64,000 nt of DNA, taken from positions 15,663 to 79,662 of the forward strand of contig UQSB01000002.1 in the NCBI GenBank assembly GCA_900543505.1, read 5' to 3'. The position numbers and the translations under genes were made by a program. A model generated the notes under the pieces. It made no database searches and had not been told where the DNA came from. It saw only the letters and a program-made list of their open reading frames with translations. Shown one piece after another: positions 1-64,000 of this stretch (positions within the stretch are counted from its first letter, which is position 1; each line of letters starts with the position of its first letter). Origin of the DNA: an uncultured Collinsella sp. Its GTDB lineage: Bacteria > Actinomycetota > Coriobacteriia > Coriobacteriales > Coriobacteriaceae.

Positions 1-51
1 GAAGGGCGCTCGCGTAACTTGCGCTCTCTCCGCCATACAACGCGTTAAGAA

Positions 52-111
52 AAGACGAGCGCTTCTTGCCAATTGAGCGGCAAGAAGTGCTCGTCTTTTG
101 CATTTGTTTTT
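52..111. terminator. Long imperfect hairpin (gacgagcgcttcttgcc / ggcaagaagtgctcgtc) followed by T-rich tract; candidate bidirectional intrinsic terminator
   Basis: Inverted repeat about 17 bp arms read directly, then ttttgcatttgttttt. Confidence 0.4.
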
Positions 112-132
112 GGGCAGGACGCCCCGCCTCCG

Positions 133-375
133 CTAGAGTCCCTGGACCGCCACACCCACGAGGTTTGGACCGGTGTGGACAAGAAGCGCGGGGCTGATGT
201 CGGAGCGGACGACCTCCACCGCGTTGGCCACGCGCTCGCACAGGGCCTGCTCCATACGGTCGTAGAGGTCGGCGTGGGCCGAGGTGCGGCTCGCGGCAAA
301 GCGCACCTTGGGGTGCTTCTCGACGATGGCGGCGATGAGCTTGACCTCGGTGCGATGCGGTGCTTGCACAGCCAT
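133..375 (-). CDS. Small hypothetical protein (80 aa); C-terminus (HTGPNLVGVA) faintly resembles the end of DegV-family proteins; could be a gene fragment
   Basis: Very strong GC third-position bias in this frame; the overlapping ORFs 45..419(-) and 73..435(+) lack it. Confidence 0.4.
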   Translation of the reverse strand: MAVQAPHRTEVKLIAAIVEKHPKVRFAASRTSAHADLYDRMEQALCERVANAVEVVRSDISPALLVHTGPNLVGVAVQGL

Positions 376-654
376 TTCGTGTGCGCGAGGCTGTTGGCTT
401 TCTGGGCCACAGCAATCACCTTCCCCCTAGTATGATGACCTGAACAATCCTCATGCTAGGGGGAAGGTTTTTGTCGCGTAGCGGAAATTGGCCTCCACCC
501 GCTGAGCGGGTGGCTTTCTATGCCGCGCGTGCCGCGCGGCACGGACTAAAGTCCATGAATAAAAACGAGGAAGGCCACGTCCGGCCTCCCTCGCAAAGGG
601 TCTCTGATTACTCCCACTCATTGGGGACAGACTTAAATGAGTGCTCTTGAAATG

Positions 655-730
655 CCGGCGCCTGGGGACGTTCTTTTTCTGTCTGCAGTTTGGAACGTTC
701 CTTTTCTGTCGGCAGTTTGGGACGGTCCTT
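655..730. repeat. About 2.5 tandem copies of a 27-bp unit GGGGACGTTCCTTTTCTGYCGRCAGTTT (copy A of a dispersed intergenic repeat family)
   Basis: Direct reading; the same unit recurs at about 49795 and 52800. Confidence 0.6.
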
Positions 731-825
731 AGAGCTGCAGCGCGCCATGAGCGACGAGGCGAAGCGGATCATCCTGTCTTTTGAGTTCTAAGCATAAGCC
801 CCTGTCTCTGAGCAATGACCGGTTC

Positions 826-955
826 GCATTTGTGCGTATTTGCGTGCGTGGGATTGCGTGAATATGCGTATAGATGCGCCGTTTACGGGACAAAAATGAC
901 CGTTTAGCGGTGAGATACGCACAAACACGCACAGACGCGCGTGTTTGTGCGAATA
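826..955. promoter_or_regulatory. Array of TGCGT(A/G) half-sites in direct and inverted orientation (ttgtgcgtatttgcgtgcgtg ... cacgcacaaacacgcacagacgcgcgtgtttgtgcg) upstream of the Gfo/Idh/MocA gene; candidate operator cluster
   Basis: At least 8 TGCGT/ACGCA pentamers in about 130 bp, including an 11-bp-arm palindrome. Confidence 0.35.
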
Positions 956-1001
956 TAGAGCTATCCGAAATGCAAGACGTTCTATGACACAGGAGGCACA
1001 T

Positions 1002-2081
1002 ATGGTAGATTCCAAGCAGGCTCCACTCGACTCCGCGGCAGCCGCAAAAGCAGCGTTCGCTTCGGTCCAGGACAAGCCATTCCCCGATGATATCTTTACG
1101 GCTCCCGAGCTTCGTTGGGCTGTGATCGGGTGCGGCGTTATCGCCAACCAGATGGCCCAGTCTCTCGCTCTTGCCGGCCGCAAGCTTGCGGGCGTCGCCA
1201 ACCGTACGCTGTCCAAGGCTCAGGCTTTTGCTGAGCAGTATGGCATCGAGAAGGTCTATGAATCGGTTGAGGACCTCTACGCCGATCCGGGCATCGACGC
1301 CGTCTATATCACCACGCCGCACAACACGCATATCACCTATCTGCGTGACGCGCTGGCCGCCGGCAAGCACGTGCTCTGCGAGAAAGCCATTGCCCTCAAT
1401 TCCGCTGAGCTCGACGAGGCGCGTGCCATCGCCGACGAGCACAACGTCGTCCTCATGGACGCCACCACGGTGCTTCATATGCCCTTGTATCAAGAGCTGC
1501 GCCGTCGCATGGATGCCGGCGAGTTTGGTCGCATGAACCTCGCCCAGCTCAACTTTGGTAGCTACAAGGAGTACGGCGATCTGACCAATCGCTTCTACAA
1601 CCGCAACCTTGCTGGCGGTGCCATGCTCGACATTGGCGTGTATGCCCTGTCCGTCATGCGTCTCTTTATGGCAAGCCAGCCCATTGAGGTCGTTTCGTTG
1701 GGCAACACCTGTGAGACCGGTGTTGACGTTGCGGGCGGCATCGTCTGCCGTAATGCCGAGCAGCAGCTGGGTGTTGTGAGCCTCACGCTCCACTCCAAGC
1801 AACCCAAGCGCTCGATTATTAGCTTCGATAAGTGCTATATCGAGGTCAACGAGTATCCGCGCGCCGATCACGCGACTATCGTGTGGACTGCGGACGGCCA
1901 CCGCGAGGAGGTCCACGCCGGCACCGAGGCTTACGCCCTTTGCTATGAGATGGCCGATCTTGAGAAGGCCGTTGCCGGCGACGACTCTAAGCGTGAGCTT
2001 CTGGGCTATGCTTCTGATGTTATGGAGCTGATGACCAAGCTACGCGCCGACTGGGGAGTCGTGTACCCCGAGGAGGAGTAA
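1002..2081 (+). CDS. Gfo/Idh/MocA family NAD(P)-dependent oxidoreductase
   Basis: N-terminal Rossmann motif AVIGCGVIAN, EKxxA motif; AGGAGG RBS 6 nt upstream of the ATG at 1002 (the ORF track starts earlier at 945). Confidence 0.8.
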   Translation: MVDSKQAPLDSAAAAKAAFASVQDKPFPDDIFTAPELRWAVIGCGVIANQMAQSLALAGRKLAGVANRTLSKAQAFAEQYGIEKVYESVEDLYADPGIDAVYITTPHNTHITYLRDALAAGKHVLCEKAIALNSAELDEARAIADEHNVVLMDATTVLHMPLYQELRRRMDAGEFGRMNLAQLNFGSYKEYGDLTNRFYNRNLAGGAMLDIGVYALSVMRLFMASQPIEVVSLGNTCETGVDVAGGIVCRNAEQQLGVVSLTLHSKQPKRSIISFDKCYIEVNEYPRADHATIVWTADGHREEVHAGTEAYALCYEMADLEKAVAGDDSKRELLGYASDVMELMTKLRADWGVVYPEEE

Positions 2082-2084
2082 GCG

Positions 2085-2831
2085 ATGCTAGCGGAAGATA
2101 GGCTCAACGCGATCGTGTCGATGGTTCAGCAGACCGGCTCGGTTACCGTGCCGGAGCTTGCCGAAGCCCTGGGCGTGACGGCGTCTACCATTCGGCGCGA
2201 CCTGCAGACGCTCGACCGAGCACACCGTATCGCCAAGGTGCACGGAGGCGCGACAAGTCTGGAGCGCGCGCACGTGACGCGCGACCTAACGCTTAATGAG
2301 CGCAGCGACCTCCATAACGACGACAAGGAGCGTATCTGCGCCCGTGCGGCGGCACTTGTGGAGCCCGAGAGCTTTGTATACATCGACTCGGGTTCGACGA
2401 CGCTCAGGCTCATCGAGCATCTTCCACACCTTGAAGATGTCACCTATGTGACCGATTCCGTGCTCCATGCTCAACGCCTTGCTTTGCGTGGCATGCGTAC
2501 CGTGGTGCTGGGTGGCGAGCTCAAACCCGAGACCGAGGCGCTCGTTGGCCCCGATGCCTTGGCAACCTTAGACCGCTACAACTTCAACTGTGGCTTTTGG
2601 GGCTCTAACGGCATTGCCGCCGAGCAGGGCTTCACGGCGCCCGATATCGAGGAGGCGCAAGTAAAGCGTATCTCGATGCGCCATACGGCCAAGCGCTTCG
2701 TAATCTCGGACGCCAGTAAATTTGGCATGGTGGCGCCCGTCAAGTTCGCGGACTTCCGTGACGCAACGATTATTACCGCAGGCGATGTCCCTGCCAAGTA
2801 CCGGGCAATGGACAACGTCATCACGGTCTAA
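2085..2831 (+). CDS. DeoR/GlpR family transcriptional regulator
   Basis: N-terminal HTH (GSVTVPELAEALGVTASTIRRDL) plus C-terminal DeoR sugar-binding-like domain. Confidence 0.8.
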   Translation: MLAEDRLNAIVSMVQQTGSVTVPELAEALGVTASTIRRDLQTLDRAHRIAKVHGGATSLERAHVTRDLTLNERSDLHNDDKERICARAAALVEPESFVYIDSGSTTLRLIEHLPHLEDVTYVTDSVLHAQRLALRGMRTVVLGGELKPETEALVGPDALATLDRYNFNCGFWGSNGIAAEQGFTAPDIEEAQVKRISMRHTAKRFVISDASKFGMVAPVKFADFRDATIITAGDVPAKYRAMDNVITV

Positions 2832-2899
2832 CAGCAAGGGACGGGCTAAGGCCAAAACCACCGCGAAGGGGCAGGAACCTTTGTGGTGGTTTTGACGTT

Positions 2900-2960
2900 T
2901 GTCCAGATAAAACCTGCCAAAATAAACCTGTCCCTTTTTGGCAGGTTTTAGGGCTCCCAG
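2900..2960. repeat. Hairpin-containing intergenic element AGATAAAACCTGCCAAAATAAACCTGTCCCTTTTTGGCAGGTT; near-identical copy at about 63330-63380
   Basis: Direct comparison of the two loci; stem ctgccaaaa/ttttggcag. Confidence 0.55.
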
Positions 2961-3607
2961 GGGCAGGGGGCTTCGATGTGGATGTGCTCGCCGGTTACGG
3001 GATGCGTAAAGGACACGCTGTGGGCATGGAGCATCAGGCCGTAGGGACGCGGCGTTCCGTACAGGTCATCGCCCACCAGGGGATGGCGCTCGCTGGCCAG
3101 ATGTACGCGGATCTGGTGCTTGCGGCCGGTGAGCAACTCGACATCGATATACGAGCGCGTGGGCAGGCCACGACGGCTCTTAAGACGTTTGAGCACCTTC
3201 ACGCGCGTTTGAGACGGCTTGCCGCTGGCGCCGACGCGCATCTTGCGGCTGTCGTGACGGTCGCGGGCGATGGGCTTGTCGATGAGCTTTTCGTTCCAGT
3301 CGATCTTGCCCTCGGCGAGCGCCAGGTAGTGCTTTTCGAACGCGTGGTCGATGATCATCTGGTCAAAGGCGGGCTGCGTCTGCTTGTCGAGTGAGAGCAG
3401 CACCACGCCGGTGGTGTCACGGTCCAGGCGATTGAGCGGCTGCATGTCGGTCGCGGCAAAGCCGTCGCCCATCGCCAGCAGCAGGTCGCTGGCGTAGTCG
3501 GTAAGTGTGCGCTCGCCGGTGCCGTCACCGTGGACGATCATGCCGGCGGGCTTGTCGATGGCCATGAGCCAGGCGTCGCAGTAGAGGACTTGAGGTTCTT
3601 CGTTCAC
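2948..3607 (-). CDS. RluA-family pseudouridine synthase
   Basis: Catalytic motif HRLDRDTTGVVLL and KHQIRVHL motif. Confidence 0.85.
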   Translation of the reverse strand: MNEEPQVLYCDAWLMAIDKPAGMIVHGDGTGERTLTDYASDLLLAMGDGFAATDMQPLNRLDRDTTGVVLLSLDKQTQPAFDQMIIDHAFEKHYLALAEGKIDWNEKLIDKPIARDRHDSRKMRVGASGKPSQTRVKVLKRLKSRRGLPTRSYIDVELLTGRKHQIRVHLASERHPLVGDDLYGTPRPYGLMLHAHSVSFTHPVTGEHIHIEAPCPWEP

Positions 3608-3622
3608 GTGTAAGCCTTTCGG

Positions 3623-6118
3623 TTAGCTAATTCCCACAAACATGCAGCCCGAGGTCGCCCCGCGTAGGCGGGCGGCGGGCTTGCGGCCGGCCTGCGCTGC
3701 TTCGACGGCGCGACGGACGCGGGCGACGGCACGGCCCACCTCATCCGTCTCGAGCAGCGTTCCGTCCACCATGAGACGACGCACGCCGGCATCGAGCAGC
3801 TGAGGAACCTGCGGCGTGAGGTCGATGGGGTAGGCATCGTACAGGCGAGAGCGGCCGTGGATATTGGTGCGGACGGGCATGACCTTTCCGTCGATATTCT
3901 TGAGAGAGAGCTTGCGGGCACGCAGACGGCAGTTGGCACAATCGTGGATGCAGCCGTTGGCAACCTGCAGAATGCAATGCTCGCTTGTCATGACGCGCGG
4001 GCGGCCAAAGACGGTGATGCCCAGAGCCGCGGGCGCGGCGGCGCCGAGCGAGACAATCTCGTCGAGCGTGATCTCGGGCGAGAGCCAAAACGCGCCGGCT
4101 CCGCGTTCGGCGAGTGCCTCCATGCAGGGCGTGTTGTGCACCGGCAGGCAAGAGCGAATCTCGGCCGTGGCGCCAACCTGGGCGGCCAGGGCAAGCTCAG
4201 AGATGTTGCCAATAGCGACCGTGGCGCCAGCAACAACCCATGGGTCAACGCGGACGTGGTCAACGGCGCGGCAGACCTCATCGAGCACGGGTACGATGCC
4301 CTGCTCAAACGTATCGGCGGGGGAGAGCTTGGCCGCATCGAGCGCGTCGGTGGTCATGTAGATGCGCGTTGCACCCTCCGCGCGAGCGGCCTCGGCGGCC
4401 TCGAGCGAGGTGACGGTAGCGCAGATCTGCGGCTCATCGCGGTAGTGCTCGGGCGCGGGGCGGGAATCATTGGTGACAGTCGCCGGTAGCTCGAGCGTGC
4501 GGGCGCGCTCCGCGTACGGCGCCAGAATGGCCTCTTCCAGCGCCTTGCAAGCGGCGGCGCGCACCTTATGTACGGCGGAGAAACCCATGCCACAGCCCTC
4601 ATCGAGCGCCACCTCAAAGCTCGCAGCCTCAAAGGGAGAGGAACCCATGCGGCCGACGTGCTCAACCAGATCGGACGCCTCGACCGCACGGGTCTTGGCG
4701 GCTTCGACGGTAAAGCCCGTGGCCGTGGCCGTAAGCGAAGGGTCGTCGCAGCAGGTGAGCGTAACGGTAAACGGCTCGCCCAGACGCGCCACGACGGACA
4801 CATCAACAGCTCGGCGGCGCAGCACATCGCGCTTGAGCGCGGCGCCGGCGGCGTCGATGGCACGCTGACTGCGAATCACGCGGACGCGGCAGCCCTCGGG
4901 CATGCTGCGGGGTACGCGACATTCGATGACTTCACCGGCTGCGGCATCATCGGCGGCAATGGTGGTCAGGAACTGGTCAAACTCGTTATCGTGGCGAAGC
5001 TCCAGCAGGTCGCCCTTGCCCACGGGCTCAAACAGCTCAATACGGGCGATGGCGGCGCGGCGACGGCGGTCGTCGGGCTTGAGGCCGCGCACATCGCGGT
5101 TGGCCGGGCGGCTGCCCAGCACCGTGCCCACGATCTGGCCGCGGTTGTTGGAACGCTCATAGCTCATCATCTCGTCGCCCGAGGTGCCGTCCTGATAGGC
5201 GTGCGTAAAGTCGCGGTTAAAGCAGCGCTTGAGCTGGCGCTGGCGGGCGTCTTTCTCGTCCTTGGCAACGGTGGTTCCGGCCAGCATGTCATCAATCTGA
5301 TGACGATACACGTCGACGATGGAATACACGTAATCGGGCGCCTTCATGCGGCCCTCGAGCTTGAGCGACGCGGCGCCGGCGTCATACAGGCGGCGAACAA
5401 GTTGTGAAGTGTTGGTGTCACGCGGGCACAGCGCGCGCTCGCGACCGGCAGGGGAGAGCGAGCGACCGTTCTCGTCGATCAGCTCGTAGGGCAAGCGGCA
5501 GGGCTGGGCGCACATGCCACGGTTGGCCGATCGTCCCGCCATGGCAAAGCTCGAAAGCAGACACAGGCCAGAGTAGCAAAAGCAGATGGCGCCATGGCTA
5601 AAGACCTCAAGGTCCACATCGGGCGCGGCATCGTGAATGGCGGCAATCTCGTCGATGGAAAGCTCGCGCGAGAGGGTCACGCGGTCGGCGCCCTGCTCGC
5701 GGCACCAAAGGGTTCCGCGGTCGTCGTGGATGTTCGCCTGGGTCGAGATATGCGTCTCGATGCCGGGCATCGTGCGCTTGACCTCAAAGAACAGGCCCCA
5801 GTCCTGGATGATGAAGGCGTCGGCGCCCAGCGTGGAGCAGCGATGGATGAGCTGCAGCGCATCGCTCATCTCGGATTCCTTGATGACGATGTTGACCGTG
5901 ACGTAGACGCGCGAGCCGGCCAGATGCGCGGCGCGGCAGGCCTGCTCAAAGGCCTCGTCGGTAAAGTTGGTGGCCTTGCGGCGTGCGTTGAAGCTGCCCA
6001 TGCCGCAGTAGATGGCGTCTGCCCCGGCGGCGAGCGCGGCGGCAAAGGGCTCCGGGCCTCCGGCGGGGGCCAAGAGTTCGGGTCTGCGGTTGGTGGTTCG
6101 ACTGGCGGTTGCGGTCAT
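3623..6118 (-). CDS. Peptidase U32 family protein (large, YegQ/YhbU-like with C-terminal extension)
   Basis: N-terminal ELLAPAGG...GADAIY...TQANI U32 signature; paralog at 46446..48422. Confidence 0.8.
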   Translation of the reverse strand: MTATASRTTNRRPELLAPAGGPEPFAAALAAGADAIYCGMGSFNARRKATNFTDEAFEQACRAAHLAGSRVYVTVNIVIKESEMSDALQLIHRCSTLGADAFIIQDWGLFFEVKRTMPGIETHISTQANIHDDRGTLWCREQGADRVTLSRELSIDEIAAIHDAAPDVDLEVFSHGAICFCYSGLCLLSSFAMAGRSANRGMCAQPCRLPYELIDENGRSLSPAGRERALCPRDTNTSQLVRRLYDAGAASLKLEGRMKAPDYVYSIVDVYRHQIDDMLAGTTVAKDEKDARQRQLKRCFNRDFTHAYQDGTSGDEMMSYERSNNRGQIVGTVLGSRPANRDVRGLKPDDRRRRAAIARIELFEPVGKGDLLELRHDNEFDQFLTTIAADDAAAGEVIECRVPRSMPEGCRVRVIRSQRAIDAAGAALKRDVLRRRAVDVSVVARLGEPFTVTLTCCDDPSLTATATGFTVEAAKTRAVEASDLVEHVGRMGSSPFEAASFEVALDEGCGMGFSAVHKVRAAACKALEEAILAPYAERARTLELPATVTNDSRPAPEHYRDEPQICATVTSLEAAEAARAEGATRIYMTTDALDAAKLSPADTFEQGIVPVLDEVCRAVDHVRVDPWVVAGATVAIGNISELALAAQVGATAEIRSCLPVHNTPCMEALAERGAGAFWLSPEITLDEIVSLGAAAPAALGITVFGRPRVMTSEHCILQVANGCIHDCANCRLRARKLSLKNIDGKVMPVRTNIHGRSRLYDAYPIDLTPQVPQLLDAGVRRLMVDGTLLETDEVGRAVARVRRAVEAAQAGRKPAARLRGATSGCMFVGIS

Positions 6119-6416
6119 ATCCTGCCTTTCAAAATGCTCAGATACTCAAAAGTATAGTGGTGCCGTCGCGGCAGGCGATGCCCGTGCTCTAAGCGGGATA
6201 AAGTCTTCAGCAGCTTGGACTGGCTGCTTCACATGAGAACCGTTCAGCGGTCCGGGGAAACCGTTGGGCGATAAAATATTCTCGCAACGTGATAATAATC
6301 TTGCATCGCGCGGAAACCTTGAGTACTATCCCAATCAAGCGCGGTGTTCAGACCGAACTGTGCCTCCCGGTGTGAACGCCGCGCTCCCGTTCCCTTTTAC
6401 TTGTAAGGAGAAAAAC

Positions 6417-6794
6417 ATGAGCAAGACCGTCGTGTCTTCCGATAACGCACCCGCAGCCATCGGCCCGTATTCCCCCGGTATCCAGACTGGCAACATGGTG
6501 TTTCTGTCCGGCCAGCTGGGCATCGATCCCGCGACCGGCAAGCTGCCCGAGGGTGTCGAGGCCCAGGCTAAGCAGTCCCTTGCTAATGTCGAGGCCCTGC
6601 TGACCGCTGCCGGCGCCACCTTTGCCGATGTCGTCAAGACCACAGTCTACCTGGCTGACATTGCCGACTTCGCTGCCGTAAACGAGATCTACGCCTCCAA
6701 GTTCGAGGCCCCGTTCCCCGCGCGCAGCGCTTTCCAGGTTGCCGCTCTTCCGGCTGGCGGTCTGGTCGAGATCGAGGTTGTCGCCGCTCTCTAA
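6417..6794 (+). CDS. ridA: RidA family reactive-intermediate (enamine/imine) deaminase
   Basis: YjgF/RidA-like sequence (AIGPYSPG ... VEIEVVA); AAGGAG RBS before the ATG at 6417. Confidence 0.8.
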   Translation: MSKTVVSSDNAPAAIGPYSPGIQTGNMVFLSGQLGIDPATGKLPEGVEAQAKQSLANVEALLTAAGATFADVVKTTVYLADIADFAAVNEIYASKFEAPFPARSAFQVAALPAGGLVEIEVVAAL

Positions 6795-6822
6795 GGTGTT
6801 GGTAACAACTAAACATGACATG

Positions 6823-6866
6823 CAAAAAGACCCTGCAGCGCGTGCGAGCTGCAGGGTCTTTTGTCA
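6823..6866. terminator. Bidirectional intrinsic terminator between ridA(+) and the yheO-like gene(-)
   Basis: aaaaagaccctgcagc gcgtgcga gctgcagggtcttttgtc: A-run, 12-bp stem, T-run. Confidence 0.6.
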
Positions 6867-6916
6867 AGCGATGCGACAAAAATGATCCGTTTCCCTTCGT
6901 CCCCAAGGGATCACGT

Positions 6917-7624
6917 TTAGCCCTCCTTGCGAACTTTTTGCAGGTAGCGGTAGACGCTGGGCTCCGAGATGCCCAGCGCGGTGGCGGCGCAGGCCACGGC
7001 GCCCTTGAGCATAAACACGCCGTTGCCGTTGAGGTGGCGAATGACGTCCACGCGGTCGCTCTGGCCAAGCGACGCTACATCCAGCCCGCGCGCGCTCAGC
7101 AACTCGGCAATGCTGCGGTCGATGAGCTCCTGTGTGGACTCCGAAAGGCTTTCGACCTCGATAGGGGCGGGCTCCGTGCGCGTCGGCGCCGCGTCGAAGC
7201 AGGCCATGAGCTGCTGTGCCATGGCGTTGATGGAGCGCACGGTCGAGAGATCGGTGTTGACGCAGAGCATGCCGACGATCTCTTTATCCTCGCGGATAAA
7301 GAACGTCGCGGACTCCAACGTCTTGCCGCCGGCACCGCGCCCCTCATAGCCCGTAATAAACGGCAGGTCGCGATACTTTGGGTCGTGCATGATCTTGAGC
7401 GCCAGATCGGTGGCGGGACCGCCGACTTTACGGCCGCTCACGATGCCGTTGCGAATATCGACGATGGCGTGGTCGGGATCCGAGAAATCGTGCAGGACGA
7501 TCTCGCTGTTCTTACCGAGTATCTGCTCCAGGAAATCGACCATCGGCAAAAAGCGACGTACGGTCTCGTTCACGGGCAACTCCTTGGGATGAAATCGGAA
7601 ATGTTCATAACAATTTTTTCTCAT
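6917..7624 (-). CDS. YheO-like PAS-domain plus HTH transcriptional regulator (copy 1)
   Basis: Paralog of 21185..21838; YheO-type motifs (IVLHDFSDPDHAIVDIRNGIVSGRKVG, C-terminal HTH); start taken at MRKN. Confidence 0.65.
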   Translation of the reverse strand: MRKNCYEHFRFHPKELPVNETVRRFLPMVDFLEQILGKNSEIVLHDFSDPDHAIVDIRNGIVSGRKVGGPATDLALKIMHDPKYRDLPFITGYEGRGAGGKTLESATFFIREDKEIVGMLCVNTDLSTVRSINAMAQQLMACFDAAPTRTEPAPIEVESLSESTQELIDRSIAELLSARGLDVASLGQSDRVDVIRHLNGNGVFMLKGAVACAATALGISEPSVYRYLQKVRKEG

Positions 7625-7925
7625 GGTAACACGGTGTCTATTGACTCGCATATTCGCAGGTACATTGCGTAATACGGACGAGCGGTAGGAATTTGGCGGT
7701 AAACGGTCGACCAAAAGAAAAGTTAGATGTTATTTTGACAAGACACTTTCCTGACCTGCGGAAATGCATAATCCCAGCTCAAGAACAGTCTGATAACAAA
7801 AAATTATTATTGAGAATGAGAAAAATCTTTAATACGATATGCAACGAAGGCACAACCTCACCCCCGCACTGCGTCACAATAGAGCGTTAGATGCGAAAAC
7901 AACTACTTCGAGGATTGGTGGTCAA

Positions 7926-9320
7926 ATGGCCCAGGAGACGGTTACGAACGGCACTGAAGCCCTGTTCACTCGCGAAGGCATGCCGCCCGTTAAGGAAATG
8001 ATCCCGTGTGCCCTTCAGCACGTACTGGCATCGTTTGCCGGTATCATCACCCCGGCTGTCATCATGGCCGGCGTCTACGGCTTTAATAGCCAGCAGAGCA
8101 CCGACATCATTCAGGTTGCGCTCATTCTTTCGGCGATCGACACGGCCCTTCAGGCCTTCGCTCCCTTCCGCCGCATCGGCGGCGGCCTGCCCATCGTCAT
8201 GGGCGTCTCGTTCGCGTTCCTGCCGGCCCTGCAGGCCATGGGTGCCTCGGGCTTTAGCTTTGGTGCGCTGCTGGGCGGCGAGATTGTCGGCGGTGCCGTC
8301 GCGGTCCTCTTTGGTCTGGCCTACAGCAAGATTAAGTGGCTGTTCCCGCCCGTCGTGACCGGTACGGTCATCTTCTCCATTGGCGTCTCTCTCTATCCCA
8401 CGGCCGTCAAGTACATGGCCGGCGGTATGGGTACGCCGCTGTGGGGCACTCCGCAGGCCTGGTGCGTCGCTCTTATCACCTTCGCCGTGGTCTTTGCGCT
8501 CGCCAACTTTGGCAAGGGCACGCTCAAGCTGGGATCCGTGTTCTTTGGCATGATCGTTGGCATGATCGTTTCGATCCCCTTTGGCATGATCGACTTCTCC
8601 AGCGTCGCCACCGCTCAGGTCTTCGCCCTTCCCAAGCTCATGCCCTACGCGCTCGAGTTTGACCCCGAGGTCTGCATCACCCTCGCCGTCGTGTTCCCCA
8701 TGGTTGCCATCCAGGTTATCGGCGACGTCTCCGCCGCCTGCCTGGGCTCCATCGACCGTATGCCCACCGAGCGCGAGCTCTCCGGCGCTATCGTGTCCCA
8801 GGGCCTCACCTCTATGGTCGGCGGCCTGCTGGGCGGTCTTCCCACCAGCGCCCTTGGCCAGAACGTGGGCATCATCTGCTCCAACAAGGTCGTCAACAAG
8901 TGGGTCTTTGTGATCATTGCGGCCGTCTTTGCCATCGCCGGTCTGTTCCCGCAGCTCTCTGCCGTCCTTTCCGCTATCCCGCAGCCCGTCATCGGCGGTG
9001 CTACCGTGGGCGTGTTTGGCACCATCACCATGAACGGCGTGCGCATGTTCACCCGCGAGGGCCTCACGCAGCGCACTACCACCATCGTCGGTACCTCCGT
9101 CGTCTTTGGCCTGGGTATCTGGATGGCCAGCGGTTGCCTTGCCGGCGAGGGTATGCCCGCCTGGGTGTCCACCGTCATCGGCTCCAATGCCGTAACCCCC
9201 ACCGCCATCATGGCCATCGTCCTTAACCTGATTCTTCCGCAGACGCCGGTCGTGGCTCAGCACATCGATGCTGCCAAGGACGCTGCCGTGGATCTGGTCT
9301 TGCCCGAGAGCAAGAAGTAG
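7926..9320 (+). CDS. NCS2 family nucleobase permease (xanthine/uric acid permease-like)
   Basis: NCS2 motifs and multiple TM helices; start at MAQET with an upstream GAGG; first gene of the ssnA-ygfK-fdx-xdhD operon. Confidence 0.8.
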   Translation: MAQETVTNGTEALFTREGMPPVKEMIPCALQHVLASFAGIITPAVIMAGVYGFNSQQSTDIIQVALILSAIDTALQAFAPFRRIGGGLPIVMGVSFAFLPALQAMGASGFSFGALLGGEIVGGAVAVLFGLAYSKIKWLFPPVVTGTVIFSIGVSLYPTAVKYMAGGMGTPLWGTPQAWCVALITFAVVFALANFGKGTLKLGSVFFGMIVGMIVSIPFGMIDFSSVATAQVFALPKLMPYALEFDPEVCITLAVVFPMVAIQVIGDVSAACLGSIDRMPTERELSGAIVSQGLTSMVGGLLGGLPTSALGQNVGIICSNKVVNKWVFVIIAAVFAIAGLFPQLSAVLSAIPQPVIGGATVGVFGTITMNGVRMFTREGLTQRTTTIVGTSVVFGLGIWMASGCLAGEGMPAWVSTVIGSNAVTPTAIMAIVLNLILPQTPVVAQHIDAAKDAAVDLVLPESKK

Positions 9321-9515
9321 CCAATTCGGTGCTATTCGTCGGCGGGCGCATCGCCTCGTCCGCCGACGTCATGCGGCGCCAAGCCGCACTTCAAAGGGTT
9401 TGTCCCTTTGGTGAAGCGTTGACGGGAGAGGGCCCGTTTCCGGTGTAGGCCGGCGCTTCGCACTCCGCCATGTCAGAGGTGTCAAACCCCGCCCCTGATG
9501 TTGAAGGGAGCATCC

Positions 9516-10871
9516 ATGCTTCTGGTCGCTAACGGTTCTGTCTTTACCCGCAATGCTCAGACCCCGTTCATTCCAAACGGTGCGGTCGCCATTGACGGAG
9601 ATACGATCGTCGAAGTGGGCCCCGAGTGCGAGCTCAAGGCCAAGTACCCGGATGCCGAGTACGTCGACGCCCGGGGCAACCTCATCATGCCCGGACTCAT
9701 CAACTGCCACACCCACATCTACTCGGGTTTGGCCCGCGGCCTTGCCATTAAGGGCTGTAACCCTACCAACTTCCTGGAGAATCTTGAGCAGCAGTGGTGG
9801 AAGATCGACGACAACCTGACGCTCGACGGCACCAAGGCCAGCGCCTATGCCACGATTCTTGACTCCATCCGCGATGGCGTCACCACGATCTTCGATCACC
9901 ATGCGAGCTTCTGCGAGATTCCGGGAAGCCTCTTTACCATTAAGGATGCCGCTCAGGAGCTGGGCATGCGTTCGTGCCTGTGCTACGAGGTCTCCGATCG
10001 CCGCGGCCAGGAAAAATGCGACCAGGCCATTGCCGAGAACGCCGAGTTTGCCCAGTGGGCCGCCAAGGAGCGTCGCGATAACGACAACCACATGATCGCC
10101 GCCATGTTTGGCGGACATGCCACCTTTACGCTGTCGGACGAGACCATGGATAAGATGGCCGAGGCCAACAACGGCCTGACCGGCTTCCACATCCATGTGT
10201 GCGAGGGCATGAATGACGTGTGGGACTCCCGCCTCAACCGCGGTGGCATCAGCCCCGTCGAGCGCCTGCTGCAGCACAATCTGCTGGGTCCCGACACCAT
10301 GCTCGGCCACTGCATCCACGTGACGCCTGCCGAGATGGATATCGTCAAGGAGTCCGGTACCTGGCTCGTCAACAACCCCGAATCCAATATGGGCAACGCC
10401 GTGGGCTGCGCCCCCGTGCTCGAATTCTTCCGTCGCGGCATCCCCGTGTGCATGGGCACCGATGCCTACACCCACGATATGCTCGAGAGCCTCAAGGTCT
10501 TCCTGATCATCCAGCGCCACAACGCCGCCATGCCCAACGTGGGCTGGTGCGAGGCAATGACGATGCTCTTTGAGAACAACGCCAAGATGGCCAGCAGGTA
10601 CTTCGATCGCAAGCTCGGTGTGCTCGAGGCCGGCGCTGCCGCCGACGTCATCGTCATGGACTACAAGCCCTTTACGCCGCTGAGCGAGGAGAACATCGAC
10701 GGCCACATGCTCTTTGGCATGATGGGCAAAAACTGCCGCACCACCATCATCAACGGCCGCGTCCTGTACAAGGATCGCGAGTTTGTCGGTATTGATGAGG
10801 ACAAGATCAACGCGTGGACCATGGCTGAGTCCAAAAGGCTCTGGAGCACGCTCAACGATCGCGCCTACTAA
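9516..10871 (+). CDS. ssnA: SsnA-type amidohydrolase (chlorohydrolase/aminohydrolase family) of the SDMH/urate cluster
   Basis: HxH metal motif (INCHTHIYSGLARG) and alignment recalled against E. coli SsnA; GAAGGGAG RBS before the ATG at 9516. Confidence 0.75.
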   Translation: MLLVANGSVFTRNAQTPFIPNGAVAIDGDTIVEVGPECELKAKYPDAEYVDARGNLIMPGLINCHTHIYSGLARGLAIKGCNPTNFLENLEQQWWKIDDNLTLDGTKASAYATILDSIRDGVTTIFDHHASFCEIPGSLFTIKDAAQELGMRSCLCYEVSDRRGQEKCDQAIAENAEFAQWAAKERRDNDNHMIAAMFGGHATFTLSDETMDKMAEANNGLTGFHIHVCEGMNDVWDSRLNRGGISPVERLLQHNLLGPDTMLGHCIHVTPAEMDIVKESGTWLVNNPESNMGNAVGCAPVLEFFRRGIPVCMGTDAYTHDMLESLKVFLIIQRHNAAMPNVGWCEAMTMLFENNAKMASRYFDRKLGVLEAGAAADVIVMDYKPFTPLSEENIDGHMLFGMMGKNCRTTIINGRVLYKDREFVGIDEDKINAWTMAESKRLWSTLNDRAY

Positions 10872-11019
10872 TTACAAGTAGATTCACGCGCGTCGGATGT
10901 TTCGCCACATCCGACGCGCGTATGGGCGGCCTCCGCGGGGTCGCCGGCGCTGTGCTAGCGCTACACCGTATTTGCGCCCGCCGCGCGGTCTCGCCGGGCG
11001 TTACAGAGAGGAGCTCATT

Positions 11020-14019
11020 ATGAGCGACATCATGAGGCCGATCCCGTTTTCGCAGCTGATGAACTGGATCATCGAGGAGCACAAGACCCAGGACGCCATC
11101 TTTGGCGTGCGCAAGATGGTCACGACCAACCAGGAGGGTGCGCTTCCCATTTTTGACGAGCGCATCGAGACTCCGTTTGGCCCGGCCGCCGGTCCCAACA
11201 CGCAGCTTGCCCAGAACATCGTGGCCTCTTATGTGGCCGGTTCCCGCTTCTTTGAGCTTAAGACCGTTCAGGTTATGGACGGCGAGGAGCTCTCCAAGTG
11301 CGTCAACAAGCCCTGCATCGTGGCGCAGGACGAGTGCTACAACTGCGAATGGTCGACCGAGCTCGAGGTTCCGCAGGCCTTTGCCGAGTACGTGAAGGCA
11401 TGGTTCGCCTGCCACCTGATCGCTCGCGAGTACGGCTTGGGCAGCCCGGACGGCTTTGTCTTCAACATGTCCGTGGGCTATGACCTGGAGGGCATCAAGA
11501 GCCCCAAGGTCGACGCCTACATCGAGGGCATGAAGGACGCCAGCGGCTCCGACGTCTGGAACGAGTGCCGCACGTGGGCGCTCGCCAACCTGGACAAGTT
11601 TGAGCATGTCGATGCCGCGTTTGTCGAGTCCATCCCGGCGCGCGTCTCCAACTCCATCACTGAGTCCACGCTGCATGGCTGCCCGCCGGCGGAGATCGAG
11701 CGCATCGCGACCTATCTGATCACCGAGAAGGGCCTCAACACCTACATCAAGTGCAACCCCACGCTGCTGGGCTATGAGTTTGCCCGCCAGCGTCTGAACG
11801 AGCTGGGCTTTGACTATATCGTCTTTGATGATACGCACTTCCGCGAGGACCTGCAGTGGGCCGACGCCGTGCCCATGTTCGAGCGCCTGATTGCCCTGTG
11901 CGCCGAGCGCGGCCTGGAGTTTGGCGTCAAGCTGACCAACACGTTCCCCGTCGACGTGACGAGGAACGAGCTGCCTTCCACCGAGATGTACATGTCCGGC
12001 CGTTCGCTGTTCTCACTGACCATCGAGGCCGCCCGCCGCATTACCGAGCAGTTTGACGGCAAGCTGCGCATCAGCTACTCCGGTGGTGCCACGGTCTACA
12101 ACATCCGCGCCCTGTATGATGCCGGTATTTGGCCCGTTACCCTGGCGACCGACGTGCTCAAGCCCGGTGGTTACGAGCGCTTTAGCCAGATGGCCGGCGA
12201 GTTTACCGACCTGGACGGCAAGCCGTTTGAGGGCGTCTCGCTCGAGGCCGTGACCGCGATCCAGACCGACTCGCTCACCAACCCGCTCTACAAGAAGCCG
12301 CTGCGCCCGCTGCCCGACCGCAAGGTCGCCGGCAAGAGCCCGCTTTCCGACTGCTTTACCACGCCGTGCCGCACGAGCTGCCCCATCCAGCAGGATATTC
12401 CCGCCTACCTGGCGGCTGTTGACGAGGGCCGCTACGAGGACGCGCTTAACATCATCATCGAGCGCAACGCCCTGCCGTTCATTACCGGTACCATCTGCCC
12501 GCATCCCTGCGGCCGTGCCTGCGAGCGTGCCTTCTACGAGCCCGAGGGCGCCCAGATTCGCGCCAGCAAGCTCAAGGCCGCCCGCGAGGCCATGACCACC
12601 GTGCTGCCCAAGCTGCGCGCCCAGGACATCGCCAACGACGCCGAGCGCAACGTTGCCGTTATCGGCGGCGGCCCGGCCGGCCTGGCGACGGCGTTCTTCC
12701 TGACGCGTGCCGGCGTGCCCGTTACCATCTTTGAGGCCCGCGATTCGCTCGGCGGTGTAGTCCGTCACGTCATCCCCGAGTTCCGTATCGCCAGCGACGA
12801 TATCTCGCACGACGCTGAGTTCTGCCTGGCCTTTGGCGCCAAGGTGCAGCTCAATGCTCGCGTGGAGTCCATCGACGAGCTCAAGGCCCAGGGCTTTACC
12901 GACGTGGTCGTGGCCACCGGTGCCTGGATGCCCGGCTCTGCGGGCCTGGGCGAGGGCGCCGAGCTCGACGTGCTGGAGTTCCTCGAGGCCGCCAAGAAGG
13001 GCGAGAAGCTCGAGCTGGGCGAGGACGTCGTGATCATTGGCGCCGGCAACACCGCCATGGACGCGGCTCGCGTGGCCAAGCGTCTGGCTGGCGTGAAGAA
13101 CGTGCGCTTGGTGTATCGCCGCACCAAGAAGCAGATGCCCGCTGACGAGGAAGAGCTTGATCTTGCTCTTGCCGACGGTGTTGAGTTCTGCGAGCTGCTG
13201 GCCCCCAAGGCGCTTAACGGCGCCGTGCTGACCTGCGACGTTATGGAGCTTGGCGAGCCGGATGCAAGCGGCCGTCGCAGCCCCGTCGCCACGGGCGAGA
13301 CCGTCGAGCTGCCTGCCACCACGGTGATCTGCGCCGTGGGCGAGGGCATCGATGCCAGCCTGTACGATGCCGCGGGCGTCGAGCACGACCGTCGCGGCCG
13401 CCTTGCCGCCACCTCCACCGGCGTCGAGGGCGTCTGGGCTGCCGGTGACTGCCGTCGCGGTCCGGCCACCGTGGTCGAGGCTATCGCCGACGCCGCCGAG
13501 GTTGCCCGTGCCATCGCCGGTGTGGACTTTAACAAGTACGCCGACCAGAATGCTCAGGCCGGTCGCGAGGACGCCTGCTACGAGCGCAAGGGGTCGCTGT
13601 GCCGCGACAAGCGCAACTGCACCAAGACTCGCTGCCTGGGCTGCGGCTCGGCGTGCGAGGTCTGCTGCGATGTGTGCCCCAACCGCGCCAACGTTGCCAT
13701 TAAAGTGCCGGGCCTGGCCAAGCATCAGGTCGTCCATGTCGATGGCATGTGCAACGAGTGCGGCAACTGCGCCGTGTTCTGCCCCTACCAGGAGGGTCGT
13801 CCCTACAAGGACAAGCTCACCCTGTTCTGGAGCGAGGAGGACATGGAGAACTCCGAGAACGAGGGATTCCTGGCCGTGGACGAGGATCACTTTAAGGTCC
13901 GCGTCGCCGGTACGGTCCGCACCGTCTCGGTCGATGCCGTCAACACCGGCCTTCCCGAGGCCGTCCGCCTGACCATCAGGGCTGTGCGCGACAACTATTC
14001 GTACCTTCTTAAGAAATAG
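11020..14019 (+). CDS. ygfK: YgfK-type large Fe-S/FAD oxidoreductase (historically 'putative selenate reductase subunit YgfK')
   Basis: About 1000 aa; N-terminal DPD-like barrel, central NAD/FAD Rossmann (VAVIGGGPAGLATAF), C-terminal Cys clusters; GAGGAG RBS at 11005. Confidence 0.75.
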   Translation: MSDIMRPIPFSQLMNWIIEEHKTQDAIFGVRKMVTTNQEGALPIFDERIETPFGPAAGPNTQLAQNIVASYVAGSRFFELKTVQVMDGEELSKCVNKPCIVAQDECYNCEWSTELEVPQAFAEYVKAWFACHLIAREYGLGSPDGFVFNMSVGYDLEGIKSPKVDAYIEGMKDASGSDVWNECRTWALANLDKFEHVDAAFVESIPARVSNSITESTLHGCPPAEIERIATYLITEKGLNTYIKCNPTLLGYEFARQRLNELGFDYIVFDDTHFREDLQWADAVPMFERLIALCAERGLEFGVKLTNTFPVDVTRNELPSTEMYMSGRSLFSLTIEAARRITEQFDGKLRISYSGGATVYNIRALYDAGIWPVTLATDVLKPGGYERFSQMAGEFTDLDGKPFEGVSLEAVTAIQTDSLTNPLYKKPLRPLPDRKVAGKSPLSDCFTTPCRTSCPIQQDIPAYLAAVDEGRYEDALNIIIERNALPFITGTICPHPCGRACERAFYEPEGAQIRASKLKAAREAMTTVLPKLRAQDIANDAERNVAVIGGGPAGLATAFFLTRAGVPVTIFEARDSLGGVVRHVIPEFRIASDDISHDAEFCLAFGAKVQLNARVESIDELKAQGFTDVVVATGAWMPGSAGLGEGAELDVLEFLEAAKKGEKLELGEDVVIIGAGNTAMDAARVAKRLAGVKNVRLVYRRTKKQMPADEEELDLALADGVEFCELLAPKALNGAVLTCDVMELGEPDASGRRSPVATGETVELPATTVICAVGEGIDASLYDAAGVEHDRRGRLAATSTGVEGVWAAGDCRRGPATVVEAIADAAEVARAIAGVDFNKYADQNAQAGREDACYERKGSLCRDKRNCTKTRCLGCGSACEVCCDVCPNRANVAIKVPGLAKHQVVHVDGMCNECGNCAVFCPYQEGRPYKDKLTLFWSEEDMENSENEGFLAVDEDHFKVRVAGTVRTVSVDAVNTGLPEAVRLTIRAVRDNYSYLLKK

Positions 14020-14030
14020 GCGAGTCTCTT

Positions 14031-14510
14031 ATGGCCAAAGCTATTCAACATAACGTGGCCTACGTTGCCTGCGGAAGCGGTTGCGCCTCCGCAGGCGGCG
14101 ACGCCCGCTGCAGCGAAGGCTGCATTGGCTGTGGCGCCTGTGTCACGGCCTGCCCCCACGGCGCCATTGCGCTGGCCGATGGCATCGCCCGCGTGGATCG
14201 CTCCAAGTGCACGGGCTGCGGCCTGTGCGGCATGGCGTGCCCGCAGCGCGTGATTGCCTTTGTTCCCGGCTACCAGAACATCCTGGTGCGCTGCAACAAC
14301 ACCGATAAGGGCGCCATTGCGCGCAAGATCTGCGACACGAGCTGCATCGGTTGCGGCATGTGCGCTAAAAAGTGCCCCGCCGGCGCTATCCGCATCGAGG
14401 ACAACTGCGCCCATATCGACGGCGCGGACTGCCTGTCGTGCGGCATGTGCGCCGTCGTCTGCCCGCATGGCGCCATTCACGACCGCACCGGCATCGCCGC
14501 CGGCGTGTAG
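14031..14510 (+). CDS. Poly-ferredoxin with four 4Fe-4S motifs (RnfB C-terminus-like)
   Basis: Four CxxCxxCxxxCP motifs read from the translation. Confidence 0.8.
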   Translation: MAKAIQHNVAYVACGSGCASAGGDARCSEGCIGCGACVTACPHGAIALADGIARVDRSKCTGCGLCGMACPQRVIAFVPGYQNILVRCNNTDKGAIARKICDTSCIGCGMCAKKCPAGAIRIEDNCAHIDGADCLSCGMCAVVCPHGAIHDRTGIAAGV

Positions 14511-14522
14511 AAGGGAATCACC

Positions 14523-17300
14523 ATGGCACAGGAATTCACTTTTACCGTTAACGGCGTCGAGCGCACGACGACCCAAAACAAACCGCTGCTGCGCTACCTG
14601 CGCGACGACCTGCATATTCACTCCGCCAAGGACGGCTGCTCCGAGGGCGCGTGCGGTACCTGCACCATCCATGTGGACGGTGCGGCCGTCAAGGCGTGCG
14701 TGCTGACCACCGCTCTTGCCGCCGGCCGTAATATCGTGACCGTCGAGGGCCTGCCCGAGGACGTGCGCGAGGCCTTTGTGTACGCCTTTGGCGCCGTGGG
14801 CGCCGTGCAGTGCGGTTTTTGCATCCCCGGCATGGTCATGGCGGGCGCTGCGCTTATCGCCGAGGACCCCGAGCCCACCGAGGAGCAGATCAAGTACGCC
14901 ATCCGTGGCAACGTCTGCCGCTGCACCGGCTACAAGAAGATCATCGAGGGTATTTCGCTGGCAGCTGCGGTGCTCCGCGGCGAAAAGCAGATCGACGAGG
15001 ACTTGGAGCGCGGCGACGACTACGGTGTGGGCAAGCGTGCCTTCCGTATCGACGTGCGCAAGAAGGTACTCGGCGAGGGCAAGTACCCCGACGACATCGA
15101 CGAGCTCGATCAGCCGGGTCTGACCTATGCCAGCGCCGTGCGCTCCAAGTATCCGCGCGCCCGTGTGCTCTCCATCGATACCTCCAAGGCCGAGGCCCTG
15201 CCCGGTGTGGTGGGCATCCTGCGCGCTGAGGACGTGCCGGTCAACCAGGTCGGCCACCTTATCCAGGATTGGGACGTCATGATCGCGGCGGGCGATATCA
15301 CCCGCTGCGTGGGCGATGCCATCGTGCTGGTGGTTGCCGAGGACGAGGCGACGCTCGAGAAGGCCAAGAAGCTCGTAAAGATTGATTACGAGCCGCTGGA
15401 GCCCGTGCGCAACATTGTCGAGGCCAGGGCTGCCGACGCCCCGCGCCTGCACGACAGTTTCTTTGCCTTTGGCAACACGGTGGAGCTCAAGGACAACGTG
15501 TGCCAGAGCCGTCACGTGACGCGCGGCGACGCCGCCAAGGCGCTGGCAGAGAGCGCGTTCACCGTGACGCAGCGCTTTACCACGCCCTTTACCGAGCATG
15601 CCTTCTTGGAGCCCGAGTGCGCCGTTGCCTTCCCGTACAAGAACGGCGTCAAGGTGCAGTCGACCGACCAGGGTGCCTACGACACGCGCAAAGAGTGTGC
15701 CCACATGTTTGGCTGGGACAACGAGCCCGAGCGCGTGGTCGTCGAGACCATGCTCGTGGGCGGCGGCTTTGGCGGTAAGGAGGACGTTTCGATCCAGCAC
15801 CTGGCCGCGCTTGCTGCCTATAAGCTCCAGCGTCCTGTGAAGTGCAAGCTCACGCGTGCCGAGTCGCTCGCGTTCCATCCCAAGCGTCATGCCATGGACG
15901 GCACCTTTACACTGGGCTGCGATGCCGAAGGCAACTTTACCGGCCTGGATTGCGAGATCAACTTTGATACCGGCGCCTACGCTTCGCTGTGCGGCCCGGT
16001 GCTCGAGCGTGCCTGCACGCATGCCGTCGGTCCCTACAAGTACCAGAACACCGACATCCGCGGCTTCGGCTACTACACTAACAACCCGCCTGCCGGCGCG
16101 TACCGTGGCTTTGGCGTTTGCCAGTCCGAGTTTGCGCTCGAGAGCCTGATCGACCTGCTGGCCGAGAAGGTCGGTTTGGATCCGTGGGAGATTCGCTACC
16201 GCAACGCCATCGAGCCGGGCGAGGTTCTGCCCAACGGCCAGATTGCCGACTGCTCCACGGCGCTTAAGGAGACGCTGCTCGAGGTCAAGGATGCCTACTA
16301 CGCGCATCCCGGACACGCTGGCATTGCCTGCGCCATGAAGAACGCCGGCGTGGGCGTGGGTCTGCCCGATGCCGGCCGCTGCAAGATTCGCGTCGAGGAT
16401 GGCCGCGCCGTGGTCTATGCCGCCACGTCCGACATCGGCCAGGGCTGCAACACGGTCTTTTTGCAGGACGTTGCCGAGGCCTGCGGTCTGCCGCTTCGCT
16501 GCATTGCCAACGGCGAGTGCTCCACCGAGAACGCTCCCGATTCCGGCACCACGTCTGGTTCGCGTCAGACGGTCGTGACCGGCGAGGCCGTGCGCGGTGC
16601 CGCTTTCCTGCTGCGCGACGCCATGGTTGGCATCGAGGCCGGCAAGCCTGCGCCCGCCGCTCCGGTGAGCGCGCATGGCGACGGCGTCAAGATCGAGTAC
16701 GACGACGGTCGCGCCTACCAGCTGCGCACACAGGAACTCGTCGCCGGCCAGGGTATGCATCCTCAGGACCCTGCGGCCACCATCAAGGCGCTCGAGGGAT
16801 GCGAGTTTGGCTACGTGTATCTGGAGCCGACCGACAAGCTGGGCGCCGATGTTCCCAACCCCAAGAGCCACATCTGCTACGGTTTTGCCACACATGTGGT
16901 CATTCTGGATGATGACGGCCGCGTGAGCGAGGTCTATGCCGCGCACGATTCCGGCAAGGTGGTCAACCCTATCTCCATCCAGGGTCAGATCGAAGGCGGC
17001 GTGCTCATGGGTATGGGCTATGCGCTTACCGAGGACTGGCCGCTCAAGGACTGCGTGCCCCAGGCCAGGTACGGCACGCTCGGACTGTTCCGTGCGCCCG
17101 AGATTCCGGATATCCACGCCATTTACGTGGAGAAGGACGAGCTGCTGCCCGTGGCATACGGCGGCAAGGGCATCGGCGAGATCGCAACGATCCCCACGGC
17201 GCCCGCCGTGCAGAACGCCTACTGCGCGTTTGACGGCAGGCTGCGTCCAAATCTGCCCATGGTGGATACGCCCTACAGCCGCGTCCGCAACCGCGGGTAG
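14523..17300 (+). CDS. xdhD: XdhD-type selenium-dependent molybdenum hydroxylase (fused 2Fe-2S plus molybdopterin-binding xanthine dehydrogenase family protein)
   Basis: N-terminal 2Fe-2S cysteine pattern (CSEGACGTC, CGFC, CRCTGY) and a large aldehyde oxidase/xanthine dehydrogenase Mo-binding domain, 925 aa. Confidence 0.8.
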   Translation: MAQEFTFTVNGVERTTTQNKPLLRYLRDDLHIHSAKDGCSEGACGTCTIHVDGAAVKACVLTTALAAGRNIVTVEGLPEDVREAFVYAFGAVGAVQCGFCIPGMVMAGAALIAEDPEPTEEQIKYAIRGNVCRCTGYKKIIEGISLAAAVLRGEKQIDEDLERGDDYGVGKRAFRIDVRKKVLGEGKYPDDIDELDQPGLTYASAVRSKYPRARVLSIDTSKAEALPGVVGILRAEDVPVNQVGHLIQDWDVMIAAGDITRCVGDAIVLVVAEDEATLEKAKKLVKIDYEPLEPVRNIVEARAADAPRLHDSFFAFGNTVELKDNVCQSRHVTRGDAAKALAESAFTVTQRFTTPFTEHAFLEPECAVAFPYKNGVKVQSTDQGAYDTRKECAHMFGWDNEPERVVVETMLVGGGFGGKEDVSIQHLAALAAYKLQRPVKCKLTRAESLAFHPKRHAMDGTFTLGCDAEGNFTGLDCEINFDTGAYASLCGPVLERACTHAVGPYKYQNTDIRGFGYYTNNPPAGAYRGFGVCQSEFALESLIDLLAEKVGLDPWEIRYRNAIEPGEVLPNGQIADCSTALKETLLEVKDAYYAHPGHAGIACAMKNAGVGVGLPDAGRCKIRVEDGRAVVYAATSDIGQGCNTVFLQDVAEACGLPLRCIANGECSTENAPDSGTTSGSRQTVVTGEAVRGAAFLLRDAMVGIEAGKPAPAAPVSAHGDGVKIEYDDGRAYQLRTQELVAGQGMHPQDPAATIKALEGCEFGYVYLEPTDKLGADVPNPKSHICYGFATHVVILDDDGRVSEVYAAHDSGKVVNPISIQGQIEGGVLMGMGYALTEDWPLKDCVPQARYGTLGLFRAPEIPDIHAIYVEKDELLPVAYGGKGIGEIATIPTAPAVQNAYCAFDGRLRPNLPMVDTPYSRVRNRG

Positions 17301-17379
17301 GGTAGGGCGCGGACAGTCATTGCTGACGAGCTGTTCGCGCTCAACATCAACTGCATATGCTGCACCTTTGGCCCCAGCT

Positions 17380-17570
17380 CCATCGCGAGCCGGGGCCTTT
17401 TGTTTGGAGCGGAAACTGTGTCCCGGAATTGCCACTCAGAACGGGACGCGCTTTCCGGATGGCATGCTTGGCGGAAACTACGGCCCAGTTTTTGGCTCCA
17501 GAACGGGGTACATTTTCCGGAACGGTCCACGTGCGGGGGTGTACCGCCCCTTTTCGTGCTCCGCTTGTCG
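17380..17570. repeat. Left array of about 62-bp palindromic repeat units (half-sites GGAAAnnGCGTCCC / GGGAyGCnnTTTCC) ending in a 36-bp motif that is directly repeated at 19255-19290
   Basis: Read directly: ggaaactgtgtcccgg...gggacgcgctttccgg, ggaaactacggccc...ggggtacattttccgg. Confidence 0.6.
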
Positions 17571-17582
17571 GATTACGTTATA

Positions 17583-17643
17583 GCTAGACATATTATAGGA
17601 AGGTATAATATAGCTAGCTATAACGTAAAGGAAGGATGGCCCT
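17583..17643 (+). promoter_or_regulatory. AT-rich promoter region of the ATPase-nuclease gene with a 12-bp-arm palindrome (cgttatagctag...ctagctataacg) and a -10-like GGTATAATAT
   Basis: Direct reading; sharp GC drop relative to flanks. Confidence 0.4.
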
Positions 17644-19035
17644 ATGTTTATCGGAAGAACAGTGGAAATGTCCGAGCTCAATCGACTGTATGGCACGGGC
17701 TCCTTTGAAATGCCTGTGATTTACGGCCGCCGTCGTGTGGGTAAAACGCGCCTTATCACAGAGTTCATCCAAGGCAAGAAGGCTATTTACTTTCAAGCTC
17801 GTCGTACCAATGCGGAGGCAAACCTGCACGGCTTTAGCCAGGCGATACTTGCAGGCTCGGTTGGTGCTGCAGGCGTGTCGTTTCGTAGTTTTGACGAAGC
17901 GTTCGATGCATTGGCCACCATGGCTCGAGCGGAACGTTTGATTGTCGTGATTGACGAGTATCCCTATCTCGCCCAATCGAATCCCGAGATCAGCTCGTTG
18001 CTGCAAGACAAGATTGATCACCTGTACAAAGAGACCAGGCTCATGCTGATTCTATGCGGCTCGTCTCTTTCGTTTATGGAGGAACAGGTATTGGGCTACG
18101 AGAGCCCACTATACGGTAGGCGTACGGCCCAGTTTAAGATCATGCCGCTCGATTTTACGACGACCCTCGGCCTGTGGCAGAGCATGGGTCGCGAAGACGC
18201 TGCGGTTTGCTATGGCATGACGGGCGGCATTCCTGCATATATCGAGAAAGTCGATCCTACCGTATCGCTCAAGGACAACATCAAGCGTCTTTTTCTTACC
18301 CCTACGGGTTATCTCTTTGAAGAGCCGAGTAACCTGCTATTGCAAGAGTGCCGCAATCCCGAGCAATATGATGCGATCGTGCAAGCAATTGCTCAGGGGC
18401 GCTCGAAGATCTCGGAGATTGCGAGCTCTACGGGAATCCCTGCGAGCAACGTAAAGAGCTATGTGGATAAGCTGGCGTCGCTTGGGATTGTCGAGCGCGA
18501 GCTGCCCCTAAACGAGACGAGCAATAAGCGGGCTGTGTATCTGCTGAGCGACCAGATGTTTAGGTTCTGGTACAAGTTTGTGCCGCAGAACATTGGGCTG
18601 ATTCAAAACGATATGGCCGAGATGGCGTATAAGCGCATTGAGCCGCACATATCGGATTACATGGGTACGGTCTTTGAGCTTATATGCAGACAATACGTGT
18701 ACGAACTCGCGCGTGCGGGCCAGCTCGATGTGGTTCCGGCGAGCGTCGGGCGCTGGTGGGGGACGGATAATCGCACGCATACGCAGGAAGAAATCGACTT
18801 GATTGTTGACGATGGCGAGGGCACTGCGCTGTTTGCGGAGTGCAAATGGCGCAATGAACCGGCGGGCGAAGACGTGCTGCAAAAGCTCGTTCATCGAAGC
18901 GAGCTCTTTAGACGGCAACGAAAAAGCTATGCGCTTTTCTCAAAAAGCGGCTTTACGCAGGGATGTCGGGATGCCGCGGAGAGTAGGGGAGACGTCAAGC
19001 TGATCTCGTTTGCCGAGATGTGCGAGCGGAGATAA
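17644..19035 (+). CDS. COG1672-type AAA+ ATPase fused to a DUF234 PD-(D/E)xK nuclease-like C-terminal domain
   Basis: Walker A GRRRVGKT, Walker B LIVVIDEY, winged-helix segment, C-terminal D...EIDLIVDD...AECKWRN (D-ExK) motif; local GC clearly below genome average. Confidence 0.75.
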   Translation: MFIGRTVEMSELNRLYGTGSFEMPVIYGRRRVGKTRLITEFIQGKKAIYFQARRTNAEANLHGFSQAILAGSVGAAGVSFRSFDEAFDALATMARAERLIVVIDEYPYLAQSNPEISSLLQDKIDHLYKETRLMLILCGSSLSFMEEQVLGYESPLYGRRTAQFKIMPLDFTTTLGLWQSMGREDAAVCYGMTGGIPAYIEKVDPTVSLKDNIKRLFLTPTGYLFEEPSNLLLQECRNPEQYDAIVQAIAQGRSKISEIASSTGIPASNVKSYVDKLASLGIVERELPLNETSNKRAVYLLSDQMFRFWYKFVPQNIGLIQNDMAEMAYKRIEPHISDYMGTVFELICRQYVYELARAGQLDVVPASVGRWWGTDNRTHTQEEIDLIVDDGEGTALFAECKWRNEPAGEDVLQKLVHRSELFRRQRKSYALFSKSGFTQGCRDAAESRGDVKLISFAEMCERR

Positions 19036-19049
19036 CCAAGCGCTCTGAT

Positions 19050-19330
19050 GTGATGCTCGGAATGGGACGCGCTTTCCCCTTGCGGCCTTTGGCGGAAAGC
19101 GCGTCCCAGATTATAGCTCCAGAGTGGGATGGCCTTTCCGGATCGGCCCCTCGCGGAAACTGCGTCCCGGATTCGATGCTCAGGACGGGATGCCGTTTCC
19201 GATAGAGGCATGGGGTGGAAAGCCTCCCATTTCTAATGTTCAAGAAATGGGAGGCAGCTCATCGCGAGCTGGGCCTTTTGTTTGGAGCGGAGGCAGCATC
19301 CCAGAATTCGGGCAATCCGGTGGTCAGGGG
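19050..19330. repeat. Right array of about 4 units of the same 62-bp palindromic repeat (gggacgcgctttcc...ggaaagcgcgtccc etc.) plus the terminal direct repeat catcgcgagcygggccttttgtttggagcgga
   Basis: Direct reading; units are individually hairpin-forming. Confidence 0.6.
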
Positions 19331-19369
19331 TTGAGCGAGCGTCGCGCTAAGGATGCCAAGCGTAAAACT

Positions 19370-19450
19370 TTCAATGAACATAGCGTAAAAACTACATCCG
19401 CAACGGCGTAAAAACTACATTGGAAGTAGCGTAAAATCCGCATTGAAAAT
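19370..19450. repeat. Four degenerate tandem copies of a 23-bp unit (rGCGTAAAAACTACAT...)
   Basis: Direct reading. Confidence 0.5.
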
Positions 19451-19474
19451 GGCGTAATTTCGTATATCGCATGA

Positions 19475-19800
19475 TTGCCCGAGCTTGCACACGGCCTTTT
19501 GCGAGCTCTTGCCATGAACGAGAGCCAGGCTGTCACGTACAAGACGCTCATAAAGGACGCCTCGTACGGTGAGGCGGGCCCCGACGAGAGGACCATCGCT
19601 GCGTACCTGGATCTCTTCAACAGGCTCAAGCTGACCGAGGACCTGTGCGGAGTTTTGGCTTGGCTGCCAGGTTGTGGAAGTTGCGCTCGCTGCGCACGGA
19701 GAAATTGTCCATACGGACTCCTTTCATCGATGTTGGCAGGGCCACCGTGCCTCTTGGCCGGTTGGCGTCGGGATCGTGGAGCCAACTCTCTACCCCGACT
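19475..19800 (+). pseudogene. Frameshifted remnant of an AAA_14/DUF4143-family ATPase (C-terminal half only)
   Basis: LLRALAMNESQAVTYKTLIKDA...RTIAAYLDLFNRLKLTE matches the DUF4143 pattern, then continues in another frame (KLRSLRTEKLSIRTPFIDVG, ORF 19645..19923). Confidence 0.4.
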
Positions 19801-19894
19801 CTGGATAAAACGCGCCCGCTCCTTGCGGGCACGATGGAGTCTATCAGCGCGCGCGGATGGCGCTTGATTTCCCAAGTGATTATTCGGCTTTCAT

Positions 19895-20015
19895 CCGGAA
19901 AAGTGTCGAAATCAGCCGTGTAAAAGTACGGAAAAGTGTCGAAATAGGCACCTTAAAACTTCGGAAAAGTGTCAAATTCGATGGGCAAATTATCCGGAAA
20001 AGTGTAGCTGGATGA
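19895..20015. repeat. Four tandem copies of a 32-bp iteron-like unit with core CCGGAAAAGTGTCGAAAT
   Basis: Direct reading; inter-core segments are themselves degenerate copies, so this is not a spacer-containing array. Confidence 0.55.
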
Positions 20016-20075
20016 CAAAACAGCACTTAGAAGCCGGTGCTGGATGCGGGATCCTGCGGCCGCCTTCAGCCCTCG

Positions 20076-21062
20076 CTACTCGTCGTCCCCGTCGTTAGGG
20101 TCGCCCTTGAGGGTGTTGATGTCCAGGTACTGGTTATCGTCCTCTTTTTGTTGGGTCTCCGACTCCGCTTGGGTGGGGCCGCGGAACAGCTGGAATCCCT
20201 CAAACGCAATGACACCGAGCAGGGCAATGATAATGGCGATAAAGGCAACCTTGACTGCCTGCGGAAATTCCGAGAAACGCAGCGCCTTTTCCTCGGCGTA
20301 ATAATCGGCGAAGCGCTCTTCGCCCGTGCTTTTGGTATACGACGGCGCGGACGCGGCCTCCGAGTCATATTCCGGTGCAGGCGTGGCAGCGTACGGATCG
20401 TTGAGATAATCGCTCGATGCGGTGCCATAATCCTCGGTCTCGATGCGACCGGTGCCAGCATAGCCATCGGAATAATCGGAATATGCCGCACCGCCCTCAT
20501 AGTCCGCGGCGCTCGTGTTGGCGGCAAAAAGCGGGTTAACTGGAACATCGAGCGCCGGCATGCCGGTAGAGGTCTCATCCAGATCGGCTGCAGCCCACGA
20601 ATCGTAGGCAACCTGACGGGCAACGGGCTCATCGAGCCTTGCGACTGGAGGCTTGCGTGCCGCAGGAACAGGCAACTGCTGGGCGCTGTACATAACAGTG
20701 CTGTCGGCCGATTTGCCCTGCGTCGCTGCAGCGAGAAATGCCGCCGTCTCGGACGGGTCGCTTGCGGGGCGGGGAGCGGGTGTGGGCGCCGAAGTGGGTG
20801 CGGGCGTAGGCGCGGGCGTCGAAACGGGCGACTGCGCAGGAGTCGGCGCAGATGCGGGCTTAGGCGCAAGTGCGGGGTTGGGGTTTGACGGGCGAGCCCC
20901 GCCGCCCATGAGTTCGTCGGCGGTCCACGGGCGATCATCCATCACGTCGTCAAGGCTCAGCGAAAACAGGTCGTCTTCACCCTCATCGAACATGCGGTGC
21001 ACATGTCCACCAATTGCCGGAATCAATCCGCGACCGGTGCATGATGCCTTGCTCAACGCCAT
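20076..21062 (-). CDS. Pro/Ala-rich, predicted tail-anchored membrane protein (about 270 aa disordered N-terminal region, single C-terminal TM helix)
   Basis: Strong GC3 bias; AAAGGA RBS before the ATG at 21062; TM segment VKVAFIAIIIALLGVIAF. Confidence 0.55.
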   Translation of the reverse strand: MALSKASCTGRGLIPAIGGHVHRMFDEGEDDLFSLSLDDVMDDRPWTADELMGGGARPSNPNPALAPKPASAPTPAQSPVSTPAPTPAPTSAPTPAPRPASDPSETAAFLAAATQGKSADSTVMYSAQQLPVPAARKPPVARLDEPVARQVAYDSWAAADLDETSTGMPALDVPVNPLFAANTSAADYEGGAAYSDYSDGYAGTGRIETEDYGTASSDYLNDPYAATPAPEYDSEAASAPSYTKSTGEERFADYYAEEKALRFSEFPQAVKVAFIAIIIALLGVIAFEGFQLFRGPTQAESETQQKEDDNQYLDINTLKGDPNDGDDE

Positions 21063-21184
21063 TCTGTTCCATCCTTTCGAAATACTAATGACATCGATTA
21101 TATGGAACTTCCCAAGCGGCTCGGTCTTGGATTCGTGCTTTCCAGAACTCGCGCCCAAAAGGGGAGGGCAATCCAGGCGAGTGC

Positions 21185-21838
21185 CTACTTGTCGCCGGCC
21201 GCCGCCTTGGCCTCATTGAGGTAGCTATAGAAGCTGTATTTGGAGATGCCAAAGAACTCACAGGCGCGCTCGCTCGACTTGGAAATGAGGAAGGCGCCGC
21301 GACGGTCGAGGTAGCCAATGGCGCGAATGCGCTCGTCTTTGGTCATAAGGGCCGCGGGCTTGCCCACAAACTGCTCGCACTCGTGCAGCAGGTCCTCGAG
21401 CAGGTCACCGATGTTTTTGGTAATGGGCTCGGGCTCGGTATAGCCCGTGCCGCCGGTGCCGGTAAAGGCGTCGAGCGAACGCTCAAAAGCCTTCATGAGC
21501 GTAATGTCAAAGTTGATGCCCAGAATGCCGACGGGCTTGCCCTCGTCGTTGCGGATAAAGATCGTCGACGATTTGAGCAGCTTACCGTCGGTGGTTTTAG
21601 TGAGGTACGGCTCGCGGTCGTGTACATCGGTGGCGCCCTCGTGCATGGACTCAAACACGATATGGCTGGGACCGTCACCCAGTTTGCGCCCGCTGACGTG
21701 GCCGTTTTCGATCACCACGATGGAGTGGTCCACGTCCTCGGTCTCCAGGTCGTGGACGACGACTTCGCAGTTGGGGCCAAATTGGAGCGCCAGGCCGTGT
21801 GCAAGGCGCTTATAAAACTCAATCTGTGACGGGGTCAT
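21185..21838 (-). CDS. YheO-like PAS-domain plus HTH transcriptional regulator (copy 2), divergent from dpaL
   Basis: Paralog of 6917..7624 (VVHDLETEDVDHSIVVIENGHVSGRKLG); start at MTPSQ. Confidence 0.65.
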   Translation of the reverse strand: MTPSQIEFYKRLAHGLALQFGPNCEVVVHDLETEDVDHSIVVIENGHVSGRKLGDGPSHIVFESMHEGATDVHDREPYLTKTTDGKLLKSSTIFIRNDEGKPVGILGINFDITLMKAFERSLDAFTGTGGTGYTEPEPITKNIGDLLEDLLHECEQFVGKPAALMTKDERIRAIGYLDRRGAFLISKSSERACEFFGISKYSFYSYLNEAKAAAGDK

Positions 21839-21976
21839 GGGTGCCTTCCTAAAAATTAGTTTGGGCTCACTGTGCCATAAACCACACTTGACCGCAAACA
21901 AATCCATCAACAAGGCAATTCATGACCGTTCGGGGGCGAAAAAGTACCGATTACGGCAACAAACAATTCGTTAGGT

Positions 21977-22029
21977 ATGCCAATCAAAAAGTGTGATAGA
22001 ACATTACTAACAAACTTTTTGTTTGGCAT
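21977..22029. promoter_or_regulatory. 16-bp-arm inverted repeat ATGCCAATCAAAAAGT-N21-ACTTTTTGTTTGGCAT in the yheO2/dpaL divergent promoter; candidate operator
   Basis: 15/16 complementary positions read directly. Confidence 0.45.
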
Positions 22030-22115
22030 CCACATAAAAGTTCAGCCGTGTGAATGGGATCGGGCTGAAACGCGTATGCGGGGGCCGGCAAGAGAGGACT
22101 TAAGGAGTTCACCGT

Positions 22116-23330
22116 ATGGCCGATAAGATCCAGTGGGCGGGCAACACGATGCCCAAGAGCGATGACAAGCACTTGGGAATCATGAGTCTCGACCACGTGA
22201 AGAAGGCCCGTGCCTTCCACCAGTCGTTCCCTCAATATACCGTCACCCCGCTTGCCCGCCTGGACGGTCAGGCTGCGCGCCTGGGTCTGTCCAACCTGTG
22301 CGTTAAGGACGAGAGCTATCGCTTTGGCCTCAACGCCTTTAAGGTTCTGGGCGGCTCGTTTGCCATGGCCAACTACATTGCCGACGAGACCGGCAAGGAC
22401 GTTGCCGACTGCACCTTCGATTACCTGACCTCCGACCAGCTTGCCGAGGACTTTGGCCAGGCTACCTTCTTTACCGCTACCGACGGCAACCATGGTCGCG
22501 GCGTGGCATGGGCTGCCAACAAGCTGGGCCAGAAGGCTGTCGTGCACATGCCCAAGGGTTCCACCAAGCCCCGCTTCGATAACATTGCCGCCGAGGGCGC
22601 CACGGTGACCATCGAAGAGGTCAACTACGACGAGTGCGTGCGCATGGCCGCCGCCGAGGCCGATGCCTGCGAGCGCGGCGTCATCGTTCAGGACACCGCC
22701 TGGGAGGGCTACGAGAAGATCCCGTCCTGGATCATGGAGGGCTACGGCACCATGGCTTCCGAGGCTGCCGAGCAGCTGCGCGAGATGGCCATCAACCGCC
22801 CGACGCACGTGTTTGTCCAGGCTGGCGTGGGTTCGCTCGCCGGCGCCGTGGTGGGCTACTTCACCAACCTGTATCCCGATAACCCGCCCACCTTCGTCGT
22901 GGTCGAGTGCGCGCCTGCCGCCTGCCTGTACAAGGGCGCTGCCGCCGGCGACGGCGACCCGCGCATCGTGGACGGCGACATGCCCTCCATCATGGCCGGC
23001 CTGTGCTGCGGCGAGCCCAACATCTTGGGCTGGGATATCCTGCGCAACCACACCACCGCCTTCGTGTCCTGCCCCGACTGGGTCACCGCTCGCGGAATGC
23101 GCACCCTGGGCGCTCCCGAGAAGGGCGACCCGCGCGTCATCTCCGGCGAGTCCGGCGCTGTGACCACCGGCCTGGTCGAGACTCTCATGCTCGATCCCGA
23201 GTACGCCGAGCTCAAGGAACTCATCGGCCTGGACAAGACGAGCTCCGTGCTCTGCTTCTCCACGGAAGGTGACACGGACCCCGACCAGTATCGTCGAATT
23301 GTTTGGGAAGGCGAATATCCCACTTGCTAA
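22116..23330 (+). CDS. dpaL: Diaminopropionate ammonia-lyase (PLP-dependent, YgeX/DpaL)
   Basis: PLP fold-type II motifs (KDESYRFGLNAFKVLGG); AAGGAG RBS; position within the ygeW/ygeX/ygeY set. Confidence 0.8.
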   Translation: MADKIQWAGNTMPKSDDKHLGIMSLDHVKKARAFHQSFPQYTVTPLARLDGQAARLGLSNLCVKDESYRFGLNAFKVLGGSFAMANYIADETGKDVADCTFDYLTSDQLAEDFGQATFFTATDGNHGRGVAWAANKLGQKAVVHMPKGSTKPRFDNIAAEGATVTIEEVNYDECVRMAAAEADACERGVIVQDTAWEGYEKIPSWIMEGYGTMASEAAEQLREMAINRPTHVFVQAGVGSLAGAVVGYFTNLYPDNPPTFVVVECAPAACLYKGAAAGDGDPRIVDGDMPSIMAGLCCGEPNILGWDILRNHTTAFVSCPDWVTARGMRTLGAPEKGDPRVISGESGAVTTGLVETLMLDPEYAELKELIGLDKTSSVLCFSTEGDTDPDQYRRIVWEGEYPTC

Positions 23331-23404
23331 TCGTTGGGGCGGAGTAAATAGGTATCGCTCCGCCACCTCACAGGTAGATTCCTTCGTTTGAAAGGTTATG
23401 AACA

Positions 23405-24790
23405 ATGGCTAAAGAACTCGATTACGACGCTATTAAGGCTGCGGCTGAGTCCCATCGTGCTGATATGACGCGTTTTCTTCGCGCAATGATTAGCCACCCC
23501 TCTGAGTCTTGCGAGGAGGGTGAGGTTGTCGCTTGCATCAAGGCCGAGATGGAGAGCCTTGGCTATGACGAGGTCAAGGTCGACGGCCTGGGCAACGTTA
23601 TGGGCTTTATGGGCGAGGGCGACAAGATCATCGCCATCGACTCCCACATCGACACCGTCGGTATCGGCAACATCGAGAACTGGGATGCCGATCCCTATGA
23701 GGGCTACGAAACCGACGAGATCATCTACGGCCGCGGCGGCTCCGACCAGGAGGGCGGCATGGCTTCTGCTACCTATGCTGCCAAGATGATGAAGGACATG
23801 GGCCTCATCCCCGAGGGCTACAAGATCATGGTCGTCGGCACCGTCCAGGAAGAGGACTGCGACGGCATGTGCTGGCAGTACATCTACAACAAGGACGGCA
23901 TTAAGCCCGAGTTCGTCATTTCCACTGAGCCCACCGACGGCGGCATCTATCGCGGTCACCGCGGCCGCATGGAGATCCGCGTCGACGTTCACGGCACCTC
24001 CTGCCACGGTTCCGCTCCCGACCGCGGCGACAACGCCATCTACAAGATGGCCGACATCATCGCCGACGTCCGCGCCCTCAACAACAACGGCTGCGACGAG
24101 TCGACCGACATCAAGGGCCTCGTCAAGATGCTCGACCCCAAGTACAACCCCGAGCACTTTGAGGACGCCCGCTTCCTGGGCCGCGGCACCTGCACCGTCA
24201 GCCAGATCTTCTACACCAGCCCCAGCCGCTGCGCTGTCGCTGACTCCTGCGCCATCTCCATCGACCGTCGCATGACCGCCGGCGAGACCTGGGAGTCCTG
24301 CCTGGACGAGATCCGCAACCTGCCGGCCGCCAAGAAGTACGGCGACGACGTGAAGGTCTCCATGTACATGTACGACCGTCCGTCCTGGACCGGCGAGGTC
24401 TACGAGACCGAGGCTTACTTCCCCACGTGGATCAACAAGGAGACCGCTCCGCACGTCAAGGCCCTCGTCGACGCCCACAAGGCCATGTTCGGTGACGAGC
24501 GCATCGGCTGCGAGCCCAGCATGGACAAGCGCACCGGCCGTCCGCTGTGCGACAAGTGGACCTTCTCCACGAACTGCGTTTCCATCCAGGGCCGCTATGG
24601 CATCCCCTGCGTTGGCTTTGGCCCGGGTGCCGAGTCTCAGGCTCACGCTCCCAACGAGGTCACCTACAAGGACGACCTGGTCACCGCTGCCGCCATGTAT
24701 GTTGCTGCTTTGAACCTCTACGATCCGAGCCAGGCCGATGGCGACGCTACCGTGTTCCGCGCTGGTCTGACCAACAACAAGATCGACTAG
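23405..24790 (+). CDS. ygeY: YgeY-family M20 peptidase/hydrolase linked to the SDMH system
   Basis: M20 metal-binding motifs ([13 protein letters not shown]...); adjacent to ygeW and dpaL as in E. coli. Confidence 0.75.
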
Positions 24791-24812
24791 TCCCATTCCT
24801 CGATCTTGTTGA

Positions 24813-24837
24813 GCCGGGGACAGCCTGTGTCCCCGGC
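24813..24837 (+). terminator. Perfect 9-bp stem hairpin (gccggggac agcctgt gtccccggc) just downstream of ygeY; attenuator or terminator-like but with no T-tract
   Basis: Direct reading. Confidence 0.35.
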
Positions 24838-24991
24838 ACCCCCTGTTGACTTGGGGCCCGCGGTCGTTATCTCCCATGCTTCCTCAACGGTAGCGGGTCC
24901 TCGTCATAGCGCTCTGCATGTTCTAGCCACACGCGCATGCCGGAGCACATCTACTCATTGCGATCGTTTCATCTATGGAAAGGATATTTAC

Positions 24992-26194
24992 ATGGACGCC
25001 AAGTTTACCGAGCTCGTCGAGCAGCTGAACGGCCTCGATTTTAAGGGCATGTACGGCAGCGACTTCCTGCACACCTGGGATAAGACCACCGATGAGCTCA
25101 AGGCTCTCTACATCGTTGCCGACGCCCTGCGCGAGCTGCGTGAGAACAACGTTTCGTCCAAGATCTTCGACTCGGGCCTGGCCGTCTCCCTGTTCCGCGA
25201 CAACTCCACCCGTACGCGCTTCTCCTTCTCTAAGGCCGCCAACCTGCTCGGCCTCGAGCTGCAGGACCTGGACGAGAAGAAGTCCCAGATCGCTCACGGC
25301 GAGACCGTCCGCGAGACCGCTACCATGATCTCCTTCATGGCCGACGTCATCGGCATCCGCGACGACATGTACATCGGCAAGGGCGACGCCTACATGGCCG
25401 AGGTCTCCGAGTCTGTCCAGCAGGCCTACGAGGACGGCGTTCTGGATCACCGTCCCACGCTCATCTCCCTGCAGTCCGACTCCGATCACCCCACGCAGTC
25501 CTCTGCCGACATGCTCTACCTCATCAACGAGTTTGGCGGTCTTGAGAACCTCAAGGGCAAGAAGGTTGCCGTCACCTGGGCCTATTCGCCCTCTTACGGC
25601 AAGCCGCTGTCCTGCCCGCAGTCGCTGATCAGCCTGCTGCCCCGCTTTGGCATGGACGTCACCCTGGCCCACCCCGAGGGCTACGACCTCATGCCCGAGG
25701 TCGTCGAGCGCGCCAAGGGCTATGCCGCCGAGTCCGGCACCACCTTTAAGCAGGTCAACACCATGGCCGAGGCCTTCGAGGGCGCCGACATCGTGATCCC
25801 CAAGAGCTGGGCTCCGTTTGCCGCCATGGAGAAGCGCACCAACCTGTACGCCGAGGGCGACGACGCCGGCATCGCCGCGCTCGAGAAGGAGCTGCTCGCC
25901 CAGAACGCCACCCATCAGGACTGGTGCTCCACGACCGAGCTCATGGAGAAGACTGCCAACGGTCAGGACACCATCTTTATGCACCCGCTGCCTGCCGACA
26001 TCTCCGGTGTCTCCTGCGAGCACGGCGAGGTCAACGCCGACGTCTTCGACATGCACCGCGTGGGCATGTACAAGGAGGCCAGCTACAAGCCGTACGCTAT
26101 CGCAGCCATGATGTTCCTGCAGAAGGTTGCCGATCCCGCCGCTACCCTCAAGGCCCTCGACGAGCGCAACACCGCCCGTTGGTTCCAGGCCTAA
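24992..26194 (+). CDS. ygeW: YgeW-type knotted carbamoyltransferase
   Basis: Transcarbamylase STRTR motif (NSTRTRFSF) and HPLP motif (FMHPLP); about 400 aa like YgeW; start at MDAKF with a GGAAAGGA RBS. Confidence 0.8.
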   Translation: MDAKFTELVEQLNGLDFKGMYGSDFLHTWDKTTDELKALYIVADALRELRENNVSSKIFDSGLAVSLFRDNSTRTRFSFSKAANLLGLELQDLDEKKSQIAHGETVRETATMISFMADVIGIRDDMYIGKGDAYMAEVSESVQQAYEDGVLDHRPTLISLQSDSDHPTQSSADMLYLINEFGGLENLKGKKVAVTWAYSPSYGKPLSCPQSLISLLPRFGMDVTLAHPEGYDLMPEVVERAKGYAAESGTTFKQVNTMAEAFEGADIVIPKSWAPFAAMEKRTNLYAEGDDAGIAALEKELLAQNATHQDWCSTTELMEKTANGQDTIFMHPLPADISGVSCEHGEVNADVFDMHRVGMYKEASYKPYAIAAMMFLQKVADPAATLKALDERNTARWFQA

Positions 26195-26344
26195 AGCCGG
26201 GTTGAGGTAAGCCATGTAAAGGGGGCGCTCTGCCAACCGGCGGGGTGCCCCTTTTTTGCATCGCGGGCGTGCGGGATAAGCGCCTTCGATGTGGATGCCC
26301 GCGGCGCGAGTTATGGGTACGATGGTTTCAGGGGAGGTATCACC

Positions 26345-26959
26345 ATGAAACTTGGTTGCGTGATTATGGCTTCGGGCGAGGGCAAGCGGTTTGGCTCTAA
26401 CAAGATGCTTGCCGATATCTATGGCGAGCCGCTGATTGCCCGGACCATCGATTCGGTTCCCCGGGGCTTTGACGTTGTGGTTTCGACGCGTTGGCCCGAG
26501 GTCGCCCAGATTTGCGAGGACAAGCATTGCCCGTATGTGCTGCACGATGGCAAGCTCAGGAGCGAAAGCGTCCGTGCGGGCCTTTCGTGGGGGGTCGATC
26601 GCAACTGGAAAGGCTGCCTCTTTTTGCCGGGCGACCAGCCGCTCGTGAGTTCGGATTCTTTTGAGGCTATGGTTCGTGCATTTGACGAGCGTGGCCGCAA
26701 GCATCCGGTGCGTCTTGCGTGCAACGGTGAGCCTTCGAGCCCGGTGCTCTTTCCGGCGGAACTGTTCGATGCACTTATGTGTCTTGAGGGTAAGGACGGC
26801 GGCGGTTCGATCCTCAAGGACCGTACCGACGTGGTGCTGGTCGAGGCGCGTGCCTACGAGCTGTGGGACGTCGATACCGTCAAGGGACAGCGACGCATAA
26901 CGGAGCATATCGCCGCCTGCTCGTATTTTGATCGCGTGGCCAACTGCATCAATCAATAA
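26345..26959 (+). CDS. mocA: MobA-like NTP transferase, molybdenum cofactor cytidylyltransferase (MocA/YgfJ-like)
   Basis: N-terminal GxxxRxG motif (LGCVIMASGEGKRFG), LPGDQP motif. Confidence 0.7.
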   Translation: MKLGCVIMASGEGKRFGSNKMLADIYGEPLIARTIDSVPRGFDVVVSTRWPEVAQICEDKHCPYVLHDGKLRSESVRAGLSWGVDRNWKGCLFLPGDQPLVSSDSFEAMVRAFDERGRKHPVRLACNGEPSSPVLFPAELFDALMCLEGKDGGGSILKDRTDVVLVEARAYELWDVDTVKGQRRITEHIAACSYFDRVANCINQ

Positions 26960-26968
26960 GGAGCAATT

Positions 26969-28336
26969 ATGATCATCATCAAAAACGGCGCACTCGTGAC
27001 GCCCCAGGGGCTTCGCCGCGCCGATCTTGCCATGGATGGCGATAAGATCGTGCGGATTGCCGCGGCGATTGAGCCGGCCGAGGGCGATACCGTCGAGGAT
27101 GCTGCGGGCTGCTGGGTGTTCCCGGGCTTTATCGATGGGCACACGCACATGCAGTGCTGGACCGGCATGGATTGGACAGCCGATAGCTTTGAGACCGGCA
27201 CGCGCGCGGCTGCCTGCGGCGGCACGACGACCATTGTGGACTACGCGACGGCCGATCGCGGCGTGACCATGCCCGATGCCTTGGTCGAGTGGCGTCATCG
27301 CGCCGACGGCACCTGCACCGCCAACTATGCCTTCCATATGGCGCTTGCCGAGTGGAATGAGCGCAACCGCGCCGATCTTTCGGCCATGCGCGAGGCGGGC
27401 GTGTCGTCGTTTAAGACCTACTTTGCCTACGACCATCTGCGCCTGGACGATGCCGAGACGCTCGAGGTGCTGGAGGAGCTCAAGCGCGTGGGCGGTATCC
27501 TGTGCGTGCATTGCGAGAACGGCACGTTGGTCAACGCGCTGCAGAAGCGCGTGTTTGAGCAGGGTATCCACGGGCCCGAGGGCCATGCGCTCAGCCGTCC
27601 GGACGTGTGTGAGGCCGAGGCCGTGAGCCGCCTGCTGTATCTGGCGCACTTGGCCGGGGACGCTCCGGTCAACGTGGTGCACCTTTCGACCAAGCTGGGG
27701 CTCGAGGCCATTCGCGCTGCCAAAGCGCGCGGGCAGAAGAACATCTATGTCGAGACATGCCCTCAGTATCTGATGCTCGACGACACCTGCTATCTGGAGC
27801 AGGGCGAGGACGGCTTTGCGGGCGCCAAGTACGTGATGAGCCCGCCGCTGCGCCATGCCGGTGACCGTGCCGCGCTGCGCGAGGCGCTTGTGGCTGGCGA
27901 GATCGATACTATTGCCACCGACCACTGCAGCTTTAATCTGCACGGGCAAAAGGACCGAGGACGCGATGATTTCCGCGCGATTCCCAACGGCGGGCCCGGC
28001 GTGGAGCATCGTCCCGTTGCGATTGCCACGAGCTTTGAGGGACAGCTGGGTCCCGAGGATCTGTGCCGCTTGATGAGCGAGAACCCGGCGCGCGTTTTTG
28101 GCATGTATCCGCGCAAGGGCTGTCTTGCCGAGGGCGCCGATGCCGACGTGTGCGTGTGGGATCCGTGCGCGCGTTGGACGATCAGCGCCGCGACGCAGCA
28201 TCAGGCCGTGGACTACACGCCGCTCGAGGGCTTTGGGGCACATGGCCGCGCCAAGGCCGTGTTTGTGAACGGCGTGCTGGCGGCACGCGACGGCGAGCCC
28301 ACCGGAGCCCAACCCGGCCGCTACGTGCCCCGCTAA
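26969..28336 (+). CDS. hyuA: Cyclic amidohydrolase of the D-hydantoinase/dihydropyrimidinase family (HyuA-like)
   Basis: GFIDGHTHM metal motif, about 455 aa, amidohydrolase fold motifs. Confidence 0.75.
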   Translation: MIIIKNGALVTPQGLRRADLAMDGDKIVRIAAAIEPAEGDTVEDAAGCWVFPGFIDGHTHMQCWTGMDWTADSFETGTRAAACGGTTTIVDYATADRGVTMPDALVEWRHRADGTCTANYAFHMALAEWNERNRADLSAMREAGVSSFKTYFAYDHLRLDDAETLEVLEELKRVGGILCVHCENGTLVNALQKRVFEQGIHGPEGHALSRPDVCEAEAVSRLLYLAHLAGDAPVNVVHLSTKLGLEAIRAAKARGQKNIYVETCPQYLMLDDTCYLEQGEDGFAGAKYVMSPPLRHAGDRAALREALVAGEIDTIATDHCSFNLHGQKDRGRDDFRAIPNGGPGVEHRPVAIATSFEGQLGPEDLCRLMSENPARVFGMYPRKGCLAEGADADVCVWDPCARWTISAATQHQAVDYTPLEGFGAHGRAKAVFVNGVLAARDGEPTGAQPGRYVPR

Positions 28337-28415
28337 CAGGAAGACCGCCGGGGTAGCTAATTTGGGAGATGATTTTTCGGGACGGGGTAGCAAAAAGAGC
28401 CCCGTCCCAAATTTG

Positions 28416-29153
28416 CTACCCCTGGAGGCTGGTGGCGATGAGGGGGCGGTTGAGGGCTGCCTCGAAGCGATCTGCCATTGTTGGGTCGGCAAGCGTGTCG
28501 GCTTGGTTGAGCATGACGCGTGCGGTGCTGAGTCCCAGCGCCTGCATCTCGGCATTGAGCACCTGGGCGACGCGCTCGGGCGTGGCGATGTCGGTAGGCT
28601 CGCAGCCGCAGCGCTCGCAGAAGAGCTCGGGGCGGTGGACAACCTCGGCGACGGGCCTGCCCAGCCCCGAGGCGCCGACGACCCAGACAACGTTTGCCGT
28701 GGCGGCGGGAATTACCGGCTCCCAGGCGGCATGCGCCTTGAGCGGGAGTCGCTTGCTGCCATCTGCCTCGGCCAACACATAGTCAAAGCGCTGCGCCAGC
28801 TGGTCGATCGGCTCAGCGGGGGCGGAGAGCTTGCCTGTCTCCGGGTCCAAAACACCCGCCTGGCAGATGCTTCCGCGGACAAGTTCCGCGCATGCCTCGC
28901 AGGTGCAGCCGGGAACATGCGGGGTCCCCGGCTTCCAAGGCGCGGCGTCCAGGCGACGGCTCGACCCGTCCCATGGCACGCCGGCGACGGGAAACATGTG
29001 CGTGGTGGTGCAGAGGAGCACGCGCCCGCCGCCGCGCATGAGCTCGAGACCCAGCATCTTCAGCAACGTCGACTTGCCGCCGCTGCCGATAATCGCGGTA
29101 ATGCCCGGCTCGATCTTGAGCGCGGAGGCAAGGTTTCCGCTCGTCGTTTCCAT
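28416..29153 (-). CDS. yqeC: YqeC-family SDMH accessory protein
   Basis: N-terminal P-loop-like (ITAIIGSGGKSTLL), about 245 aa; resembles the YqeC family as recalled. Confidence 0.65.
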   Translation of the reverse strand: METTSGNLASALKIEPGITAIIGSGGKSTLLKMLGLELMRGGGRVLLCTTTHMFPVAGVPWDGSSRRLDAAPWKPGTPHVPGCTCEACAELVRGSICQAGVLDPETGKLSAPAEPIDQLAQRFDYVLAEADGSKRLPLKAHAAWEPVIPAATANVVWVVGASGLGRPVAEVVHRPELFCERCGCEPTDIATPERVAQVLNAEMQALGLSTARVMLNQADTLADPTMADRFEAALNRPLIATSLQG

Positions 29154-29255
29154 CTGTTCACCGCCGTATAATACTGTGATAATAAATAATCATCAGAGTA
29201 GCGGCCGAACCGCTTTTGCTCTGCTCAAACCGTAGCACAGGGAGGTGCCCCGGGA

Positions 29256-30050
29256 ATGCTCGTTTATGTTCGCGGCGCCGGCGATATCGCCACGGGCGTC
29301 GCCGCTCGCTTGGTGCGCGCCGGCGTTTCGGTCGTTATGGCCGATATCGCGGTTCCCACGTGCATCCGCCGCACAATCTGTTTTTGCGAGGCCATTCGCC
29401 TGGGCGAGGTCGAGGTCGAAGGCATTCGCGCTCGCTTGGCACGGACGCCGGCTGAGGCGCTTGAGATTACCGAGGCTGGAGACGTCGCCGTTGTGGTGGA
29501 CCCTCAGGCCAAGATGCTCGATGAGCTTAAACCCGCGGCTGTGGTCGACGCGATTTTGGCTAAGCGCAACTTGGGCACCACGCGCGACATGGCGCCTGCC
29601 GTCATCGCTGTGGGGCCGGGCTTTACCGCGCCGGTTGACTGCGACGCCGTGGTCGAGACCATGCGCGGACATTTTCTCGGCCGTGTCATTACCCAAGGTT
29701 CGCCCCAGCCCAACACGGGCGTGCCGGGCATTATCGCCGGCTATGGCAAGGAACGTGTTATCCACAGCCCCGCCGCCGGCGTGTTTAGGTCCGACCGCAC
29801 CATCGGCGACATCGTGAGTGCCGGCGATGTGATCGGGTATGCGGGTGATACTCCCATGGTCACGCAGATTGACGGCTGCTTGCGCGGGCTTTTGGCGAAC
29901 GGCGTGCAGGTGACTGAGGGCTTTAAATGCGCCGATGTCGATCCGCGCGGCGATGCCAGCTATATCAACTACATTTCGGACAAGGCGACGTCGGTCGGCG
30001 GCGGTGTGCTCGAGGCGCTCGCTATGCTCACCGGTGTCTTTAGAGGATAG
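29256..30050 (+). CDS. yqeB: YqeB-family SDMH maturation protein (stand-alone, not fused to an XdhC-like domain)
   Basis: Family resemblance from recall; immediately followed by an XdhC-family gene. Confidence 0.6.
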   Translation: MLVYVRGAGDIATGVAARLVRAGVSVVMADIAVPTCIRRTICFCEAIRLGEVEVEGIRARLARTPAEALEITEAGDVAVVVDPQAKMLDELKPAAVVDAILAKRNLGTTRDMAPAVIAVGPGFTAPVDCDAVVETMRGHFLGRVITQGSPQPNTGVPGIIAGYGKERVIHSPAAGVFRSDRTIGDIVSAGDVIGYAGDTPMVTQIDGCLRGLLANGVQVTEGFKCADVDPRGDASYINYISDKATSVGGGVLEALAMLTGVFRG

Positions 30051-30059
30051 AAGGCGGCA

Positions 30060-31103
30060 ATGGAAAAGCTCGATGTTGTGAATGCGGCGCTTGCCGCCTT
30101 GCGTGCTGGTGAGACGTGCGAACTGGTGGTAGTGGCCGGCACGGCAGGGTCGTCACCGCGCGGCGTGGGCGCCTGGATGGCCGTCTTTGCCGATGGCAGC
30201 CAGGCGGGCACTATCGGCGGTGGCAAGATTGAACTCTTTGCGCTGGATGAGGCGCGCGAGCTCCTGAGCGCGGGACAGTCGCGTCTGGTCCGCTACACTA
30301 TGGGCGGCGAGAACTCCGATACCGGCATGATCTGCGGCGGAGCCATCTGCTTGTGCTACCTGCATCTGGATGCGACCCAGGTACCGTTGTTCCAGGAAAT
30401 TGCCGACGTCTTGGCCTATCGGCGCATCGGCGACTTCGTCATCGACTTTGAGCCGTTTGTCGCGAGCGCGCTCGAGGGCGATGTGGCCGAGTACCATGGC
30501 GAGGAATCGCGCCGTACCATTGCGGGCTGCCCCGGGCTTTCGCTGGTGGAGGAGGGGAGTAAGGTCAGCTACACCAACGCGGCCTCCGAGATTCCCGTGG
30601 CGCACGTCGAGACGCTCTGCCCCGAGGGCCTGACTTATATCTTTGGCTGCGGCCACGTGGGCGCTGCGACGGCGCGGGTGCTCACGGCGGCGGGTTTTGC
30701 CGTCGTGGCCTGCGACGACCGCCCCGGCACGCTGACCCCCGAATGGGTGCCCGGTGTCTACGACCGTCGTCTGGTCGACTACAAGAACCTGAGCGAGCAG
30801 TGCCCAATCGGCCCGCGCGACCTGGTGGTCGTTGCCACAGCAGGCCACAAGTCCGATATCGACGTGGTGATTCAGGCCATGCGCGCCAAACCCGCCTATC
30901 TGGGCTGTCTGGGTTCGCGCCGCAAGACGGCCTTTGTGCGCGCCCGCCTGGAGCAGGAGGGCTTTACGCAGGACCAGATCGACGGGCTGCACCTGCCGAT
31001 CGGCGTTGCCATCGAGGCCGAGGATCCCGAGGAGATTGCCATCTCCATCGCTGCCGAGATGATCCACCTGCGCCGCACCAAGCTCGTCCCCCGCAAGCGC
31101 TAG
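30060..31103 (+). CDS. xdhC: XdhC/CoxI-family molybdenum-cofactor insertion accessory protein
   Basis: N-terminal XdhC_CoxI domain plus C-terminal Rossmann-like domain (YIFGCGHVGAA). Confidence 0.75.
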   Translation: MEKLDVVNAALAALRAGETCELVVVAGTAGSSPRGVGAWMAVFADGSQAGTIGGGKIELFALDEARELLSAGQSRLVRYTMGGENSDTGMICGGAICLCYLHLDATQVPLFQEIADVLAYRRIGDFVIDFEPFVASALEGDVAEYHGEESRRTIAGCPGLSLVEEGSKVSYTNAASEIPVAHVETLCPEGLTYIFGCGHVGAATARVLTAAGFAVVACDDRPGTLTPEWVPGVYDRRLVDYKNLSEQCPIGPRDLVVVATAGHKSDIDVVIQAMRAKPAYLGCLGSRRKTAFVRARLEQEGFTQDQIDGLHLPIGVAIEAEDPEEIAISIAAEMIHLRRTKLVPRKR

Positions 31104-31124
31104 TCGCATCCCCATCAATAAGAT

Positions 31125-31183
31125 GCGGTGAAATACGGACTGTTTAAGCCGGTTAAGCCGTCAAACAGTCCCTATTTCACCGC
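31125..31183. other. 21-bp-arm inverted repeat (gcggtgaaatacggactgttt ... aaacagtccctatttcaccgc) followed by the GATCCCCTAGGGATC palindrome, at the junction between xdhC and the rplE promoter region
   Basis: 20/21 complementary positions read directly. Confidence 0.55.
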
Positions 31184-31424
31184 AACTGCCATTTTGATCC
31201 CCTAGGGATCAATATGTGCGGGGGAGTTGTGGAGTTGTGCAGGCAGACGAGGTTTTTCTGGAAATACGCTCCCGATGCGCGTATAGTACCGATTGTTTTG
31301 TCGGCTCCTGCTGCGTCGAGTCCAAACCGCGAAATGCCATGAGCGGCGCGGATGCAGCCAGGAGGCACGAGGACAACCCATCGTGGCCACGCCCCGTGCT
31401 TAAAACCCCAAGAAGGAGTGAACA

Positions 31425-31982
31425 ATGGCAGAAGAGAAGTATGTGCCGCGTCTGAAGACCAAGTACAACAACGAGGTCAAGCAGCAGCTTCAGGACAAGT
31501 TCCAGTACGAGAACGTCATGATGATCCCCAAGTTTGAGAAGATCGTCGTGAACATGGGTGTCGGCGAGGCCGCTACCGATTCCAAGGCCATCGACGGTGC
31601 CGTGCGCGACCTGCGCGCCATCACCGGCCAGCAGCCGATGATCACCCGTGCCCGCAAGTCCATCGCTACCTTTCGCCTGCGCGCTGGTATGCCGATCGGC
31701 TGCAAGGTTACCCTGCGTGGCGACCGTATGTGGGAGTTCTTCGATCGTCTGACCTCCGTCGCGATCCCCCGTATCCGCGACTTCCGCGGCATCTCCGCCA
31801 AGAGCTTCGACGGCCGTGGTAACTTCTCCATGGGCGTTACCGAGCAGCTCATCTTCCCCGAGATCGACTTCGACTCCGTCGATCACCAGCGTGGCATGGA
31901 CATCACTTTCGTGACCACCGCCAACACCGATGAGGAGGCCAAGGCCCTTCTGGACGCCTTCGGTTTCCCGTTCAAGAAATAG
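31425..31982 (+). CDS. rplE: 50S ribosomal protein L5
   Basis: Conserved L5 sequence; AAGGAG RBS. Confidence 0.95.
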
Positions 31983-32061
31983 GTTCACCTGCCCTATAAG
32001 CGCCGTTCCCACAAGGGGGCGGCGCTTGGGGCGAACAATACTCTATGTGAGGAGGATATAA

Positions 32062-32247
32062 GTGGCTAAGACATCGATGATCGTCAAGTGCAATCGCAAG
32101 CAGAAGTTCTCTACTCGTGAGTACACGCGCTGCCAGCGCTGCGGCCGTCCGCACTCTGTGTACCGCAAGTTCGGCCTGTGCCGTGTCTGCTTCCGCGAGC
32201 TTGCACTCAAGGGCGAGCTTCCCGGCGTTAAGAAGGCCAGCTGGTAA
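32062..32247 (+). CDS. rpsN: 30S ribosomal protein S14 type Z (zinc-binding)
   Basis: 61 aa with CxxC...CxxC. Confidence 0.95.
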
Positions 32248-32366
32248 GTCACTACCAGCGTTTCAAGCATCAGTTTGGAACAGGGAAAACGCGCTAAAAA
32301 GGCTTTGCCGTTAAGGGCGGCGAAGAACCAAGAGCACGTGTTCATCAAGAACGAAGGAGAATCTGT

Positions 32367-32765
32367 ATGAACCTTACAGACCCGATCGCAGATATGCTTA
32401 CGCGCATCCGTAACGCTAACTCTGTGAACAAGGCCACGGTCTCCATGCCGAGCAGCAAGAAGCTCGTCGAGATCGCTCGTGTTCTGCACGAGGAGGGCTA
32501 CATCGAGGGCTACGATGTCGAGGACACCGTTCCCCAGAAGACTCTGCACATCACGCTTAAGTATGGTCCCAAGAAGGCTAAGGTCATCAACGGCATCCGC
32601 CGCATTTCCAAGCCGGGCCTGCGTAAGTACACCGGCGTTGCCGACATGCCCCGCGTCCGCGGCGGCCTTGGTACCGCCATTATTTCCACCAGCCATGGCG
32701 TCATGACCGACCGCGATGCTCGCAAGCACAACGTCGGCGGCGAGATCATCGCTTACGTCTGGTAA
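32367..32765 (+). CDS. rpsH: 30S ribosomal protein S8
   Basis: Conserved S8 sequence. Confidence 0.95.
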
Positions 32766-32798
32766 TTCGCTCGGTAGGTAGAAGGAAAGGAGATCACC

Positions 32799-33335
32799 GT
32801 GTCTCGTATCGGTAATAAGCCTGTCCAGATTCCCGCCGGAGTCGAAGTGGCAGTCAACGGCAACAACGTTGTCGTCAAGGGCCCCAAGGGCCAGCTCGAG
32901 CTCGATGTCTTTGAGAAGCTCGCTATCAACGTCGAGGACAACGTCCTCACCGTTTCCCGTCCCGACGACGAGCGTGAGACCCGTGCCCGCCACGGCCTCA
33001 CCCGCGCCCTCATCCACAACATGGTTGTCGGCGTTTCCGAGGGCTTCGAGAAGAAGCTCGAGCTCGCCGGCGTCGGTTACCGCGTGCAGCAGAAGGGCAA
33101 GAACCTCGAGTTCTCCCTGGGCTTCTCGCACCCCGTGATCGTCGAGGCTCCCGAGGGCATCACCTTCGAGGTTCCCGACAACACCCACGTGAACGTCAAG
33201 GGTATCAACAAGCAGCAGGTCGGTCAGATCGCCGCTGAGATCCGCGGCCATCGTCCTCCCGAGCCTTACAAGGGCAAGGGTATCCACTACGTTGGCGAGC
33301 ACATCCGCCGCAAGCTGGGTAAGGCCGCCAAGTAG
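32799..33335 (+). CDS. rplF: 50S ribosomal protein L6
   Basis: Conserved L6 sequence. Confidence 0.95.
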
Positions 33336-33410
33336 TCGTAACCGACTCACTCGCATAAGACCAGCACCCCGTCAGGTGCTGGCAAGATCAACCTTTTTAG
33401 GAGTTTACGT

Positions 33411-33779
33411 ATGAACAAGCATAAGGCGAAGCTGGAAGGCCTCAAGCGTCGTCAGCGTCGTGTTCGCGGCAAGGTCTCGGGTACCTCCGAGCGTCCGCGT
33501 CTTCGCGTGACCCGTACTAACGCCAACATCTATGCCCAGATCATCGACGACAGCAAGGGCTCTAGCCTGACGCTCGTCTCTGCCTCGACCCTCGAGGCCG
33601 AGTTCAAGGGCACCCACACCTCGAACAAGGAGGCTGCGGAGAAGGTCGGTCAGCTCGTTGGCAAGCGCGCCATCGAGGCCGGCATCACCAAGGTCGCCTT
33701 CGATCGCGGTGGCCGTATCTACCATGGCCGCGTCAAGGCCCTCGCCGACGGTGCTCGTGCCGCCGGTCTCGAGTTCTAG
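33411..33779 (+). CDS. rplR: 50S ribosomal protein L18
   Basis: Conserved L18 sequence. Confidence 0.95.
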
Positions 33780-33793
33780 GAGGTATGTAGCAC

Positions 33794-34318
33794 ATGGCTC
33801 GTAATCAGAAGCAGCAGCGCGAGGCCTCCGAGTTCGAGGAGCGCGTCGTTTACATCAACCGCGTGTCGAAGACCGTCAAGGGTGGTCGTCGCATGAGCCT
33901 CGTCGCTCTCGTCGTCGTTGGCGACGGCAAGGGTAACGTCGGCGTTGGCATGGGCAAGTCCGCTGAGGTGCCCCTGGCCATCTCCAAGGCGTCTCTCGAT
34001 GCCAAGAAGAACATGTTCCACGTGCCGGTGACCGAGCAGGGCACCATCCCGCACGAGGTTCTCGGCCACTTTGGTGCCGGCCGCATCATCATCAAGCCCG
34101 CTGTCGAGGGTACCGGCGTTATCGCCGGCGGCGCTGTGCGTCCCCTCTTCGAGCTTGCTGGCATCAAGAACGTCCTGTCCAAGTCCCTCGGTACCGACAA
34201 CGGCCTCAACATCATCAAGGCTGCCGTCGAGGGCCTCAAGGAGCTCTCCAGCCCTGAGGACGTCGCGGCTCGCCGTGGCCTGACGGTCTCCGAGATGTTC
34301 GTCGGTAAGGAGAACTAA
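33794..34318 (+). CDS. rpsE: 30S ribosomal protein S5
   Basis: Conserved S5 sequence. Confidence 0.95.
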
Positions 34319-34320
34319 GC

Positions 34321-34503
34321 ATGGCTGACACCATCAAGATCAAGCAGGTCCGCAGCACCAACGGTTGCAAGCAGGACCAGGTCCGTACTGTCCGTGCCCT
34401 CGGTCTCCACAGGATCCGCGAGGTTCGCGAGATTGCTGACAACGAGTCCGTCCGCGGCATGATCTTCAAGGTCAAGCACCTTGTCGAGATTGTAGAGGAG
34501 TAG
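34321..34503 (+). CDS. rpmD: 50S ribosomal protein L30
   Basis: 60 aa L30. Confidence 0.9.
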   Translation: MADTIKIKQVRSTNGCKQDQVRTVRALGLHRIREVREIADNESVRGMIFKVKHLVEIVEE

Positions 34504-34506
34504 CAA

Positions 34507-34956
34507 ATGCAGCTTCACGATCTTACTCCCGCGCCCGGTTCCACCAAGAACCGCAAGCGCGTCGGCCGTGGCAATTCTTCGGGTCACGGCACCACTTCTG
34601 GCCGCGGCCAGAAGGGCCAGGGTTCCCGCTCTGGCGGCACCAAGGGTGCCGGCTTCGAGGGTGGCCAGACTCCGCTGGCTATGCGCCTGCCCAAGCTTCC
34701 GGGCTTCCGCAACCCCCGTCGTATCGAGTACACCGCTGTTAACGTTGAGCGTCTCGAGCGTAAGTTCGAGGATGGCGCTGTGATCGACGGTGCCGCTCTT
34801 AAGGCCGCTCGCATCACCAAGAGCGAGTTCGAGCCCGTCAAGGTGCTCGGCAATGGTGAGCTCACCAAGAAGTTCACGGTCAAGGTCGACAAGGTAAGCG
34901 CTTCTGCGCAGGCCAAGATCGAGGCCGCCGGCGGAAAGGTCGAGCTGCCGTGCTAA
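34507..34956 (+). CDS. rplO: 50S ribosomal protein L15
   Basis: Conserved L15 sequence. Confidence 0.95.
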
Positions 34957-36236
34957 ATGGTCTTAAGAATGCTTTCCGCATCAAAGAATTGCGCGAAAAG
35001 ATTCTTTTTACCATAGCTATGCTCGTCGTGTACCGCATTGGTGCGCACGTTCCTGTGCCCGGCATTCCCTTCCAGGGGATGCTGGGCCTTTTCTCGACCG
35101 ATAACAATTCGGTCGCCGCAGGTGCTATGGCCCTCCTGAATCTTTTCTCTGGCGGCGCGTTGAGCTATGTGTCGGTGTTTTCGCTGGGCATCATGCCTTA
35201 CATCACCAGCTCGATCATCCTCCAGATGCTCCAGGCCGTCGTGCCTTCCCTGCATGAGCTTGCCCGCGAGGGCGAGGTCGGTCAGACCAAGATTACGCAG
35301 TATTCGCGTTACCTCACCCTGGCTCTGGCAATCCTCAACTCCGTGGGTTACCTCTTCCTCTTTAAGAGCTTCGGCATCAGCTTTAATGGCGCCGGCGCTC
35401 CCGAGATCATCTTCGACCTCATGATCGTCGGTACGCTCACCGCAGGCGCTATGCTGATCATGTGGATTGGTGAGCTCATCACCCAGCGCGGTATTGGCAA
35501 TGGCATGTCGCTGATCATCTTTGCGAACATCATGGCCGGCCTTCCGCAGGCTATCTTCTCCAGCACCGAGGGTAATGCCGGTGGCATCATCACCATGGTG
35601 ATCATCTGCGCCATCATCCTGCTGGTTATCCCGCTGATTGTTTTCCTTGAGCGCGGCCAGCGCCGCATCCCGGTCTCCTATGCCAAGCGCGTCGTGGGCC
35701 GTCGCATGATGGGTGGCCAGACCACCTACCTGCCCATCAAGGTCAACACCGCGGGCGTCGTGCCGATCATCTTTGCCTCGGCGCTGCTGTACTTCCCGGC
35801 TCAGATTGCCGTGTTCTTCCCCGGCATCGGCTGGATTCAGGCAGTTGCCTCTGCGCTTTCGACCGGTTGGCTCAACTGGGTGCTTAACGTTGTCCTCATC
35901 GTGTTCTTCGCGTACTTCTACACCTCCATGGTGTTCAACCCCGATGACACGGCCGACAACCTTAAGAAGCAGGGTGGCTTTATTCCGGGCGTCCGTCCGG
36001 GTAGGGCTACCGCGGCCTACATCAAGAACGCGCTCAACAAGATCACGCTTCCCAGCGCTGTCTTTTTGGCGCTCATCGCCATCGTGCCTTCGATCATCTT
36101 CTCCTTCACGGGTAACCATCTGATCCAGGCATTTGGCGGCACGTCCATCCTCATCATGGTCGGCGTCGTGCTCGACACGGTCGATAAGCTCGAAGGCCAG
36201 ATCAAGATGTATGATTACGATGGATTCTTTAAATAG
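34950..36236 (+). CDS. secY: Preprotein translocase subunit SecY (GTG start overlapping the rplO stop)
   Basis: SecY TM topology and motifs; operon position. Confidence 0.95.
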
Positions 36237-36248
36237 GCTAGAGGAGGA

Positions 36249-36881
36249 TTGCTCATGAACCTCGTATTGCTCGGAGCTCCGGGTGCCGGTAAGGGCACCG
36301 TCGCGCAGGAGCTCGTCGCCGAGTTTGGCGTCGCTCACATTTCCACGGGCGACCTGCTGCGTGCTGCCGTCAAGGGTGGCACCGAGCTTGGTATTCAGGC
36401 TAAGAAGTACATGGACGCTGGCGAGCTCGTTCCCGACCAGCTCGTGATCGACCTTGTCAAGGAGCGCCTTGCCGCCGACGATGCCCAGCAGGGCTTTATT
36501 CTCGACGGCTTCCCGCGCAACACCGCCCAGGCTGTGACGCTCGATTCCGAGCTCTCCGCCATGGGTCGCGAGATCGATTGCGCCCTTTTGGTCGATGTGG
36601 CCCCTGAGGTCATTATCGATCGTCTGTCTTCGCGTCGCACCTGCCGCGCCTGCGGTTACACCGGCACCGCTGCCGATGCTACCTGCCCCAAGTGCGCCGG
36701 CGAGATGTATCAGCGCGACGACGACAAGCCCGAGACCATCAAGAACCGTCTCGACGTCTACGAGAAGTCCACGAGCCCGCTCGTCGACTACTATCGTGGC
36801 CAGGGTCTGCTCAAGTCGGTCAACGGTGACCAGGCTCGCGAGACCGTGTACGGGGATGTCAAAGAGGCTCTCGGTCTATGA
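36249..36881 (+). CDS. adk: Adenylate kinase (zinc-lid type)
   Basis: GAPGAGKGT P-loop, CxxC...CxxC lid. Confidence 0.95.
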   Translation: MLMNLVLLGAPGAGKGTVAQELVAEFGVAHISTGDLLRAAVKGGTELGIQAKKYMDAGELVPDQLVIDLVKERLAADDAQQGFILDGFPRNTAQAVTLDSELSAMGREIDCALLVDVAPEVIIDRLSSRRTCRACGYTGTAADATCPKCAGEMYQRDDDKPETIKNRLDVYEKSTSPLVDYYRGQGLLKSVNGDQARETVYGDVKEALGL

Positions 36882-37666
36882 TCAAGATTAAGTCTGCAAC
36901 GCAAATCGAGCAGATGAAGAAGGCAGGAGCGCTATCTAAGATGGCGCTCCGCCACGTTGGAGCCATGGTGCGCCCTGGTGTTTCGACCTTTGAGCTCGAT
37001 CAGCTCGCGGAGCAGATTATCCGCATGCATGGCGGCACCCCGGCCTTTAAGGGTTACGGCGGGTTCCCGGGAACCATTTGCGCATCGATTAACGATGCCG
37101 TGGTCCACGGTATTCCCAACCCCGACATGATTCTGCGCGATGGCGATATCATCTCCATCGATACGGGAGCCGTTGTCGACGGTTGGGTTGGCGATAATGC
37201 TTGGACGTTTTTCGTCGGCACCCCTACGCCCGAGGCCAAGGCCCTGTGCGAGGTCACGCGCGATTGCCTTAAGGCTGCCATCGAGCAGGCTGTTCCCGGT
37301 AACCATATCGGGGACGTCGGTTATGCCGTTCAGTCCCTCGCCGAGTCTCACGGTTACGGCGTGCTTCGTGATTATGTGGGCCATGGCATTGGCCGCGTGA
37401 TGCACGAGGACCCCAACGTTCCTAACTATGGAAAGAAGGGGAGGGGCGTTCGCCTCCAGGCCGGCATGGTCATTGCCATCGAGCCGATGGTTACGATGGG
37501 TTCCAACCATGTGAGCACGGGCTCCGACGGTTGGATTGTTACGACCAACGACCACCTGCCCGCCGCGCACTACGAGAACACCGTCGCCATTACCAATGAC
37601 GGTCCGGTGATTCTCACCACCGACGCGCAAGGTGCTTGGTGTTCCTTGCAGGGCGGTGAAATGTAG
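36878..37666 (+). CDS. map: Type I methionine aminopeptidase
   Basis: Conserved MetAP motifs. Confidence 0.95.
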   Translation: MIKIKSATQIEQMKKAGALSKMALRHVGAMVRPGVSTFELDQLAEQIIRMHGGTPAFKGYGGFPGTICASINDAVVHGIPNPDMILRDGDIISIDTGAVVDGWVGDNAWTFFVGTPTPEAKALCEVTRDCLKAAIEQAVPGNHIGDVGYAVQSLAESHGYGVLRDYVGHGIGRVMHEDPNVPNYGKKGRGVRLQAGMVIAIEPMVTMGSNHVSTGSDGWIVTTNDHLPAAHYENTVAITNDGPVILTTDAQGAWCSLQGGEM

Positions 37667-37808
37667 GGGCCGCGTTCAAACACGTCGGCATCTACATTTC
37701 TGAAAAGTAACAAGTTCCGCTTAGTTGTGGAGCCATTACGAAGATATTACGATACGTGCATGCGTATTGTAGAATACTCAATCGCTGTCGTTTTCTAGAG
37801 AAAGATGA

Positions 37809-38033
37809 TTGCTTGTGAAGAAGGAAGACGCAATTGAGCTCGAGGGTACGGTAAAGGAACCGTTGCCCAATGCCATGTTTAAGGTTGAGCTCGAGAACGG
37901 TCATTCGGTTCTGTGCAACATTTCTGGCAAGATCCGAATGAATTACATCCGTATTCTCCCCGGTGACAGGGTTGTCGTGGAGCTTTCCCCGTACGACCTG
38001 ACCCGCGGTCGCATCACCTATCGCTACAAATAG
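37809..38033 (+). CDS. infA: Translation initiation factor IF-1 (start may be the GTG at 37815)
   Basis: Conserved S1-like IF-1 sequence. Confidence 0.9.
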
Positions 38034-38183
38034 CGGCACGCATACACGCACTCCATTTCCGGCTGCAGGCTTAGCTCAACCTACGGTCGGATTGTGTGTG
38101 AAGACCAGCCATAGTTTTAAACGCCTGCGGCTGGGCGAGTAGATAGTAGGGAAGTAGTTTGAGCGCTACCGAAAGGAAGAACG

Positions 38184-38297
38184 ATGAAGGTACGTCCTTC
38201 GGTCAAGAAGATGTGCGATAAGTGCAAAATCATTAGGCGCCATGGCAAGGTCCTCGTCATTTGCGAGAACCCCCGTCATAAGCAGCGTCAGGGTTAA
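38184..38297 (+). CDS. rpmJ: 50S ribosomal protein L36 (37 aa; below the ORF-track size cutoff)
   Basis: Translated by hand: [37 protein letters not shown]; GAAAGGAAG RBS. Confidence 0.9.
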
Positions 38298-38311
38298 GAG
38301 AGGAGACTACG

Positions 38312-38686
38312 TTGGCCCGTATTAATGGTGTCGACCTCCCGCGTGAGAAGCGCGTTGAGATCGGTCTGACCTACATTTACGGCATCGGCCGCACCACTGC
38401 GACGAAGATCTGCGTCGAGTGCAACGTTAACGTGGATACGCGCGTTAAGGACCTCACCGAGGATGAGGTTAACGCCATCCGCGATTATATCGATAAGAAC
38501 CAGATCATGGTTGAGGGCGACCTCCGCCGTGAGCGCAACCAGAACGTCAAGCGCCTTATGGACATCGGCTGCAACCGCGGCCTTCGTCACCGCAAGGGCC
38601 TCCCGGTCCGCGGCCAGCGCACCCACACTAACGCTCGTACCCGCAAGGGCCCGAAGCGTCAGATCGGTGCTAAGAAGAAGAAATAA
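38312..38686 (+). CDS. rpsM: 30S ribosomal protein S13
   Basis: Conserved S13 sequence. Confidence 0.95.
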
Positions 38687-38700
38687 GGAGCGCTAGATAG

Positions 38701-39105
38701 ATGGCTACTGCTAAGAAGAACGTTCGCGCTGCCCGTCTGAAGCGCGCGGACCGTAAGAACATTTCCGTGGGCCAGGCTCACATTCGTTCTACGTTCAACA
38801 ACACGATCGTTTCGATCACCGATCCCCAGGGCAACGTCATTTCCTGGAAGTCGGCTGGCCAGGTGGGCTTCAAGGGCTCCCGTAAGTCCACGCCGTTCGC
38901 TGCCCAGATGGCTGCCGAGGCTGCTGCCAAGCAGGCCATGGAGCACGGTATGAAGAAGGTTTCCGTCTTCGTCAAGGGCCCCGGCTCCGGTCGTGAGACC
39001 GCCATCCGCTCCCTCCAGGCTGCTGGCCTCGAGGTCTCGAGCATCCAGGACAAGACCCCCATTCCGCACAACGGCTGCCGCCCCAAGAAGCGTCGCCGCG
39101 TGTAA
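38701..39105 (+). CDS. rpsK: 30S ribosomal protein S11
   Basis: Conserved S11 sequence. Confidence 0.95.
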
Positions 39106-39124
39106 CTGAAAGGATCGTATCAAT

Positions 39125-39721
39125 ATGGCAATCGACAGGACTCCTGTTCTTAAGCGCTGCCGTCAGCTCGGGATCGATCCCGCTGAGCTCGGTTACAGCA
39201 GCAAGAAGGAATCTATCCGTCAGCCCAAGCGCCGTCGCAAGGAATCTGAGTACGGCATGCAGCTGCGCGAGAAGCAGAAGGTCAAGTTCATCTATGGCGT
39301 TCTGGAGAAGCAGTTCCACGGCTACTTCAACAAGGCCCGTAAGATGAACGGCGTCACCGGTGAGAACCTCATGATCATCCTTGAGTCTCGCCTCGACAAC
39401 GTCGTCTTCCGTCTTGGCTTCGCCCGCACCCGCAAAGAGGCTCGTCAGTCCGTCCGTCACGGTCACTTCACCGTGAACGGCAAGCGCGTGGACATCCCGT
39501 CCTACCGCGTCAAGGCCGGCGACGTCGTCGCTGTCGGCGAGAAGTTCCGTGACCTCCTCCCCATCAAGGAGGCCCTGATTTCCTCCGAGCGCTTTGAGGT
39601 CCCTGGCTGGCTCGAGGTCGATATCGAGAAGCTGTCTGGTAACGTGCTCGCTCTGCCGACGCGTGAGCAGATCAGCGGTGATATCAACGAGCAGCTCATC
39701 GTCGAGCTCTACTCTAAGTAG
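39125..39721 (+). CDS. rpsD: 30S ribosomal protein S4
   Basis: Conserved S4 sequence. Confidence 0.95.
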   Translation: MAIDRTPVLKRCRQLGIDPAELGYSSKKESIRQPKRRRKESEYGMQLREKQKVKFIYGVLEKQFHGYFNKARKMNGVTGENLMIILESRLDNVVFRLGFARTRKEARQSVRHGHFTVNGKRVDIPSYRVKAGDVVAVGEKFRDLLPIKEALISSERFEVPGWLEVDIEKLSGNVLALPTREQISGDINEQLIVELYSK

Positions 39722-39753
39722 TCCATCCGGGCTGCTGAGGCTGGAGGTAATAC

Positions 39754-40695
39754 ATGTCAGAATTCATTAGGCCTCAGGTTCAGGTCGAAGAGATCAACGA
39801 GACGTCTGCTCGTGTCTCCGTCGAGCCGCTCGAGCGTGGTTACGGCGATACGCTGGGTAACTCCCTTCGTCGCGTTCTTCTGTCCTCGCTCGAGGGTGCC
39901 GCCGTCGAGGCTATTCAGATCGATGGTGCGCAGCACGAGTTCATGACCATCCCTAACATGGTCGAGGATGTCACCGACATCGTCCTGAATGTCAAGGGTC
40001 TTGTCTTCAGGGCTCTCGGCACGACCGACGAGGCGACCGCCACCATCTCGGTTGACGGCCCCTGTGAGGTCACCGGTGCGGACTTCTTTATTCCGTCCGA
40101 GTTTGAGCTGGTCAACCCCGAGCAGCACATCGCTACGCTCACCGAGGGTGGCCATCTCACCATGAGCATGCGCATCGGCTATGGCCGCGGCTATGTTTCT
40201 GGCGAGGCCAACAAGCGCGACAACGATCCCATCGGTGTGATCCATGTCGACTCGCTGTACTCGCCGGTTTCCCGTTGCGCCAAGCTCGTTGAGGCTTGCC
40301 GTGTCGGTCAGCACACCGACTACGACCGCCTTGTCCTCGAGATCGAGACCAACGGCTCCATCGCCCCGCGCGACGCCGTGGTCCAGGCTGCCAATATCAT
40401 CAACCAGCATATGGCCGCCTTTATGAACCTTGCCGAGACCCCCGAGGTCGAGGAGGAGGCTTCGATCTTCGCTCCCGATGTCACCAACGACAACGCCGAG
40501 CTGGACAAGCAGATCGAGGATCTGGACCTTTCCGTCCGTTCCTACAACTGCCTTAAGCGCGCCAGCATTCACTCGGTCCGTCAACTCGTTGAGTTCTCGG
40601 AGAACGATCTGCTCAACATCCGTAACTTCGGTGTTAAGTCGATCGAGGAAGTGAAGGACAAGCTTGAGTCCATGGGCCTGAGCCTGAAGGCTTAA
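39754..40695 (+). CDS. rpoA: DNA-directed RNA polymerase subunit alpha
   Basis: Conserved RpoA N- and C-terminal domains. Confidence 0.95.
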   Translation: MSEFIRPQVQVEEINETSARVSVEPLERGYGDTLGNSLRRVLLSSLEGAAVEAIQIDGAQHEFMTIPNMVEDVTDIVLNVKGLVFRALGTTDEATATISVDGPCEVTGADFFIPSEFELVNPEQHIATLTEGGHLTMSMRIGYGRGYVSGEANKRDNDPIGVIHVDSLYSPVSRCAKLVEACRVGQHTDYDRLVLEIETNGSIAPRDAVVQAANIINQHMAAFMNLAETPEVEEEASIFAPDVTNDNAELDKQIEDLDLSVRSYNCLKRASIHSVRQLVEFSENDLLNIRNFGVKSIEEVKDKLESMGLSLKA

Positions 40696-40725
40696 TGCTT
40701 CGCATATTTGAGGAGAAACTAGACC

Positions 40726-41193
40726 ATGCGTCACAACGTTAAGAAGGGCCTGAAGCTCGGCACCGATGCGAGCCACACCAAGGCCATGAAGAAGAGCCTG
40801 GCCAAGGCCCTCTTCGAGAACGACCGCATCAAGACCACCGAGACCCGCGCTAAGGCGCTGCGTTCGGTCGTCGATCCGATCATCACCTGGGCCAAGAAGG
40901 GCGACCTGCACTCTCGTCGTCTGGCCATCGCCAAGCTCGGCGATAAGCAGCTCGTTGCCGAGATCTTCGACAAGGCTGCCCAGGGCATGTGGCAGGACCG
41001 CAACGGCGGTTACACCCGCATCATGAAGCTCGGCAACCGTAAGGGCGACAACGCTCCTATCGTTATCATGGAGCTCGTCACCGAGCCTTGCACGCCTAAG
41101 GCCAAGAAGGCTGCTCCGGCCCCCAAGAAGGCCGCTGCTCCCAAGAAGGTCGAGGCCGTCGAGGAGGCTCCTGCTGAGGAGACCGCTGAGTAG
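40726..41193 (+). CDS. rplQ: 50S ribosomal protein L17 with Ala/Lys/Pro-rich C-terminal tail
   Basis: Conserved L17 core plus tail PKAKKAAPAPKKAAAPKK. Confidence 0.95.
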   Translation: MRHNVKKGLKLGTDASHTKAMKKSLAKALFENDRIKTTETRAKALRSVVDPIITWAKKGDLHSRRLAIAKLGDKQLVAEIFDKAAQGMWQDRNGGYTRIMKLGNRKGDNAPIVIMELVTEPCTPKAKKAAPAPKKAAAPKKVEAVEEAPAEETAE

Positions 41194-41220
41194 ACAATCC
41201 GTCTGCATAGGCTATATTCG

Positions 41221-41250
41221 AGGGGTACGTTCGCGTACCCCTCTTTTTTT
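41221..41250 (+). terminator. Intrinsic terminator of the alpha operon
   Basis: aggggtacg ttcg cgtacccct followed by cttttttt. Confidence 0.75.
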
Positions 41251-41285
41251 GTCGCGATACCGTTGATTGTTTGTTGGGAGCGCCC

Positions 41286-42110
41286 ATGACCGCGCCGTCT
41301 GATTTCAATTCGATTCCTGAGCTCGATGCCACGCTTGTATTCTGTGTTGCCTATGATGGCTCGTCCTATAGCGGATTTGCCGAGCAGCCGGGCCAGACGA
41401 CCGTTGCGGGCGAGTTGCGCCGCGCTATCGAGACGCTGCTGCGCCGCCCGATCGATCTGACGTGTGCGGGTCGTACCGATGCCGGCGTGCATGCGGTGGC
41501 CCAGTACATTAGCGTGCCCGTAACGGACGCTGAGCTTGCTCTGACGCGCCGTAGGTGGCTGAGGGCTATGGATGCCCTCCTGCCCAAAGATATCGCCATA
41601 AACGAGGTCTACAAGGCCCGTAGGGGCTTTTCTGCCCGCTTTGACGCGCGGTCCCGTACGTATACGTACCGTATTGCCGATCGCGATGCGCGCCCCGTGC
41701 TCTCGCGCGGTGCGGTGTGGTGGCATCGCTATCCCCTCGACGTCGATGCGATGGCGGCCGCCTGCCCTGCGCTTTTGGGCGAGCAGGACTTTAAGAGCTT
41801 TTGCAAGGTTGCCTCTGCTGTGGGCAAGCCCACGCACCGCTGCGTGATGCGTGCGGAGTTTGGCCACGAGGTCGCTTTTGGCGAGGATATCCTGACCTTC
41901 ACTATCGAGGGCAATGCGTTTTTGCACTCGATGGTGCGTACCATTGTAGGAACGCTCGTGGAGATTGGCATGCATCGTCGCGATCCCCAGTGGATGCGCG
42001 AGGTTATTGACGCCCGTGACCGAACCGCTGCGGGTCCCACGGCGCCTGCCTGCGGCCTTACGTTTATGGGTGTGGATTACGGCCCCGACGAGCTTGTCGT
42101 TCTCGACTAG
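41286..42110 (+). CDS. truA: tRNA pseudouridine(38-40) synthase TruA
   Basis: TruA motifs (RTDAGVHA); start at the ATG at 41286. Confidence 0.9.
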   Translation: MTAPSDFNSIPELDATLVFCVAYDGSSYSGFAEQPGQTTVAGELRRAIETLLRRPIDLTCAGRTDAGVHAVAQYISVPVTDAELALTRRRWLRAMDALLPKDIAINEVYKARRGFSARFDARSRTYTYRIADRDARPVLSRGAVWWHRYPLDVDAMAAACPALLGEQDFKSFCKVASAVGKPTHRCVMRAEFGHEVAFGEDILTFTIEGNAFLHSMVRTIVGTLVEIGMHRRDPQWMREVIDARDRTAAGPTAPACGLTFMGVDYGPDELVVLD

Positions 42111-42262
42111 GGGAGTGCTCGGCGCGTCTGTGCCTTGCACATACTATGTGTGAGCTGCGCGTGTGCAACATCTGTTCTTGGCGTGCAACATGTTAGGCGG
42201 CTCGTTGCTTTTATAGCTCGGGTGTACCATGAACGACAGTTTGATTTGGTGCTATCGAGAGG

Positions 42263-43312
42263 ATGGAAAACTTGGTTCGACGTTGTTCGCATCCGCGACT
42301 TTCGGTGATTCTTGTGGTAGAAGGTTCGCCCAGCTATGCGATGCGTGCGCTCGAGAGTATCCAGAACCAAGACCTCTATGATTTGCAGATTGTCGTTGTC
42401 TGCCGCGATGCTGTGCCCGGTGTGCGCCATTCGCTTCAAGTTGCTGCCGACAGGGACATCCATATTGATTTGATTGACGTCGAGGACGCGAAGCGCGGCG
42501 CTTGTCTTCGTGCCGGTTTTGATGCCTCGCGCGGCTCTCAAATCATCGCCATGAACGCCGATGAGTGGTTTGCTCCGCAGGCCCTTTCCAAGATGGTCGA
42601 TATCGCGTGCGATACTGCGGCAGACATTGTGCTCCCCTCGGTGTCGCTCGATCGATACGATGCGCATCGCGAGCGTCATTCGCGCGTCTTGGATGCTGCC
42701 TCTATTGCCATAGAAGACGAGTCTTCTATGGTGACTGGGCTGCCCCAGTTGATTTTAGGCGGCTTGGTTGCTCAAGTCTCTGGCGTGATGTACAGCCGTC
42801 CACTGTTTGAGGCATGTCTTTTGTGCGATAAGACGTTTCGCACGGTTGGGTTTATGGCGTGCGCGCTCTCGCAGGCACAGCGCGTCTCCGGATGCGGCGA
42901 CGCTTGTTTCCACGCGGCGGCGCCTAAGCTTACAGATGCCTTTGATCCCACCATGTATGCCAAGGTATCCGATGACGCCCGGGCGCTCGACGAGCTTGCG
43001 GACTCACTCTCGGAAGCAGATAGCGGTGGTCGGCTCAAGCTGGCAAGCCAAAAGTTCTACTTTGCCGGACTGGTCGCCTGCATCGAGAATTTGTGTCTGA
43101 GCCCGCATGGAGTGTCGTCAATCGAGCGTTCCGCCCGCATGCGTGATATGCTCGAGGCGCCTCGAACCCGTCAGATGGTCGCCGCGCTCAAGGATAACCA
43201 TCGGGGACTCGGTCTGTTGTTTGGGCCGATCGCCAGCGCCAAGCCCGCGCGCTGCGTGATGTGTACGCATCTGGCAGCTTTTCTTAACCGGACGGGCGCA
43301 AAAACCGCCTAA
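42263..43312 (+). CDS. Glycosyltransferase family 2-like protein
   Basis: N-terminal GT-A fold: SVILVV..., DxD-like NADEW. Confidence 0.55.
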   Translation: MENLVRRCSHPRLSVILVVEGSPSYAMRALESIQNQDLYDLQIVVVCRDAVPGVRHSLQVAADRDIHIDLIDVEDAKRGACLRAGFDASRGSQIIAMNADEWFAPQALSKMVDIACDTAADIVLPSVSLDRYDAHRERHSRVLDAASIAIEDESSMVTGLPQLILGGLVAQVSGVMYSRPLFEACLLCDKTFRTVGFMACALSQAQRVSGCGDACFHAAAPKLTDAFDPTMYAKVSDDARALDELADSLSEADSGGRLKLASQKFYFAGLVACIENLCLSPHGVSSIERSARMRDMLEAPRTRQMVAALKDNHRGLGLLFGPIASAKPARCVMCTHLAAFLNRTGAKTA

Positions 43313-43444
43313 ACGGCTCATTACGAAACAAACTTGCATAGAATTGTTTCGAAATGCGTTCTTATACACAAAAGCCTTCAAATAGCGTTAAACTATTCAA
43401 TCACTGATTGATTGTCTCCGCCATCTTTTGGAGAGAGGGTTTGT

Positions 43445-43882
43445 ATGGCTAAAAAACGCAATGGGCGCCAGGATGCCATTAGAGATATTGTGCGCAATAA
43501 GGATGTCCGCACGCAGCGCGTGCTGGTCGATGAGCTCCGTGCTATGGGCTTTGATTGCACGCAGGCGACTGTCTCTCGCGATATTGCCGATATGGGGCTG
43601 CGTAAGCTCCCTGAGGGCATCTATGTTCTGGCAGAGGACCTGCACCTGCAGCGTATGGTTTCCGAGCTCGTAACGGGCGTTCTGCGTACCGATAATCTGG
43701 TTATGATCAAGGCTCAGCCTGGCACGGCTTCCGGCATCGCCGCCGCCGTTGATGCGGCAGAGTTGCCCGATGTGCTTGGCTCGCTTGCCGGCAACGATAC
43801 GATTTTGGTTATTGCCCAGACGGCCGAGGACGGCGAGCGCCTCGAGGCGCTGATCAATAAGCTGAGCAATTCTCGCAAGTAG
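43445..43882 (+). CDS. argR: Arginine repressor ArgR
   Basis: N-terminal winged HTH and C-terminal oligomerisation motif (GTIAGDDTILVI-like: LAGNDTILVIAQ); GGAGAGAGGG RBS; palindrome cgaaacaa-N12-ttgtttcg upstream. Confidence 0.85.
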   Translation: MAKKRNGRQDAIRDIVRNKDVRTQRVLVDELRAMGFDCTQATVSRDIADMGLRKLPEGIYVLAEDLHLQRMVSELVTGVLRTDNLVMIKAQPGTASGIAAAVDAAELPDVLGSLAGNDTILVIAQTAEDGERLEALINKLSNSRK

Positions 43883-43924
43883 GTGTGCGGGCCGTGCGCT
43901 CGGCATTGCGTGCGCTGACATAGT

Positions 43925-43965
43925 GGCTTGTAAGGGGCATCGACGTTGGTCGGTACCCCTTTTTG
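43925..43965 (+). terminator. Intrinsic terminator downstream of argR
   Basis: aagggg...cccc followed by tttttgtttg. Confidence 0.5.
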
Positions 43966-44004
43966 TTTGCCGGTATAAAGACCGCCCACCAGGTCGCTTC
44001 AAAC

Positions 44005-44045
44005 TAAAAGGCCCCGAGCAGTTCAATAAGCTGCTCGGGGCCTTG
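44005..44045 (-). terminator. Intrinsic terminator downstream of the PBP gene (minus strand)
   Basis: 12-bp stem ggccccgagcag/ctgctcggggcc followed by TTTTAGTTT on the minus strand. Confidence 0.7.
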
Positions 44046-44066
44046 TTGGCTTTAGTCGCGTACTTC

Positions 44067-46283
44067 TTAGCCGACCGTATCGTCAGGCGTGGGCGAGGGG
44101 TCGGGAGTGGGCGTAGGCGTAGGCGTGCCGCCATCGCCGCCGGTCGAGCCACCAGTGGAGCCGCCCGTCGAGCCACCAGTGGAGCCGCCCGTCGAGCCAC
44201 CGGTCGTACCGGTGCCGCCGGTGGTGTCGCCGCCCGTGGTCTCGGTGGTCGTGGTCGTCGTGGTAGTTGTTGTGGTGGTTTCCTCTTCCTCTTCGTCCTC
44301 GTCCTTGTCGTCGTTCTCCGACTTCTTGGTGTTGTTGGTGCCGTAGAACTTCCAGACGCTGTTGTTCTTGTAGGTGGGCGCCGTTCCGGTCGCAAACTCC
44401 TCGCGCTCGGTACCGGTCAGAACGGTGTTCATAAACCGCTTAAAGACAGGCAGGTTGGTGCTGTCGCCCAGCAGGTCCGTGCCGTACTTTTGGATGGGGA
44501 TCTCGCCCGCGGAATAGCCGGTCCACAGGGCGCACGCCAGCTGCGGGGTATAGCCGCAGAACCAAAGGTTGGTGGTGTTGTCGGTGGTGCCCGTCTTGCC
44601 GGCATAGGGCTGGTTGACACTCAGGGCGCCGGCAGCACCCGTACCGCTGCCCTTCATGACGCCGGACAGAACATCGGTGACCGCGGCGGCCTCGCCCTCG
44701 GTAAGCACCTGTGAGGGATTGTCGGTGTGCTGGTACAGCACCGAACCGGTACGAGAATCAATCTCGGTGATGGCGATCGGCTGGCGATAGTAGCCGCCGT
44801 TGGCAAACGTCGCGTAGGCGGCGGCCATCTCGAGTGGCGAGATCGAGCCGGTGCCGAGCGTCATGACGGGAACGTCCTCGATGTTGTCCTTGGCGGGGTC
44901 GATGCCGAGCTTTTTGACGAGCGAGATGATCTTGCTGTTGCCGACGGCTTCCGCCACCTGGATGTAGCCGGTGTTGGAGGAGTATGCCGTCGCCTGCTTA
45001 AGCGTGATGTTGCCGTAGCTCTGGTTGGCGTAATTTTGGACCTCGGTCGTGGTGCCCTTGGCCTTGAGCGGCGAGTTGCAGTTGAGGGTGACGTTGGGGT
45101 TCATGCCGTTTTGGATGGCAGTTGCCAGCGTAAAGGCCTTAAAGGTGGAGCCGACGGGACGCTTGGCCGTGGCATGGTTTACGTGGTTCTCGTCGGCGTT
45201 GTAGTCGTAGCCGCCCACCATGCACTTGATGTAGCCGGTCTTGGGGTCGACGACGACCATGCCCATGTCCAGGCCGTCAAGCGAGAGCGTGTCGAGCTGC
45301 TCGCGGACGGCATTCTCTGCCACCTGCTGCATCGTGGGGTCGATGGTGGTCTTGACGGTCAGGCCGCCCTTAAAGAGCACGTCGGTCGAGAACTCCTGCT
45401 CCAGCAGCTGCTTGACGTAGGAGACAAAGTAGGGCTGCGAGTATACGTCGACGCCGCTGCCCGAGATTTCGGTCACGTTGAGGGTGATGGGCTCGGCCTG
45501 TGCGGCATCGTGCTCCTCCTGGGTGATGTGGCCCAGGCGCAGCATGTTGTCGAGAACCTTGTTGCGGCGAGACAGTGCCAGATCGGGATTGACCGTGGGG
45601 TCGTACTGCGAAGGCGAGTTGGGAAGGCCGATGAGTAGCGCGGCCTCGCTCAGGGTGAGGTCGGCGGCGCTCTTGGACAGATAGGTCTCGGCTGCGGCCT
45701 CGATGCCGTAGGCGCCGTGGCCGTAATAGATGGTGTTGAGGTACATCATGAGGATCTCGTCTTTGGAGTACATGTCCTCCATCTTGATGGCGATGTAGGC
45801 CTCGCGCACCTTACGCTCAATGGTCGAGTCGAATTGCTCCTCCTGCAGGATGGTGTTGCGCACAAGCTGCTGGGTGATCGTCGAGGCGCCTTCGTGCCCG
45901 CCGCCGAGGGTTGCCACCGCAGCACGCGCGATACCCCACAGGTCGATACCGCCGTGCTCGTAGAAGCGCTCGTCCTCGACGTCAACGGTGCCCTGCAGCA
46001 CGTAGGGGGAGACCTCGTCCTTGGTGATGGACTTGCGGTTTTGCGTGTAGAAGCTCGCGATCTTGTTGCCGTTACAGTCGACGATCTCGGTGGGCTCGCT
46101 CACCAGATACGCGTTGGCGTCGGTGTAGTCGGGCAGATCGGACAGCCAGCGGTTGACGTTACCGACCATGCCGATGCCAAACGCCACGCCCGCAATCAGC
46201 AGAAAGCCCAAAAACGAGAGCAGGATTATGGGCAGGGCGTGCGTCTTTGAACGGCTGTGTCCCTGTCGTTGGCGAGGACCCAT
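44067..46283 (-). CDS. Class A penicillin-binding protein (transglycosylase plus transpeptidase) with Thr-run and (GGST)n low-complexity C-terminal tail
   Basis: GT51 motifs (EDERFYEHGGID), SxxK/KTG transpeptidase motifs, N-terminal TM; start at MGPRQ with a GGAGG RBS; the ORF track begins 41 codons earlier. Confidence 0.85.
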   Translation of the reverse strand: MGPRQRQGHSRSKTHALPIILLSFLGFLLIAGVAFGIGMVGNVNRWLSDLPDYTDANAYLVSEPTEIVDCNGNKIASFYTQNRKSITKDEVSPYVLQGTVDVEDERFYEHGGIDLWGIARAAVATLGGGHEGASTITQQLVRNTILQEEQFDSTIERKVREAYIAIKMEDMYSKDEILMMYLNTIYYGHGAYGIEAAAETYLSKSAADLTLSEAALLIGLPNSPSQYDPTVNPDLALSRRNKVLDNMLRLGHITQEEHDAAQAEPITLNVTEISGSGVDVYSQPYFVSYVKQLLEQEFSTDVLFKGGLTVKTTIDPTMQQVAENAVREQLDTLSLDGLDMGMVVVDPKTGYIKCMVGGYDYNADENHVNHATAKRPVGSTFKAFTLATAIQNGMNPNVTLNCNSPLKAKGTTTEVQNYANQSYGNITLKQATAYSSNTGYIQVAEAVGNSKIISLVKKLGIDPAKDNIEDVPVMTLGTGSISPLEMAAAYATFANGGYYRQPIAITEIDSRTGSVLYQHTDNPSQVLTEGEAAAVTDVLSGVMKGSGTGAAGALSVNQPYAGKTGTTDNTTNLWFCGYTPQLACALWTGYSAGEIPIQKYGTDLLGDSTNLPVFKRFMNTVLTGTEREEFATGTAPTYKNNSVWKFYGTNNTKKSENDDKDEDEEEEETTTTTTTTTTTTETTGGDTTGGTGTTGGSTGGSTGGSTGGSTGGSTGGDGGTPTPTPTPDPSPTPDDTVG

Positions 46284-46445
46284 ATATTGACCTCCAGGTA
46301 TGTCGTGCCAGACGGTGGATGTGCCGTCGGGGCAGGATGGACATAAGTTATTACACGATAAACCAAACGGGGCGCGCGAGGCCTCGTGTATGCTGGAAGA
46401 CGGCATTTTTCAGAGTGAATGCATACCTTGGTAAGGAGTTTGTCG

Positions 46446-48422
46446 ATGGCGATTCGGACGATGGGGCCGAGCGGACAATACGAGACTGGATTGGATGTTG
46501 TCAGTGCGGCGCTGCCCGAGCTGCTGGCGCCGGCGGGCGGACTCGACCAGATGCTTGCGGCTATCGCCGCGGGTGCCGATGCCATCTATGCGGGGTTGGG
46601 CGGCTTTAACGCCCGTGTGAGCGCCCATGGCTTTACGGATAACGAGTTTGCGCGCGGCTGCGCCGTGGCGCATGCCCATGGCGTGCATGTGTACGTAACG
46701 CTCAACGTGTTCGTGTTTGACGATGAGTTGTCCGACGCGGTGGCGTTGGGAGCTCATGCACTGGAGCTGGGCGCCGATGCTCTGATTGTCGCCGATGCCG
46801 GGTTGGCCTGCGCGCTGCGCGCGGCGATTCCCGGGGTCGAGATTCACCTGTCCACGCAGGCGGGCGCTCATAGCGAGGGTGCCGTGCGGCTTGCCGCCGA
46901 TGAACTGGGGGTCGAGCGCGTGACGACGGCACGCGAGCTGACGGTCGACGAGATTGCGGCGCTATGTGCCACGGGCGTGCCCATCGAGGTATTCTGCCAC
47001 GGTGCGATTTGCATCGGCTATTCGGGGGCGTGCGAGTTCTCGGCCCTGCGGCGTGGGCGCTCGGCGATGCGCGGCGACTGCACGCAGCCGTGCCGTCTGG
47101 CGTACGACCTAGTGGACGAGGCGGGGCAGAGTGTTGTTGCCGTCGAGGGAGACCGCCTGCTTTGTCCGCGTGACTATCTGGGTATCGCGCACCTGCCCGA
47201 GCTTGTTGCCGCCGGCGTGGCATCGCTCAAGATCGAGGGACGCATGAAGAATCCCGATTACGTATTCAACGTGGTGAGGGTGTGGCGTCGGGCACTCGAT
47301 ATGCTGTGCGACGGCGCGTGGGACTCCGGTGCCGTGGAAGAGCTTGAACGCGAGCTGGGAAGGTCGTTTAACCGTGGGTTTACCGATGCTTACCTGCGGG
47401 GTCGTTCGGGTGCCGAGCTGATGAGCTTTGAGCGCGCGATCAACCAGGGCGTGCGCGTGGGGCGCTTGGTCGCTGTGGGCCACGAAGAGGTGACCGTTGA
47501 GCTCGATGCCGCCGTGGCGGCGGGTGACACGCTCGAGATTCGGTTCTATCCGGGTGTCGACGCGCGTCCCGATGTGCCCAAGCGCTGGCCGCAGGTGCCC
47601 TGCCCGGTGGATGCCGCAGCGGGGAAGCGCGTCGTCGTGCATTGCAAGCGTAAGGTGGACGCGGGCTGCGAGGTCTATCTGATTCGCAGCGCCGGCGTGT
47701 TGGATCAGACGACGGCGGTGTTGGAGCGCATGCGGGCCGAGGCGGATGCGATTGCGCCCGTTGCGCGTGCCGTTGAGGTGCTGCCCTTTGAGGACGCTGC
47801 GGTGGATGGCGGCGCGTCGACGGAGTTGGCGGGGTCGGCGGGGCCGGTAAAGCGCGAGGATTTTGCTCGTATGGTCTTTGCCTGGGAGCTGATGGATGTG
47901 GGTCCGCGCGATGAGCGAGATCTGTCCGATACAACGGTGGTGCTCGACGAAGTGTGCCGCGCGGGCGACGCCGAGCGGACTCGGGCGCTTATGCAGCGTG
48001 CCGGGCGCGTCGTCTGCCGCAATCTGGGACAAGTGGCGATGGCCCGCGAGCTGGGCACAACGTTTGACGTGGCGGCGCCGGTGTTCTGTGCCAATCGGGC
48101 CACGCTTACCTGGCTGCGCGGACTCGGTGCGGGGCGGGTGTGCTTGTCGGCCGAGTTGCTCGGCAATGATGCGGAGCGTGTTGCCGAGCTTGCCGCTTGC
48201 CCCGGTGTCTTGGGGCCTGTCGATGCCGACCGTCCCGAGATCATGGTGTGCGAGCACTGCTTGCTGACTGCCGAGGGCGCCTGCGCCACGGATGCAACGG
48301 GGCAGGTCCGTTGCCGTGACTGCTCGCGCCGTCAGCAGGCGCGCTTTTTGGTCGAACGTGACGGCACGCGTTTGCCGGTCGTTATCGACGCGTGCGGCAG
48401 GACGAGGATTTTCCTGTCGTAG
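46446..48422 (+). CDS. Peptidase U32 family protein (second paralog)
   Basis: ELLAPAGG...GADAIY...TQAGAH signature; AAGGAG RBS before the ATG at 46446. Confidence 0.8.
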   Translation: MAIRTMGPSGQYETGLDVVSAALPELLAPAGGLDQMLAAIAAGADAIYAGLGGFNARVSAHGFTDNEFARGCAVAHAHGVHVYVTLNVFVFDDELSDAVALGAHALELGADALIVADAGLACALRAAIPGVEIHLSTQAGAHSEGAVRLAADELGVERVTTARELTVDEIAALCATGVPIEVFCHGAICIGYSGACEFSALRRGRSAMRGDCTQPCRLAYDLVDEAGQSVVAVEGDRLLCPRDYLGIAHLPELVAAGVASLKIEGRMKNPDYVFNVVRVWRRALDMLCDGAWDSGAVEELERELGRSFNRGFTDAYLRGRSGAELMSFERAINQGVRVGRLVAVGHEEVTVELDAAVAAGDTLEIRFYPGVDARPDVPKRWPQVPCPVDAAAGKRVVVHCKRKVDAGCEVYLIRSAGVLDQTTAVLERMRAEADAIAPVARAVEVLPFEDAAVDGGASTELAGSAGPVKREDFARMVFAWELMDVGPRDERDLSDTTVVLDEVCRAGDAERTRALMQRAGRVVCRNLGQVAMARELGTTFDVAAPVFCANRATLTWLRGLGAGRVCLSAELLGNDAERVAELAACPGVLGPVDADRPEIMVCEHCLLTAEGACATDATGQVRCRDCSRRQQARFLVERDGTRLPVVIDACGRTRIFLS

Positions 48423-48519
48423 GTGTTCGGCCGCGCCGTTTTGGTTATTATGAGTGGGTTTATGAACTTCGAGCACCGCCGTATCCGGTGAGGGTGCTAT
48501 AGCAAAAGGAGGATACCCA

Positions 48520-49731
48520 ATGCTGTCTGTCGACGAGCAAATGCGTATCATCACCTCGGGCGCAGCGCAGATCGTCCCCGAGGCCGACCTTCGCAAGAAG
48601 CTTGAGAAGGGCGAGCCCCTCAACATCAAGCTCGGCGTCGATCCCACCAGCCCCGACCTGCACCTGGGCCATGCCGTGCCCCTGCGCAAGATGCGTCAGT
48701 TCCAGGACCTGGGCCACAAGGTCACCCTCATCATCGGTAACGGCACCGCACTGATCGGCGATCCTTCGGGCAAGAATTCCACCCGCCCGCAGCTTTCGCA
48801 GGAGCAGATTGAGGCCAACGCCGAGACCTACGTGAGCCAGGCCATGAAGATCCTGGATCCCGAGAAGACCACCATCGTGCACAACGGCGACTGGATCCTG
48901 TCGATGGATCTGGCCGGCCTGCTGCAGGTGTGCTCCAAGTTCACCGTCGCCCGCATCCTCGAGCGCGATGACTTTACCAAGCGCTACCAGTCCCAGACGC
49001 CGATCGCCCTCCACGAGTTCCTGTACCCCGTGATGCAGGCCTTCGACTCCGTTCAGATCAAGGCCGACGTGGAGATGGGCGGCACCGACCAGCTCTTCAA
49101 CCTGCTCGCCGGCCGCGAGCTCATGGAGAAGATGGGCATGGAGCCGCAGATCGCGCTTACCATGCCGCTGCTCGAGGGCACCGATGGCGTGCGCAAGATG
49201 TCCAAGTCCTACGGCAACTACATCGGCCTGACCGATGCTCCCAAGGATATGTTCGGCAAGACGATGTCCATCCCCGACGAGATGATCGGCAAGTACTATC
49301 GTCTGGCCAGCTCGCTCACCCCGGCCGAGGTCGACAAGATCGACGCTGCCCTGGCCGACGGTTCCGCCGATCCCTATGAGCTCAAGCGCGCGCTGGGCCG
49401 CGACCTGTGCGACACCTATCACGGCGCCGGTGCCGGTGACGAGGCTCAGGCCGAGTTCGACCGCGTGTTCAAGGAGGGCCAGCTTGCCGACTTCCCCGAG
49501 AAGCATGTCGAGCTGACCGTCAACGACGAGGGCCAGATCTACCTCGCAGGCCTGCTTAAGGACCTGGGCCTTTCGGCGAGCGCCGGCCAGGCCCGTCGCG
49601 ACATTGACGGCGGCGGCGTCAAGATCAACGGCGAGGCGGTGGCTCCCAAGAGCTACAACATCGACCCGAGCGCCCTCAAGCTGGGCGACACCCTCTCAGT
49701 AGGCAAGCGCAAGGGCTTTAAGTTGGTCTAG
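48520..49731 (+). CDS. tyrS: Tyrosine--tRNA ligase
   Basis: HIGH-type HLGH and KMSKS motifs, C-terminal S4-like domain. Confidence 0.9.
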   Translation: MLSVDEQMRIITSGAAQIVPEADLRKKLEKGEPLNIKLGVDPTSPDLHLGHAVPLRKMRQFQDLGHKVTLIIGNGTALIGDPSGKNSTRPQLSQEQIEANAETYVSQAMKILDPEKTTIVHNGDWILSMDLAGLLQVCSKFTVARILERDDFTKRYQSQTPIALHEFLYPVMQAFDSVQIKADVEMGGTDQLFNLLAGRELMEKMGMEPQIALTMPLLEGTDGVRKMSKSYGNYIGLTDAPKDMFGKTMSIPDEMIGKYYRLASSLTPAEVDKIDAALADGSADPYELKRALGRDLCDTYHGAGAGDEAQAEFDRVFKEGQLADFPEKHVELTVNDEGQIYLAGLLKDLGLSASAGQARRDIDGGGVKINGEAVAPKSYNIDPSALKLGDTLSVGKRKGFKLV

Positions 49732-49752
49732 CAAGTAGGTCAACCTAACATG

Positions 49753-49788
49753 TGCAATAGGGCCGCAGCCGGAACGATTCCGGCTGCG
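49753..49788 (+). terminator. Intrinsic terminator of tyrS
   Basis: gccgcagccgg aacgatt ccggctgcggc followed by tttttt. Confidence 0.8.
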
Positions 49789-49794
49789 GCTTTT

Positions 49795-49880
49795 TTGGCA
49801 CTTGGGGACGTTCCTTTTGTGCCGGCACTTTGGGACACTCCTTGTCATTGGTGCAAAGTAACCTGTCCCCATTGCGCCAA
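49795..49880. repeat. Copy B of the GGGGACGTTCC 27-bp repeat family, followed by a TGGTGCAAAGTAACCTGTCCCC element (second family, also at 63281)
   Basis: Direct comparison with 655-730, 52800-52915 and 63281-63310. Confidence 0.55.
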
Positions 49881-50005
49881 GCGGCGTGTGCCGTTAAGCG
49901 GACGGGGTGTTAGCGGGACCTTCTTTTGGGCATACAATTGCTATTGGCTTGCTGCGGTGAAGGCTCGTCCGCTCCGCAGTTATTTCTACAGTTAAAGGAG
50001 TATGT

Positions 50006-51826
50006 ATGTCCGTTGAGGTCATGAGGTCTGTGATCGATGCTGCCGAGGGCCGCGTGCCCGTCGACACGCTGTTTACCAATGCGCAGATTGTCGACGTATA
50101 TGGCCAGCGCGTGGCGCCCGGTAGCGTTGCCGTCAAGGACGGCGTAATCGTCGGCGTGCTCTACGACGGTCGCGACGATGCCGCCGGCACCTACGAGGCG
50201 GCTGAGGTCATTGACTGCCAGGGTCGCTATATCGCCCCCGGCTTTATCGACGGACATCTGCATATCGAGTCCTCGAACATCCGTCCCGCCGAGTATGCGC
50301 GCATGGCGGCGACGCGCGGCACCACCACTGCCATCGCCGACAGCCACGAGATCGCCAACGTTTCCGGCCTGAACGGCCTGCGCTTTATGATCGAGGACGG
50401 CCGTCGCGCGCCCATTTCCATCAAGTACATGATGCCCTCGTGCGTGCCCGCGCTGCCCGATGAGCAAGCGGGCGCTGTGATTACCGCCGCTGACATGCAG
50501 GCGTTTTTTGCCGAGTATCCGGGCGATGTCTTTGGTCTGGGCGAAATGATGAACCTGCCGGGTGTCTTTATGGCCGATCCTGAGACCTGCGCTCGCATCG
50601 ACGCTGCCAACCAGACGCCGTCCAAGCAGGTCGACGGCCATGCGCCACTTGTTGCCGGCAAAGACCTCAACGCCTATGCCGCAGCGGGTATTATCGCCGA
50701 CCACGAGTCGACGATTCCCGAGGAGGCGCTCGATAAGCTGTCCCGCGGCATGTATGTGATGCTGCGCGAGGGCACGTGCAGCCACGACCTGGCCAACTTG
50801 TCGCCGATGCTGCTGGAGAACCCCGCCCGCGCCCGTCGCTGCTGCTTTGCGACCGACGACCGTGCTCCTTCCGACGCGCTTTCGACCGGTATGATCGACA
50901 ATGCCTGTCGCGTGGCTATCGAGGCCGGCATCGACCCGGTGGTCGCCATCTCCATGGCGTCCCTTTCTACGGCTGAGGCATTTGGCCTGGACCACGGCTG
51001 CCGCGACCCACACGAGCTCCGTGGCGCGATCGCCCCGGGCAAGTGCGCCGACCTGCTGGTGCTCGATGACCTTACGTTTGCCAAGGCTCCGCATCGTGTT
51101 TATGCCGCCGGTGCCCTGGTGGCGCAGGATGGCACCTTTGTGGGCGAAATTGCACCCGAGATGGCCGAGGTTGCGGCCCTTGCCGATGGGCTGCGTGCTT
51201 CCGTTAAGCTGCCGAAGCTATCGCTCGACGTGTTCGACTATGCCTTTAAGCCGGGCGAGGCCGTGATCGACGTGGTGCCGGGCAAGGCCATCACGGGCAT
51301 GGCTCGTCCCGAGAATGCCGAGGGCCTGCGCCGCATTATGCTGATCGAGCGCCACGGCCGCGGCTTGTCACTGCAGGCCGAGGGGGCCGACGGTGATGGC
51401 CCTGCGGGCCTGGGTCTTGTTGGCAAGCACATTGGTCGCGGCTGGGTGCGTGGCTTTACCATTACGGGCGGTGCCATCGCCTCGACGATCGGCCACGACT
51501 CGCACAACGTGTGCGTGGTGGGCGACAACGCGGCCGATATGATGGCTGCCGTTGAGGCCGTGGGCCAGGGCGGCCACGTGCTGGTGCGTAACGGCGAGGT
51601 CGTGGCGCGCATTCCGCTGGCGCTCGGTGGCCTTATGAGCGAAGGCACGGCCGAGGACGTTGCCGCGCAGCACGACGACTTTATGGTCAAGGCACGCGCC
51701 ATGGGTATTGAGCCGCCGCTCGACCCCATCATGGGCATCATCTTCCTGCCCCTGCCGGTTATCCCGACGCTCCGCATCCGCCCCGAGGGCATGTTCGACG
51801 TTACAACCTTCACCTACGCCGACTAG
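50006..51826 (+). CDS. ade: Adenine deaminase
   Basis: About 600 aa amidohydrolase with FIDGHLHIESS motif typical of Ade. Confidence 0.8.
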   Translation: MSVEVMRSVIDAAEGRVPVDTLFTNAQIVDVYGQRVAPGSVAVKDGVIVGVLYDGRDDAAGTYEAAEVIDCQGRYIAPGFIDGHLHIESSNIRPAEYARMAATRGTTTAIADSHEIANVSGLNGLRFMIEDGRRAPISIKYMMPSCVPALPDEQAGAVITAADMQAFFAEYPGDVFGLGEMMNLPGVFMADPETCARIDAANQTPSKQVDGHAPLVAGKDLNAYAAAGIIADHESTIPEEALDKLSRGMYVMLREGTCSHDLANLSPMLLENPARARRCCFATDDRAPSDALSTGMIDNACRVAIEAGIDPVVAISMASLSTAEAFGLDHGCRDPHELRGAIAPGKCADLLVLDDLTFAKAPHRVYAAGALVAQDGTFVGEIAPEMAEVAALADGLRASVKLPKLSLDVFDYAFKPGEAVIDVVPGKAITGMARPENAEGLRRIMLIERHGRGLSLQAEGADGDGPAGLGLVGKHIGRGWVRGFTITGGAIASTIGHDSHNVCVVGDNAADMMAAVEAVGQGGHVLVRNGEVVARIPLALGGLMSEGTAEDVAAQHDDFMVKARAMGIEPPLDPIMGIIFLPLPVIPTLRIRPEGMFDVTTFTYAD

Positions 51827-51929
51827 TCATCGGGGTGGCGTGTCGCCTGACGCCGCGACCGTGAGACCTCTGGCATGTGTGAGCTATTTGCCAGGTCCTT
51901 GTAACGTTTACGCCCGCGGAGTCTTATTT

Positions 51930-51993
51930 GAGCTCCCTTTGGGTACGTTGGAATCGGATACACGTTCGATTCCAACAAGCCCGAAGGGAGCTT
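51930..51993 (+). promoter_or_regulatory. Long imperfect hairpin whose 3' arm contains the RBS (AAGGGAG) of the downstream Cof hydrolase gene; candidate translational control element
   Basis: gagctccctttggg...ttggaatcg...cgattccaa...cccgaagggagctt read directly; ATG 5 nt after the hairpin. Confidence 0.4.
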
Positions 51994-51997
51994 TTCT

Positions 51998-52792
51998 ATG
52001 TTTAAACTGATTGCATCCGATATGGACGGCACGCTGCTTGACGAAAACGGCCAGGTGCCTCCCGAGACCTACGAACTGATTCTGGCGCTACACGAGCATG
52101 GCGTGCATTTCGCCGCATCGTCAGGTCGTCGCTACGATCGCCTGTGCGAGTTCTTTGCGCCCGTTCGCGACAAGATGGACTTTGTCGCCGCTAACGGCGC
52201 CCAAGTCTACGCCGACGGTAAGATGGTAGACCGTGAGGTGTATTCGCACCTGGCGATTCGAAGGCTCGCCCAGGCCGTCGCGACGTTTCCCAATCTGCAT
52301 CTTGCGCTCTTTGACCGTACCAAGTCCTTCCTGCTCGATGACGAGAGCAAGTTCGTGCGTGAGGTCGATAAGGACCTTCCCAATGCCGAGCGCATTTGGG
52401 AGCTGCCCGATCCCAGCGTAAATATCATCAAGGCGAGTATCTTTTGCGACGACAGTGCGGTTATGGACAGTGCGTACGTGCTACAGCGCGAACTTGGTCA
52501 GCTCTTTACTTTTGCGCCTTCGGGCAACGCGTGGATCGATGCCATGCAGCCTGGTGTGTCGAAGGCCTCGGGTATCGCGCAGCTCGCGGAGCATTACGGC
52601 ATTGGTCGCGACGAGGTCATGGCGTTTGGCGACTCGATGAACGACTACGAGATCATTCGCTTTGTCGGCACGGGCTGCGCGATGGAAAACGCGCGCCCCG
52701 CGCTTAAGGCGGTGGCCGATCGCGTGGTGGGTTGCAACCGCGACCACGCCGTCCAGCAGGAGCTCCGTCGCGTGCTGGAGAGTCTCTCCTAA
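51998..52792 (+). CDS. Cof-type HAD-IIB phosphatase
   Basis: DMDGTLL motif, Cof family architecture. Confidence 0.8.
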   Translation: MFKLIASDMDGTLLDENGQVPPETYELILALHEHGVHFAASSGRRYDRLCEFFAPVRDKMDFVAANGAQVYADGKMVDREVYSHLAIRRLAQAVATFPNLHLALFDRTKSFLLDDESKFVREVDKDLPNAERIWELPDPSVNIIKASIFCDDSAVMDSAYVLQRELGQLFTFAPSGNAWIDAMQPGVSKASGIAQLAEHYGIGRDEVMAFGDSMNDYEIIRFVGTGCAMENARPALKAVADRVVGCNRDHAVQQELRRVLESLS

Positions 52793-52799
52793 TTCGGCA

Positions 52800-52915
52800 G
52801 ATGGGGACGTTCCTTTTCTGCCGACAGTGGGGGACAGTCCTTGCAGCTTTTTGCGAAGAGTGTCCCCAGTGACTAGTCGTTTAAGAACGTCCCCAATGAC
52901 TGACCAATGACTAGG
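52800..52915. repeat. Copy C of the GGGGACGTTCC repeat family, followed by inverted copies (gtgtcccca...aacgtcccca) and ATGACTAG repeats
   Basis: Direct reading. Confidence 0.55.
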
Positions 52916-53753
52916 CGAGGGCGGCCATGATGGTGCGGGCGACGCCGTCGTGGTCGTTGTCGTATTCGGTGATGGCGTCGGCGGCCTCGCGATCTTCGGG
53001 CTCGGCGTTGATCATGGCCATGCCATGGCCCGCTGCCTGCAGCATGGGGATGTCGTTGATGTTGTCGCCGAACGCCCAGGCGTCGGCGAGACGCTCGCCC
53101 AGATGCTCACACAGCCACGTGAGGGCCGTTCCCTTGGTGGCGCCTTCGCCCATAACCTCGATATTCATGGCGTACGAACGCGTGACCTCAATGCCTCCGA
53201 GCGTGTCGAGCGCCGCCGCGATGGCGTCGCGATCGGCGGGGTCGTGCCAGTACATAGCGATGCGTTCGAGCGTCTCGACCTCGTCGATTTTGCTGTCGAT
53301 ATTCATGTCGATCGGCGTTCGTGTGCGCTTGAGCGAAGCCGCGATGTGGGGGTCGCCGCCACAGAACTCATCCAGACGCCCGTATAGCGAGCGGGGGAGG
53401 AAACACTGCCCGTCCGCGAAGATATCGAAGGTGACGTCATGGCCGGTGGCAATGCTATGGACGTGGTGGGCGATGGCGCGGTCGAGCGGACGGCTCAAGA
53501 TGCACGTGGCGCGCGAGGCGTCGGTGGGCGTATCCTCGTCGAGCTGCCAGACGCTGGCGCCGTTGGCACAGACCGCGTAGTGCACGGCGGGATGGGCGAG
53601 AATGGGCTTAAAGATGCCCGACAGTGGACGTCCCGTGCAGGGAACAAACTCGATGCCACGACGTGCGAGCTCGTCGAGCATCGCCCAGGTGGCATCGCTC
53701 ATTTGCTTATCGCTCGTCAGCAGCGTCCCATCCATATCGGAAAACACAATCAT
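52911..53753 (-). CDS. Cof-type HAD-IIB phosphatase (second, convergent)
   Basis: SDMDGTLL motif. Confidence 0.8.
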   Translation of the reverse strand: MIVFSDMDGTLLTSDKQMSDATWAMLDELARRGIEFVPCTGRPLSGIFKPILAHPAVHYAVCANGASVWQLDEDTPTDASRATCILSRPLDRAIAHHVHSIATGHDVTFDIFADGQCFLPRSLYGRLDEFCGGDPHIAASLKRTRTPIDMNIDSKIDEVETLERIAMYWHDPADRDAIAAALDTLGGIEVTRSYAMNIEVMGEGATKGTALTWLCEHLGERLADAWAFGDNINDIPMLQAAGHGMAMINAEPEDREAADAITEYDNDHDGVARTIMAALA

Positions 53754-53839
53754 TTGATGCAGCCCTTTCTACTGGCATAAAAAGCGTGGCCGAGGGCTTG
53801 GGTCCCTGGCCACGCTCGAGTTCTATAACGGTCCGCGTC

Positions 53840-55258
53840 CTAGCGGTCGGCGAGCGGCTTGTACTCCAGCGGCTCGATCACCGGACGATAGGCGGGGCGG
53901 ATGATACGGTGCGCGCAGAAGAGCTCTTCCATACGGTGTGCCGACCAGCCGGCCATGCGGGCGACGGCGAATAGCGGCGTAAAGAGCGTTTCGGGCACGC
54001 CGAGCATCTTGTAGATAAAGCCCGTGTACAGGTCGATGTTGGCGCAGATGGGCTTGGTCATGCCGTGGTCGCGCATGACCTGGGGTGCCAGGCGCTCGAT
54101 GCGCTCGATGAGCGCGAACTCATCGCCCAGGTTCTTCTTGGCGGCAAGTGTGCGCGCGTAACGACGGCAGACCTCGGCGCGCGGGTCGCTGAGCGTATAG
54201 ACGGCGTGGCCCATGCCGTAGATGAGGCCCGTGCCGTCGAAGGCCTGCTTGTCGAGGATCTTGCCCAGGTAGGCCGCGACCTCGTCCTCGTCCTCCCAGT
54301 TGGAGACATGCGCGCGGATGTCCTCGTGCATAGACACGACCTTGGCATTGGCACCACCGTGGCGCGGGCCCTTGAGCGAGCCGATAGCCGCGGCGTAGGC
54401 GGAATACGGGTCGGTGGCCGAAGACGACAGCACGCGGCAAGCGAAGGTGGAGTTGTTGCCGCCGCCGTGCTCGGCATGCAGCATGAGCATAACGTCGAGC
54501 AGCATCGCCTCATCGCGGGTGAACGCCATGCCGCCGCGCAGGACCTGTAGGATGGTCTCGGCGGTGGAGAGACCGGGCGTAGGGTGCGGCACGTGAACCT
54601 CGGAGCCGCGAAGCTTGGCGACCGAGGCCATGTGTGCGAAGGCGGCGATGCGCGGGAGACGTGCGAGCATGGAAATGGCGACGTCGATTTCGTGCTCGGG
54701 CGTGATCACGTCTGGTTCGGCATCGAAGGCGTAGAGCAGCAGTACGGCGCGCTGGAGCACGTTCATGATGCTCGACGATACCGTGGTCATAGGGAACTCT
54801 TTAACGTACTCGTCGCTCAGGTGCCTAAAAGCACCCAGACGTTCGCAAAAACCGTCAAGCTCTTCCTTGGTGGGCAGAGAGCCCGTAATGAGCAGATAAG
54901 CGACCTCTTCGTAGCCGTAGCGATTCTCGGCCTGGGCGTTGTTGACCAGATCCTCGATGCTGTAGCCACGAAGCGTGAGTTTGCCCTGATCGGGCACGAC
55001 CTTACTGTCGACCTTGTTGTAGCCATGCACATCCGAGATGCGAGTGAGGCCCGCGACCACGCCCGAACCGTCTGCATTGCGCAGGCCGCGCTTGACATTG
55101 TGCTCGACAAACAGGTCCTCGTCATAAGGGTCGGTCGGCAGGCCGTGGTAGAGGTTTTCGCTTTCGGGCGAAATCTGACGGCTCGCCTCGTAATCCAGAA
55201 CCAGGCGGCTCAAGTGGTCATCGAAGCGGTAATAGATTTTCTTGGCGTCGTAGGCCAT
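53840..55258 (-). CDS. Citrate synthase family protein
   Basis: GxGHAVxxxxDPR signature (GMGHAVYTLSDPR) and LHAEHGGGNNSTF motif. Confidence 0.8.
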   Translation of the reverse strand: MAYDAKKIYYRFDDHLSRLVLDYEASRQISPESENLYHGLPTDPYDEDLFVEHNVKRGLRNADGSGVVAGLTRISDVHGYNKVDSKVVPDQGKLTLRGYSIEDLVNNAQAENRYGYEEVAYLLITGSLPTKEELDGFCERLGAFRHLSDEYVKEFPMTTVSSSIMNVLQRAVLLLYAFDAEPDVITPEHEIDVAISMLARLPRIAAFAHMASVAKLRGSEVHVPHPTPGLSTAETILQVLRGGMAFTRDEAMLLDVMLMLHAEHGGGNNSTFACRVLSSSATDPYSAYAAAIGSLKGPRHGGANAKVVSMHEDIRAHVSNWEDEDEVAAYLGKILDKQAFDGTGLIYGMGHAVYTLSDPRAEVCRRYARTLAAKKNLGDEFALIERIERLAPQVMRDHGMTKPICANIDLYTGFIYKMLGVPETLFTPLFAVARMAGWSAHRMEELFCAHRIIRPAYRPVIEPLEYKPLADR

Positions 55259-55335
55259 GCGCGCTCCTCTCCGGGCCGCATCGGGGTGACTTGCATGGGC
55301 ATGCGCGCGTCAGGCTATCCCCAGCGGCTTGCTCG

Positions 55336-55623
55336 CTACAGGCGGTACATAAAGTTAAAGACGTCCTCGCGCTGGATGGACACGTTGACGCCCGAAAGCT
55401 CGCCGGCCTCGGCCAGCGCCTTCTGCAGCTCGGCGAAGTCGAGCTTGGACTCGGCGGTATCGGCCAGCATGGTCATGGTGAAGATGTCCTCGATAATGGA
55501 CTGCGTGATGTCGCGGATGTCGACGTTGGCCTCGCCTAGGACACGGGTGACGCCGGCGACGATGCCGGGGCGGTTCTTGCCAAGGACGGTGATGACGATA
55601 CGGGAGGACGAGATCTCGGCCAT
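55336..55623 (-). CDS. ACT domain-containing protein (small, UPF0237-like)
   Basis: ACT fold motif ITVLGKNRPGIVAGVT. Confidence 0.7.
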   Translation of the reverse strand: MAEISSSRIVITVLGKNRPGIVAGVTRVLGEANVDIRDITQSIIEDIFTMTMLADTAESKLDFAELQKALAEAGELSGVNVSIQREDVFNFMYRL

Positions 55624-56019
55624 GGGAAACCCTTTCGCGTGATTGCGGCGCGCGCGGGGCGCTCCGCTACGGTACAGTGTTCATCATTGTACCTGTCTGG
55701 CGCAAAAAAGGCGCGCTCGCTGCGGCGTTACATGCCTGCAACATGAGCGTAAGGGGGAAGGCCGCACGGGGAAGAGCCGTCTGGCGCGTGTCCGGCTCGT
55801 GTTGGGTTGATTTCCGATCTCAGCCGAACACATTGAGCGGACAGGCCGTTCCCGCAGTCAGCCGAACGCCTCCGACGGCTGATTCCGAACTGGAAGCGGA
55901 GGGCATCCCCGCCCTTCGGTAGGGGATACCGCTCCGCGGCGCATGCCGCGGGCGGCGCCCCTATCGGACCACCGTGACCTCAGTTGGGATGGGCCCAGCA
56001 CTGCCGCGTACTCGGTGAG

Positions 56020-56715
56020 CTAGAGCCAACTGTTCGTCTTCACGTCGCGTATGGCGATATTTCGGTCGTCCGGCTCGGTGATGCCGTAGCCGAACGCCTG
56101 GAGCGTCTCGATGGACTCCTGGATCCTCTGTTGGAACATGGGACCCGGATCGACCCTCGGCCCGAGGTGCCCGCGCCAAAGGCACGGCGTGGCGCGCAGC
56201 ATGTTATGGATTTTGGAGATGGGCTCGATGTCGGCGTAGACGTTGAGCGTCGCCATGGCGTCCTTGTGGCCGAGGATCGATTGGAGCGCCTTGATATCGC
56301 CGCCTTGGCGGATCCACTGCGTTGCGAACGTGTGGCGAAGGCCGTGGAACGTGATCAGCTCGTCGTTGGTGCCCATGAGGCCGTTGGTCTCCGAGAACGT
56401 CTTGAACGCCCTGCGGATATAGCTTGTCGTCGCGAAGGTCGCGCCCGGCTCCGACAGGATGTAGCAGTCCCCGATCTCGACCGCCCCGGTAAGGCCGCGC
56501 AAGCGCAGCTTTCCGCAGTCGATCTCGTGGGTCTCCTTCAGGAAGGGGAGTAGGCCGACCGGGTCGATGGGGATACCCCTGGCGTCATGGGTCTTGGTGT
56601 CCTTGATGAACGAACCCATTCCCTTCGCGTACGCCACCGAGTGTCTGATCGAGATCAGGCCCGTCTCGAAATCCACATCGCACCACCGAAGGCCGCAGAC
56701 CTCGCCGATTCGCAT
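56020..56715 (-). pseudogene. N-terminally truncated tyrosine-type site-specific recombinase (catalytic domain only)
   Basis: Catalytic R (LRWCDVD context), HGLRHTFAT, ILGH, Y-containing C-terminus; no room for an N-terminal domain before the upstream gene. Confidence 0.6.
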
Positions 56716-56745
56716 CCCCGTGTGCAGGGCGAGTACGACCGCCCT

Positions 56746-56997
56746 CTAATCCTCGGCGGACCAATCGAGTCCGAACTCCTTTCGGGCATCCTCTTCGCTC
56801 ATGACTTCGAGAAGGTCTCCGGGTTGGCAACGAAGGGCGAGGCATAGCTGCTCGAGTGTGTTGAAGCGAATGCCGCGAATATGCCCTTTTTTAATACGGG
56901 ACAGGTTCACGGGCGTGGTTCCAATCCTTTCGGCAAGTTCGTTCGAGGAAATCTTTCGCTCGGCCATGATCTTGTCGAGGCGAACAATTACGGGCAT
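56746..56997 (-). CDS. YozG-like XRE-family HTH regulator
   Basis: MPVIVRLDKIMAERKISSNELAERIG... typical of the small HTH partner of DUF2975 proteins. Confidence 0.75.
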   Translation of the reverse strand: MPVIVRLDKIMAERKISSNELAERIGTTPVNLSRIKKGHIRGIRFNTLEQLCLALRCQPGDLLEVMSEEDARKEFGLDWSAED

Positions 56998-57006
56998 GGC
57001 GTTTCC

Positions 57007-57519
57007 TTACGCAATCTCGTCGGAGTCGAGGTACAGCTCTCGGGCGTACAAGAAGAGCTGGGAAAGCATGAACAGGACGATGCCGAGAACCAGAGAGGTC
57101 CAATCGAATGATGAAGCGATCTCTTGGGCGCCGACGGCCCCCTCGCCGCCAAACATCGAAACGGAGGTTTTGAGTGAGCCGGCGTAGAGGCTGGTGGCAG
57201 CTTGAACAACGAAGAGAATGCCGAGCACCTTCAAGCATGTCGCAGACCCTTTCTTGAAGGGGTCTCCGCTCTTGATCGTCCACACGAGAACGGCGCTGAG
57301 GATGGTCGTAGCGATACCGATGACGGCAGGGACCAATGTCGAGATCGCAAGGGCTGGATACGCGGGGGAGTCTGCAATTACAGGGTTGTCGAGCACTTCG
57401 ATTGCTGGCTTTAAGGAGAACGCCACTTGTGCGATGGCGGTGGCGCAAAGGGTCGCAGAGGCTATCGCACATGCGATGCGGAAGGAATGAAGCCGGGGAG
57501 TGCGATTGTCGGAACTCAT
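57007..57519 (-). CDS. DUF2975 family membrane protein
   Basis: 4-TM small membrane protein immediately upstream of a YozG-like HTH; family assignment by recall. Confidence 0.55.
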   Translation of the reverse strand: MSSDNRTPRLHSFRIACAIASATLCATAIAQVAFSLKPAIEVLDNPVIADSPAYPALAISTLVPAVIGIATTILSAVLVWTIKSGDPFKKGSATCLKVLGILFVVQAATSLYAGSLKTSVSMFGGEGAVGAQEIASSFDWTSLVLGIVLFMLSQLFLYARELYLDSDEIA

Positions 57520-57636
57520 AATAACCTCCGAAGAATTTAAAAAACTCAGGTTACTTTTTAACAGTTTATGTTAAATTGACTTTGCCGGCAAGTAATAAGG
57601 GCCGAGCATTTTGTTCGGCCCCTCTGTTCCGACTGG

Positions 57637-59878
57637 ATGAGGTTAAGGTTGGCGATGAACATGCTCAAAATCTCGAAGGCGATCTTTAGGTCGCTTCTCT
57701 CCTCCAGGTCGCTCTGTGTTGTCGTTGTTGCGTTGATGGTTCTTTGTGCTCTGCCCGTCTTCAGGAGCGCGGCTGGCATCGACGGACGGGTCGAATACCT
57801 CGAGTCGGGAATAACCCGTGTTGAGCAGGAATTGTCAGCATCCTATGCGGATGCGCTTGTGAATGCGGGGGAGGACGGTGTCTATACCTCTTCATCAAGC
57901 ATGCCCGCGCTTCTGTACCCTCTTGCCGCGGGACGTCTTATCTTGGCACCGCTCTCTCCCCTACTTCCGTTTCTGCAGATATCGGATGGAGAGTACACCT
58001 ATTATGACGGATCGAAGGAGTACTTGCTATGGGTCGCAACGGCCGTTGCCGTCTCGTTCCTTGCCGCGCGTCTTAACAAACGTGAAAAGCTCATCATCCA
58101 GGCACCGATGGGCGAGCTGGGTAGACTTGTTGCATCGAGCGTATGGGCGAGTGTTTTTGCAATGCTTGCCGTCCTCGCCATCAATCTTCCAGGGATAATC
58201 GCCGCGCTTGTGAAGAATGGCCCGGGCTCGCCGTTCTATCCGATAGGCTACATTCAATATGCGACTCCGGTTATCAAACCGGCTTGGCTGGTGTTCGCGC
58301 AGACGGCCATCTTGCAATTCTTGGTGGCAGCGTTCATCTCGCTTGTCGTTCACCTTGCCGTGAAGATTGCCAATAACCCTACGCTTGGAATCGTGTTCGT
58401 ATGTGCCCTGATGGGGGTGACGATGGTTCCCGGGTATTACGGAAGATCCATCGCTTTACGTGAGTTCGCCCTGTTGAATCCCCTTACGTATGCGAACACT
58501 GAGTTGACCGTCGGCGCCTATAGCCCGTACCCGACAACGCAGATAGTGAATCTGCCTGGACTTTGCTTCGAGCGTGGCGCGATTGCCCTCGTATGCGCAA
58601 TCGGGATCGAGGTGCTGGCAATTAGCCTGCTTTGCGTTGCTGGAAAGAGCGGCTGCGCGTGCCCGATATCCCCGATTTGTCTTGAGAGAGGTTCCTTCAC
58701 TGCATCGAGAACGGCAACTCGTTCGAGCGCTTGTGCCTTCGCCGTTGCATACGTAAGAACGATGGGGAAACTGCTCCTGCGTTCTCCTACCCTCGCCGTA
58801 TGCGCGATTGCAATGTCGACGACGATGCTGGCCCCGGCTCTGGTCGAGATGTTTCCTGACGCTGATAACGTTTCCGTTGTTCGGTATAGGGATGGAGAGC
58901 TCCGTTCAATAGATCGGTATCTAGAGCAGAACGCTGCGAATATGGACGTCGAGGGCAAAGCGGCCCTGGAAGACATGCGGGATGCTCTTTCGGGTTTCGT
59001 GTACGCGCCTATGCCTGCGGAGGGGTTTCGAAGCCTTGCGACGTACGAGCGCGCTCGAGGTGAGCTGGGCGCGGCAGATGCGACTCTCCTGCAATCGATC
59101 GGAATCGAGCCGGAGACTCCTTCTCGTGCGGAGGCGCGCGCCCTTCTGCTTGAGTCGATCGCGAGCTTGCCGGACCCCAAGGTTTACGAGTTAAGTACGA
59201 AGATGCCCCCATTAATCCTCCTTTCGTATCTCCAGGCAGCGCTTCCCTCCTTATTTTTGCTGTTGCCCGTGGTTGTCACATCGCTCGCGTGCACCCACCT
59301 GCAGTGTCGTTCCCTTCTGGTTCTCCAGATCCCCGCAACAGCGCATGTGCGTTTTCTGACGGCTGTTGCGCTGGCTCTCCTGCTTGGCTTGGTGCTGCTT
59401 TTGGTGTCGATGGTTCCCGCTGTCGTTGTGTCCGTGATTAAGAACGGTGCGGGTGGATCGGAGTATCCCGTCGCTCTCATTCGGGCGGGAGCTTCGACAA
59501 CGTCCACGGTGGGGGGAGGCGGTGTTGTGCAGTATTCCGTTGCTGGTCATGGCATACGGCGTGATTTCCGTCGTCGCTGCGTTGACAGCAGCGATTAGCC
59601 GCAACTCCGTTGTCACCGGAATGGTTTGCGCGGTTCTCTTGGTGTTGGGTTCGTTGAGCGCTCATGTTGAAAGCGTGGGCATGGGCGTCGCGCTGCTGGC
59701 TCCATTCGCCTCGTTTGATCCCGCTTCCCAGGTGGGGACGATTGGGTTCCTTGGGCGAGGGACGAACGCGATGCCTTTTGGAGAGGTCGTCGGCGCATCG
59801 GGCGCTCTGCTGGTGGTCTTGGGCGCCGTATCTCCGTTGATGGTGCGCCTGAGTGTTCCAAAGATCGAAAGGGGATGA
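57637..59878 (+). CDS. Large ABC-2-type exporter permease, interrupted by a +1 frameshift inside a G6 tract at about 59510-59516 (ORFs 57637..59598 and 59447..59878)
   Basis: Both frames show homology to the permease half of the 60778..62586 paralog (ALTTTTAGNVF vs GASTTSTVGGG; ALLLALLAGG vs VVAALTAAIS); alternative start at 57655. Confidence 0.5.
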
Positions 59879-60624
59879 TCTCGATGATTGACCTTCAAAC
59901 GCTGACGATCTCTTATGGAAAGAAGGTGCTCGTAGATTCGGTGAACGCTGAGTTTGCCCCGGGTACGGTCTACGGTCTCGTCGCTCCGAACGGGCATGGA
60001 AAGACGACGTTGCTGCGTGCGATGGCAGGTTTGCCGGGTCCTCGCGTGGACGGGAGCATCGTTCTGGATGAGGTGCAGGGTACGGGTGCGAGAGAGGTCC
60101 GTTCTATGATCTTCTATGCACCTGGTGAGGGGACGCTGCTGTATCCCGGATTGCGTGCGGAAGATCACCTCAAGATGGTTTGCGATATGTGGCCGCATGC
60201 TCGCGATATCGAAGAGATAGTGGAACAAACGCAGATAGGCGAGTTCGCGAAGATGAGGATCCGCACTCTGAGCCAGGGCATGAAGCAGCAGCTTACCCTG
60301 GCGATTGCGTATGCGACGGGCGCGCGGTACCTTCTATTAGATGAGCCCATGAACGCGCTCGACCCCAGCAGGGTGGACTTGCATTCCGAGATTCTCAGGA
60401 AGCTGGCCGATTCTGGTACGTGCATCATCATGTCATCCCACATCTTGGATTCGGTCGATAGGCTGTGCGATGAGATTCTGTTTTTGAAGGATGGGAGGCT
60501 CATTAGAAGCATTCCGCAAGATGATGCTGCGCCGAAGTCTCCTGGATCCCATTTCGCAAAGCCTGCCGGACGCGCCGAGGGTGCGCTAAGCACGTATCGG
60601 CGACTCTACGAAAAGGGCGGGTAG
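59875..60624 (+). CDS. ABC transporter ATP-binding protein
   Basis: Walker A GLVAPNGHGKTT, signature LSQGMKQQ, Walker B LLLDEP. Confidence 0.85.
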   Translation: MISMIDLQTLTISYGKKVLVDSVNAEFAPGTVYGLVAPNGHGKTTLLRAMAGLPGPRVDGSIVLDEVQGTGAREVRSMIFYAPGEGTLLYPGLRAEDHLKMVCDMWPHARDIEEIVEQTQIGEFAKMRIRTLSQGMKQQLTLAIAYATGARYLLLDEPMNALDPSRVDLHSEILRKLADSGTCIIMSSHILDSVDRLCDEILFLKDGRLIRSIPQDDAAPKSPGSHFAKPAGRAEGALSTYRRLYEKGG

Positions 60625-60777
60625 AAATGCAGGTTAATAATCTATGTGGCCAATGTGATACCGTTGAACCCGCGTATCGATACCGCTCAGCCATTCGCCT
60701 CGCCCCCGTCGCACGTATCTTCATCCGGTCTGTTACTTTTAATCTAACGATTCTTTGAGGAACGTAGGTGCTTCCAA

Positions 60778-62586
60778 ATGTACTGTCGACTTCTTCTCAA
60801 ACTGATCCTAAGAGACAGGGCCGCATGGATTTGTACGCTCGTTCTCGCTGCAGCCTTTTCCGTCCCCATTGCGTTCAATTCACCCATCTACGGGCCCTTC
60901 TTTATGAAGCAGGGCATGCAGAGCTTTGTCGACGCATTCAATACGCGCGCACCCCAGGCCAGCGGCACAGACCTATCTCCAGAGCAGCAAGCTGACGCGG
61001 AGCTTGCAAGATACGCGAACGCCGCCCTTGCCGCTCAAACCGACGCCGCCTTTCTCGATTCTGCCGAGAGCTACTACGCGCTCATGGACGAAGGCTTCCA
61101 ATCCGGGTCCATCGTGGGAGACCGAGAGACCAATGACGCAGACCTCGCGTATTGCCGTGCCCTGAGCAGCTCCGGCATCACGGATATCCCAGCCTCCGCA
61201 AACGACCTGCCATTCCTTTCCTTCCTGCCTTACGCCATTGCCACGGCGCCGTCTTTCCTTCCCTTCATCCCCTTCCTTCTCTCGTCGATACTCGTGCTCG
61301 GCGCCACAAGGCCCGGGACCCTGGCGGCAAAGGCGCCCGCGCCCAAATTCCGGCGCCTTATCCAGATCGTGTTTTCGATAATCGTCGCGGGGACCGCGAT
61401 GCTCCTCGCCGGCCTCGCACCCGGGGGCATTTACGCCTTGGTCCTAAACGGCTTCGGGCAAATTGGGTACCCGATCGCCTTCTTCCATGACGGCGCGCTT
61501 ACCACCACGACCGCGGGAAACGTCTTCACAGCCCTGCTTCTCGCGCTGCTTGCGGGCGGAACCTTGATATCCGTTTGCTCCGCCGTCCTATCGACCGCAA
61601 CGAGGCGCGTCCTCGCGGGCCCCCTCACCTCCGCGCTGCTTGTCGCGGCCCCGGCATTCCCGTTGCTGTCCGATTCGGCACTAGGGCATAATGCCGTGCT
61701 CGGGCTCCTGCCACTGCCCGTATTCTCGCCTATCGAGGCAACGGGTTACGTAGGATGCTTCCCGACAGAATTCATTGGCTCCGGTTCAGGCAGCGCATCG
61801 ATGCTTGCCGTGGCCCTGGCATACGTCGCGGTCTTTTTTACGGTCGGCGCCGTTGCGACACGTTCGCCCAAACAGTCTGGACCCGCTAAAAAGCACCATG
61901 GGCTCGAGCTTCTGGACGCGAGCGTGGGATACGGGAGCACGACGATACTTTCAATCGGGTCGCTTTTCCTGAGCCCGGGAACGGCGGCGGGCCTCGTTGC
62001 TCCCAACGGCTCGGGGAAAACCACCCTTCTTGAAGCGCTGTCGGGCCAATTTCCCACCCGCATCCGCTCGGGAAGACTGGCGGCAGACGGAATCTGCCAA
62101 CGTCGATCAGCCGAATTTGCAGAACTCGTCTACCTGAGCTCTTCGGGCGGCGCGGATCTCTACCCCACGCTATCGGCCATCGAGCACCTTGCTTTCGTTA
62201 GGGAGGCGTGGAAATCGGCCGCCGACATCGACTCGCTCTGCGACTCCCTCGGAATCTCCCCATATCTCGACAAGCCGACCCGTAAACTCTCGACAGGAAT
62301 GAAGCAGCAGGTAAAGCTTGCCATGGCGATAGCGACCGATTGCCCGTACCTCATCCTCGATGAACCGCTGAACGGCCTCGATCCGGGAAAGCGGAAAACC
62401 TCCTGCGACGCGATGCGCAGCGAGGTGGCGCGGGGACGCAGCGTGCTCATTTCAAGCCATCTGCTCGACGACCTGGCAGACCTCACCAACTCGTTCTACT
62501 TCATCGAGGCCGGCGCGCTCGTGGAAAAGATCAAGTCGTCCTCGCAGACGCTCAAGCAGGAATACCTCGATACATACGAGAGATGA
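60778..62586 (+). CDS. Fused ABC-2 permease (N-terminal, about 370 aa) plus ABC ATPase (C-terminal) protein
   Basis: C-terminal Walker A GLVAPNGSGKTT, LSTGMKQQ, ILDEP; N-terminal multi-TM region paralogous to the upstream permease. Confidence 0.8.
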   Translation: MYCRLLLKLILRDRAAWICTLVLAAAFSVPIAFNSPIYGPFFMKQGMQSFVDAFNTRAPQASGTDLSPEQQADAELARYANAALAAQTDAAFLDSAESYYALMDEGFQSGSIVGDRETNDADLAYCRALSSSGITDIPASANDLPFLSFLPYAIATAPSFLPFIPFLLSSILVLGATRPGTLAAKAPAPKFRRLIQIVFSIIVAGTAMLLAGLAPGGIYALVLNGFGQIGYPIAFFHDGALTTTTAGNVFTALLLALLAGGTLISVCSAVLSTATRRVLAGPLTSALLVAAPAFPLLSDSALGHNAVLGLLPLPVFSPIEATGYVGCFPTEFIGSGSGSASMLAVALAYVAVFFTVGAVATRSPKQSGPAKKHHGLELLDASVGYGSTTILSIGSLFLSPGTAAGLVAPNGSGKTTLLEALSGQFPTRIRSGRLAADGICQRRSAEFAELVYLSSSGGADLYPTLSAIEHLAFVREAWKSAADIDSLCDSLGISPYLDKPTRKLSTGMKQQVKLAMAIATDCPYLILDEPLNGLDPGKRKTSCDAMRSEVARGRSVLISSHLLDDLADLTNSFYFIEAGALVEKIKSSSQTLKQEYLDTYER

Positions 62587-62772
62587 ATGTGGGGGAGTGT
62601 TCGGATGAAGTTGATATTTAAGGTCCAGCTCGTGTTGTGCCGAAAAGACCGTGAACCTTTTGTGGGACGCTCGGCGCCGTGGTACCATAGCCGAGTTTGT
62701 TGTCTTGGTCGGAAACCAAGACGCCTTATGCGCTGATCGGTAACCAGCGCCTGACCAATAAGGAGTCCTACC

Positions 62773-63198
62773 ATGAAGCAGGGTATCCATCCCCAGTATG
62801 TCGAGTGCACGGTGACGTGCTCCTGCGGCAACACCTTCAAGACGCACGCTACCGTGTCCGAGATGAAGGTCGAGCTTTGCAACGAGTGCCACCCGTTCTA
62901 CACCGGCCAGCAGAAGTTCGTCGACACCGGTGGACGCGTCCAGCGCTTCGCCGACAAGTTCGGTGGCGCCGCTGCCGCCCAGCTCAAGAAGGCTGAGGAG
63001 GCCAAGGCCGCCAAGGCCGCCAAGGCTGCTGAGGCCGAGGCCGCTCGCAAGGCCGCCGCTGAGGCTAAGGCTGCCGAGAAGGCTAAGCGTGCTGCTAAGT
63101 TCGCCGAGGAGGCTGCCAAGCAGGCCGCCGAGGCTCCCGCAGAGGCTCCCGTCGAGGAGGCCGCTGCCGAGGCCGAGACCACCGAGGCTGCTGAGTAA
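62773..63198 (+). CDS. rpmE: 50S ribosomal protein L31 (zinc-binding type) with about 70-aa Ala/Lys/Glu-rich C-terminal extension
   Basis: N-terminal 70 aa is typical L31 (CxCG...CxxCH); the tail is low-complexity. Confidence 0.85.
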
Positions 63199-63269
63199 CT
63201 AGCTCGCCGCGGAATCGCTCGCATTCATGGCATAAGGGCCGTGCATCCGTTTGGGTGCGCGGCCCTTTT

Positions 63270-63385
63270 CTTTTTATTGGTGCAAGCTAACCTGTCCCCG
63301 TGGCACCAAATGGCAGAGAGACGGCGTTTGCTCAGATAAAACTTGCCAAAATAAACCTGTCCCATTGTGGCAGGTTGGTCATAGT
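63270..63385. repeat. Second copies of both the TGGTGCAAGCTAACCTGTCCCC element and the AGATAAAACTTGCCAAAATAAACCTGTCCC-hairpin element
   Basis: Direct comparison with 49851-49880 and 2905-2955. Confidence 0.55.
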
Positions 63386-63505
63386 TATTACGTGGCGGTC
63401 GAGGTCGACCGTATAGGCCGCGCCTTGTTTGGCTAAAGTACAATCATCTGTGTTTAACTCGCCCGCAGCTGCACGGCGTGGGCGATGGCCAAAAAGGAAA
63501 ACCAC

Positions 63506-64000
63506 ATGGGATTCATGTCAAAGCTGCTGTCCTTTGGATCCGATAAGGACCTTAAGCGCTACTACAAGATCGTCGACCAGATCAACGGTCTTGAGCCCCA
63601 GTTTGAGAAGATGACCGAGGAGGAACTCCGCGGCCAGACCGATAAGTTCCGCGAGCGTTACGCCAACGGCGAGTCGCTTGACGACATGCTCCCCGAGGCC
63701 TTTGCCACCGTGCGTGAGGCTTCCAAGCGCACCATGGGTATGCGCCACTTTGACGTGCAGCTCATTGGCGCCATGGCACTGCACGAGGGCCACATCGCCG
63801 AGATGAAGACCGGCGAAGGTAAGACCCTCGTCTCCACGTTGGCTGGCTATCTCAACGCTATTGCCGGCAAGGGCGTGCACGTCGTTACTGTCAATGATTA
63901 CCTTGCCAAGCGCGACTCCGAGTGGATGGGCCGCATCTATAAGTACCTGGGCATGACCGTCGGTCTGCTCCAGAACAACATGCCGCTCGAGCTCAAGCGT
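63506..64000 (+). CDS. secA: Preprotein translocase ATPase SecA, N-terminal part; runs off the window end
   Basis: MGFMSKLL...[26 protein letters not shown] Walker A region; AAAGGAAA RBS. Confidence 0.9.

Follow-up and report, generated by a model that had tools for sequence, protein, structure and literature searches.

This locus raises the question of which purine would be broken down by the enzymes that it encodes, and whether any of its genes is new to this process in Collinsella. The stretch of DNA analysed (64 kb; hereafter, the window) is assigned to Collinsella aerofaciens or a near relative from an identity of 98%, the level at which its molybdenum (Mo) enzyme matches an NCBI C. aerofaciens protein; the window also carries an L31-Coriobacteria leader. 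Identical copies of its YqeB protein were present in 637 collection blocks, and the six contigs displayed were all metagenome assemblies, one of them labelled human gut. We concluded that the locus is very probably the chromosomal uric-acid catabolic locus of C. aerofaciens or a very close relative, encoding the anaerobic reductive '2,8-dioxopurine' pathway. The gene identities are established by sequence, and the enzyme functions are those carried over from orthologues, only 32–61% identical to the Escherichia coli proteins.

The genes named in the original prediction were found in the place and order given there. Family-HMM searches, set beforehand as the test of that prediction, placed the ORFs in subfamilies specific to selenium-dependent molybdenum hydroxylase or urate systems and not in generic ones. 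SsnA, YgfK, the Mo enzyme, DpaL, YgeY, YgeW, HyuA, YqeB and YqeC all scored far over the curated cut-offs (given below after each score), while the MocA-like, NCS2 and XdhC-like proteins fell below their own specific NCBIfam cut-offs.

The first operon, on the plus strand, is tightly packed as predicted, its intergenic gaps being 177, 25, 11 and 12 bp. It opens with an NCS2-family nucleobase permease (7839–9320), presumed to be a urate/purine importer, that passes only the broad NF037981 model (65 bits; cut-off, 40); its score with TIGR03173 (pbuX) was 340 bits, less than the cut-off of 414, and it shares 26–28% identity with UacT and XanQ of E. coli. The SsnA amidohydrolase follows (9498–10871; NF005540, 633 bits against 444; TIGR03314, 556 against 455), and then YgfK, the NADPH:2,8-dioxopurine oxidoreductase (DOPOR; 10897–14019; TIGR03315, 1287 bits against 835), which shares 43% identity with its E. 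coli counterpart along the full length. A 159-aa polyferredoxin resembling the C-terminal part of RnfB (14031–14510; four Pfam Fer4 matches) and the Mo enzyme (14523–17300) complete the operon. Divergent from it is a minus-strand gene for YheO-like regulator 1 (6917–7714; Pfam PAS_6, 119 bits, and HTH_22, 65 bits), within which the region delimited by the original prediction begins, at 7625. Just outside that start lies a plus-strand gene for RidA, an enamine/imine deaminase (6417–6794, first in-frame Met at 6417; Pfam Ribonuc_L-PSP, 139 bits). A RidA gene is also found inside a Vagococcus cluster and adjoins two Collinsella clusters, and the protein is probably peripheral to the pathway.

The Mo enzyme is a fusion of two [2Fe-2S] domains with a molybdopterin-binding part, without an FAD domain, and matches TIGR03311 with 1133 bits (cut-off, 830). 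It had been labelled XdhD, and this name has to be given up: the protein reaches 226 of the 1102 bits that TIGR03313, the model for E. coli XdhD, requires, and shares 27% identity with E. coli XdhD itself. An aldehyde oxidoreductase model was rejected as well (400 bits; cut-off, 1100). We assign the protein, from its sequence and context, as an XdhAC-type 2,8-dioxopurine dehydrogenase (DOPDH), using TIGR03311, the signature at bovine A1078 and the gene neighbourhood rather than identity to Clostridium sporogenes XdhAC, for which a minimum of 46% has been published as the criterion. TIGR03311 is the "XdhAC" family, formerly called 'selenium-dependent molybdenum hydroxylase 1', the name under which the characterised CLOSPO_02131 is annotated. 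Residues S678/G679 align with bovine A1078/A1079, and S678 fits the published A1078T/S signature; the counterpart of bovine F1009 is G609 or V610, the alignment being ambiguous here. In many genomes, an XdhAC-type gene adjoins ygfK and ssnA, and where a canonical xanthine dehydrogenase (XDH) with an FAD subunit co-occurs, it is encoded by a separate gene and is 25–29% identical to the XdhAC-type enzyme.

A spacer of ∼3.9 kb of unrelated DNA (17301–21184), the content of which differs between strains, separates the two operons and lies outside the pathway. Within it are an ATPase_2/DUF234 gene (17644–19035, plus strand), degenerate ORFs, a match to the SAM riboswitch and a Pro/Ala-rich ORF of 360 aa (20076–21158, minus strand). 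Beyond it is YheO-like regulator 2 (21185–21913, minus strand; PAS_6, 127 bits, and HTH_22, 56 bits), which is divergent from dpaL and for which gene callers on sister contigs place the start at the equivalent of 21838. Two such regulators had indeed been predicted; they are 29% identical to each other.

The second block starts on the plus strand with DpaL/YgeX, a 2,3-diaminopropionate ammonia-lyase forming pyruvate and NH3 (22116–23330; TIGR03528, 611 bits against 532; 48% identical to E. coli YgeX), and YgeY, an M20 hydrolase cleaving a ureido group (23405–24790; NF009555, 621 against 321; 59% identical to E. coli YgeY). The knotted carbamoyltransferase YgeW (∼24992–26194, start from sister-contig gene calls) is 61% identical to its E. 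coli namesake and is, as claimed, not an ordinary OTCase: TIGR03316 gave 728 bits against 500, and the OTCase model only 115. A MocA-like nucleotidyltransferase (∼26345–26959; NTP_transf_3) is probably a Mo-cofactor cytidylyltransferase; its TIGR03310 score of 101 bits is below the cut-off of 186, and E. coli MocA used as a tblastn query did not match the gene at 1e-3. HyuA, a D-hydantoinase/dihydropyrimidinase (26969–28336; TIGR02033, 502 bits against 393), is 38% identical to E. coli HyuA.

Three genes connected with the Mo cofactor follow. The selenium-cofactor trait marker YqeC was predicted at this place, and its presence and family stand (TIGR03172, 151 bits against 73; Pfam YqeC, 113 bits; 35% identical to E. 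coli YqeC). The gene, however, is on the minus strand (28416–29153), where it is also called in all sister contigs, and the plus-strand ORF at 28362–29171 matched no family. On the plus strand are the YqeB core protein of selenium-dependent Mo-cofactor maturation (29256–30050; TIGR03309, 347 bits against 220) and an XdhC/CoxI-family chaperone of Mo-cofactor insertion (30060–31103; Pfam XdhC_CoxI, 68 bits, and XdhC_C, 123 bits). The former is 56% identical to residues 270–526 of E. coli YqeB and the latter matches residues 22–253, corresponding to the N-terminal half of that protein, which in E. coli is a fusion.

With E. coli YgfM, XdhB, YqeA and YgeV as tblastn queries, we obtained zero matches across the whole 64 kb; therefore, the absences of YgeV, YqeA and YgfM that had been noted are valid for the entire window. 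The description of the gene set as 'complete' was too strong, since neither carbamate kinase nor selD was found within the 64-kb window. The carbamate kinase of C. aerofaciens ATCC 25986 has been reported elsewhere on the chromosome, remote from the cluster (bioRxiv 10.1101/2025.04.24.650524).

Taken along the pathway, these proteins would act as follows. Urate would be imported by the NCS2 permease, and DOPDH, FAD-less and dependent on selenium and molybdenum, would remove the C6 oxygen to give 2,8-dioxopurine, with electrons possibly delivered by the polyferredoxin. YgfK would reduce 2,8-dioxopurine with NADPH, and SsnA, to which ring opening of the reduced 2,8-dioxopurine is ascribed (PMC12507026), and then HyuA would perform the first and second ring openings to yield 2,3-diureidopropionate. 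One ureido group would be phosphorolysed by YgeW to carbamoyl phosphate, from which a carbamate kinase whose gene lies elsewhere in the genome would form ATP, and the other would be hydrolysed by YgeY; from 2,3-diaminopropionate, DpaL would then produce pyruvate and ammonia. The reactive enamine is probably quenched by RidA, and the MocA-like, XdhC-like, YqeB and YqeC proteins are predicted to mature the selenium-containing Mo cofactor.

The uric-acid cluster was thus correctly recognised, but it is already known in C. aerofaciens. [quoted passage not shown] 2022, bioRxiv 10.1101/2022.07.24.501321). Nothing substantive separates this inducible cluster from the window locus; the strain-variable inter-operon spacer suggests that the window may come from a different strain. 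The predicted connection to urate is supported by the literature and had been too loosely stated, as the biochemistry of the reductive uric acid/2,8-dioxopurine pathway was worked out in 2025 and the pathway has been reconstituted enzyme by enzyme (PMC12507026; bioRxiv 10.1101/2025.04.24.650524). Because the cluster has been both described and tested in C. aerofaciens, the polyferredoxin gene is the sole new lead. The word 'ferredoxin' has 0 occurrences in the main text of bioRxiv 10.1101/2022.07.24.501321 and 10.1101/2025.04.24.650524.

As predicted, the polyferredoxin is of the 4x[4Fe-4S] kind and is encoded after ygfK and before the Mo enzyme; it has four CxxCxxCxxxCP motifs and ∼5 further conserved Cys. 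In 6/6 sampled contexts from outside Coriobacteriia, its homologues (47–54% identity) are encoded 0–60 bp from an XdhAC-type gene without an FAD domain. The ferredoxin gene occurs on either side of the XdhAC-type gene, in two phyla. We infer from this association that the polyferredoxin is a candidate electron donor to DOPDH, replacing the E. coli FAD subunit YgfM; the literature calls the donor of DOPDH, which uses neither NADH nor NADPH, unknown (bioRxiv 10.1101/2025.04.24.650524). The ferredoxin is not a universal partner, since 18 of 25 XdhAC-type loci inspected have no such gene next to them and it is apparently lacking also in C. sporogenes, where the gap between ygfK and xdhAC is only ∼3 kb, with room for two genes.

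Its absence beside most XdhAC-type genes would also suit another reading, which we consider unlikely, that the polyferredoxin serves YgfK or is a general low-potential carrier merely travelling with the operon. The gene lies 11–12 bp from both ygfK and the Mo enzyme gene, and YgfK has its own Fe-S domains, locally similar to the polyferredoxin. However, in three loci (L008, L009 and L105), the ferredoxin adjoins an XdhAC-type gene with no ygfK in the 2.8–8 kb of flank read, so the constant neighbour is the Mo enzyme; moreover, purified YgfK is active with NADPH alone, whereas DOPDH takes neither nicotinamide nucleotide. A donor role towards DOPDH is, therefore, preferred.

That the locus is a horizontally acquired mobile 'island', as the original prediction implied, is highly improbable. 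Its GC content of 54–66% is that of the rest of the window, no tRNA was found, and the locus is not flanked by an integrase. In favour of an island are the patchy use of uric acid in Collinsella, none being consumed by C. stercoris, an IS110 transposase that one strain carries in the interval from hyuA to yqeC, the variable spacer between the operons and an integrase fragment in the window (56020–56715). However, the position of the locus upstream of rplE is fixed: in 10/10 contexts with an identical L5 protein, either xdhC or xdhC and one permease directly precede it. The orthologues in Olsenella and Parolsenella are 77–80% identical, the pattern expected from vertical descent within Coriobacteriia, which argues for a resident locus.

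Least probable of all is a selenium-dependent xanthine dehydrogenase, turning hypoxanthine/xanthine into urate or, following the classical clostridial scheme, urate into xanthine, a function that both the TIGR03311 equivalog name and the product name given by NCBI to the 98%-identical protein denote and that an adenine deaminase (50006–51826) in a window without a second, canonical XDH might call for, since some enzyme must process hypoxanthine/xanthine if adenine is catabolised; against it, CLOSPO_02131, the only characterised bearer of the TIGR03311 name, selectively interconverts urate and 2,8-dioxopurine, its mutant accumulates urate while a separate XDH handles xanthine, YgfK as the next enzyme takes 2,8-dioxopurine and not xanthine, and Ser in place of bovine A1078 is the DOPDH signature.

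The two YheO-like proteins may regulate the two operons. YheO-like genes recur in such clusters across phyla, including those of Firmicutes, and homologues of regulator 2 (43–53% identity) adjoin ssnA, ygfK or ygeY in Firmicutes loci. In Lacrimispora, uric acid causes a 22-fold induction of Closa_1034, a gene annotated as 'YheO domain protein'. The word 'regulator' has 0 occurrences in the main text of a C. aerofaciens cluster paper, and no indexed paper combines 'YheO' with 'uric acid'.

Among the known systems, the E. coli ygeV–ygfT region has an SsnA orthologue 32% identical to that of the window, but its reductase is the NADH-using XdhD (TIGR03313) with the FAD subunit YgfM, whereas the window enzyme falls into TIGR03311 and lacks an FAD partner. 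The E. coli cluster also encodes a sigma-54 activator, YgeV, and a carbamate kinase, YqeA, both absent from the window, and the XdhC-like and YqeB halves fused in E. coli YqeB are two genes here. E. coli also has a polyferredoxin, YgfS, which adjoins YgfT and is weakly similar to that of the window (27–41% over 39–100 residues). The Clostridioides difficile variant shares with the window an XdhD/XdhAC-type enzyme without an FAD subunit, for which its authors proposed the use of reduced ferredoxin (PMC12507026); it has the PydA-like UacX for YgfK and the hydrolase UacY for YgeW and carbamate kinase, whereas the window keeps YgfK and YgeW.

[quoted passage not shown] It also has the YqeB and YqeC markers and, like Collinsella, a carbamate kinase outside the cluster. 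The Collinsella Mo enzyme is ∼65 aa longer (925 versus 856 aa). A further difference is that Collinsella has two YheO-like regulators and, downstream of ygfK and ahead of the gene for the Mo enzyme, the polyferredoxin that C. sporogenes apparently lacks. The aldehyde oxidoreductase of Desulfovibrio gigas (1VLB/1SIJ) is likewise an FAD-less single chain with two [2Fe-2S] clusters and Mo, but acts on a different substrate. Closest to the Mo domain of the window enzyme (E = 6e-65) is the Se-dependent nicotinate dehydrogenase (NDH) of Eubacterium barkeri (3HRD), which has several subunits including an FAD subunit and a different substrate, whereas the window enzyme is a single chain; Liu et al. 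likewise placed DOPDH nearest to Se-dependent NDH.

We mapped the genes from an ORF listing and from scans against NCBIfam and Pfam. The left edge is occupied by RidA (6417–6794, + strand) and by a YheO-like regulator with PAS_6 and HTH_22 domains (6917–7714, −), so that 7625, the start of the cluster in the original prediction, falls within this regulator gene. The first operon, on the + strand, consists of an NCS2 permease (7839–9320), ssnA (9498–10871; TIGR03314, 556 bits against a cut-off of 455), ygfK, which encodes DOPOR (10897–14019; TIGR03315, 1287 against 835), a 159-aa ferredoxin (14031–14510) and a 925-aa molybdenum (Mo) enzyme (14523–17300; TIGR03311, 1133 against 830). The gaps between these genes are, in order, 177, 25 (ssnA–ygfK), 11 and 12 bp. 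A second YheO-like regulator (21185–21913, −) is divergent from the second block, in which dpaL (ygeX; 22116–23330), ygeY (23405–24790), ygeW (24992–26194), a mocA-like gene (26345–26959), hyuA (26969–28336), yqeB (29256–30050) and an xdhC-like gene (30060–31103) lie on the + strand and yqeC (28416–29153) on the − strand.

The genes named in the original prediction were found in the order that it had given. SsnA, YgfK, the Mo enzyme, DpaL, YgeY, YgeW, HyuA, YqeB and YqeC all far exceeded the curated cut-offs (equivalog cut-offs in the case of DpaL, YgeY, YgeW and HyuA), which excludes chance resemblance for these nine proteins. For the predicted selenium-dependent molybdenum hydroxylase trait, both marker proteins scored above cut-off: YqeB (TIGR03309, 347 bits against 220) and YqeC (TIGR03172, 151 against 73). 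The yqeC gene lies on the minus strand and overlaps a + strand ORF (28362–29171), which had no Pfam or NCBIfam match and was dropped as a candidate for yqeC. The mocA and xdhC labels hold at the level of superfamily and context, as does that of the NCS2 permease; the specific cut-offs were not reached. The mocA-like protein scored 101 bits against the TIGR03310 cut-off of 186, leaving membership of that family unproven, and is likely to be a Mo-cofactor cytidylyltransferase, judging from its NTP_transf_3 superfamily and its context. Other ORFs had no family match on either the + strand (6815–7672, 20037–20888) or the − strand (19324–19875, 20066–20938, 31209–32012); they represent either degenerate sequence or the shadow ORFs that come with a high GC content.

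The link of this gene set to urate and purine breakdown no longer depends on genome context alone, since the pathway has been reconstituted by Li et al. (PMC12507026) and Liu et al. (bioRxiv 10.1101/2025.04.24.650524). In the scheme of these papers, an enzyme of the XDH family first reduces urate to 2,8-dioxopurine. In E. coli, this enzyme is XdhD-YgfM, which uses NADH; in C. sporogenes, it is XdhAC (DOPDH), which lacks FAD and depends on selenium. YgfK reduces 2,8-dioxopurine with NADPH, SsnA and HyuA open both rings to give 2,3-diureidopropionate, YgeW and YgeY remove one ureido group each (in an order that differs between the two papers), and YgeX/DpaL yields pyruvate and ammonia. [quoted passage not shown] The window encodes a DOPDH-type enzyme, YgfK and SsnA from genes adjacent to each other, and HyuA, YgeW, YgeY and YgeX/DpaL for the later steps. 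C. aerofaciens ATCC 25986 was one of the three organisms used to discover the cluster, and induction of the cluster by uric acid and consumption of urate have been published for this strain (Liu et al., bioRxiv 10.1101/2022.07.24.501321). Thus, the locus was already known in this species from transcriptomic and phenotypic evidence, and its chemistry has since been solved.

The Mo enzyme could be either DOPDH or a xanthine dehydrogenase. The NCBIfam name of TIGR03311 is xanthine dehydrogenase, and NCBI uses 'selenium-dependent xanthine dehydrogenase [Collinsella aerofaciens]' for a cluster of 20,356 sequences with which the enzyme shares 98% identity. The JGI name of a 98%-identical protein, on the other hand, is 'Se_dep_Molyb_1: selenium-dependent molybdenum hydroxylase 1', and the same annotation is carried by CLOSPO_02131, the gene of the characterised C. 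sporogenes DOPDH (10.1101/2022.07.24.501321). The enzyme has two [2Fe-2S] domains and a Mo domain without an FAD domain. Its Mo domain is nearest to that of the Se-dependent nicotinate dehydrogenase 3HRD, and DOPDH has been placed likewise (10.1101/2025.04.24.650524). In an explicit alignment with bovine xanthine oxidase, made with a shorter Mo-domain fragment that covers the A1078/A1079 columns and stops short of F1009, S678 and G679 stand opposite A1078 and A1079. The serine matches the published DOPDH signature, A1078T/S in bovine numbering (10.1101/2025.04.24.650524).

In a genome scan of one genome per species (best 80 of at least 600 loci, with C. sporogenes outside those 80), XdhAC-type genes with 40–99% identity to the window enzyme adjoined ssnA and ygfK. 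Genomes that also had a canonical, FAD-subunit-containing XDH encoded it in a separate gene with 25–29% identity. Taken together, this evidence favours DOPDH rather than xanthine dehydrogenase. No canonical xanthine dehydrogenase was visible in the window. By tblastn, no FAD-binding subunit (YgfM/XdhB) was encoded next to the Mo enzyme gene or elsewhere in the 64 kb. The label xdhD, used in the original prediction, had to be abandoned: the full-length model of the E. coli XdhD/YgfN family (TIGR03313) has a cut-off of 1102 bits, of which the enzyme reached 226, and it shares 27% identity with E. coli XdhD and 29% with XdhA. A generic aldehyde oxidoreductase is disfavoured by 400 bits for that model against 1133 for TIGR03311, and an ordinary OTCase/ATCase reading of ygeW fails with 115 bits for the OTCase model against 728 for TIGR03316.

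The absence of YgeV, YqeA and YgfM noted in the original prediction was reproduced, as tblastn with the E. coli proteins, and also with XdhB, gave no match across the whole 64 kb. YqeA, the carbamate kinase that couples YgeW to ATP formation, is reported to be encoded elsewhere on the chromosome in C. aerofaciens ATCC 25986 and in strain 4_8_47FAA (10.1101/2025.04.24.650524), and this remote position is the very difference from E. coli that had been noticed. As 33 of 39 strains have carbamate kinase inside the cluster, it is a frequent rather than strictly defining feature. The window carries the XdhAC/YgfK/YgeW form of the cluster, with carbamate kinase encoded remotely. Concerning selenium, SelD is not encoded in the window; Liu et al. 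reported SelD in every cluster-bearing strain of their library, demonstrated the labile selenium requirement of C. sporogenes DOPDH with a selD mutant, and stated that no sequence signature for labile selenium is known (10.1101/2025.04.24.650524).

As predicted, a ferredoxin gene separates ygfK from the Mo enzyme gene. The ferredoxin contains four CxxCxxCxxxCP motifs, with about five additional cysteines that are conserved, and resembles just the C-terminal half of RnfB-like proteins, the N-terminal domain being missing. It is not RnfB: the protein spans only positions 124–267 of the 293 of the model, with 120 bits against a cut-off of 437, and it lacks the N-terminal membrane anchor and the PF04060 Fe-S domain, whereas the true RnfB homologues among the matches listed are 263–278 aa long and possess PF04060. 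E. coli YgfS was also rejected as an orthologue (only 27–41% similarity over stretches of 39–100 residues, in a different context).

DOPDH accepts neither NADH nor NADPH, and its physiological donor has been called unknown (10.1101/2025.04.24.650524); Li et al. proposed a ferredoxin for the C. difficile enzyme (PMC12507026). We sampled six polyferredoxin homologues (47–54% identity) from contigs outside Coriobacteriia. All six lie 0–60 bp from an XdhAC-type gene of 858–861 aa, and four belong to an ssnA-ygfK-xdhAC-fdx operon. For the other two (loci L008, L009 and L105), no ygfK was found in the 2.8–8 kb of flank read, which makes the Mo enzyme the constant neighbour. Conversely, the genome scan gave 25 XdhAC-type loci, of which only 7 have an adjacent polyferredoxin (three from Collinsella and single loci from Olsenella, Mediterraneibacter, a Clostridiales MAG and Blautia). 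In Oscillibacter sp. UBA6647 (L032, 10001–13890), an XdhAC-type gene with 43% identity has an XdhB/YgfM-like FAD-domain match directly upstream, both regions being covered by a single long match. This points to a variant in which an FAD module is fused or tightly coupled to the enzyme, which would be a third kind of electron input. The electron-input module is evidently exchangeable, being an FAD subunit, a dedicated polyferredoxin or nothing encoded nearby.

That the polyferredoxin feeds DOPDH is reasonable but unproven. The polyferredoxin beside XdhAC-type genes may be the physiological electron donor of the FAD-less DOPDH. As no more than 11–12 bp separate its gene from ygfK on one side and from the Mo enzyme gene on the other, it could wire the two enzymes together: electrons would pass from NADPH-oxidising YgfK through the polyferredoxin to DOPDH, and the whole four-electron reduction of urate would be driven by NADPH.

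The two YheO-like regulators, both correctly predicted, are 29% identical to each other. Homologues are divergent beside ssnA, ygfK or ygeY in several Firmicutes loci. In Lacrimispora, Closa_1034, a 'YheO domain protein' encoded between dpaL and ssnA, was induced 22-fold by uric acid (10.1101/2022.07.24.501321). No paper in the indexed literature contains both 'YheO' and 'uric acid', and an Rfam scan gave no purine or Moco riboswitch ahead of either operon. The YheO-like PAS_6-HTH_22 proteins may act as purine-responsive regulators in Gram-positive clusters, in place of the sigma-54 activator YgeV. The joint reading, with a ~155-aa polyferredoxin as the dedicated DOPDH donor that may wire YgfK to DOPDH and YheO-like proteins as purine-responsive regulators, is put forward tentatively, as slightly less likely to be right than wrong.

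The term 'island' could not be upheld. The cluster lies directly upstream of rplE in all 10 contigs carrying an identical ribosomal protein L5 (L092–L101), indicating that it is a fixed chromosomal feature of this lineage and not a wandering island. The G+C content is ~60% throughout the window, with no compositional break at the locus. A YqeB identical to that of the window occurs in 637 blocks of the collection, and the six contigs shown with it are all metagenome assemblies, one labelled human gut. After a 320-bp gap (31104–31424) behind the xdhC-like gene, rplE (from 31425) heads the run rpsN-rpsH-rplF-rplR-rpsE-rpmD-rplO-secY-adk-map-infA-rpmJ-rpsM-rpsK-rpsD-rpoA, an arrangement shared by all 10 related contigs. 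In 3 of the 10, an extra Xan_ur_permease lies between xdhC and rplE (458 aa in L096 and L099; split into 299 + 145 aa in L101). Neither rplN nor rplX is present upstream of rplE; thus, the spc operon appears split in this lineage. Ribosomal protein L24, sought in ORF 31216–31455, was not found there. An L31-Coriobacteria ribosomal-protein leader (RF03128; 62730–62765, +; 35.1 bits, gathering score 33) agrees with the assigned taxonomy.

The ~3.9-kb spacer between the operons is unrelated DNA of strain-variable content. It carries an ATPase_2/DUF234 gene (17644–19035, +), in place of which sister contigs have an RNase_T-like gene (L001, L002, L004 and L006 were compared); in L006, an IS110 transposase is also inserted between hyuA and yqeC, in this one strain. 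A SAM riboswitch match within the spacer (RF00162; 19721–19811, −) is barely over the gathering score (45.1 against 44.4 bits). Downstream of it on the minus strand, the window strain has no convincing ORF and the region looks degenerate; at the equivalent place in sister contigs, a 140-aa gene with no Pfam match is called. A 360-aa ORF (20076–21158, −) has a long Pro/Ala/Thr-rich low-complexity stretch, one C-terminal hydrophobic segment and no family match, and sister contigs have a gene of 322–328 aa called at this place, beside the second YheO-like regulator. This ORF is no more than a possible member of the regulon.

Farther away, an adenine deaminase (Adenine_deam_C + Amidohydro_1; 50006–51826, +), encoded ~19 kb away from the cluster, could supply purine catabolism with adenine. 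Also present are two large genes for peptidase-like proteins of the U32 family (3623–6118, −, 831 aa; 46419–48422, +, 667 aa). A 231-aa ORF (56020–56715, −) matches just the C-terminal part of a phage-integrase model and may be a truncated integrase; it is followed by a 653-aa ORF (57637–59598) with no family match.

The locus constitutes the uric acid removal route of one of the commonest human gut actinobacteria, and is relevant to gout and hyperuricaemia. Because this route was established between 2022 and 2025 in this very species, no new system is added here. Only two leads are new, the association of the ferredoxin with DOPDH and the recurrent YheO-like regulators, and we did not find either discussed in the pathway papers. 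By comparative context, the polyferredoxin family is a candidate redox partner of DOPDH and the YheO-like proteins are candidate regulators. Knowledge of the donor would help in building this form of the pathway, which is FAD-less and independent of NAD(P)H, into a probiotic chassis.

Compared with the E. coli version, the window cluster differs in the reductase family, the electron-input module and the type of regulator. The two also differ in YqeB. The E. coli protein (541 aa; 16615–18240 of comparison contig L007) combines an XdhC/CoxI-like N-terminal half and the YqeB core in one fused chain, whereas in Collinsella it is split into two adjacent genes in reverse order, yqeB followed by the xdhC-like gene (29256–31103).

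What the first reader, a model, noticed from the sequence alone, without database searches (positions are those of the whole stretch)
17301..21184. SDMH cluster is bisected by about 3.9 kb of lower-GC accessory DNA
Between the xdhD stop (17300) and the second YheO-like regulator (21185) lies a block with several accessory features. It holds an AT-richer ATPase-nuclease gene, a DUF4143 ATPase pseudogene, three tandem-repeat families and a Pro/Ala-rich membrane protein. None of these is expected in the conserved cluster. The arrangement looks like an insertion hotspot or a decayed mobile element that separated the two halves of the catabolic locus.
Basis: seen in the sequence. Interest (0 to 1): 0.55.

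Follow-up and report, generated by a model that had tools for sequence, protein, structure and literature searches.

The report
Strain-variable defence-gene hotspot beside xdhD
The low-GC block after xdhD is the shrunken local version of a strain-variable hotspot for phage-defence genes, lying between two modules of the Collinsella aerofaciens uric-acid/purine degradation locus; this is a known kind of genome feature.

Summary
The organism is Collinsella aerofaciens, and the flanks are true SDMH/2,8-dioxopurine-pathway genes.

Conspecific contigs, many with a 100% identical XdhD protein, carry at least 13 different gene sets between xdhD and the Pro/Ala membrane gene. Two alleles are nearly empty (about 0.6 and 1.1 kb). 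The others hold type I R-M, AbiJ-like, AbiE, a Mokosh-like helicase, a DNA methylase, IS elements, and the candidate systems PDC-S27 and PDC-S01 plus DEDDh exonucleases.

The window allele is a deletion derivative of a larger island. It keeps one intact PDC-S27-like ATPase-nuclease and a 58-codon PDC-S01 relic. It also keeps an orphaned SAM-riboswitch-like leader with 20 codons of its gene.

Three corrections:
- The variable part is about 17414-19925, not the full 3.9 kb. The membrane gene is fixed in every allele seen.
- The 61-nt repeats are a genus-wide REP/BIME-like dispersed repeat.
- In sister genera the two cluster "halves" are not linked, so nothing shows that an ancestral operon was split.

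No integrase, tRNA, phage or true plasmid signature is present. The kind is known and interest is modest.

The parts
14523..17300 (+). xdhD (selenium-dependent xanthine dehydrogenase family); conserved left flank
   Evidence: TIGR03311 at 1133 bits against a cut-off of 830; Pfam MoCoBD_1/2, Fer2_2 and Ald_Xan_dh_C; protein identical in contigs that carry different cargo.
17370..17405 (+). xdhD intrinsic-terminator-like hairpin followed by TTTTGTTT
   Evidence: DNA fold of -9.9 kcal/mol with stem at 17370-17397. Retained in the near-empty allele L028, where homology to the window ends at 17413.
17409..17519 (+). Two REP/BIME-like 49-nt palindromic units (U1, U2; period 62 nt); left breakpoint zone of the hotspot
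   Evidence: Homology with other alleles ends at 17413, at 17452-17462, or at 17518-17528.
17573..17628 (.). Inverted repeat (25-nt arms, 92% complementary) just upstream of the ATPase RBS and start codon; it contains a TATAAT. A possible operator or promoter element (inferred).
   Evidence: I2; DNA fold z-score -8.5. It travels with the ATPase gene in other alleles.
17644..19035 (+). Intact ATPase_2-wHTH-DUF234 gene (463 aa), a PADLOC candidate PDC-S27-like defence gene
   Evidence: Pfam. PADLOC PDLC04984 at E 3.3e-62, covering residues 2-428. Walker A at 28-35, Walker B at 100-105, and D...E399-C-K401. GC3 0.627. The identical protein is indexed in 249 blocks of the collection, and all 22 contigs read carry it at this site.
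19056..19201 (+). One REP-like half unit plus two full units (U3, U4)
   Evidence: The segment 19074-19340 is absent in L021-type alleles and present in L006.
19222..19308 (+). A 13-bp-stem hairpin followed by an imperfect (about 85%) second copy of the xdhD terminator and the start of a unit
   Evidence: (D7, D8). The terminator motif occurs only at xdhD loci.
19359..19457 (+). 23-nt tandem repeat x4.3; the native upstream region of the PDC-S01 (DUF4143) gene
   Evidence: It aligns with the sequence directly upstream of the intact 431-aa gene in L021, L024 and L027.
19476..19651 (+). Internal relic of a DUF4143/PDC-S01 ATPase gene (about residues 217-274 of 431), bounded by two deletion junctions (19475/76 and 19651/52)
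   Evidence: The intact gene in L021 matches PADLOC PDC-S01 at E 4e-61.
19653..19712 (-). First 20 codons of 'orf140', a Collinsella-specific hypothetical gene truncated by the 5.6-kb deletion
   Evidence: tblastn 20/20 identical; alignment A1; 1412 homologues found, the 120 listed all about 90% identical.
19721..19811 (-). SAM-riboswitch-like aptamer (Rfam RF00162, clan CL00012) with P4 reduced to 2 nt; orphaned in this allele
   Evidence: 45.1 bits against a gathering score of 44.4; E 3e-8 and 4.5e-7 over the whole window. The same element lies upstream of orf140 in L008, L021, L024, L025, L029 and L030.
19811..19833 (-). GC-rich hairpin (9 pairs) whose T-run is also the 5' strand of riboswitch P1. 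Likely the terminator of the YheO2-membrane transcript, or part of the orf140 leader (inferred).
19893..20005 (.). 33-nt tandem repeat (CGGAAAAGTGT...), 3-4 copies; copy number varies between strains and the repeat is absent in some
   Evidence: A promoter-like site on the minus strand at 20018-19989 overlaps it.
20076..21062 (-). Pro/Ala-rich, C-terminally anchored membrane protein (328 aa). A constant right flank of the hotspot, not cargo.
   Evidence: Present next to YheO2 in every allele whose right side was seen. No Pfam, NCBIfam or PADLOC hit. Of more than 1000 homologues, the 120 listed are 85-96% identical and 304-354 aa long. GC3 0.669.
21185..21838 (-). Second YheO-like regulator (217 aa as called elsewhere)
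   Evidence: PAS_6 plus HTH_22. The identical protein is indexed in 1010 blocks of the collection.

Best explanation
Window 17414-19925 is the local allele of a chromosomal hotspot for accessory, mostly anti-phage, genes in Collinsella aerofaciens. The hotspot lies in the convergent gap between two transcription units. One is the xdhD operon (YheO1-permease-ssnA-ygfK-fer4-xdhD). The other is the YheO2-membrane-protein unit, which precedes the dpaL-ygeY-ygeW-... operon.

Shown: strains with the same flanks carry very different cargo. The window allele descends from a larger island of the type xdhD / PDC-S27 / PDC-S01 / DEDDh exonuclease / three unknown genes / riboswitch-orf140 / membrane gene. 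Two deletions produced it. A 660-bp deletion removed the start and AAA domain of PDC-S01. A 5.6-kb deletion removed everything from mid-PDC-S01 to codon 20 of orf140.

Inferred: cargo turns over mainly by homologous recombination in the conserved flanks after DNA uptake. Internal reshuffling comes from recombination between REP/BIME-like repeat arrays that separate gene modules, and from microhomology deletions.

Inferred function: the one intact gene is a AAA+ ATPase fused to a winged helix and a PD-(D/E)xK nuclease. It most likely acts as a single-gene, nucleic-acid-targeting defence or abortive-infection protein. The site is tolerated because it lies after the xdhD terminator and disrupts no catabolic gene.
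For: Polymorphism with conserved flanks:
- Contigs with an identical XdhD protein show the window type, or ATPase + RNase_T + type I R-M, or orf332 + DUF4143 + RNase_T + Abi_C + HsdM/S, or RNase_T only.
- Contigs with an identical YheO2 add PDC-S37/Mokosh-like, Dcm-type methylase, integrase + type I R-M and SIMPL alleles. They also include two near-empty sites, L028 (343 bp of unrelated sequence) and L029 (a repeat array only).
- A RefSeq-annotated strain carries IS3 + IS21 + AbiEi/AbiEii at the site.

Defence content: PADLOC and Pfam hits.

Discordant flank identity: L008 is 99.1% identical to the window on the left but 93.9% on the right. L011 is 94.9% on the left and 96.8% on the right.

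Deletion junctions, resolved to the base: CATG microhomology at 19475/76 and a clean junction at 19651/52.

Repeat-mediated change: the window and L011 types differ by a 2-kb orf332 module, with the crossover inside the shared units 17409-17518.

Composition: GC3 of the ATPase is 0.627, against 0.79-0.89 in the core genes.

ATPase features: Walker A and B motifs and D...ExK are intact, and PDC-S27 matches at E 3e-62.
Against: - No allele exchange was observed directly; recombination is inferred from mosaic identity.
- PDC-S27 and PDC-S01 are computational candidates with validation still pending (PMC12988326), so a defence role for the window's only intact gene is unproven.
- The membrane gene also has lowered GC3 (0.669), so composition does not cleanly separate cargo from flank.
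- An imperfect 50-nt direct repeat flanking the ATPase block (17381-17430 / 19260-19308) is not explained by simple flank recombination.
Confidence: 0.85

Rival explanations
1. The block is the decayed remnant of a discrete integrative mobile element (prophage, ICE/IME or transposon) that inserted once after xdhD.
For: An imperfect direct repeat of about 50 nt (about 85% identical) brackets the ATPase block (D7/D8). Other alleles contain a tyrosine integrase (L005, L025), an rve fragment (L028) and IS3/IS21 (L154). Composition is low-GC.
Against: The window interval has no integrase or transposase ORF and the window has no tRNA. No relative was confirmed on viral contigs. The only hit in the plasmid collection is a chromosome-like C. 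aerofaciens record. The integrases in other alleles lie next to hsdS genes, an arrangement I know from phase-variable type I R-M systems (own knowledge, not tested here). The many unrelated cargo sets share no common ends other than the host flanks. The repeat copy is the host's own xdhD terminator.
Confidence: 0.07
2. The intervening genes are native, functional parts of the purine/uric-acid catabolic cluster, for example a regulator or a DNA-binding ATPase controlling the operons.
For: The ATPase carries a winged-helix domain (weak HTH_IclR/TrmB hits). It sits between two regulated operons. The window-type allele is common.
Against: The gene is absent in many conspecific strains that keep the whole pathway (L006, L008, L028, L029, L030, L154). 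It is absent at this position in sister genera. Its codon usage is foreign. It matches a defence-candidate profile.
Confidence: 0.03
3. The 61-62-nt periodic repeats are a functional array specific to this locus (CRISPR-like, or attC-like cassette sites) that drives cassette capture.
For: The period is regular. Arrays of 1 to about 10 units lie at module junctions, and homology breakpoints fall inside them.
Against: The units are only 61-80% alike, and the whole period is related sequence rather than unique spacers. At least 120 Collinsella loci carry the units, and only a handful of those lie at this xdhD hotspot (L064 and L073 sit next to a 29%-identical paralogue). The rest are next to ordinary genes such as patatin, sulfatase, ThiE, GH5 and a Na/H exchanger. 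About 14 places occur in a 0.9-Mb C. aerofaciens record. No cas or integron-integrase gene was seen at the locus. Paired positions show no covariation.
Confidence: 0.05

Closest known systems
Defence islands / variable defence hotspots at fixed chromosomal sites
   Same: The flanks are conserved core genes. Content differs between strains and includes R-M, Abi and candidate systems. Composition is atypical. Empty and occupied alleles coexist.
   Different: The site lies inside a catabolic super-locus in a Gram-positive gut commensal. No integrase or tRNA marks the site. REP-like arrays lie between modules.
PADLOC candidate PDC-S27 (ATPase_2 + DUF234), with its neighbour PDC-S01 (AAA_14 + DUF4143)
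   Same: The profile match is near full length (E 3e-62). The AAA+ motifs are intact and there is a C-terminal PD-(D/E)xK-type motif. The literature describes both candidates as ATPase fused to a PD-(D/E)xK domain (PMC12988326).
   Different: No member has published experimental validation in the library searched. Here PDC-S27 recurs next to PDC-S01 and a DEDDh exonuclease, which hints at a module rather than isolated single genes. This was not tested.
REP/BIME elements of Enterobacteria and Pseudomonas
   Same: The units are imperfect palindromes, extragenic and dispersed at many loci. They cluster in arrays of both orientations, often after gene 3' ends.
   Different: The unit is longer (49 nt, period 61-62 nt). 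It was found only in Collinsella. No RAYT-type transposase was identified. I found no description of these arrays in the library searched.
SAM-I / SAM-I-IV riboswitches (Rfam clan CL00012)
   Same: The RF00162 score is above the gathering threshold. P1-P3 and the core junctions align. The element sits 9 nt from the RBS and start codon of a sense-strand gene, and the P1 3' strand overlaps the Shine-Dalgarno sequence.
   Different: P4 is nearly absent. The score is only 0.7 bits above threshold. The regulated gene (orf140) has no link to Met/Cys/SAM metabolism. In this window the gene is deleted.
E. coli ygeV-ygfT / C. sporogenes uric-acid (2,8-dioxopurine pathway) gene cluster
   Same: xdhD, ygfK, ssnA, dpaL(ygeX), ygeY, ygeW, hyuA, yqeB, yqeC and a mocA-like gene are all present.
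   Different: The locus is built from two modules, each with its own YheO regulator. These modules are unlinked in sister genera. Carbamate kinase is missing from the cluster in this strain.

Membership tests
Variable defence hotspot / defence island | Presence/absence and content polymorphism among conspecific genomes between conserved flanks | tested here: met
   At least 13 architectures and 2 near-empty alleles.
Variable defence hotspot / defence island | Cargo enriched in recognised defence genes | tested here: met
   Type I R-M (HsdR/M/S), Abi_C/AbiJ, AbiEi/Eii, PDC-S37/MkoC-like helicase, DNA methylase, PDC-S27, PDC-S01.
Variable defence hotspot / defence island | Demonstrated protection against phage | not testable with these tools
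   Needs phage challenge experiments.
PDC-S27 (PADLOC candidate) | Near full-length match to the PDC-S27 profile | tested here: met
   PDLC04984 at E 3.3e-62, protein residues 2-428 against profile positions 4-440 of 474.
PDC-S27 (PADLOC candidate) | AAA+ ATPase domain with intact Walker A and Walker B | tested here: met
   PF01637 at 4.7e-28; GRRRVGKT at 28-35 and IVVIDE at 100-105.
PDC-S27 (PADLOC candidate) | C-terminal PD-(D/E)xK-type nuclease domain | tested here: inconclusive
   PF03008 (DUF234) at 1.5e-23, weak Mrr_cat at 5.5e-4, and a D...E399-C-K401 motif. No structure model was made. The only PDB sequence hit is the ATPase part of 2qen.
PDC-S27 (PADLOC candidate) | Anti-phage activity | not testable with these tools
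Integrative mobile element (prophage, ICE/IME, transposon) | Recombinase or transposase gene within the element | tested here: not met
   None among the ORFs of 17301-21184. Some occur in other alleles.
Integrative mobile element (prophage, ICE/IME, transposon) | Terminal att or inverted repeats bounding the whole insert, or a tRNA target | tested here: not met
   No tRNA in the window. The only long direct repeat brackets the ATPase block alone, is about 85% identical, and is a copy of the xdhD terminator.
Integrative mobile element (prophage, ICE/IME, transposon) | Relatives on phage or plasmid sequences | tested here: not met
   No confirmed relative on viral contigs. The only hit in the plasmid collection is a chromosome-like C. 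aerofaciens record.
REP/BIME-type dispersed repeats (the 61-nt units) | Imperfect palindromic unit | tested here: met
   Consensus gCGGAAActgcgTCCCgGAAT..g.gctCagAatGGGAtGC..TTTCCg from 198 distinct units. Stem positions can pair in 72-100% of units except position 8/43 (37%), with no covariation. DNA folds of -7 to -14 kcal/mol.
REP/BIME-type dispersed repeats (the 61-nt units) | Extragenic and dispersed at many loci of one lineage | tested here: met
Nearly all record titles name Collinsella or Coriobacteriaceae; three are labelled 'uncultured bacterium' or Ruminococcus. There are at least 25 different neighbour families and 14 places in a 0.9-Mb record.
REP/BIME-type dispersed repeats (the 61-nt units) | Associated RAYT (Y1) transposase | not tested
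   Only the 10 commonest neighbour families were scanned and none was a transposase. Whole genomes were not available.
CRISPR array | Near-identical repeats separated by unique spacers, usually with cas genes | tested here: not met
   Units are 61-80% alike, the whole period is conserved sequence, and no cas genes appear in the flanks.
SAM riboswitch (RF00162, clan CL00012) | Covariance-model score at or above Rfam gathering score | tested here: met
   45.1 bits against 44.4, E 3e-8; 45.1-45.6 bits in six other alleles.
SAM riboswitch (RF00162, clan CL00012) | Lies in the 5' leader of a sense-strand gene | tested here: met
   It ends 9 nt before the ATG of orf140, with AAAGGAG overlapping P1. 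In the window only 20 codons remain.
SAM riboswitch (RF00162, clan CL00012) | Regulated gene belongs to Met/Cys/SAM metabolism or transport | tested here: not met
   orf140 has no Pfam or PADLOC hit. It is Collinsella-only among the homologues listed. The AF2 model has pLDDT 64 and no fold match with E below 0.25.
SAM riboswitch (RF00162, clan CL00012) | Compensatory base changes and SAM binding | not testable with these tools
   All copies recovered are nearly identical. Binding needs in-line probing or ITC.
SDMH / 2,8-dioxopurine uric-acid cluster (host locus) | Equivalog-level matches for xdhD, ygfK and dpaL | tested here: met
   TIGR03311 1133>830, TIGR03315 1287>835, TIGR03528 611>532. 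RefSeq names in L154 agree.

The most novel reading that the evidence does not exclude
In intact alleles, the right edge of the hotspot carries a SAM-clan riboswitch whose P1 helix overlaps the Shine-Dalgarno sequence of orf140. orf140 is a Collinsella-only gene and in some strains is translationally coupled to large unknown genes (orf604, orf411). The most novel reading not excluded is that this is a SAM-gated defence module. It would stay silent at normal SAM levels and be translated when SAM collapses, for example when a phage SAM lyase attacks the neighbouring R-M systems. That would make a riboswitch the sensor of an anti-anti-restriction guard. A secondary novel reading is that PDC-S27 + PDC-S01 + DEDDh exonuclease work together as one multi-gene system. 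In this window the riboswitch is only an orphaned relic.
Probability: 0.05. Interest if true: 0.75.

Novelty: new member of a known kind. Interest (0 to 1): 0.4.

Why it matters
C. aerofaciens is a prevalent human gut species, and this locus is its anaerobic uric-acid/purine degradation pathway, which is relevant to host urate balance.

The "bisecting" DNA is a strain-variable defence hotspot placed after a terminator. So annotation and pathway-completeness calls should treat the two modules as intact in all of these strains.

The hotspot is also a compact natural catalogue for gut Actinomycetota. Its boundaries are base-resolved and it has empty alleles. It repeatedly holds the unvalidated candidates PDC-S27, PDC-S01 and a DEDDh exonuclease next to classical R-M and Abi systems, which makes them easy to test.

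Two by-products may merit a short follow-up:
- A Collinsella-wide REP/BIME-like repeat family that marks rearrangement points.
- An atypical SAM-riboswitch-like leader on an unknown gene.

Tried and rejected
- **CRISPR-like or attC-like reading of the 61-62-nt repeats.** Rejected. The units are degenerate and genus-wide, and elsewhere they lie next to ordinary genes.
- **Structured-RNA reading of the units.** Stem positions pair through conserved R/Y composition, but covariation is at shuffle level.
- **'orf169' in L006.** Its tblastn hits all fall on the repeat arrays, so it is a spurious ORF translated across them.
- **A recurrent right breakpoint at window 19652.** It first looked like a recombination site shared by many alleles. 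The alignment showed those alleles continue into orf140 among themselves, so 19652 is simply the window's own deletion end.
- **Mobile-element tests.** The tRNA scan, viral-contig scan and plasmid search were all negative.
- **Whether the terminator-like part of the 50-nt direct repeat belongs to the dispersed repeat.** It does not. It occurs only at xdhD loci. Its duplication remains unexplained.
- **Function of orf140.** Pfam and PADLOC gave nothing. The homologues listed are all Collinsella at about 90% identity. The AF2 model has pLDDT 64 and the Foldseek PDB search gave no hit with E below 0.25. Dead end.
- **Function of cargo genes orf332, orf411, orf604, the 549-aa ORF and others.** No significant family hits.
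- **Literature search for 'DUF234 defense'.** It returned only T6SS papers, through prefix matching to DUF2345.
- **One regex script timed out** and was replaced by blastn-short.
- **The first pattern for the units** used the wrong loop length and found nothing.

Full report
**1. What is in the sequence**

The interval 17301-21184 is compositionally distinct. GC in 500-nt windows is 0.51-0.57 across 17250-20250, against 0.62-0.69 in the flanks. In 1-kb windows, 17101-20300 is the longest low-GC run in the 64 kb and holds the minimum, 0.520 (mean 0.607, sd 0.035). Shorter low-GC runs occur at both YheO regulators and at three other places, so GC alone is only suggestive.

- xdhD (14523-17300) matches TIGR03311 at 1133 bits (cut-off 830).
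- ygfK matches TIGR03315 and dpaL matches TIGR03528, both above their cut-offs.
- The second regulator (21185-21838, minus strand) has PAS_6 plus HTH_22.

Inside the interval:
- An intact 463-aa ATPase_2 + winged-helix + DUF234 gene lies at 17644-19035. Its GC3 is 0.627, against 0.79-0.89 for the catabolic genes.
- A 25-nt-arm inverted repeat (17573-17628) sits just upstream of the ATPase start codon.
- Four 49-nt palindromic units with a 61-62-nt period lie on both sides of the ATPase gene.
- A 23-nt x4.3 tandem repeat is at 19359-19457 and a 33-nt x3-4 repeat at 19893-20005.
- A DUF4143 fragment and a 328-aa Pro/Ala-rich membrane ORF (20076-21062, minus strand) complete the list.

**2. Organism and host locus**

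The closest XdhD cluster (98% identity) is named [quoted passage not shown]. A RefSeq-annotated C. aerofaciens record shows the same gene order: ssnA, ygfK, xdh..., dpaL, YgeY family, ygeW, hydA, yqeC, yqeB.

This is the gut-bacterial anaerobic uric-acid cluster, recently assigned to the 2,8-dioxopurine pathway (bioRxiv 10.1101/2025.04.24.650524).

**3.

I looked up contigs that encode exactly the window's XdhD, ATPase or YheO2 protein. These are mostly human-gut metagenome contigs, plus two NCBI genome assemblies. Between identical or near-identical flanks I found at least 13 architectures:

1. Window type: PDC-S27-like ATPase only (L001-4, 9, 10, 12, 14, 16, 17, 19, 20, 23).
2. Window type plus a 332-aa gene (L011, 13, 15, 18).
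3. ATPase + intact DUF4143 (431 aa) + RNase_T + orf411 + orf604 + orf250 (L021; L143 in part).
4. ATPase + DUF4143 + RNase_T + DNA methylase + a 549-aa gene + orf140 (L024).
5. orf332 + ATPase + DUF4143 + SIMPL + small ORFs (L027).
6. ATPase (459-aa allele) + RNase_T + a 1971-aa helicase-nuclease (L022, L026).
7. ATPase + RNase_T + type I R-M with an integrase and hsdS genes (L005). L025, seen only from its right side, carries an integrase plus type I R-M block of this kind.
8. ATPase + RNase_T + orf411 + an EcoEI-type R-M (L007).
9. orf332 + DUF4143 fragment + RNase_T + Abi_C + HsdM/S (L006).
10. An RNase_T-like gene only (L008).
11. HTH + small ORFs + orf140 + a different DUF4143 gene (L030, in the complete genome AP031421.1).
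12. IS3 + IS21 + AbiEi/AbiEii + orf140 + an ATP-binding protein (L154).
13. Two near-empty alleles. L029 has only a 7-unit repeat array and an orf140 stub (1076 bp between xdhD and the membrane gene). L028 has 343 bp of unrelated sequence with an rve fragment (607 bp in all).

PADLOC profiles classify the cargo:

| Cargo gene | PADLOC match |
|---|---|
| ATPase | PDC-S27 (E 3e-62) |
| DUF4143 genes | PDC-S01 (4e-61; 3e-167) |
| RNase_T genes | DEDDh / PDC-S48-like (weak) |
| 1971-aa protein | PDC-S37 / MkoC-like (2e-68) |
| Abi_C gene | AbiJ |

This is a hotspot rich in defence genes.

**4. True limits of the variable segment**

On the left, homology to other alleles ends at 17413 (L028), at 17452-17462 (L005-8), or at 17518-17528 (L011 type). 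All of these lie just after the xdhD terminator hairpin (17370-17405) and inside the first two repeat units.

On the right, the shortest shared flank starts at about 19926-19956 (L027, L028).

The membrane gene is present next to YheO2 in every allele whose right side was seen, including a GTDB species representative (L129, 95% identity) and the RefSeq strain. It has no family match. Of more than 1000 homologues, the 120 listed are 85-96% identical and 304-354 aa long. It is therefore a fixed, fast-evolving flank gene rather than cargo, although its GC3 (0.669) is also lower than that of the enzymes.

The variable part in this window is thus about 2.5 kb (17414-19925), not 3.9 kb.

**5. How the window allele arose**

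I aligned the window to the L021-type island.
- **Junction 1** (19475/76) removes 660 bp. This takes out the start codon and AAA_14 domain of the DUF4143 gene. The junction shows CATG microhomology.
- **Junction 2** (19651/52) removes 5,626 bp. This runs from mid-DUF4143 through RNase_T, orf411 and orf604 to codon 20 of the next gene.

What remains is a 58-codon internal DUF4143 relic (19478-19651, residues 217 to about 274). The gene's native upstream 23-nt repeats also remain.

Two further differences involve the repeat units.
- The window carries a 267-bp segment (19074-19340) that L021 lacks and L006 has. It holds two units, a hairpin and an imperfect copy of the xdhD terminator.
- The window and L011 types differ by a 2-kb orf332 module, with the crossover inside shared units (17409-17518 aligns to both L011 7653-7762 and L011 9766-9876).

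Flank identities are discordant. L008 is 99.1% identical on the left and 93.9% on the right. L011 is 94.9% on the left and 96.8% on the right. This is what recombinational mosaicism would produce.

**6. The 61-nt repeats**

An HMM built from the four window units finds arrays of 1 to about 10 units in other alleles. The arrays lie between gene modules and contain runs of both orientations.

A scan of one genome per GTDB species with the unit pattern reached its 120-locus limit. Nearly all record titles name Collinsella or Coriobacteriaceae; three are labelled "uncultured bacterium" or Ruminococcus. Only L097, L121, L129 and L143 lie at this xdhD hotspot, and L064 and L073 sit next to a 29%-identical xdhD paralogue. 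The remaining loci fall into at least 25 neighbour contexts with ordinary genes, including patatin, sulfatase, thiamine-phosphate synthase, GH5 and a Na/H exchanger. A 0.9-Mb C. aerofaciens record holds about 14 places.

The consensus of 198 distinct units is gCGGAAActgcgTCCCgGAAT..g.gctCagAatGGGAtGC..TTTCCg. It is an imperfect palindrome. All stem positions but one (8/43, 37%) can pair in 72-100% of units, but covariation is at shuffle level.

These are REP/BIME-like dispersed repeats of Collinsella. They are not CRISPR and not a locus-specific cassette site. I found no description of them in the library searched.

The terminator-like half of the 50-nt direct repeat that flanks the ATPase block occurs only at xdhD loci. 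Its duplication is unexplained.

**7. A missed feature: a SAM-riboswitch-like leader**

Rfam finds RF00162 (SAM, clan CL00012) at 19811-19721 on the minus strand. The score is 45.1 bits against a gathering score of 44.4, with E 3e-8. The match spans the full model, but P4 is reduced to 2 nt. The same element scores 45.1-45.6 bits in L008, L021, L024, L025, L029 and L030.

In those alleles it ends 9 nt before the start of a 140-aa gene. The sequence AAAGGAG overlaps the P1 3' strand, which would fit translational control (inferred).

That gene, orf140, has 1412 homologues; the 120 listed are all about 90% identical and the two that are named come from Collinsella. It has no family hit. The AF2 model has pLDDT 64 and no fold match.

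In the window only its first 20 codons survive, so the riboswitch is orphaned. The call is borderline, and the downstream gene is not a Met/SAM gene. I treat it as a probable but unverified SAM-I/IV-like riboswitch.

**8. Outgroups**

In Olsenella uli, Tractidigestivibacter and a further relative (XdhD 79-81% identical), the module YheO-...-ssnA-ygfK-fer4-xdhD is conserved. There it is followed by an ABC/Bmp nucleoside-type transporter, and no yheO2-dpaL half lies within 9 kb.

So the two "halves" are separate modules, each with its own regulator, that happen to abut in Collinsella. The hotspot sits at their convergent junction. There is no evidence that an ancestral contiguous operon was split.

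**9. Mechanism and rivals**

*Best explanation (confidence 0.85).* This is a permissive chromosomal hotspot, downstream of a terminator, for defence and accessory genes.
- Turnover most likely occurs by homologous recombination in the conserved flanks (inferred from mosaic identity and from many cargos sharing identical flanks).
- Internal change comes from recombination between repeat arrays and from microhomology deletions (shown at base level for this allele).

The surviving gene has intact Walker A and B motifs and a D...E399-C-K401 motif. It matches PDC-S27, which the literature describes as an ATPase fused to a PD-(D/E)xK domain, with validation still pending for most PDCs (PMC12988326). 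My estimate that it really is a defence gene is about 0.5-0.6.

*Rivals.*
- **Decayed integrative element (0.07).** No recombinase in the interval, no tRNA in the window, no viral relative, and no true plasmid match.
- **Native part of the pathway (0.03).** The gene is absent in many strains that keep the whole pathway.
- **Locus-specific repeat machinery (0.05).** The repeats are genus-wide.

**10. Verdict**

It is wrong about the extent of the accessory block, about a mobile element, and about an ancestral split.

The kind is known: a defence hotspot that includes PADLOC candidates. The value lies in a cleanly delimited hotspot, with empty alleles, in an abundant gut commensal. Two side observations add some interest: the Collinsella REP-like arrays and an atypical SAM-riboswitch-like leader on an unknown gene.

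Noticed in passing
window 19721-19811 (- strand); also L008 11731-11821, L021 11883-11973, L024 11882-11972, L025 12031-12121, L029 12034-12124, L030 13381-13471: SAM-riboswitch-like aptamer (RF00162, 45.1 bits against a gathering score of 44.4; P4 nearly absent). It lies directly upstream of a Collinsella-only 140-aa gene of unknown function. In the window the gene is cut to 20 codons, leaving an orphan riboswitch.
   Followed up: partly
window 17409-17519 and 19056-19201; arrays in L006, L011, L029 and at least 120 Collinsella loci (L031-L150): A Collinsella-wide family of 49-nt imperfect palindromes in 61-62-nt-period arrays (REP/BIME-like). There are about 14 places per 0.9 Mb in C. aerofaciens. 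I found no description of them in the searched literature, and no RAYT transposase was identified.
   Followed up: partly
window 26194-26291 (between ygeW and the NTP_transf_3 gene), compared with L021 4680-5630, L022, L025 and L026: A carbamate kinase (AA_kinase, 316 aa) gene lies between ygeW and the mocA-like gene in some conspecific strains but is missing here. This fits the published remark that C. aerofaciens ATCC 25986 has carbamate kinase elsewhere on the chromosome (10.1101/2025.04.24.650524).
   Followed up: no
window 23330-23405 (dpaL-ygeY spacer), compared with L001 18809-19047: The dpaL-ygeY spacer is 75 bp here but about 238 bp in other strains. The called YgeY length also varies (434, 441 or 461 aa). 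The extra DNA contains none of the 61-nt units.
   Followed up: no
window 19893-20005; L008, L022, L025, L027-L029 against L021, L024, L030: The 33-nt repeat (CGGAAAAGTGT...) varies from 1 to 4 copies between strains. The whole block of about 220 nt is absent in L021 and L024 and replaced in L030. Its core resembles the CGGAAA end of the 61-nt units. A promoter-like site on the minus strand overlaps it.
   Followed up: partly
window 17381-17430 and 19260-19308: An imperfect (about 85%) 50-nt direct repeat brackets the ATPase block. The second copy is a duplicate of the xdhD terminator plus the start of a unit. How it arose is unexplained.
   Followed up: partly
window 62730-62765 (+): Rfam L31-Coriobacteria ribosomal-protein leader (RF03128, 35.1 bits against a gathering score of 33). 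This is consistent with the taxonomic assignment.
   Followed up: no
L027 710-2557 and L028 701-2548, compared with L021 1-1563: The yqeB-like (264 aa) and XdhC/CoxI (347 aa) genes are called as one 615-aa fused ORF in some strains.
   Followed up: no
L005 13062-15273, L007, L021, L022, L024, L026, L143: The PDC-S27-like ATPase is repeatedly followed by a DEDDh (RNase_T/KapD-like) exonuclease, with or without PDC-S01 between them. This forms a semi-conserved left-end module of the hotspot, so the genes might act together.
   Followed up: no

Follow-up and report, generated by a model that had tools for sequence, protein, structure and literature searches.

Phased inverted-repeat arrays of a Collinsella-wide family around candidate defence genes at a variable locus

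In the 64-kb window studied here (the whole stretch of Collinsella DNA that was analysed, 64,000 nucleotides), an ATPase_2-DUF234 gene is bracketed by arrays of 62-bp inverted-repeat units, two on its left and 2.5 on its right. We consider it probable, though well short of certain, that these arrays belong to a Collinsella-wide family of intergenic repeats that are recognised by a protein and recombine in register at a hot spot for defence genes. The half-sites would be recognised by a putative protein on double-stranded DNA, and the arrays would behave like the BIMEs of E. coli and the NIMEs of Neisseria, being intergenic, often placed after terminators, variable in unit number among strains, and a source of portable homology.

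The units are built from a 14-bp half-site, GGAAA-N6-CCC, whose orientation in the window flips at alternate distances of 32 and 30 bp; the half-sites of type A (GGAAAN6CCC) and of the inverse type a (GGGN6TTTCC) are listed in Table 1 together with the other features of the locus. The strict unit pattern has 4 matches in the window versus 0 in 100 dinucleotide-preserving shuffles, so that the palindromic units of about 62 bp described around the gene in the initial annotation are genuine. A profile HMM trained on 341 units from other genomes recognises exactly 4.5 units in both strands of the 64 kb (E values from 1e-11 to 1e-14), and this search found no units there outside the left and right arrays of the ATPase gene. 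The earlier count of 2 units on the left stands, but the 'about 4' on the right must be replaced by 2.5 intact units, placed in the 3' region of the gene ahead of a terminator copy, and two further degenerate half-sites. Likewise, the palindrome quoted earlier as a perfect example of the unit is real (19063-19077 / 19094-19108, a 15-bp stem), but it joins a half-site a to the next A over the linker and therefore is not a single unit.

Table 1. Positions in the window of the repeat arrays, the cargo gene and the flanking elements.
Feature	Coordinates	Strand	Remarks
Intrinsic terminator of the xanthine-dehydrogenase-family gene	17370-17405	+	Hairpin GGCCCCAGCTC / GAGCCGGGGCC, then TTTTGTTT
Direct repeat, left copy	~17376-17413	+	Inner terminator stem, loop, 3' arm, T-tract, GGAGCGGA
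Left array, 2 units	17411-17518		A 17411-17424, a 17443-17456, A 17473-17486, a 17505-17518
AT-rich 25-nt inverted repeat with TATAAT	17573-17628		92% complementary, between array and ATPase start
Cargo gene, 463 aa	17644-19035	+	ATPase_2, winged-helix and DUF234/Mrr_cat-like (Pfam)
Right array, 2.5 units	19064-19200		a 19064, A 19094, a 19126, A 19155, a 19187
Degenerate half-site GGAAAGCCTCCC overlapping a hairpin	19217-19255	+	Half-site 19217-19228; perfect 13-bp hairpin 19222-19234 / 19243-19255
Direct repeat, right copy	~19256-19291	+	Partial terminator copy, scores terminator-like
Degenerate half-site GGAGGCAGCATCCC, then conserved right flank AGAATTCGGGCAATCCGGTGGTCAGGGGTTGAGCGAGCG	19289-19347	+	Half-site 19289-19302

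A pattern of 1.5 units matches at least 120 genomic stretches, and 76 of the 80 matches listed are named Collinsella; copies of the unit elsewhere, for which a genome-wide count had been proposed in the initial annotation, thus do exist, mostly beside unrelated housekeeping genes. The flanking ORFs form 92 clusters, the gene contexts number at least 44, and the neighbours include DnaK, AspRS, LacI-type regulators, sulfatase and MupG. In the window, as in at least 44 other contexts, the 46-bp A-loop-a units lie between genes, and the arrays commonly start 0-40 nt past the T-tract of a terminator. Their geometry is strict: A is followed by a at 32 bp in 396 cases, a is followed by A at 30 bp in 229 cases and at 29 bp in 61, and only about 6 internal half-sites are missing across the arrays surveyed. 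The half-site consensus is GGAAA-SYGYR-TCCC, with the middle five bases loosely conserved, and a unit consists of two such sites, inverted, with an 18-nt polar 'loop' and a 15-16-nt linker between sites; the spacers are fixed in length and nearly random in sequence, with semi-conserved ends. The presence of one locus per 64 kb suggests tens of arrays per genome rather than hundreds. The closest relatives of a unit usually lie outside its own array (median minimum distance 21/62 within and 13/62 elsewhere, a comparison biased by sample size that allows only a weak conclusion on amplification), and local tandem amplification of the units is weakly disfavoured by these distances. A phage origin of the arrays was also considered and set aside: IMG/VR yielded only 2 matches (L211 and L212), and L212 consists of flanking host DNA next to a probable att site of a prophage. 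The top-ranked paper in a full-text literature search on Collinsella palindromic intergenic repeats does not contain this family.

At the locus of the window, defence candidates occupy a variable hot spot in the gap after the terminator of an upstream xanthine-dehydrogenase-family gene (xdh-like; CDS 14523-17300, identity by Pfam). The terminator, whose hairpin and U-tract are displayed by a Spot_42-like Rfam alignment, is kept in 80 of 80 metagenomic alleles; in the same alleles the left arrays span 0-10 units and the cargo is absent, p332 (AbiEi-like), the S27 ATPase, or both, with units always present where p332 or S27 is present. Other strains hold different cargo, for example type I restriction-modification and PDC-S01 (PADLOC/Pfam). 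The fullest alleles consist of terminator, array, p332, array, ATPase (PDC-S27), array, a hairpin with a partial terminator copy, and a solo half-site, in this order; in the empty alleles, which have no cargo, one half-site (GGAGGCAGCATCCC) and the right flank come directly after the single terminator. The earlier suggestion that the gene had been captured by a repeat array is partly supported, insofar as a polymorphic array surrounds the gene and cargo-free strains with a single half-site exist, but specificity for the ATPase is not supported, the family being genus-wide.

The cargo ATPase matches the PADLOC profile PDC-S27 (E 3.3e-62, residues 2-428) and is a candidate defence protein of that type; its gene has a GC content of about 52% versus 63-66% in the flanking genes. 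The AT-rich inverted repeat ahead of the gene, which in the allele L001 is conserved together with it, is likely its promoter/operator. Four other loci with paralogues of the ATPase (64-73% identity) contain no repeat units, and a specific linkage between ATPase and arrays was rejected on these grounds.

The direct repeat (33-36 nt) that delimits the repeat block at its outer edges, noted previously and real, is the 3' part of the terminator of the xdh-like gene: inner stem, loop, 3' arm and TTTTGTTT. The cores of its two copies differ by 2 mismatches and a 1-nt indel, and a weaker similarity extends through the next half-site (38 nt, 84%). BLAST matches are confined to the xdh-like/ATPase locus, which excludes the direct repeat from the 62-bp family. 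Both copies are present in 12 metagenomic alleles and in the window type, and one copy in the empty alleles; about 17 occupied alleles lack the right-hand copy together with the degenerate half-site GGAAAGCCTCCC and the hairpin overlapping it, about 72 bp in all (comparison with L115, right-junction classes). We therefore take the 36-bp direct repeat to be a locus-specific terminator duplication in one sub-lineage, with no part in a transposon or in the repeat family.

Unit 1 of the window is a chimera of two units of the longer allele L001: its first 31 nt match unit 5644 of L001 at 29/31 positions and its last 31 nt match unit 5768 at 31/31. Unit 2 is identical to unit 5830 of L001 (62/62). 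Judging from such alignments, the window allele would be a deletion derivative with breakpoints in register within the repeats, from which array 1 and p332 have gone along with two more units. Recombination in register, between two arrays or between two copies of the terminator, could yield all alleles seen other than the fullest, that of the window included, and empty sites formed in this way would retain one terminator and one half-site. Register is kept at the junctions examined, and from these we infer the general rule. An array-flanked cassette inserting at a solo half-site or at a terminator would give the same alleles as deletion.

In a second explanation, which we regard as rather unlikely, the half-sites are bound by a recombinase or transposase that is dedicated to them, has its gene at another place, and would insert, excise and invert array-flanked cassettes, much as hypothesised for dRS3/NIME arrays or as in integron and pdif modules; in its fuller form, which merits similarly little confidence, a putative Collinsella enzyme would also build the arrays and move candidate phage-defence genes. 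Such an enzyme would account for array-flanked cargo at two unrelated loci, as a second cassette, encoding an fn3 protein of 1384 aa, has arrays on either side in L050 and L100 and is absent from L113 and L019, where there is a single array, just as the empty alleles of the first locus keep one half-site. The conserved cores with free spacers and the varied defence cargo at the hot spot also agree with it, as does polarity: when this is assigned by the rGAAT...AGAAy signature of the loop, 45 of 124 arrays contain units of both polarities, and L001, where 5 units precede another 5 in the inverted orientation, fits an inversion between inverted half-sites. However, no recombinase, integrase, transposase or cas genes were found within +/- 6 kb of the locus, and we know of no phage or recombinase that uses the Collinsella half-site. 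One deletion junction of the window allele falls in the variable loop, off any fixed core position, and the junction of L130, an allele without the right array, is a CGCGCT microhomology. Furthermore, most arrays are without cargo and adjoin housekeeping genes, and the ATPase paralogues elsewhere lack units.

With regard to the chemical nature of the target, the pattern of conservation argues for phased sites of protein recognition along double-stranded DNA rather than for an RNA element, because the cores and the spacer lengths are conserved, the spacers are nearly random in sequence, and there is neither covariation nor orientation bias; it is solely this pattern and the phasing that point to protein binding. 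Within arrays the pairwise identity of loop centres and linkers is 0.41-0.43, and the conservation of the cores at this level is partly circular, since the units were located by their cores. Orthologous arrays provide a non-circular comparison, in 3 ortholog groups only, with divergences of 4.9% in the cores, 19.6% in the spacers and 9.2% in the outside flanks. The 62-bp period corresponds to about six helical turns, which would place all half-sites on the same face of the helix. More generally, cores that are conserved across a genus-wide family whose spacers vary freely imply some DNA-binding or DNA-processing partner.

The opposing view, that the units act as RNA or single-strand hairpins in 3' UTRs, with the classical REP role of terminating transcription or stabilising mRNA, seems to us unlikely. 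In its favour are the palindromic form of the units, the position of the right array between the stop codon of the ATPase and a terminator, the folding of 19036-19300 as RNA (z = -5.2), and an excess of convergent over divergent gene contexts (13 vs 6). The left array, however, folds no better than shuffled sequences (z = -1.07), and no covariation is present at the variable stem positions (pairing 4.15 vs 4.14 +/- 0.04 after shuffling), whether A is paired with the next a or a with the next A. Unit polarity is random with respect to the neighbouring genes (98 co-oriented, 101 opposed), and many arrays begin just past a terminator, hence outside transcripts. A scan of the window and of 8 array-rich loci against Rfam, at gathering and permissive thresholds, returned no family matching the arrays. 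Still, the perfect palindromes found in places (15-bp stem) and the folding of the right-hand region make a hairpin role possible at some sites. Chance microRNA-like hairpins were the only hits of these Rfam scans at the arrays.

A selfish origin of the REP/RAYT type, in which the units are miniature mobile DNA that a Y1 (IS200-like) transposase disseminates, with the arrays as by-products, concerns the spread of the arrays and as such is compatible with the role proposed here for them. The layout is indeed that of BIMEs (alternating, extragenic, variable in copy number, confined to one genus), but the GTAG/CGTC terminal tag is missing, the 14-bp half-site is not palindromic by itself, and there is no transposase near the arrays examined; we thus hold this origin to be improbable. 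Finally, the earlier proposal that the repeats are the termini of a small non-autonomous transposon with the ATPase as its cargo, suggested by the repeats and direct repeat that flank the gene, is hardly credible in view of the dozens of cargo-free array contexts, of the paralogues without units, of a direct repeat that is locus-specific and missing from about 17 occupied alleles, and of 136 array ends with no conserved outer module, terminal inverted repeats or target duplications, which also led us to reject the MITE class.

Collinsella is an abundant genus of the human gut with extreme strain diversity, and at two loci, including a hot spot for defence genes, the repeat family coincides with the breakpoints at which genes are gained and lost. 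Should the arrays promote the exchange of cassettes, the turnover of the defence repertoire in Collinsella would be easier to explain, and the old NIME hypothesis could be put to a tractable test; if a recombinase is involved, they would be the counterpart, in a Gram-positive gut commensal, of what has been hypothesised for neisserial dRS3/NIME arrays. The arrays can also serve to type strains, in the way of variable-number tandem repeats, and are likely to break assemblies and to be called falsely as CRISPR arrays or structured RNAs.

Among known systems, BIMEs, which are arrays of REP sequences, have a similar layout. REP elements usually exceed 100 copies per genome. BIMEs are described as consisting of regularly spaced units of alternating orientation (PMC2817692). 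The Collinsella arrays are likewise extragenic, regularly spaced with alternation at 32 and 29-30 bp, variable in unit number among strains, often 3' of genes and restricted to a lineage. However, whereas REP families have terminal GTAG/CGTC in >90% of members (PMC3733652), GTAG occurs anywhere in 8% of the 341 Collinsella units and CGTC at its commonest offset in 23%. Moreover, the conserved 14-bp element forms no hairpin alone, the spacers vary in sequence where BIMEs have typed linker motifs, the density looks far lower (one locus, 4.5 units, per 64 kb), and the host is an actinobacterium (Coriobacteriia) rather than a member of the Enterobacteria or Pseudomonas.

The likeness to NIMEs (dRS3 arrays) is one of behaviour only. 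Both systems combine short conserved inverted-repeat elements with variable segments, are dynamic among strains and flank variable genes, and the exchange of array-flanked genes proposed for NIMEs (to our knowledge long hypothesised and never demonstrated) fits the alleles at the xdh-like locus. Nevertheless, the dRS3 pattern ATTCCC-N8-GGGAAT is found in 0 of 341 Collinsella units and 0 times in the window, the spacers are fixed at 15-18 bp against 50-150 bp in NIMEs, and the phylum is another one.

Integron attC and pdif sites are also imperfect palindromes that bracket cargo, with single genes present or absent at one locus. Integrons have an intI integrase gene next to attC sites with RYYYAAC / GTTRRRY cores. 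The Collinsella locus differs in that there is no integrase (within +/- 6 kb) or Xer-type site nearby, the core motif occurs in 10% of the 341 units (judged about chance), many tandem sites enclose no cargo and most arrays are unrelated to any, and the cargo comes with a promoter-like region of its own. CRISPR arrays have direct repeats with unique spacers of about 25-40 nt and usually cas genes; as the initial annotation rightly held, the present arrays are not of this kind, since their repeats alternate in orientation, their spacers are 15-18 nt long and they have no cas neighbours. Islands flanked by att sites share with the locus the direct repeats at both ends and the single copy in the empty site, but about 17 occupied alleles are without the second copy and there is no integrase. 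Defence islands, integration hot spots and, in Neisseria, the 'minimal mobile elements' occupy a fixed position between conserved genes and vary in cargo; the Collinsella site does the same, with PDC-S27, PDC-S01, AbiEi-like and type I restriction-modification cargo and with empty alleles, and differs in that its internal breakpoints match dispersed repeats, beyond the conserved flanking genes alone.

The palindromic units that the initial annotation described on both sides of the ATPase gene are present in the sequence, and consist of a 14-bp half-site, GGAAA-N6-CCC (A), alternating with its inverse, GGG-N6-TTTCC (a). The strict unit pattern has 4 matches in the window versus 0 in 100 dinucleotide-preserving shuffles, and a profile HMM of 341 units from other genomes finds exactly the window's 4.5 units, both strands equally, with no further unit anywhere else in the 64 kb. 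The direct repeat claimed at the outer edges was recovered in a repeat search of the window and is real: it comprises the 3' portion of the upstream xdh-like gene's intrinsic terminator and, after this, the beginning of a half-site. The GC content of the enclosed ATPase gene is ~52%, versus 63-66% for neighbouring genes, and it matches PADLOC candidate PDC-S27 (E 3e-62). The AT-rich inverted repeat directly upstream of its start probably serves this cargo gene, whose product carries a winged-helix domain, as promoter or operator.

Coordinates of features in the window and in the other genome or metagenome stretches (L-numbers) compared with it
Feature	Stretch	Position	Details
xdh-like gene	window	14523-17300	upstream of array; xanthine dehydrogenase/aldehyde oxidase family (Pfam)
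Direct repeat	window	about 17376-17413; about 19256-19291	left and right copies
Left array half-sites	window	17411, 17443, 17473, 17505	alternating A/a; left of ATPase gene
AT-rich inverted repeat	window	17573-17628	25 nt, 92% complementary, contains TATAAT
ATPase cargo gene	window	17644-19035	ATPase_2, winged-helix and DUF234 protein (Pfam)
Right array half-sites	window	19064, 19094, 19126, 19155, 19187	alternating A/a; right of ATPase gene
23-bp direct repeats	window	19359-19457	four copies (AGCGTAAAAACTACATTGGAAAT)
AAA_14-DUF4143 remnant	window	19477-19651	175 bp, internal; follows the 23-bp repeats
SAM riboswitch match	window	19721-19811, on to about 19652 (- strand)	45.1 vs gathering threshold 44.4
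33-bp repeats	window	19896-19977	2.5 copies of CGGAAAAGTGTCGAAATAAGCACCTTAAAACTA
328-aa gene	window	20076-21062 (- strand)	conserved, proline/alanine-rich; no match in Pfam
Dense short tandem repeats	window	44136-44318	periods 12, 15, 24 bp; probably repetitive coding sequence
Empty alleles	L135, L150, L151, L153, L167-L169, L171, L190, L195, L202		terminator, one half-site, conserved right flank
~300-bp segment	L155; L210	2560-2870; 1476-1790	between half-site remnant and 33-bp repeats
Long left array	L001	3652-4196	five units, then five inverted units
~180-bp direct repeat	L115	about 330-490, 1290-1470	brackets ATPase 3' fragment and its array
Cargo after terminator	L175	5621-12702	RNase_T-like exonuclease, unknown 452-aa protein, type I restriction-modification HsdR and HsdM
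Cargo after terminator	L162	10715-14384	HTH_3 protein, another AAA_14-DUF4143 ATPase
fn3 gene between two arrays	L050; L100	166-5266 (L050)	1384-aa fn3-containing protein
Same flanks, no fn3 gene	L113; L019	3001-3200 (L113)	single array
Array and duplicated 35-mer	L212 (IMG/VR contig)	95-294, 326-358, 541-568	35-mer resembles tRNA 3' end

Scanned against one genome per species, a 1.5-unit pattern matches at least 120 stretches of genomes. Among the matches listed, 76 of 80 are from named Collinsella, the remaining four being Coriobacteriaceae or bins suspected of misassignment, and the ATPase locus itself accounts for only 4 of 120 stretches. The window itself comes from a Collinsella-type organism of the human gut. 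The flanking ORFs, called crudely from stop to stop, can be grouped into at least 92 clusters, and no fewer than 44 distinct contexts are represented (tandem 25, convergent 13, divergent 6 among the matches listed), with neighbours that include DnaK, aspartyl-tRNA synthetase, LacI-family regulators, sulfatase, a Na/H exchanger, patatin, MupG, MGMT, a GH1 glycosidase and HAD hydrolases. Given this distribution over matches and contexts, the family is an intergenic repeat dispersed across the genus rather than something that belongs to the ATPase; paralogues of the latter at four other loci (64-73% identity) have no repeat units. Many arrays start 0-40 nt past a terminator T-tract, and comparison of array ends found no conservation outside the arrays. 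The duplicated 35-mer in L212 is probably a pair of prophage att sites, and the adjoining array seems to belong to the host flank, not to the phage.

The anatomy of the unit was taken from 120 of these stretches, all in other genomes. Among the matches listed, A-to-a steps measure 32 bp (396 cases) and a-to-A steps either 30 bp (229 cases) or 29 bp (61 cases), and almost no internal half-sites are missing; the half-site consensus is GGAAA-SYGYR-TCCC. The 18-nt A-to-a segment is polar, not palindromic (rGAAT-N8-AGAAy on one strand), and thus gives the unit an orientation, which is uniform in 79 and mixed in 45 of the arrays among the matches listed. A period of 62 bp amounts to about six helical turns and half of it to about three, so that the half-sites would all face one side of the duplex. 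The long left array of L001 is also an imperfect inverted duplication of ~300 bp, with arms of 207 nt that are 71% complementary and fold with z = -21.

Alleles of the locus were collected through exact-protein look-ups and then from 80 metagenomic contigs, with the 3' end of the xdh-like gene as the anchor. The look-ups yielded the window type and a longer type, in which 10.5 units, p332 (a minus-strand 332-aa gene with a weak AbiEi match, E 0.0014) and 4 more units lie between terminator and ATPase. Among the 80 contigs the left array ranges from 0 to 10 units; some contigs have no cargo, others p332 or the ATPase by itself, or the two together; whenever p332 or the ATPase is present, units are present. 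In the shortest alleles (L155, L210) the next conserved gene lies 580-613 bp past the xdh-like gene. Their ~300-bp segment looks, by eye, like a minus-strand transposase or integrase gene fragment, and both keep the 33-bp repeats, which in the window adjoin the 3' end of the 328-aa gene. In about 17 occupied alleles the last half-site directly abuts the right flank, without duplicated terminator, while in 12 metagenomic alleles and the window type a ~72-bp segment, made of a hairpin and a partial terminator copy, intervenes; the 36-bp direct repeat is thus confined to this locus and, within it, to one sub-lineage. Empty alleles whose variant half-site is GGAGGCAGCATCCC, or nearly so, correspond to the duplicated-terminator type, and those with GGAAACTGCGTCCC to the other type, a pattern that repeated deletion and integration at the terminator would equally produce. 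Each copy of the ~180-bp repeat in L115 encodes, on the minus strand, a small hydrophobic peptide of ~37 aa, which might be a toxin-like gene product.

By its gene content, the position after the xdh-like terminator is a hot spot for candidate defence-type cargo: besides the ATPase and p332, it holds different sets of genes in L175 and L162, and an AAA_14-DUF4143 gene (PADLOC PDC-S01, E 1e-62) is intact in L130 (431 aa) and reduced in the window to its remnant. Array-bounded gain or loss is not unique to the ATPase locus, as the fn3 locus shows likewise. The 23-bp direct repeats sit immediately upstream of the intact gene in L130, and are probably its operator or promoter. Behind the SAM riboswitch match, on the minus strand, come a ribosome-binding site, an ATG and only ~20 codons, after which the sequence runs into an unrelated gene remnant; this has the appearance of a riboswitch left orphaned by truncation of the gene it regulated, and L001 shows the same arrangement.

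In our best reading, the arrays are phased, putatively protein-recognised intergenic repeats acting as portable homology, and the allele series would arise at the hot spot from recombination of one array with another and of one terminator copy with the other. Confidence is high in the descriptive part of this reading and moderate in protein binding and homologous recombination. Compared with the long allele, the window allele appears to have lost array 1, p332 and two more units. Its unit 1 is chimeric, the first 31 nt corresponding to the L001 unit at 5644 (29/31) and the last 31 to that at 5768 (31/31), and its unit 2 is identical to the L001 unit at 5830 (62/62); both deletion junctions are in register within repeats, one of them in a variable loop. 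L130 is without the right array and right repeat copy, and its junction shows CGCGCT microhomology. The junctions of both alleles resemble products of unequal homologous recombination or of slippage rather than of fixed-site cleavage. The main rival, a dedicated site-specific system with the half-sites as its targets, would account for arrays that bound the cassettes, for the single half-site kept in empty alleles and for the mixed unit polarities; however, there is no recombinase among the genes within 6 kb on either side of the locus, the window and L130 junctions are at no fixed position, and most arrays are without cargo. The earlier proposal that the repeats are transposon ends is contradicted.

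A role of the units as RNA is a weaker alternative. At the variable stem positions, pairing of A with the following a scores 4.15 versus 4.14 ± 0.04 for shuffled partners, and the alternative pairing 4.02 versus 3.94 ± 0.05; at stem position 10 the frequencies of G-C, G-T, A-C and A-T are exactly as independence predicts. Unit polarity relative to the adjacent gene is co-oriented in 98 and opposed in 101 cases among the matches listed, and an Rfam search returned no family matching the arrays. Compared with shuffled sequence, the left array shows no excess of folding (z = -1.07). The right region does show one (z = -5.2), owing to a single perfect 15-bp palindrome and, apart from it, a 13-bp hairpin. 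Within arrays, where core conservation is partly circular, identity amounts to only 41-43% in loop centres and linkers, both of fixed length. Orthologous arrays of species-level genomes (three ortholog groups) diverge by 4.9% in cores, 14.9% in half-site centres, 19.6% in spacers and 9.2% in outside flanks. Conserved cores, fixed geometry, free spacers and no covariation or strand bias favour, with moderate confidence, half-sites that would be read by a protein on duplex DNA over an RNA element. A REP/RAYT origin, likewise weaker, is opposed by GTAG and CGTC tags in 8% and 23% of units here, versus over 90% of members in REP families (PMC3733652).

Integrons and MITEs were considered and ruled out, and the view that this is not a CRISPR array is borne out. 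The family has no description in Rfam, nor was one found in a limited literature search. Alternating, regularly spaced, extragenic units are shared with BIMEs (PMC2817692); unlike BIMEs, the Collinsella units lack the GTAG/CGTC tag signature, and their conserved element is not itself a hairpin. With NIME arrays (PMC1797815) they share short conserved inverted elements, variable spacers, array dynamics and variable genes alongside, but they are without dRS3, and their spacers are short and of fixed length. The Collinsella arrays are best read as a new family, resembling BIME and NIME arrays in behaviour.
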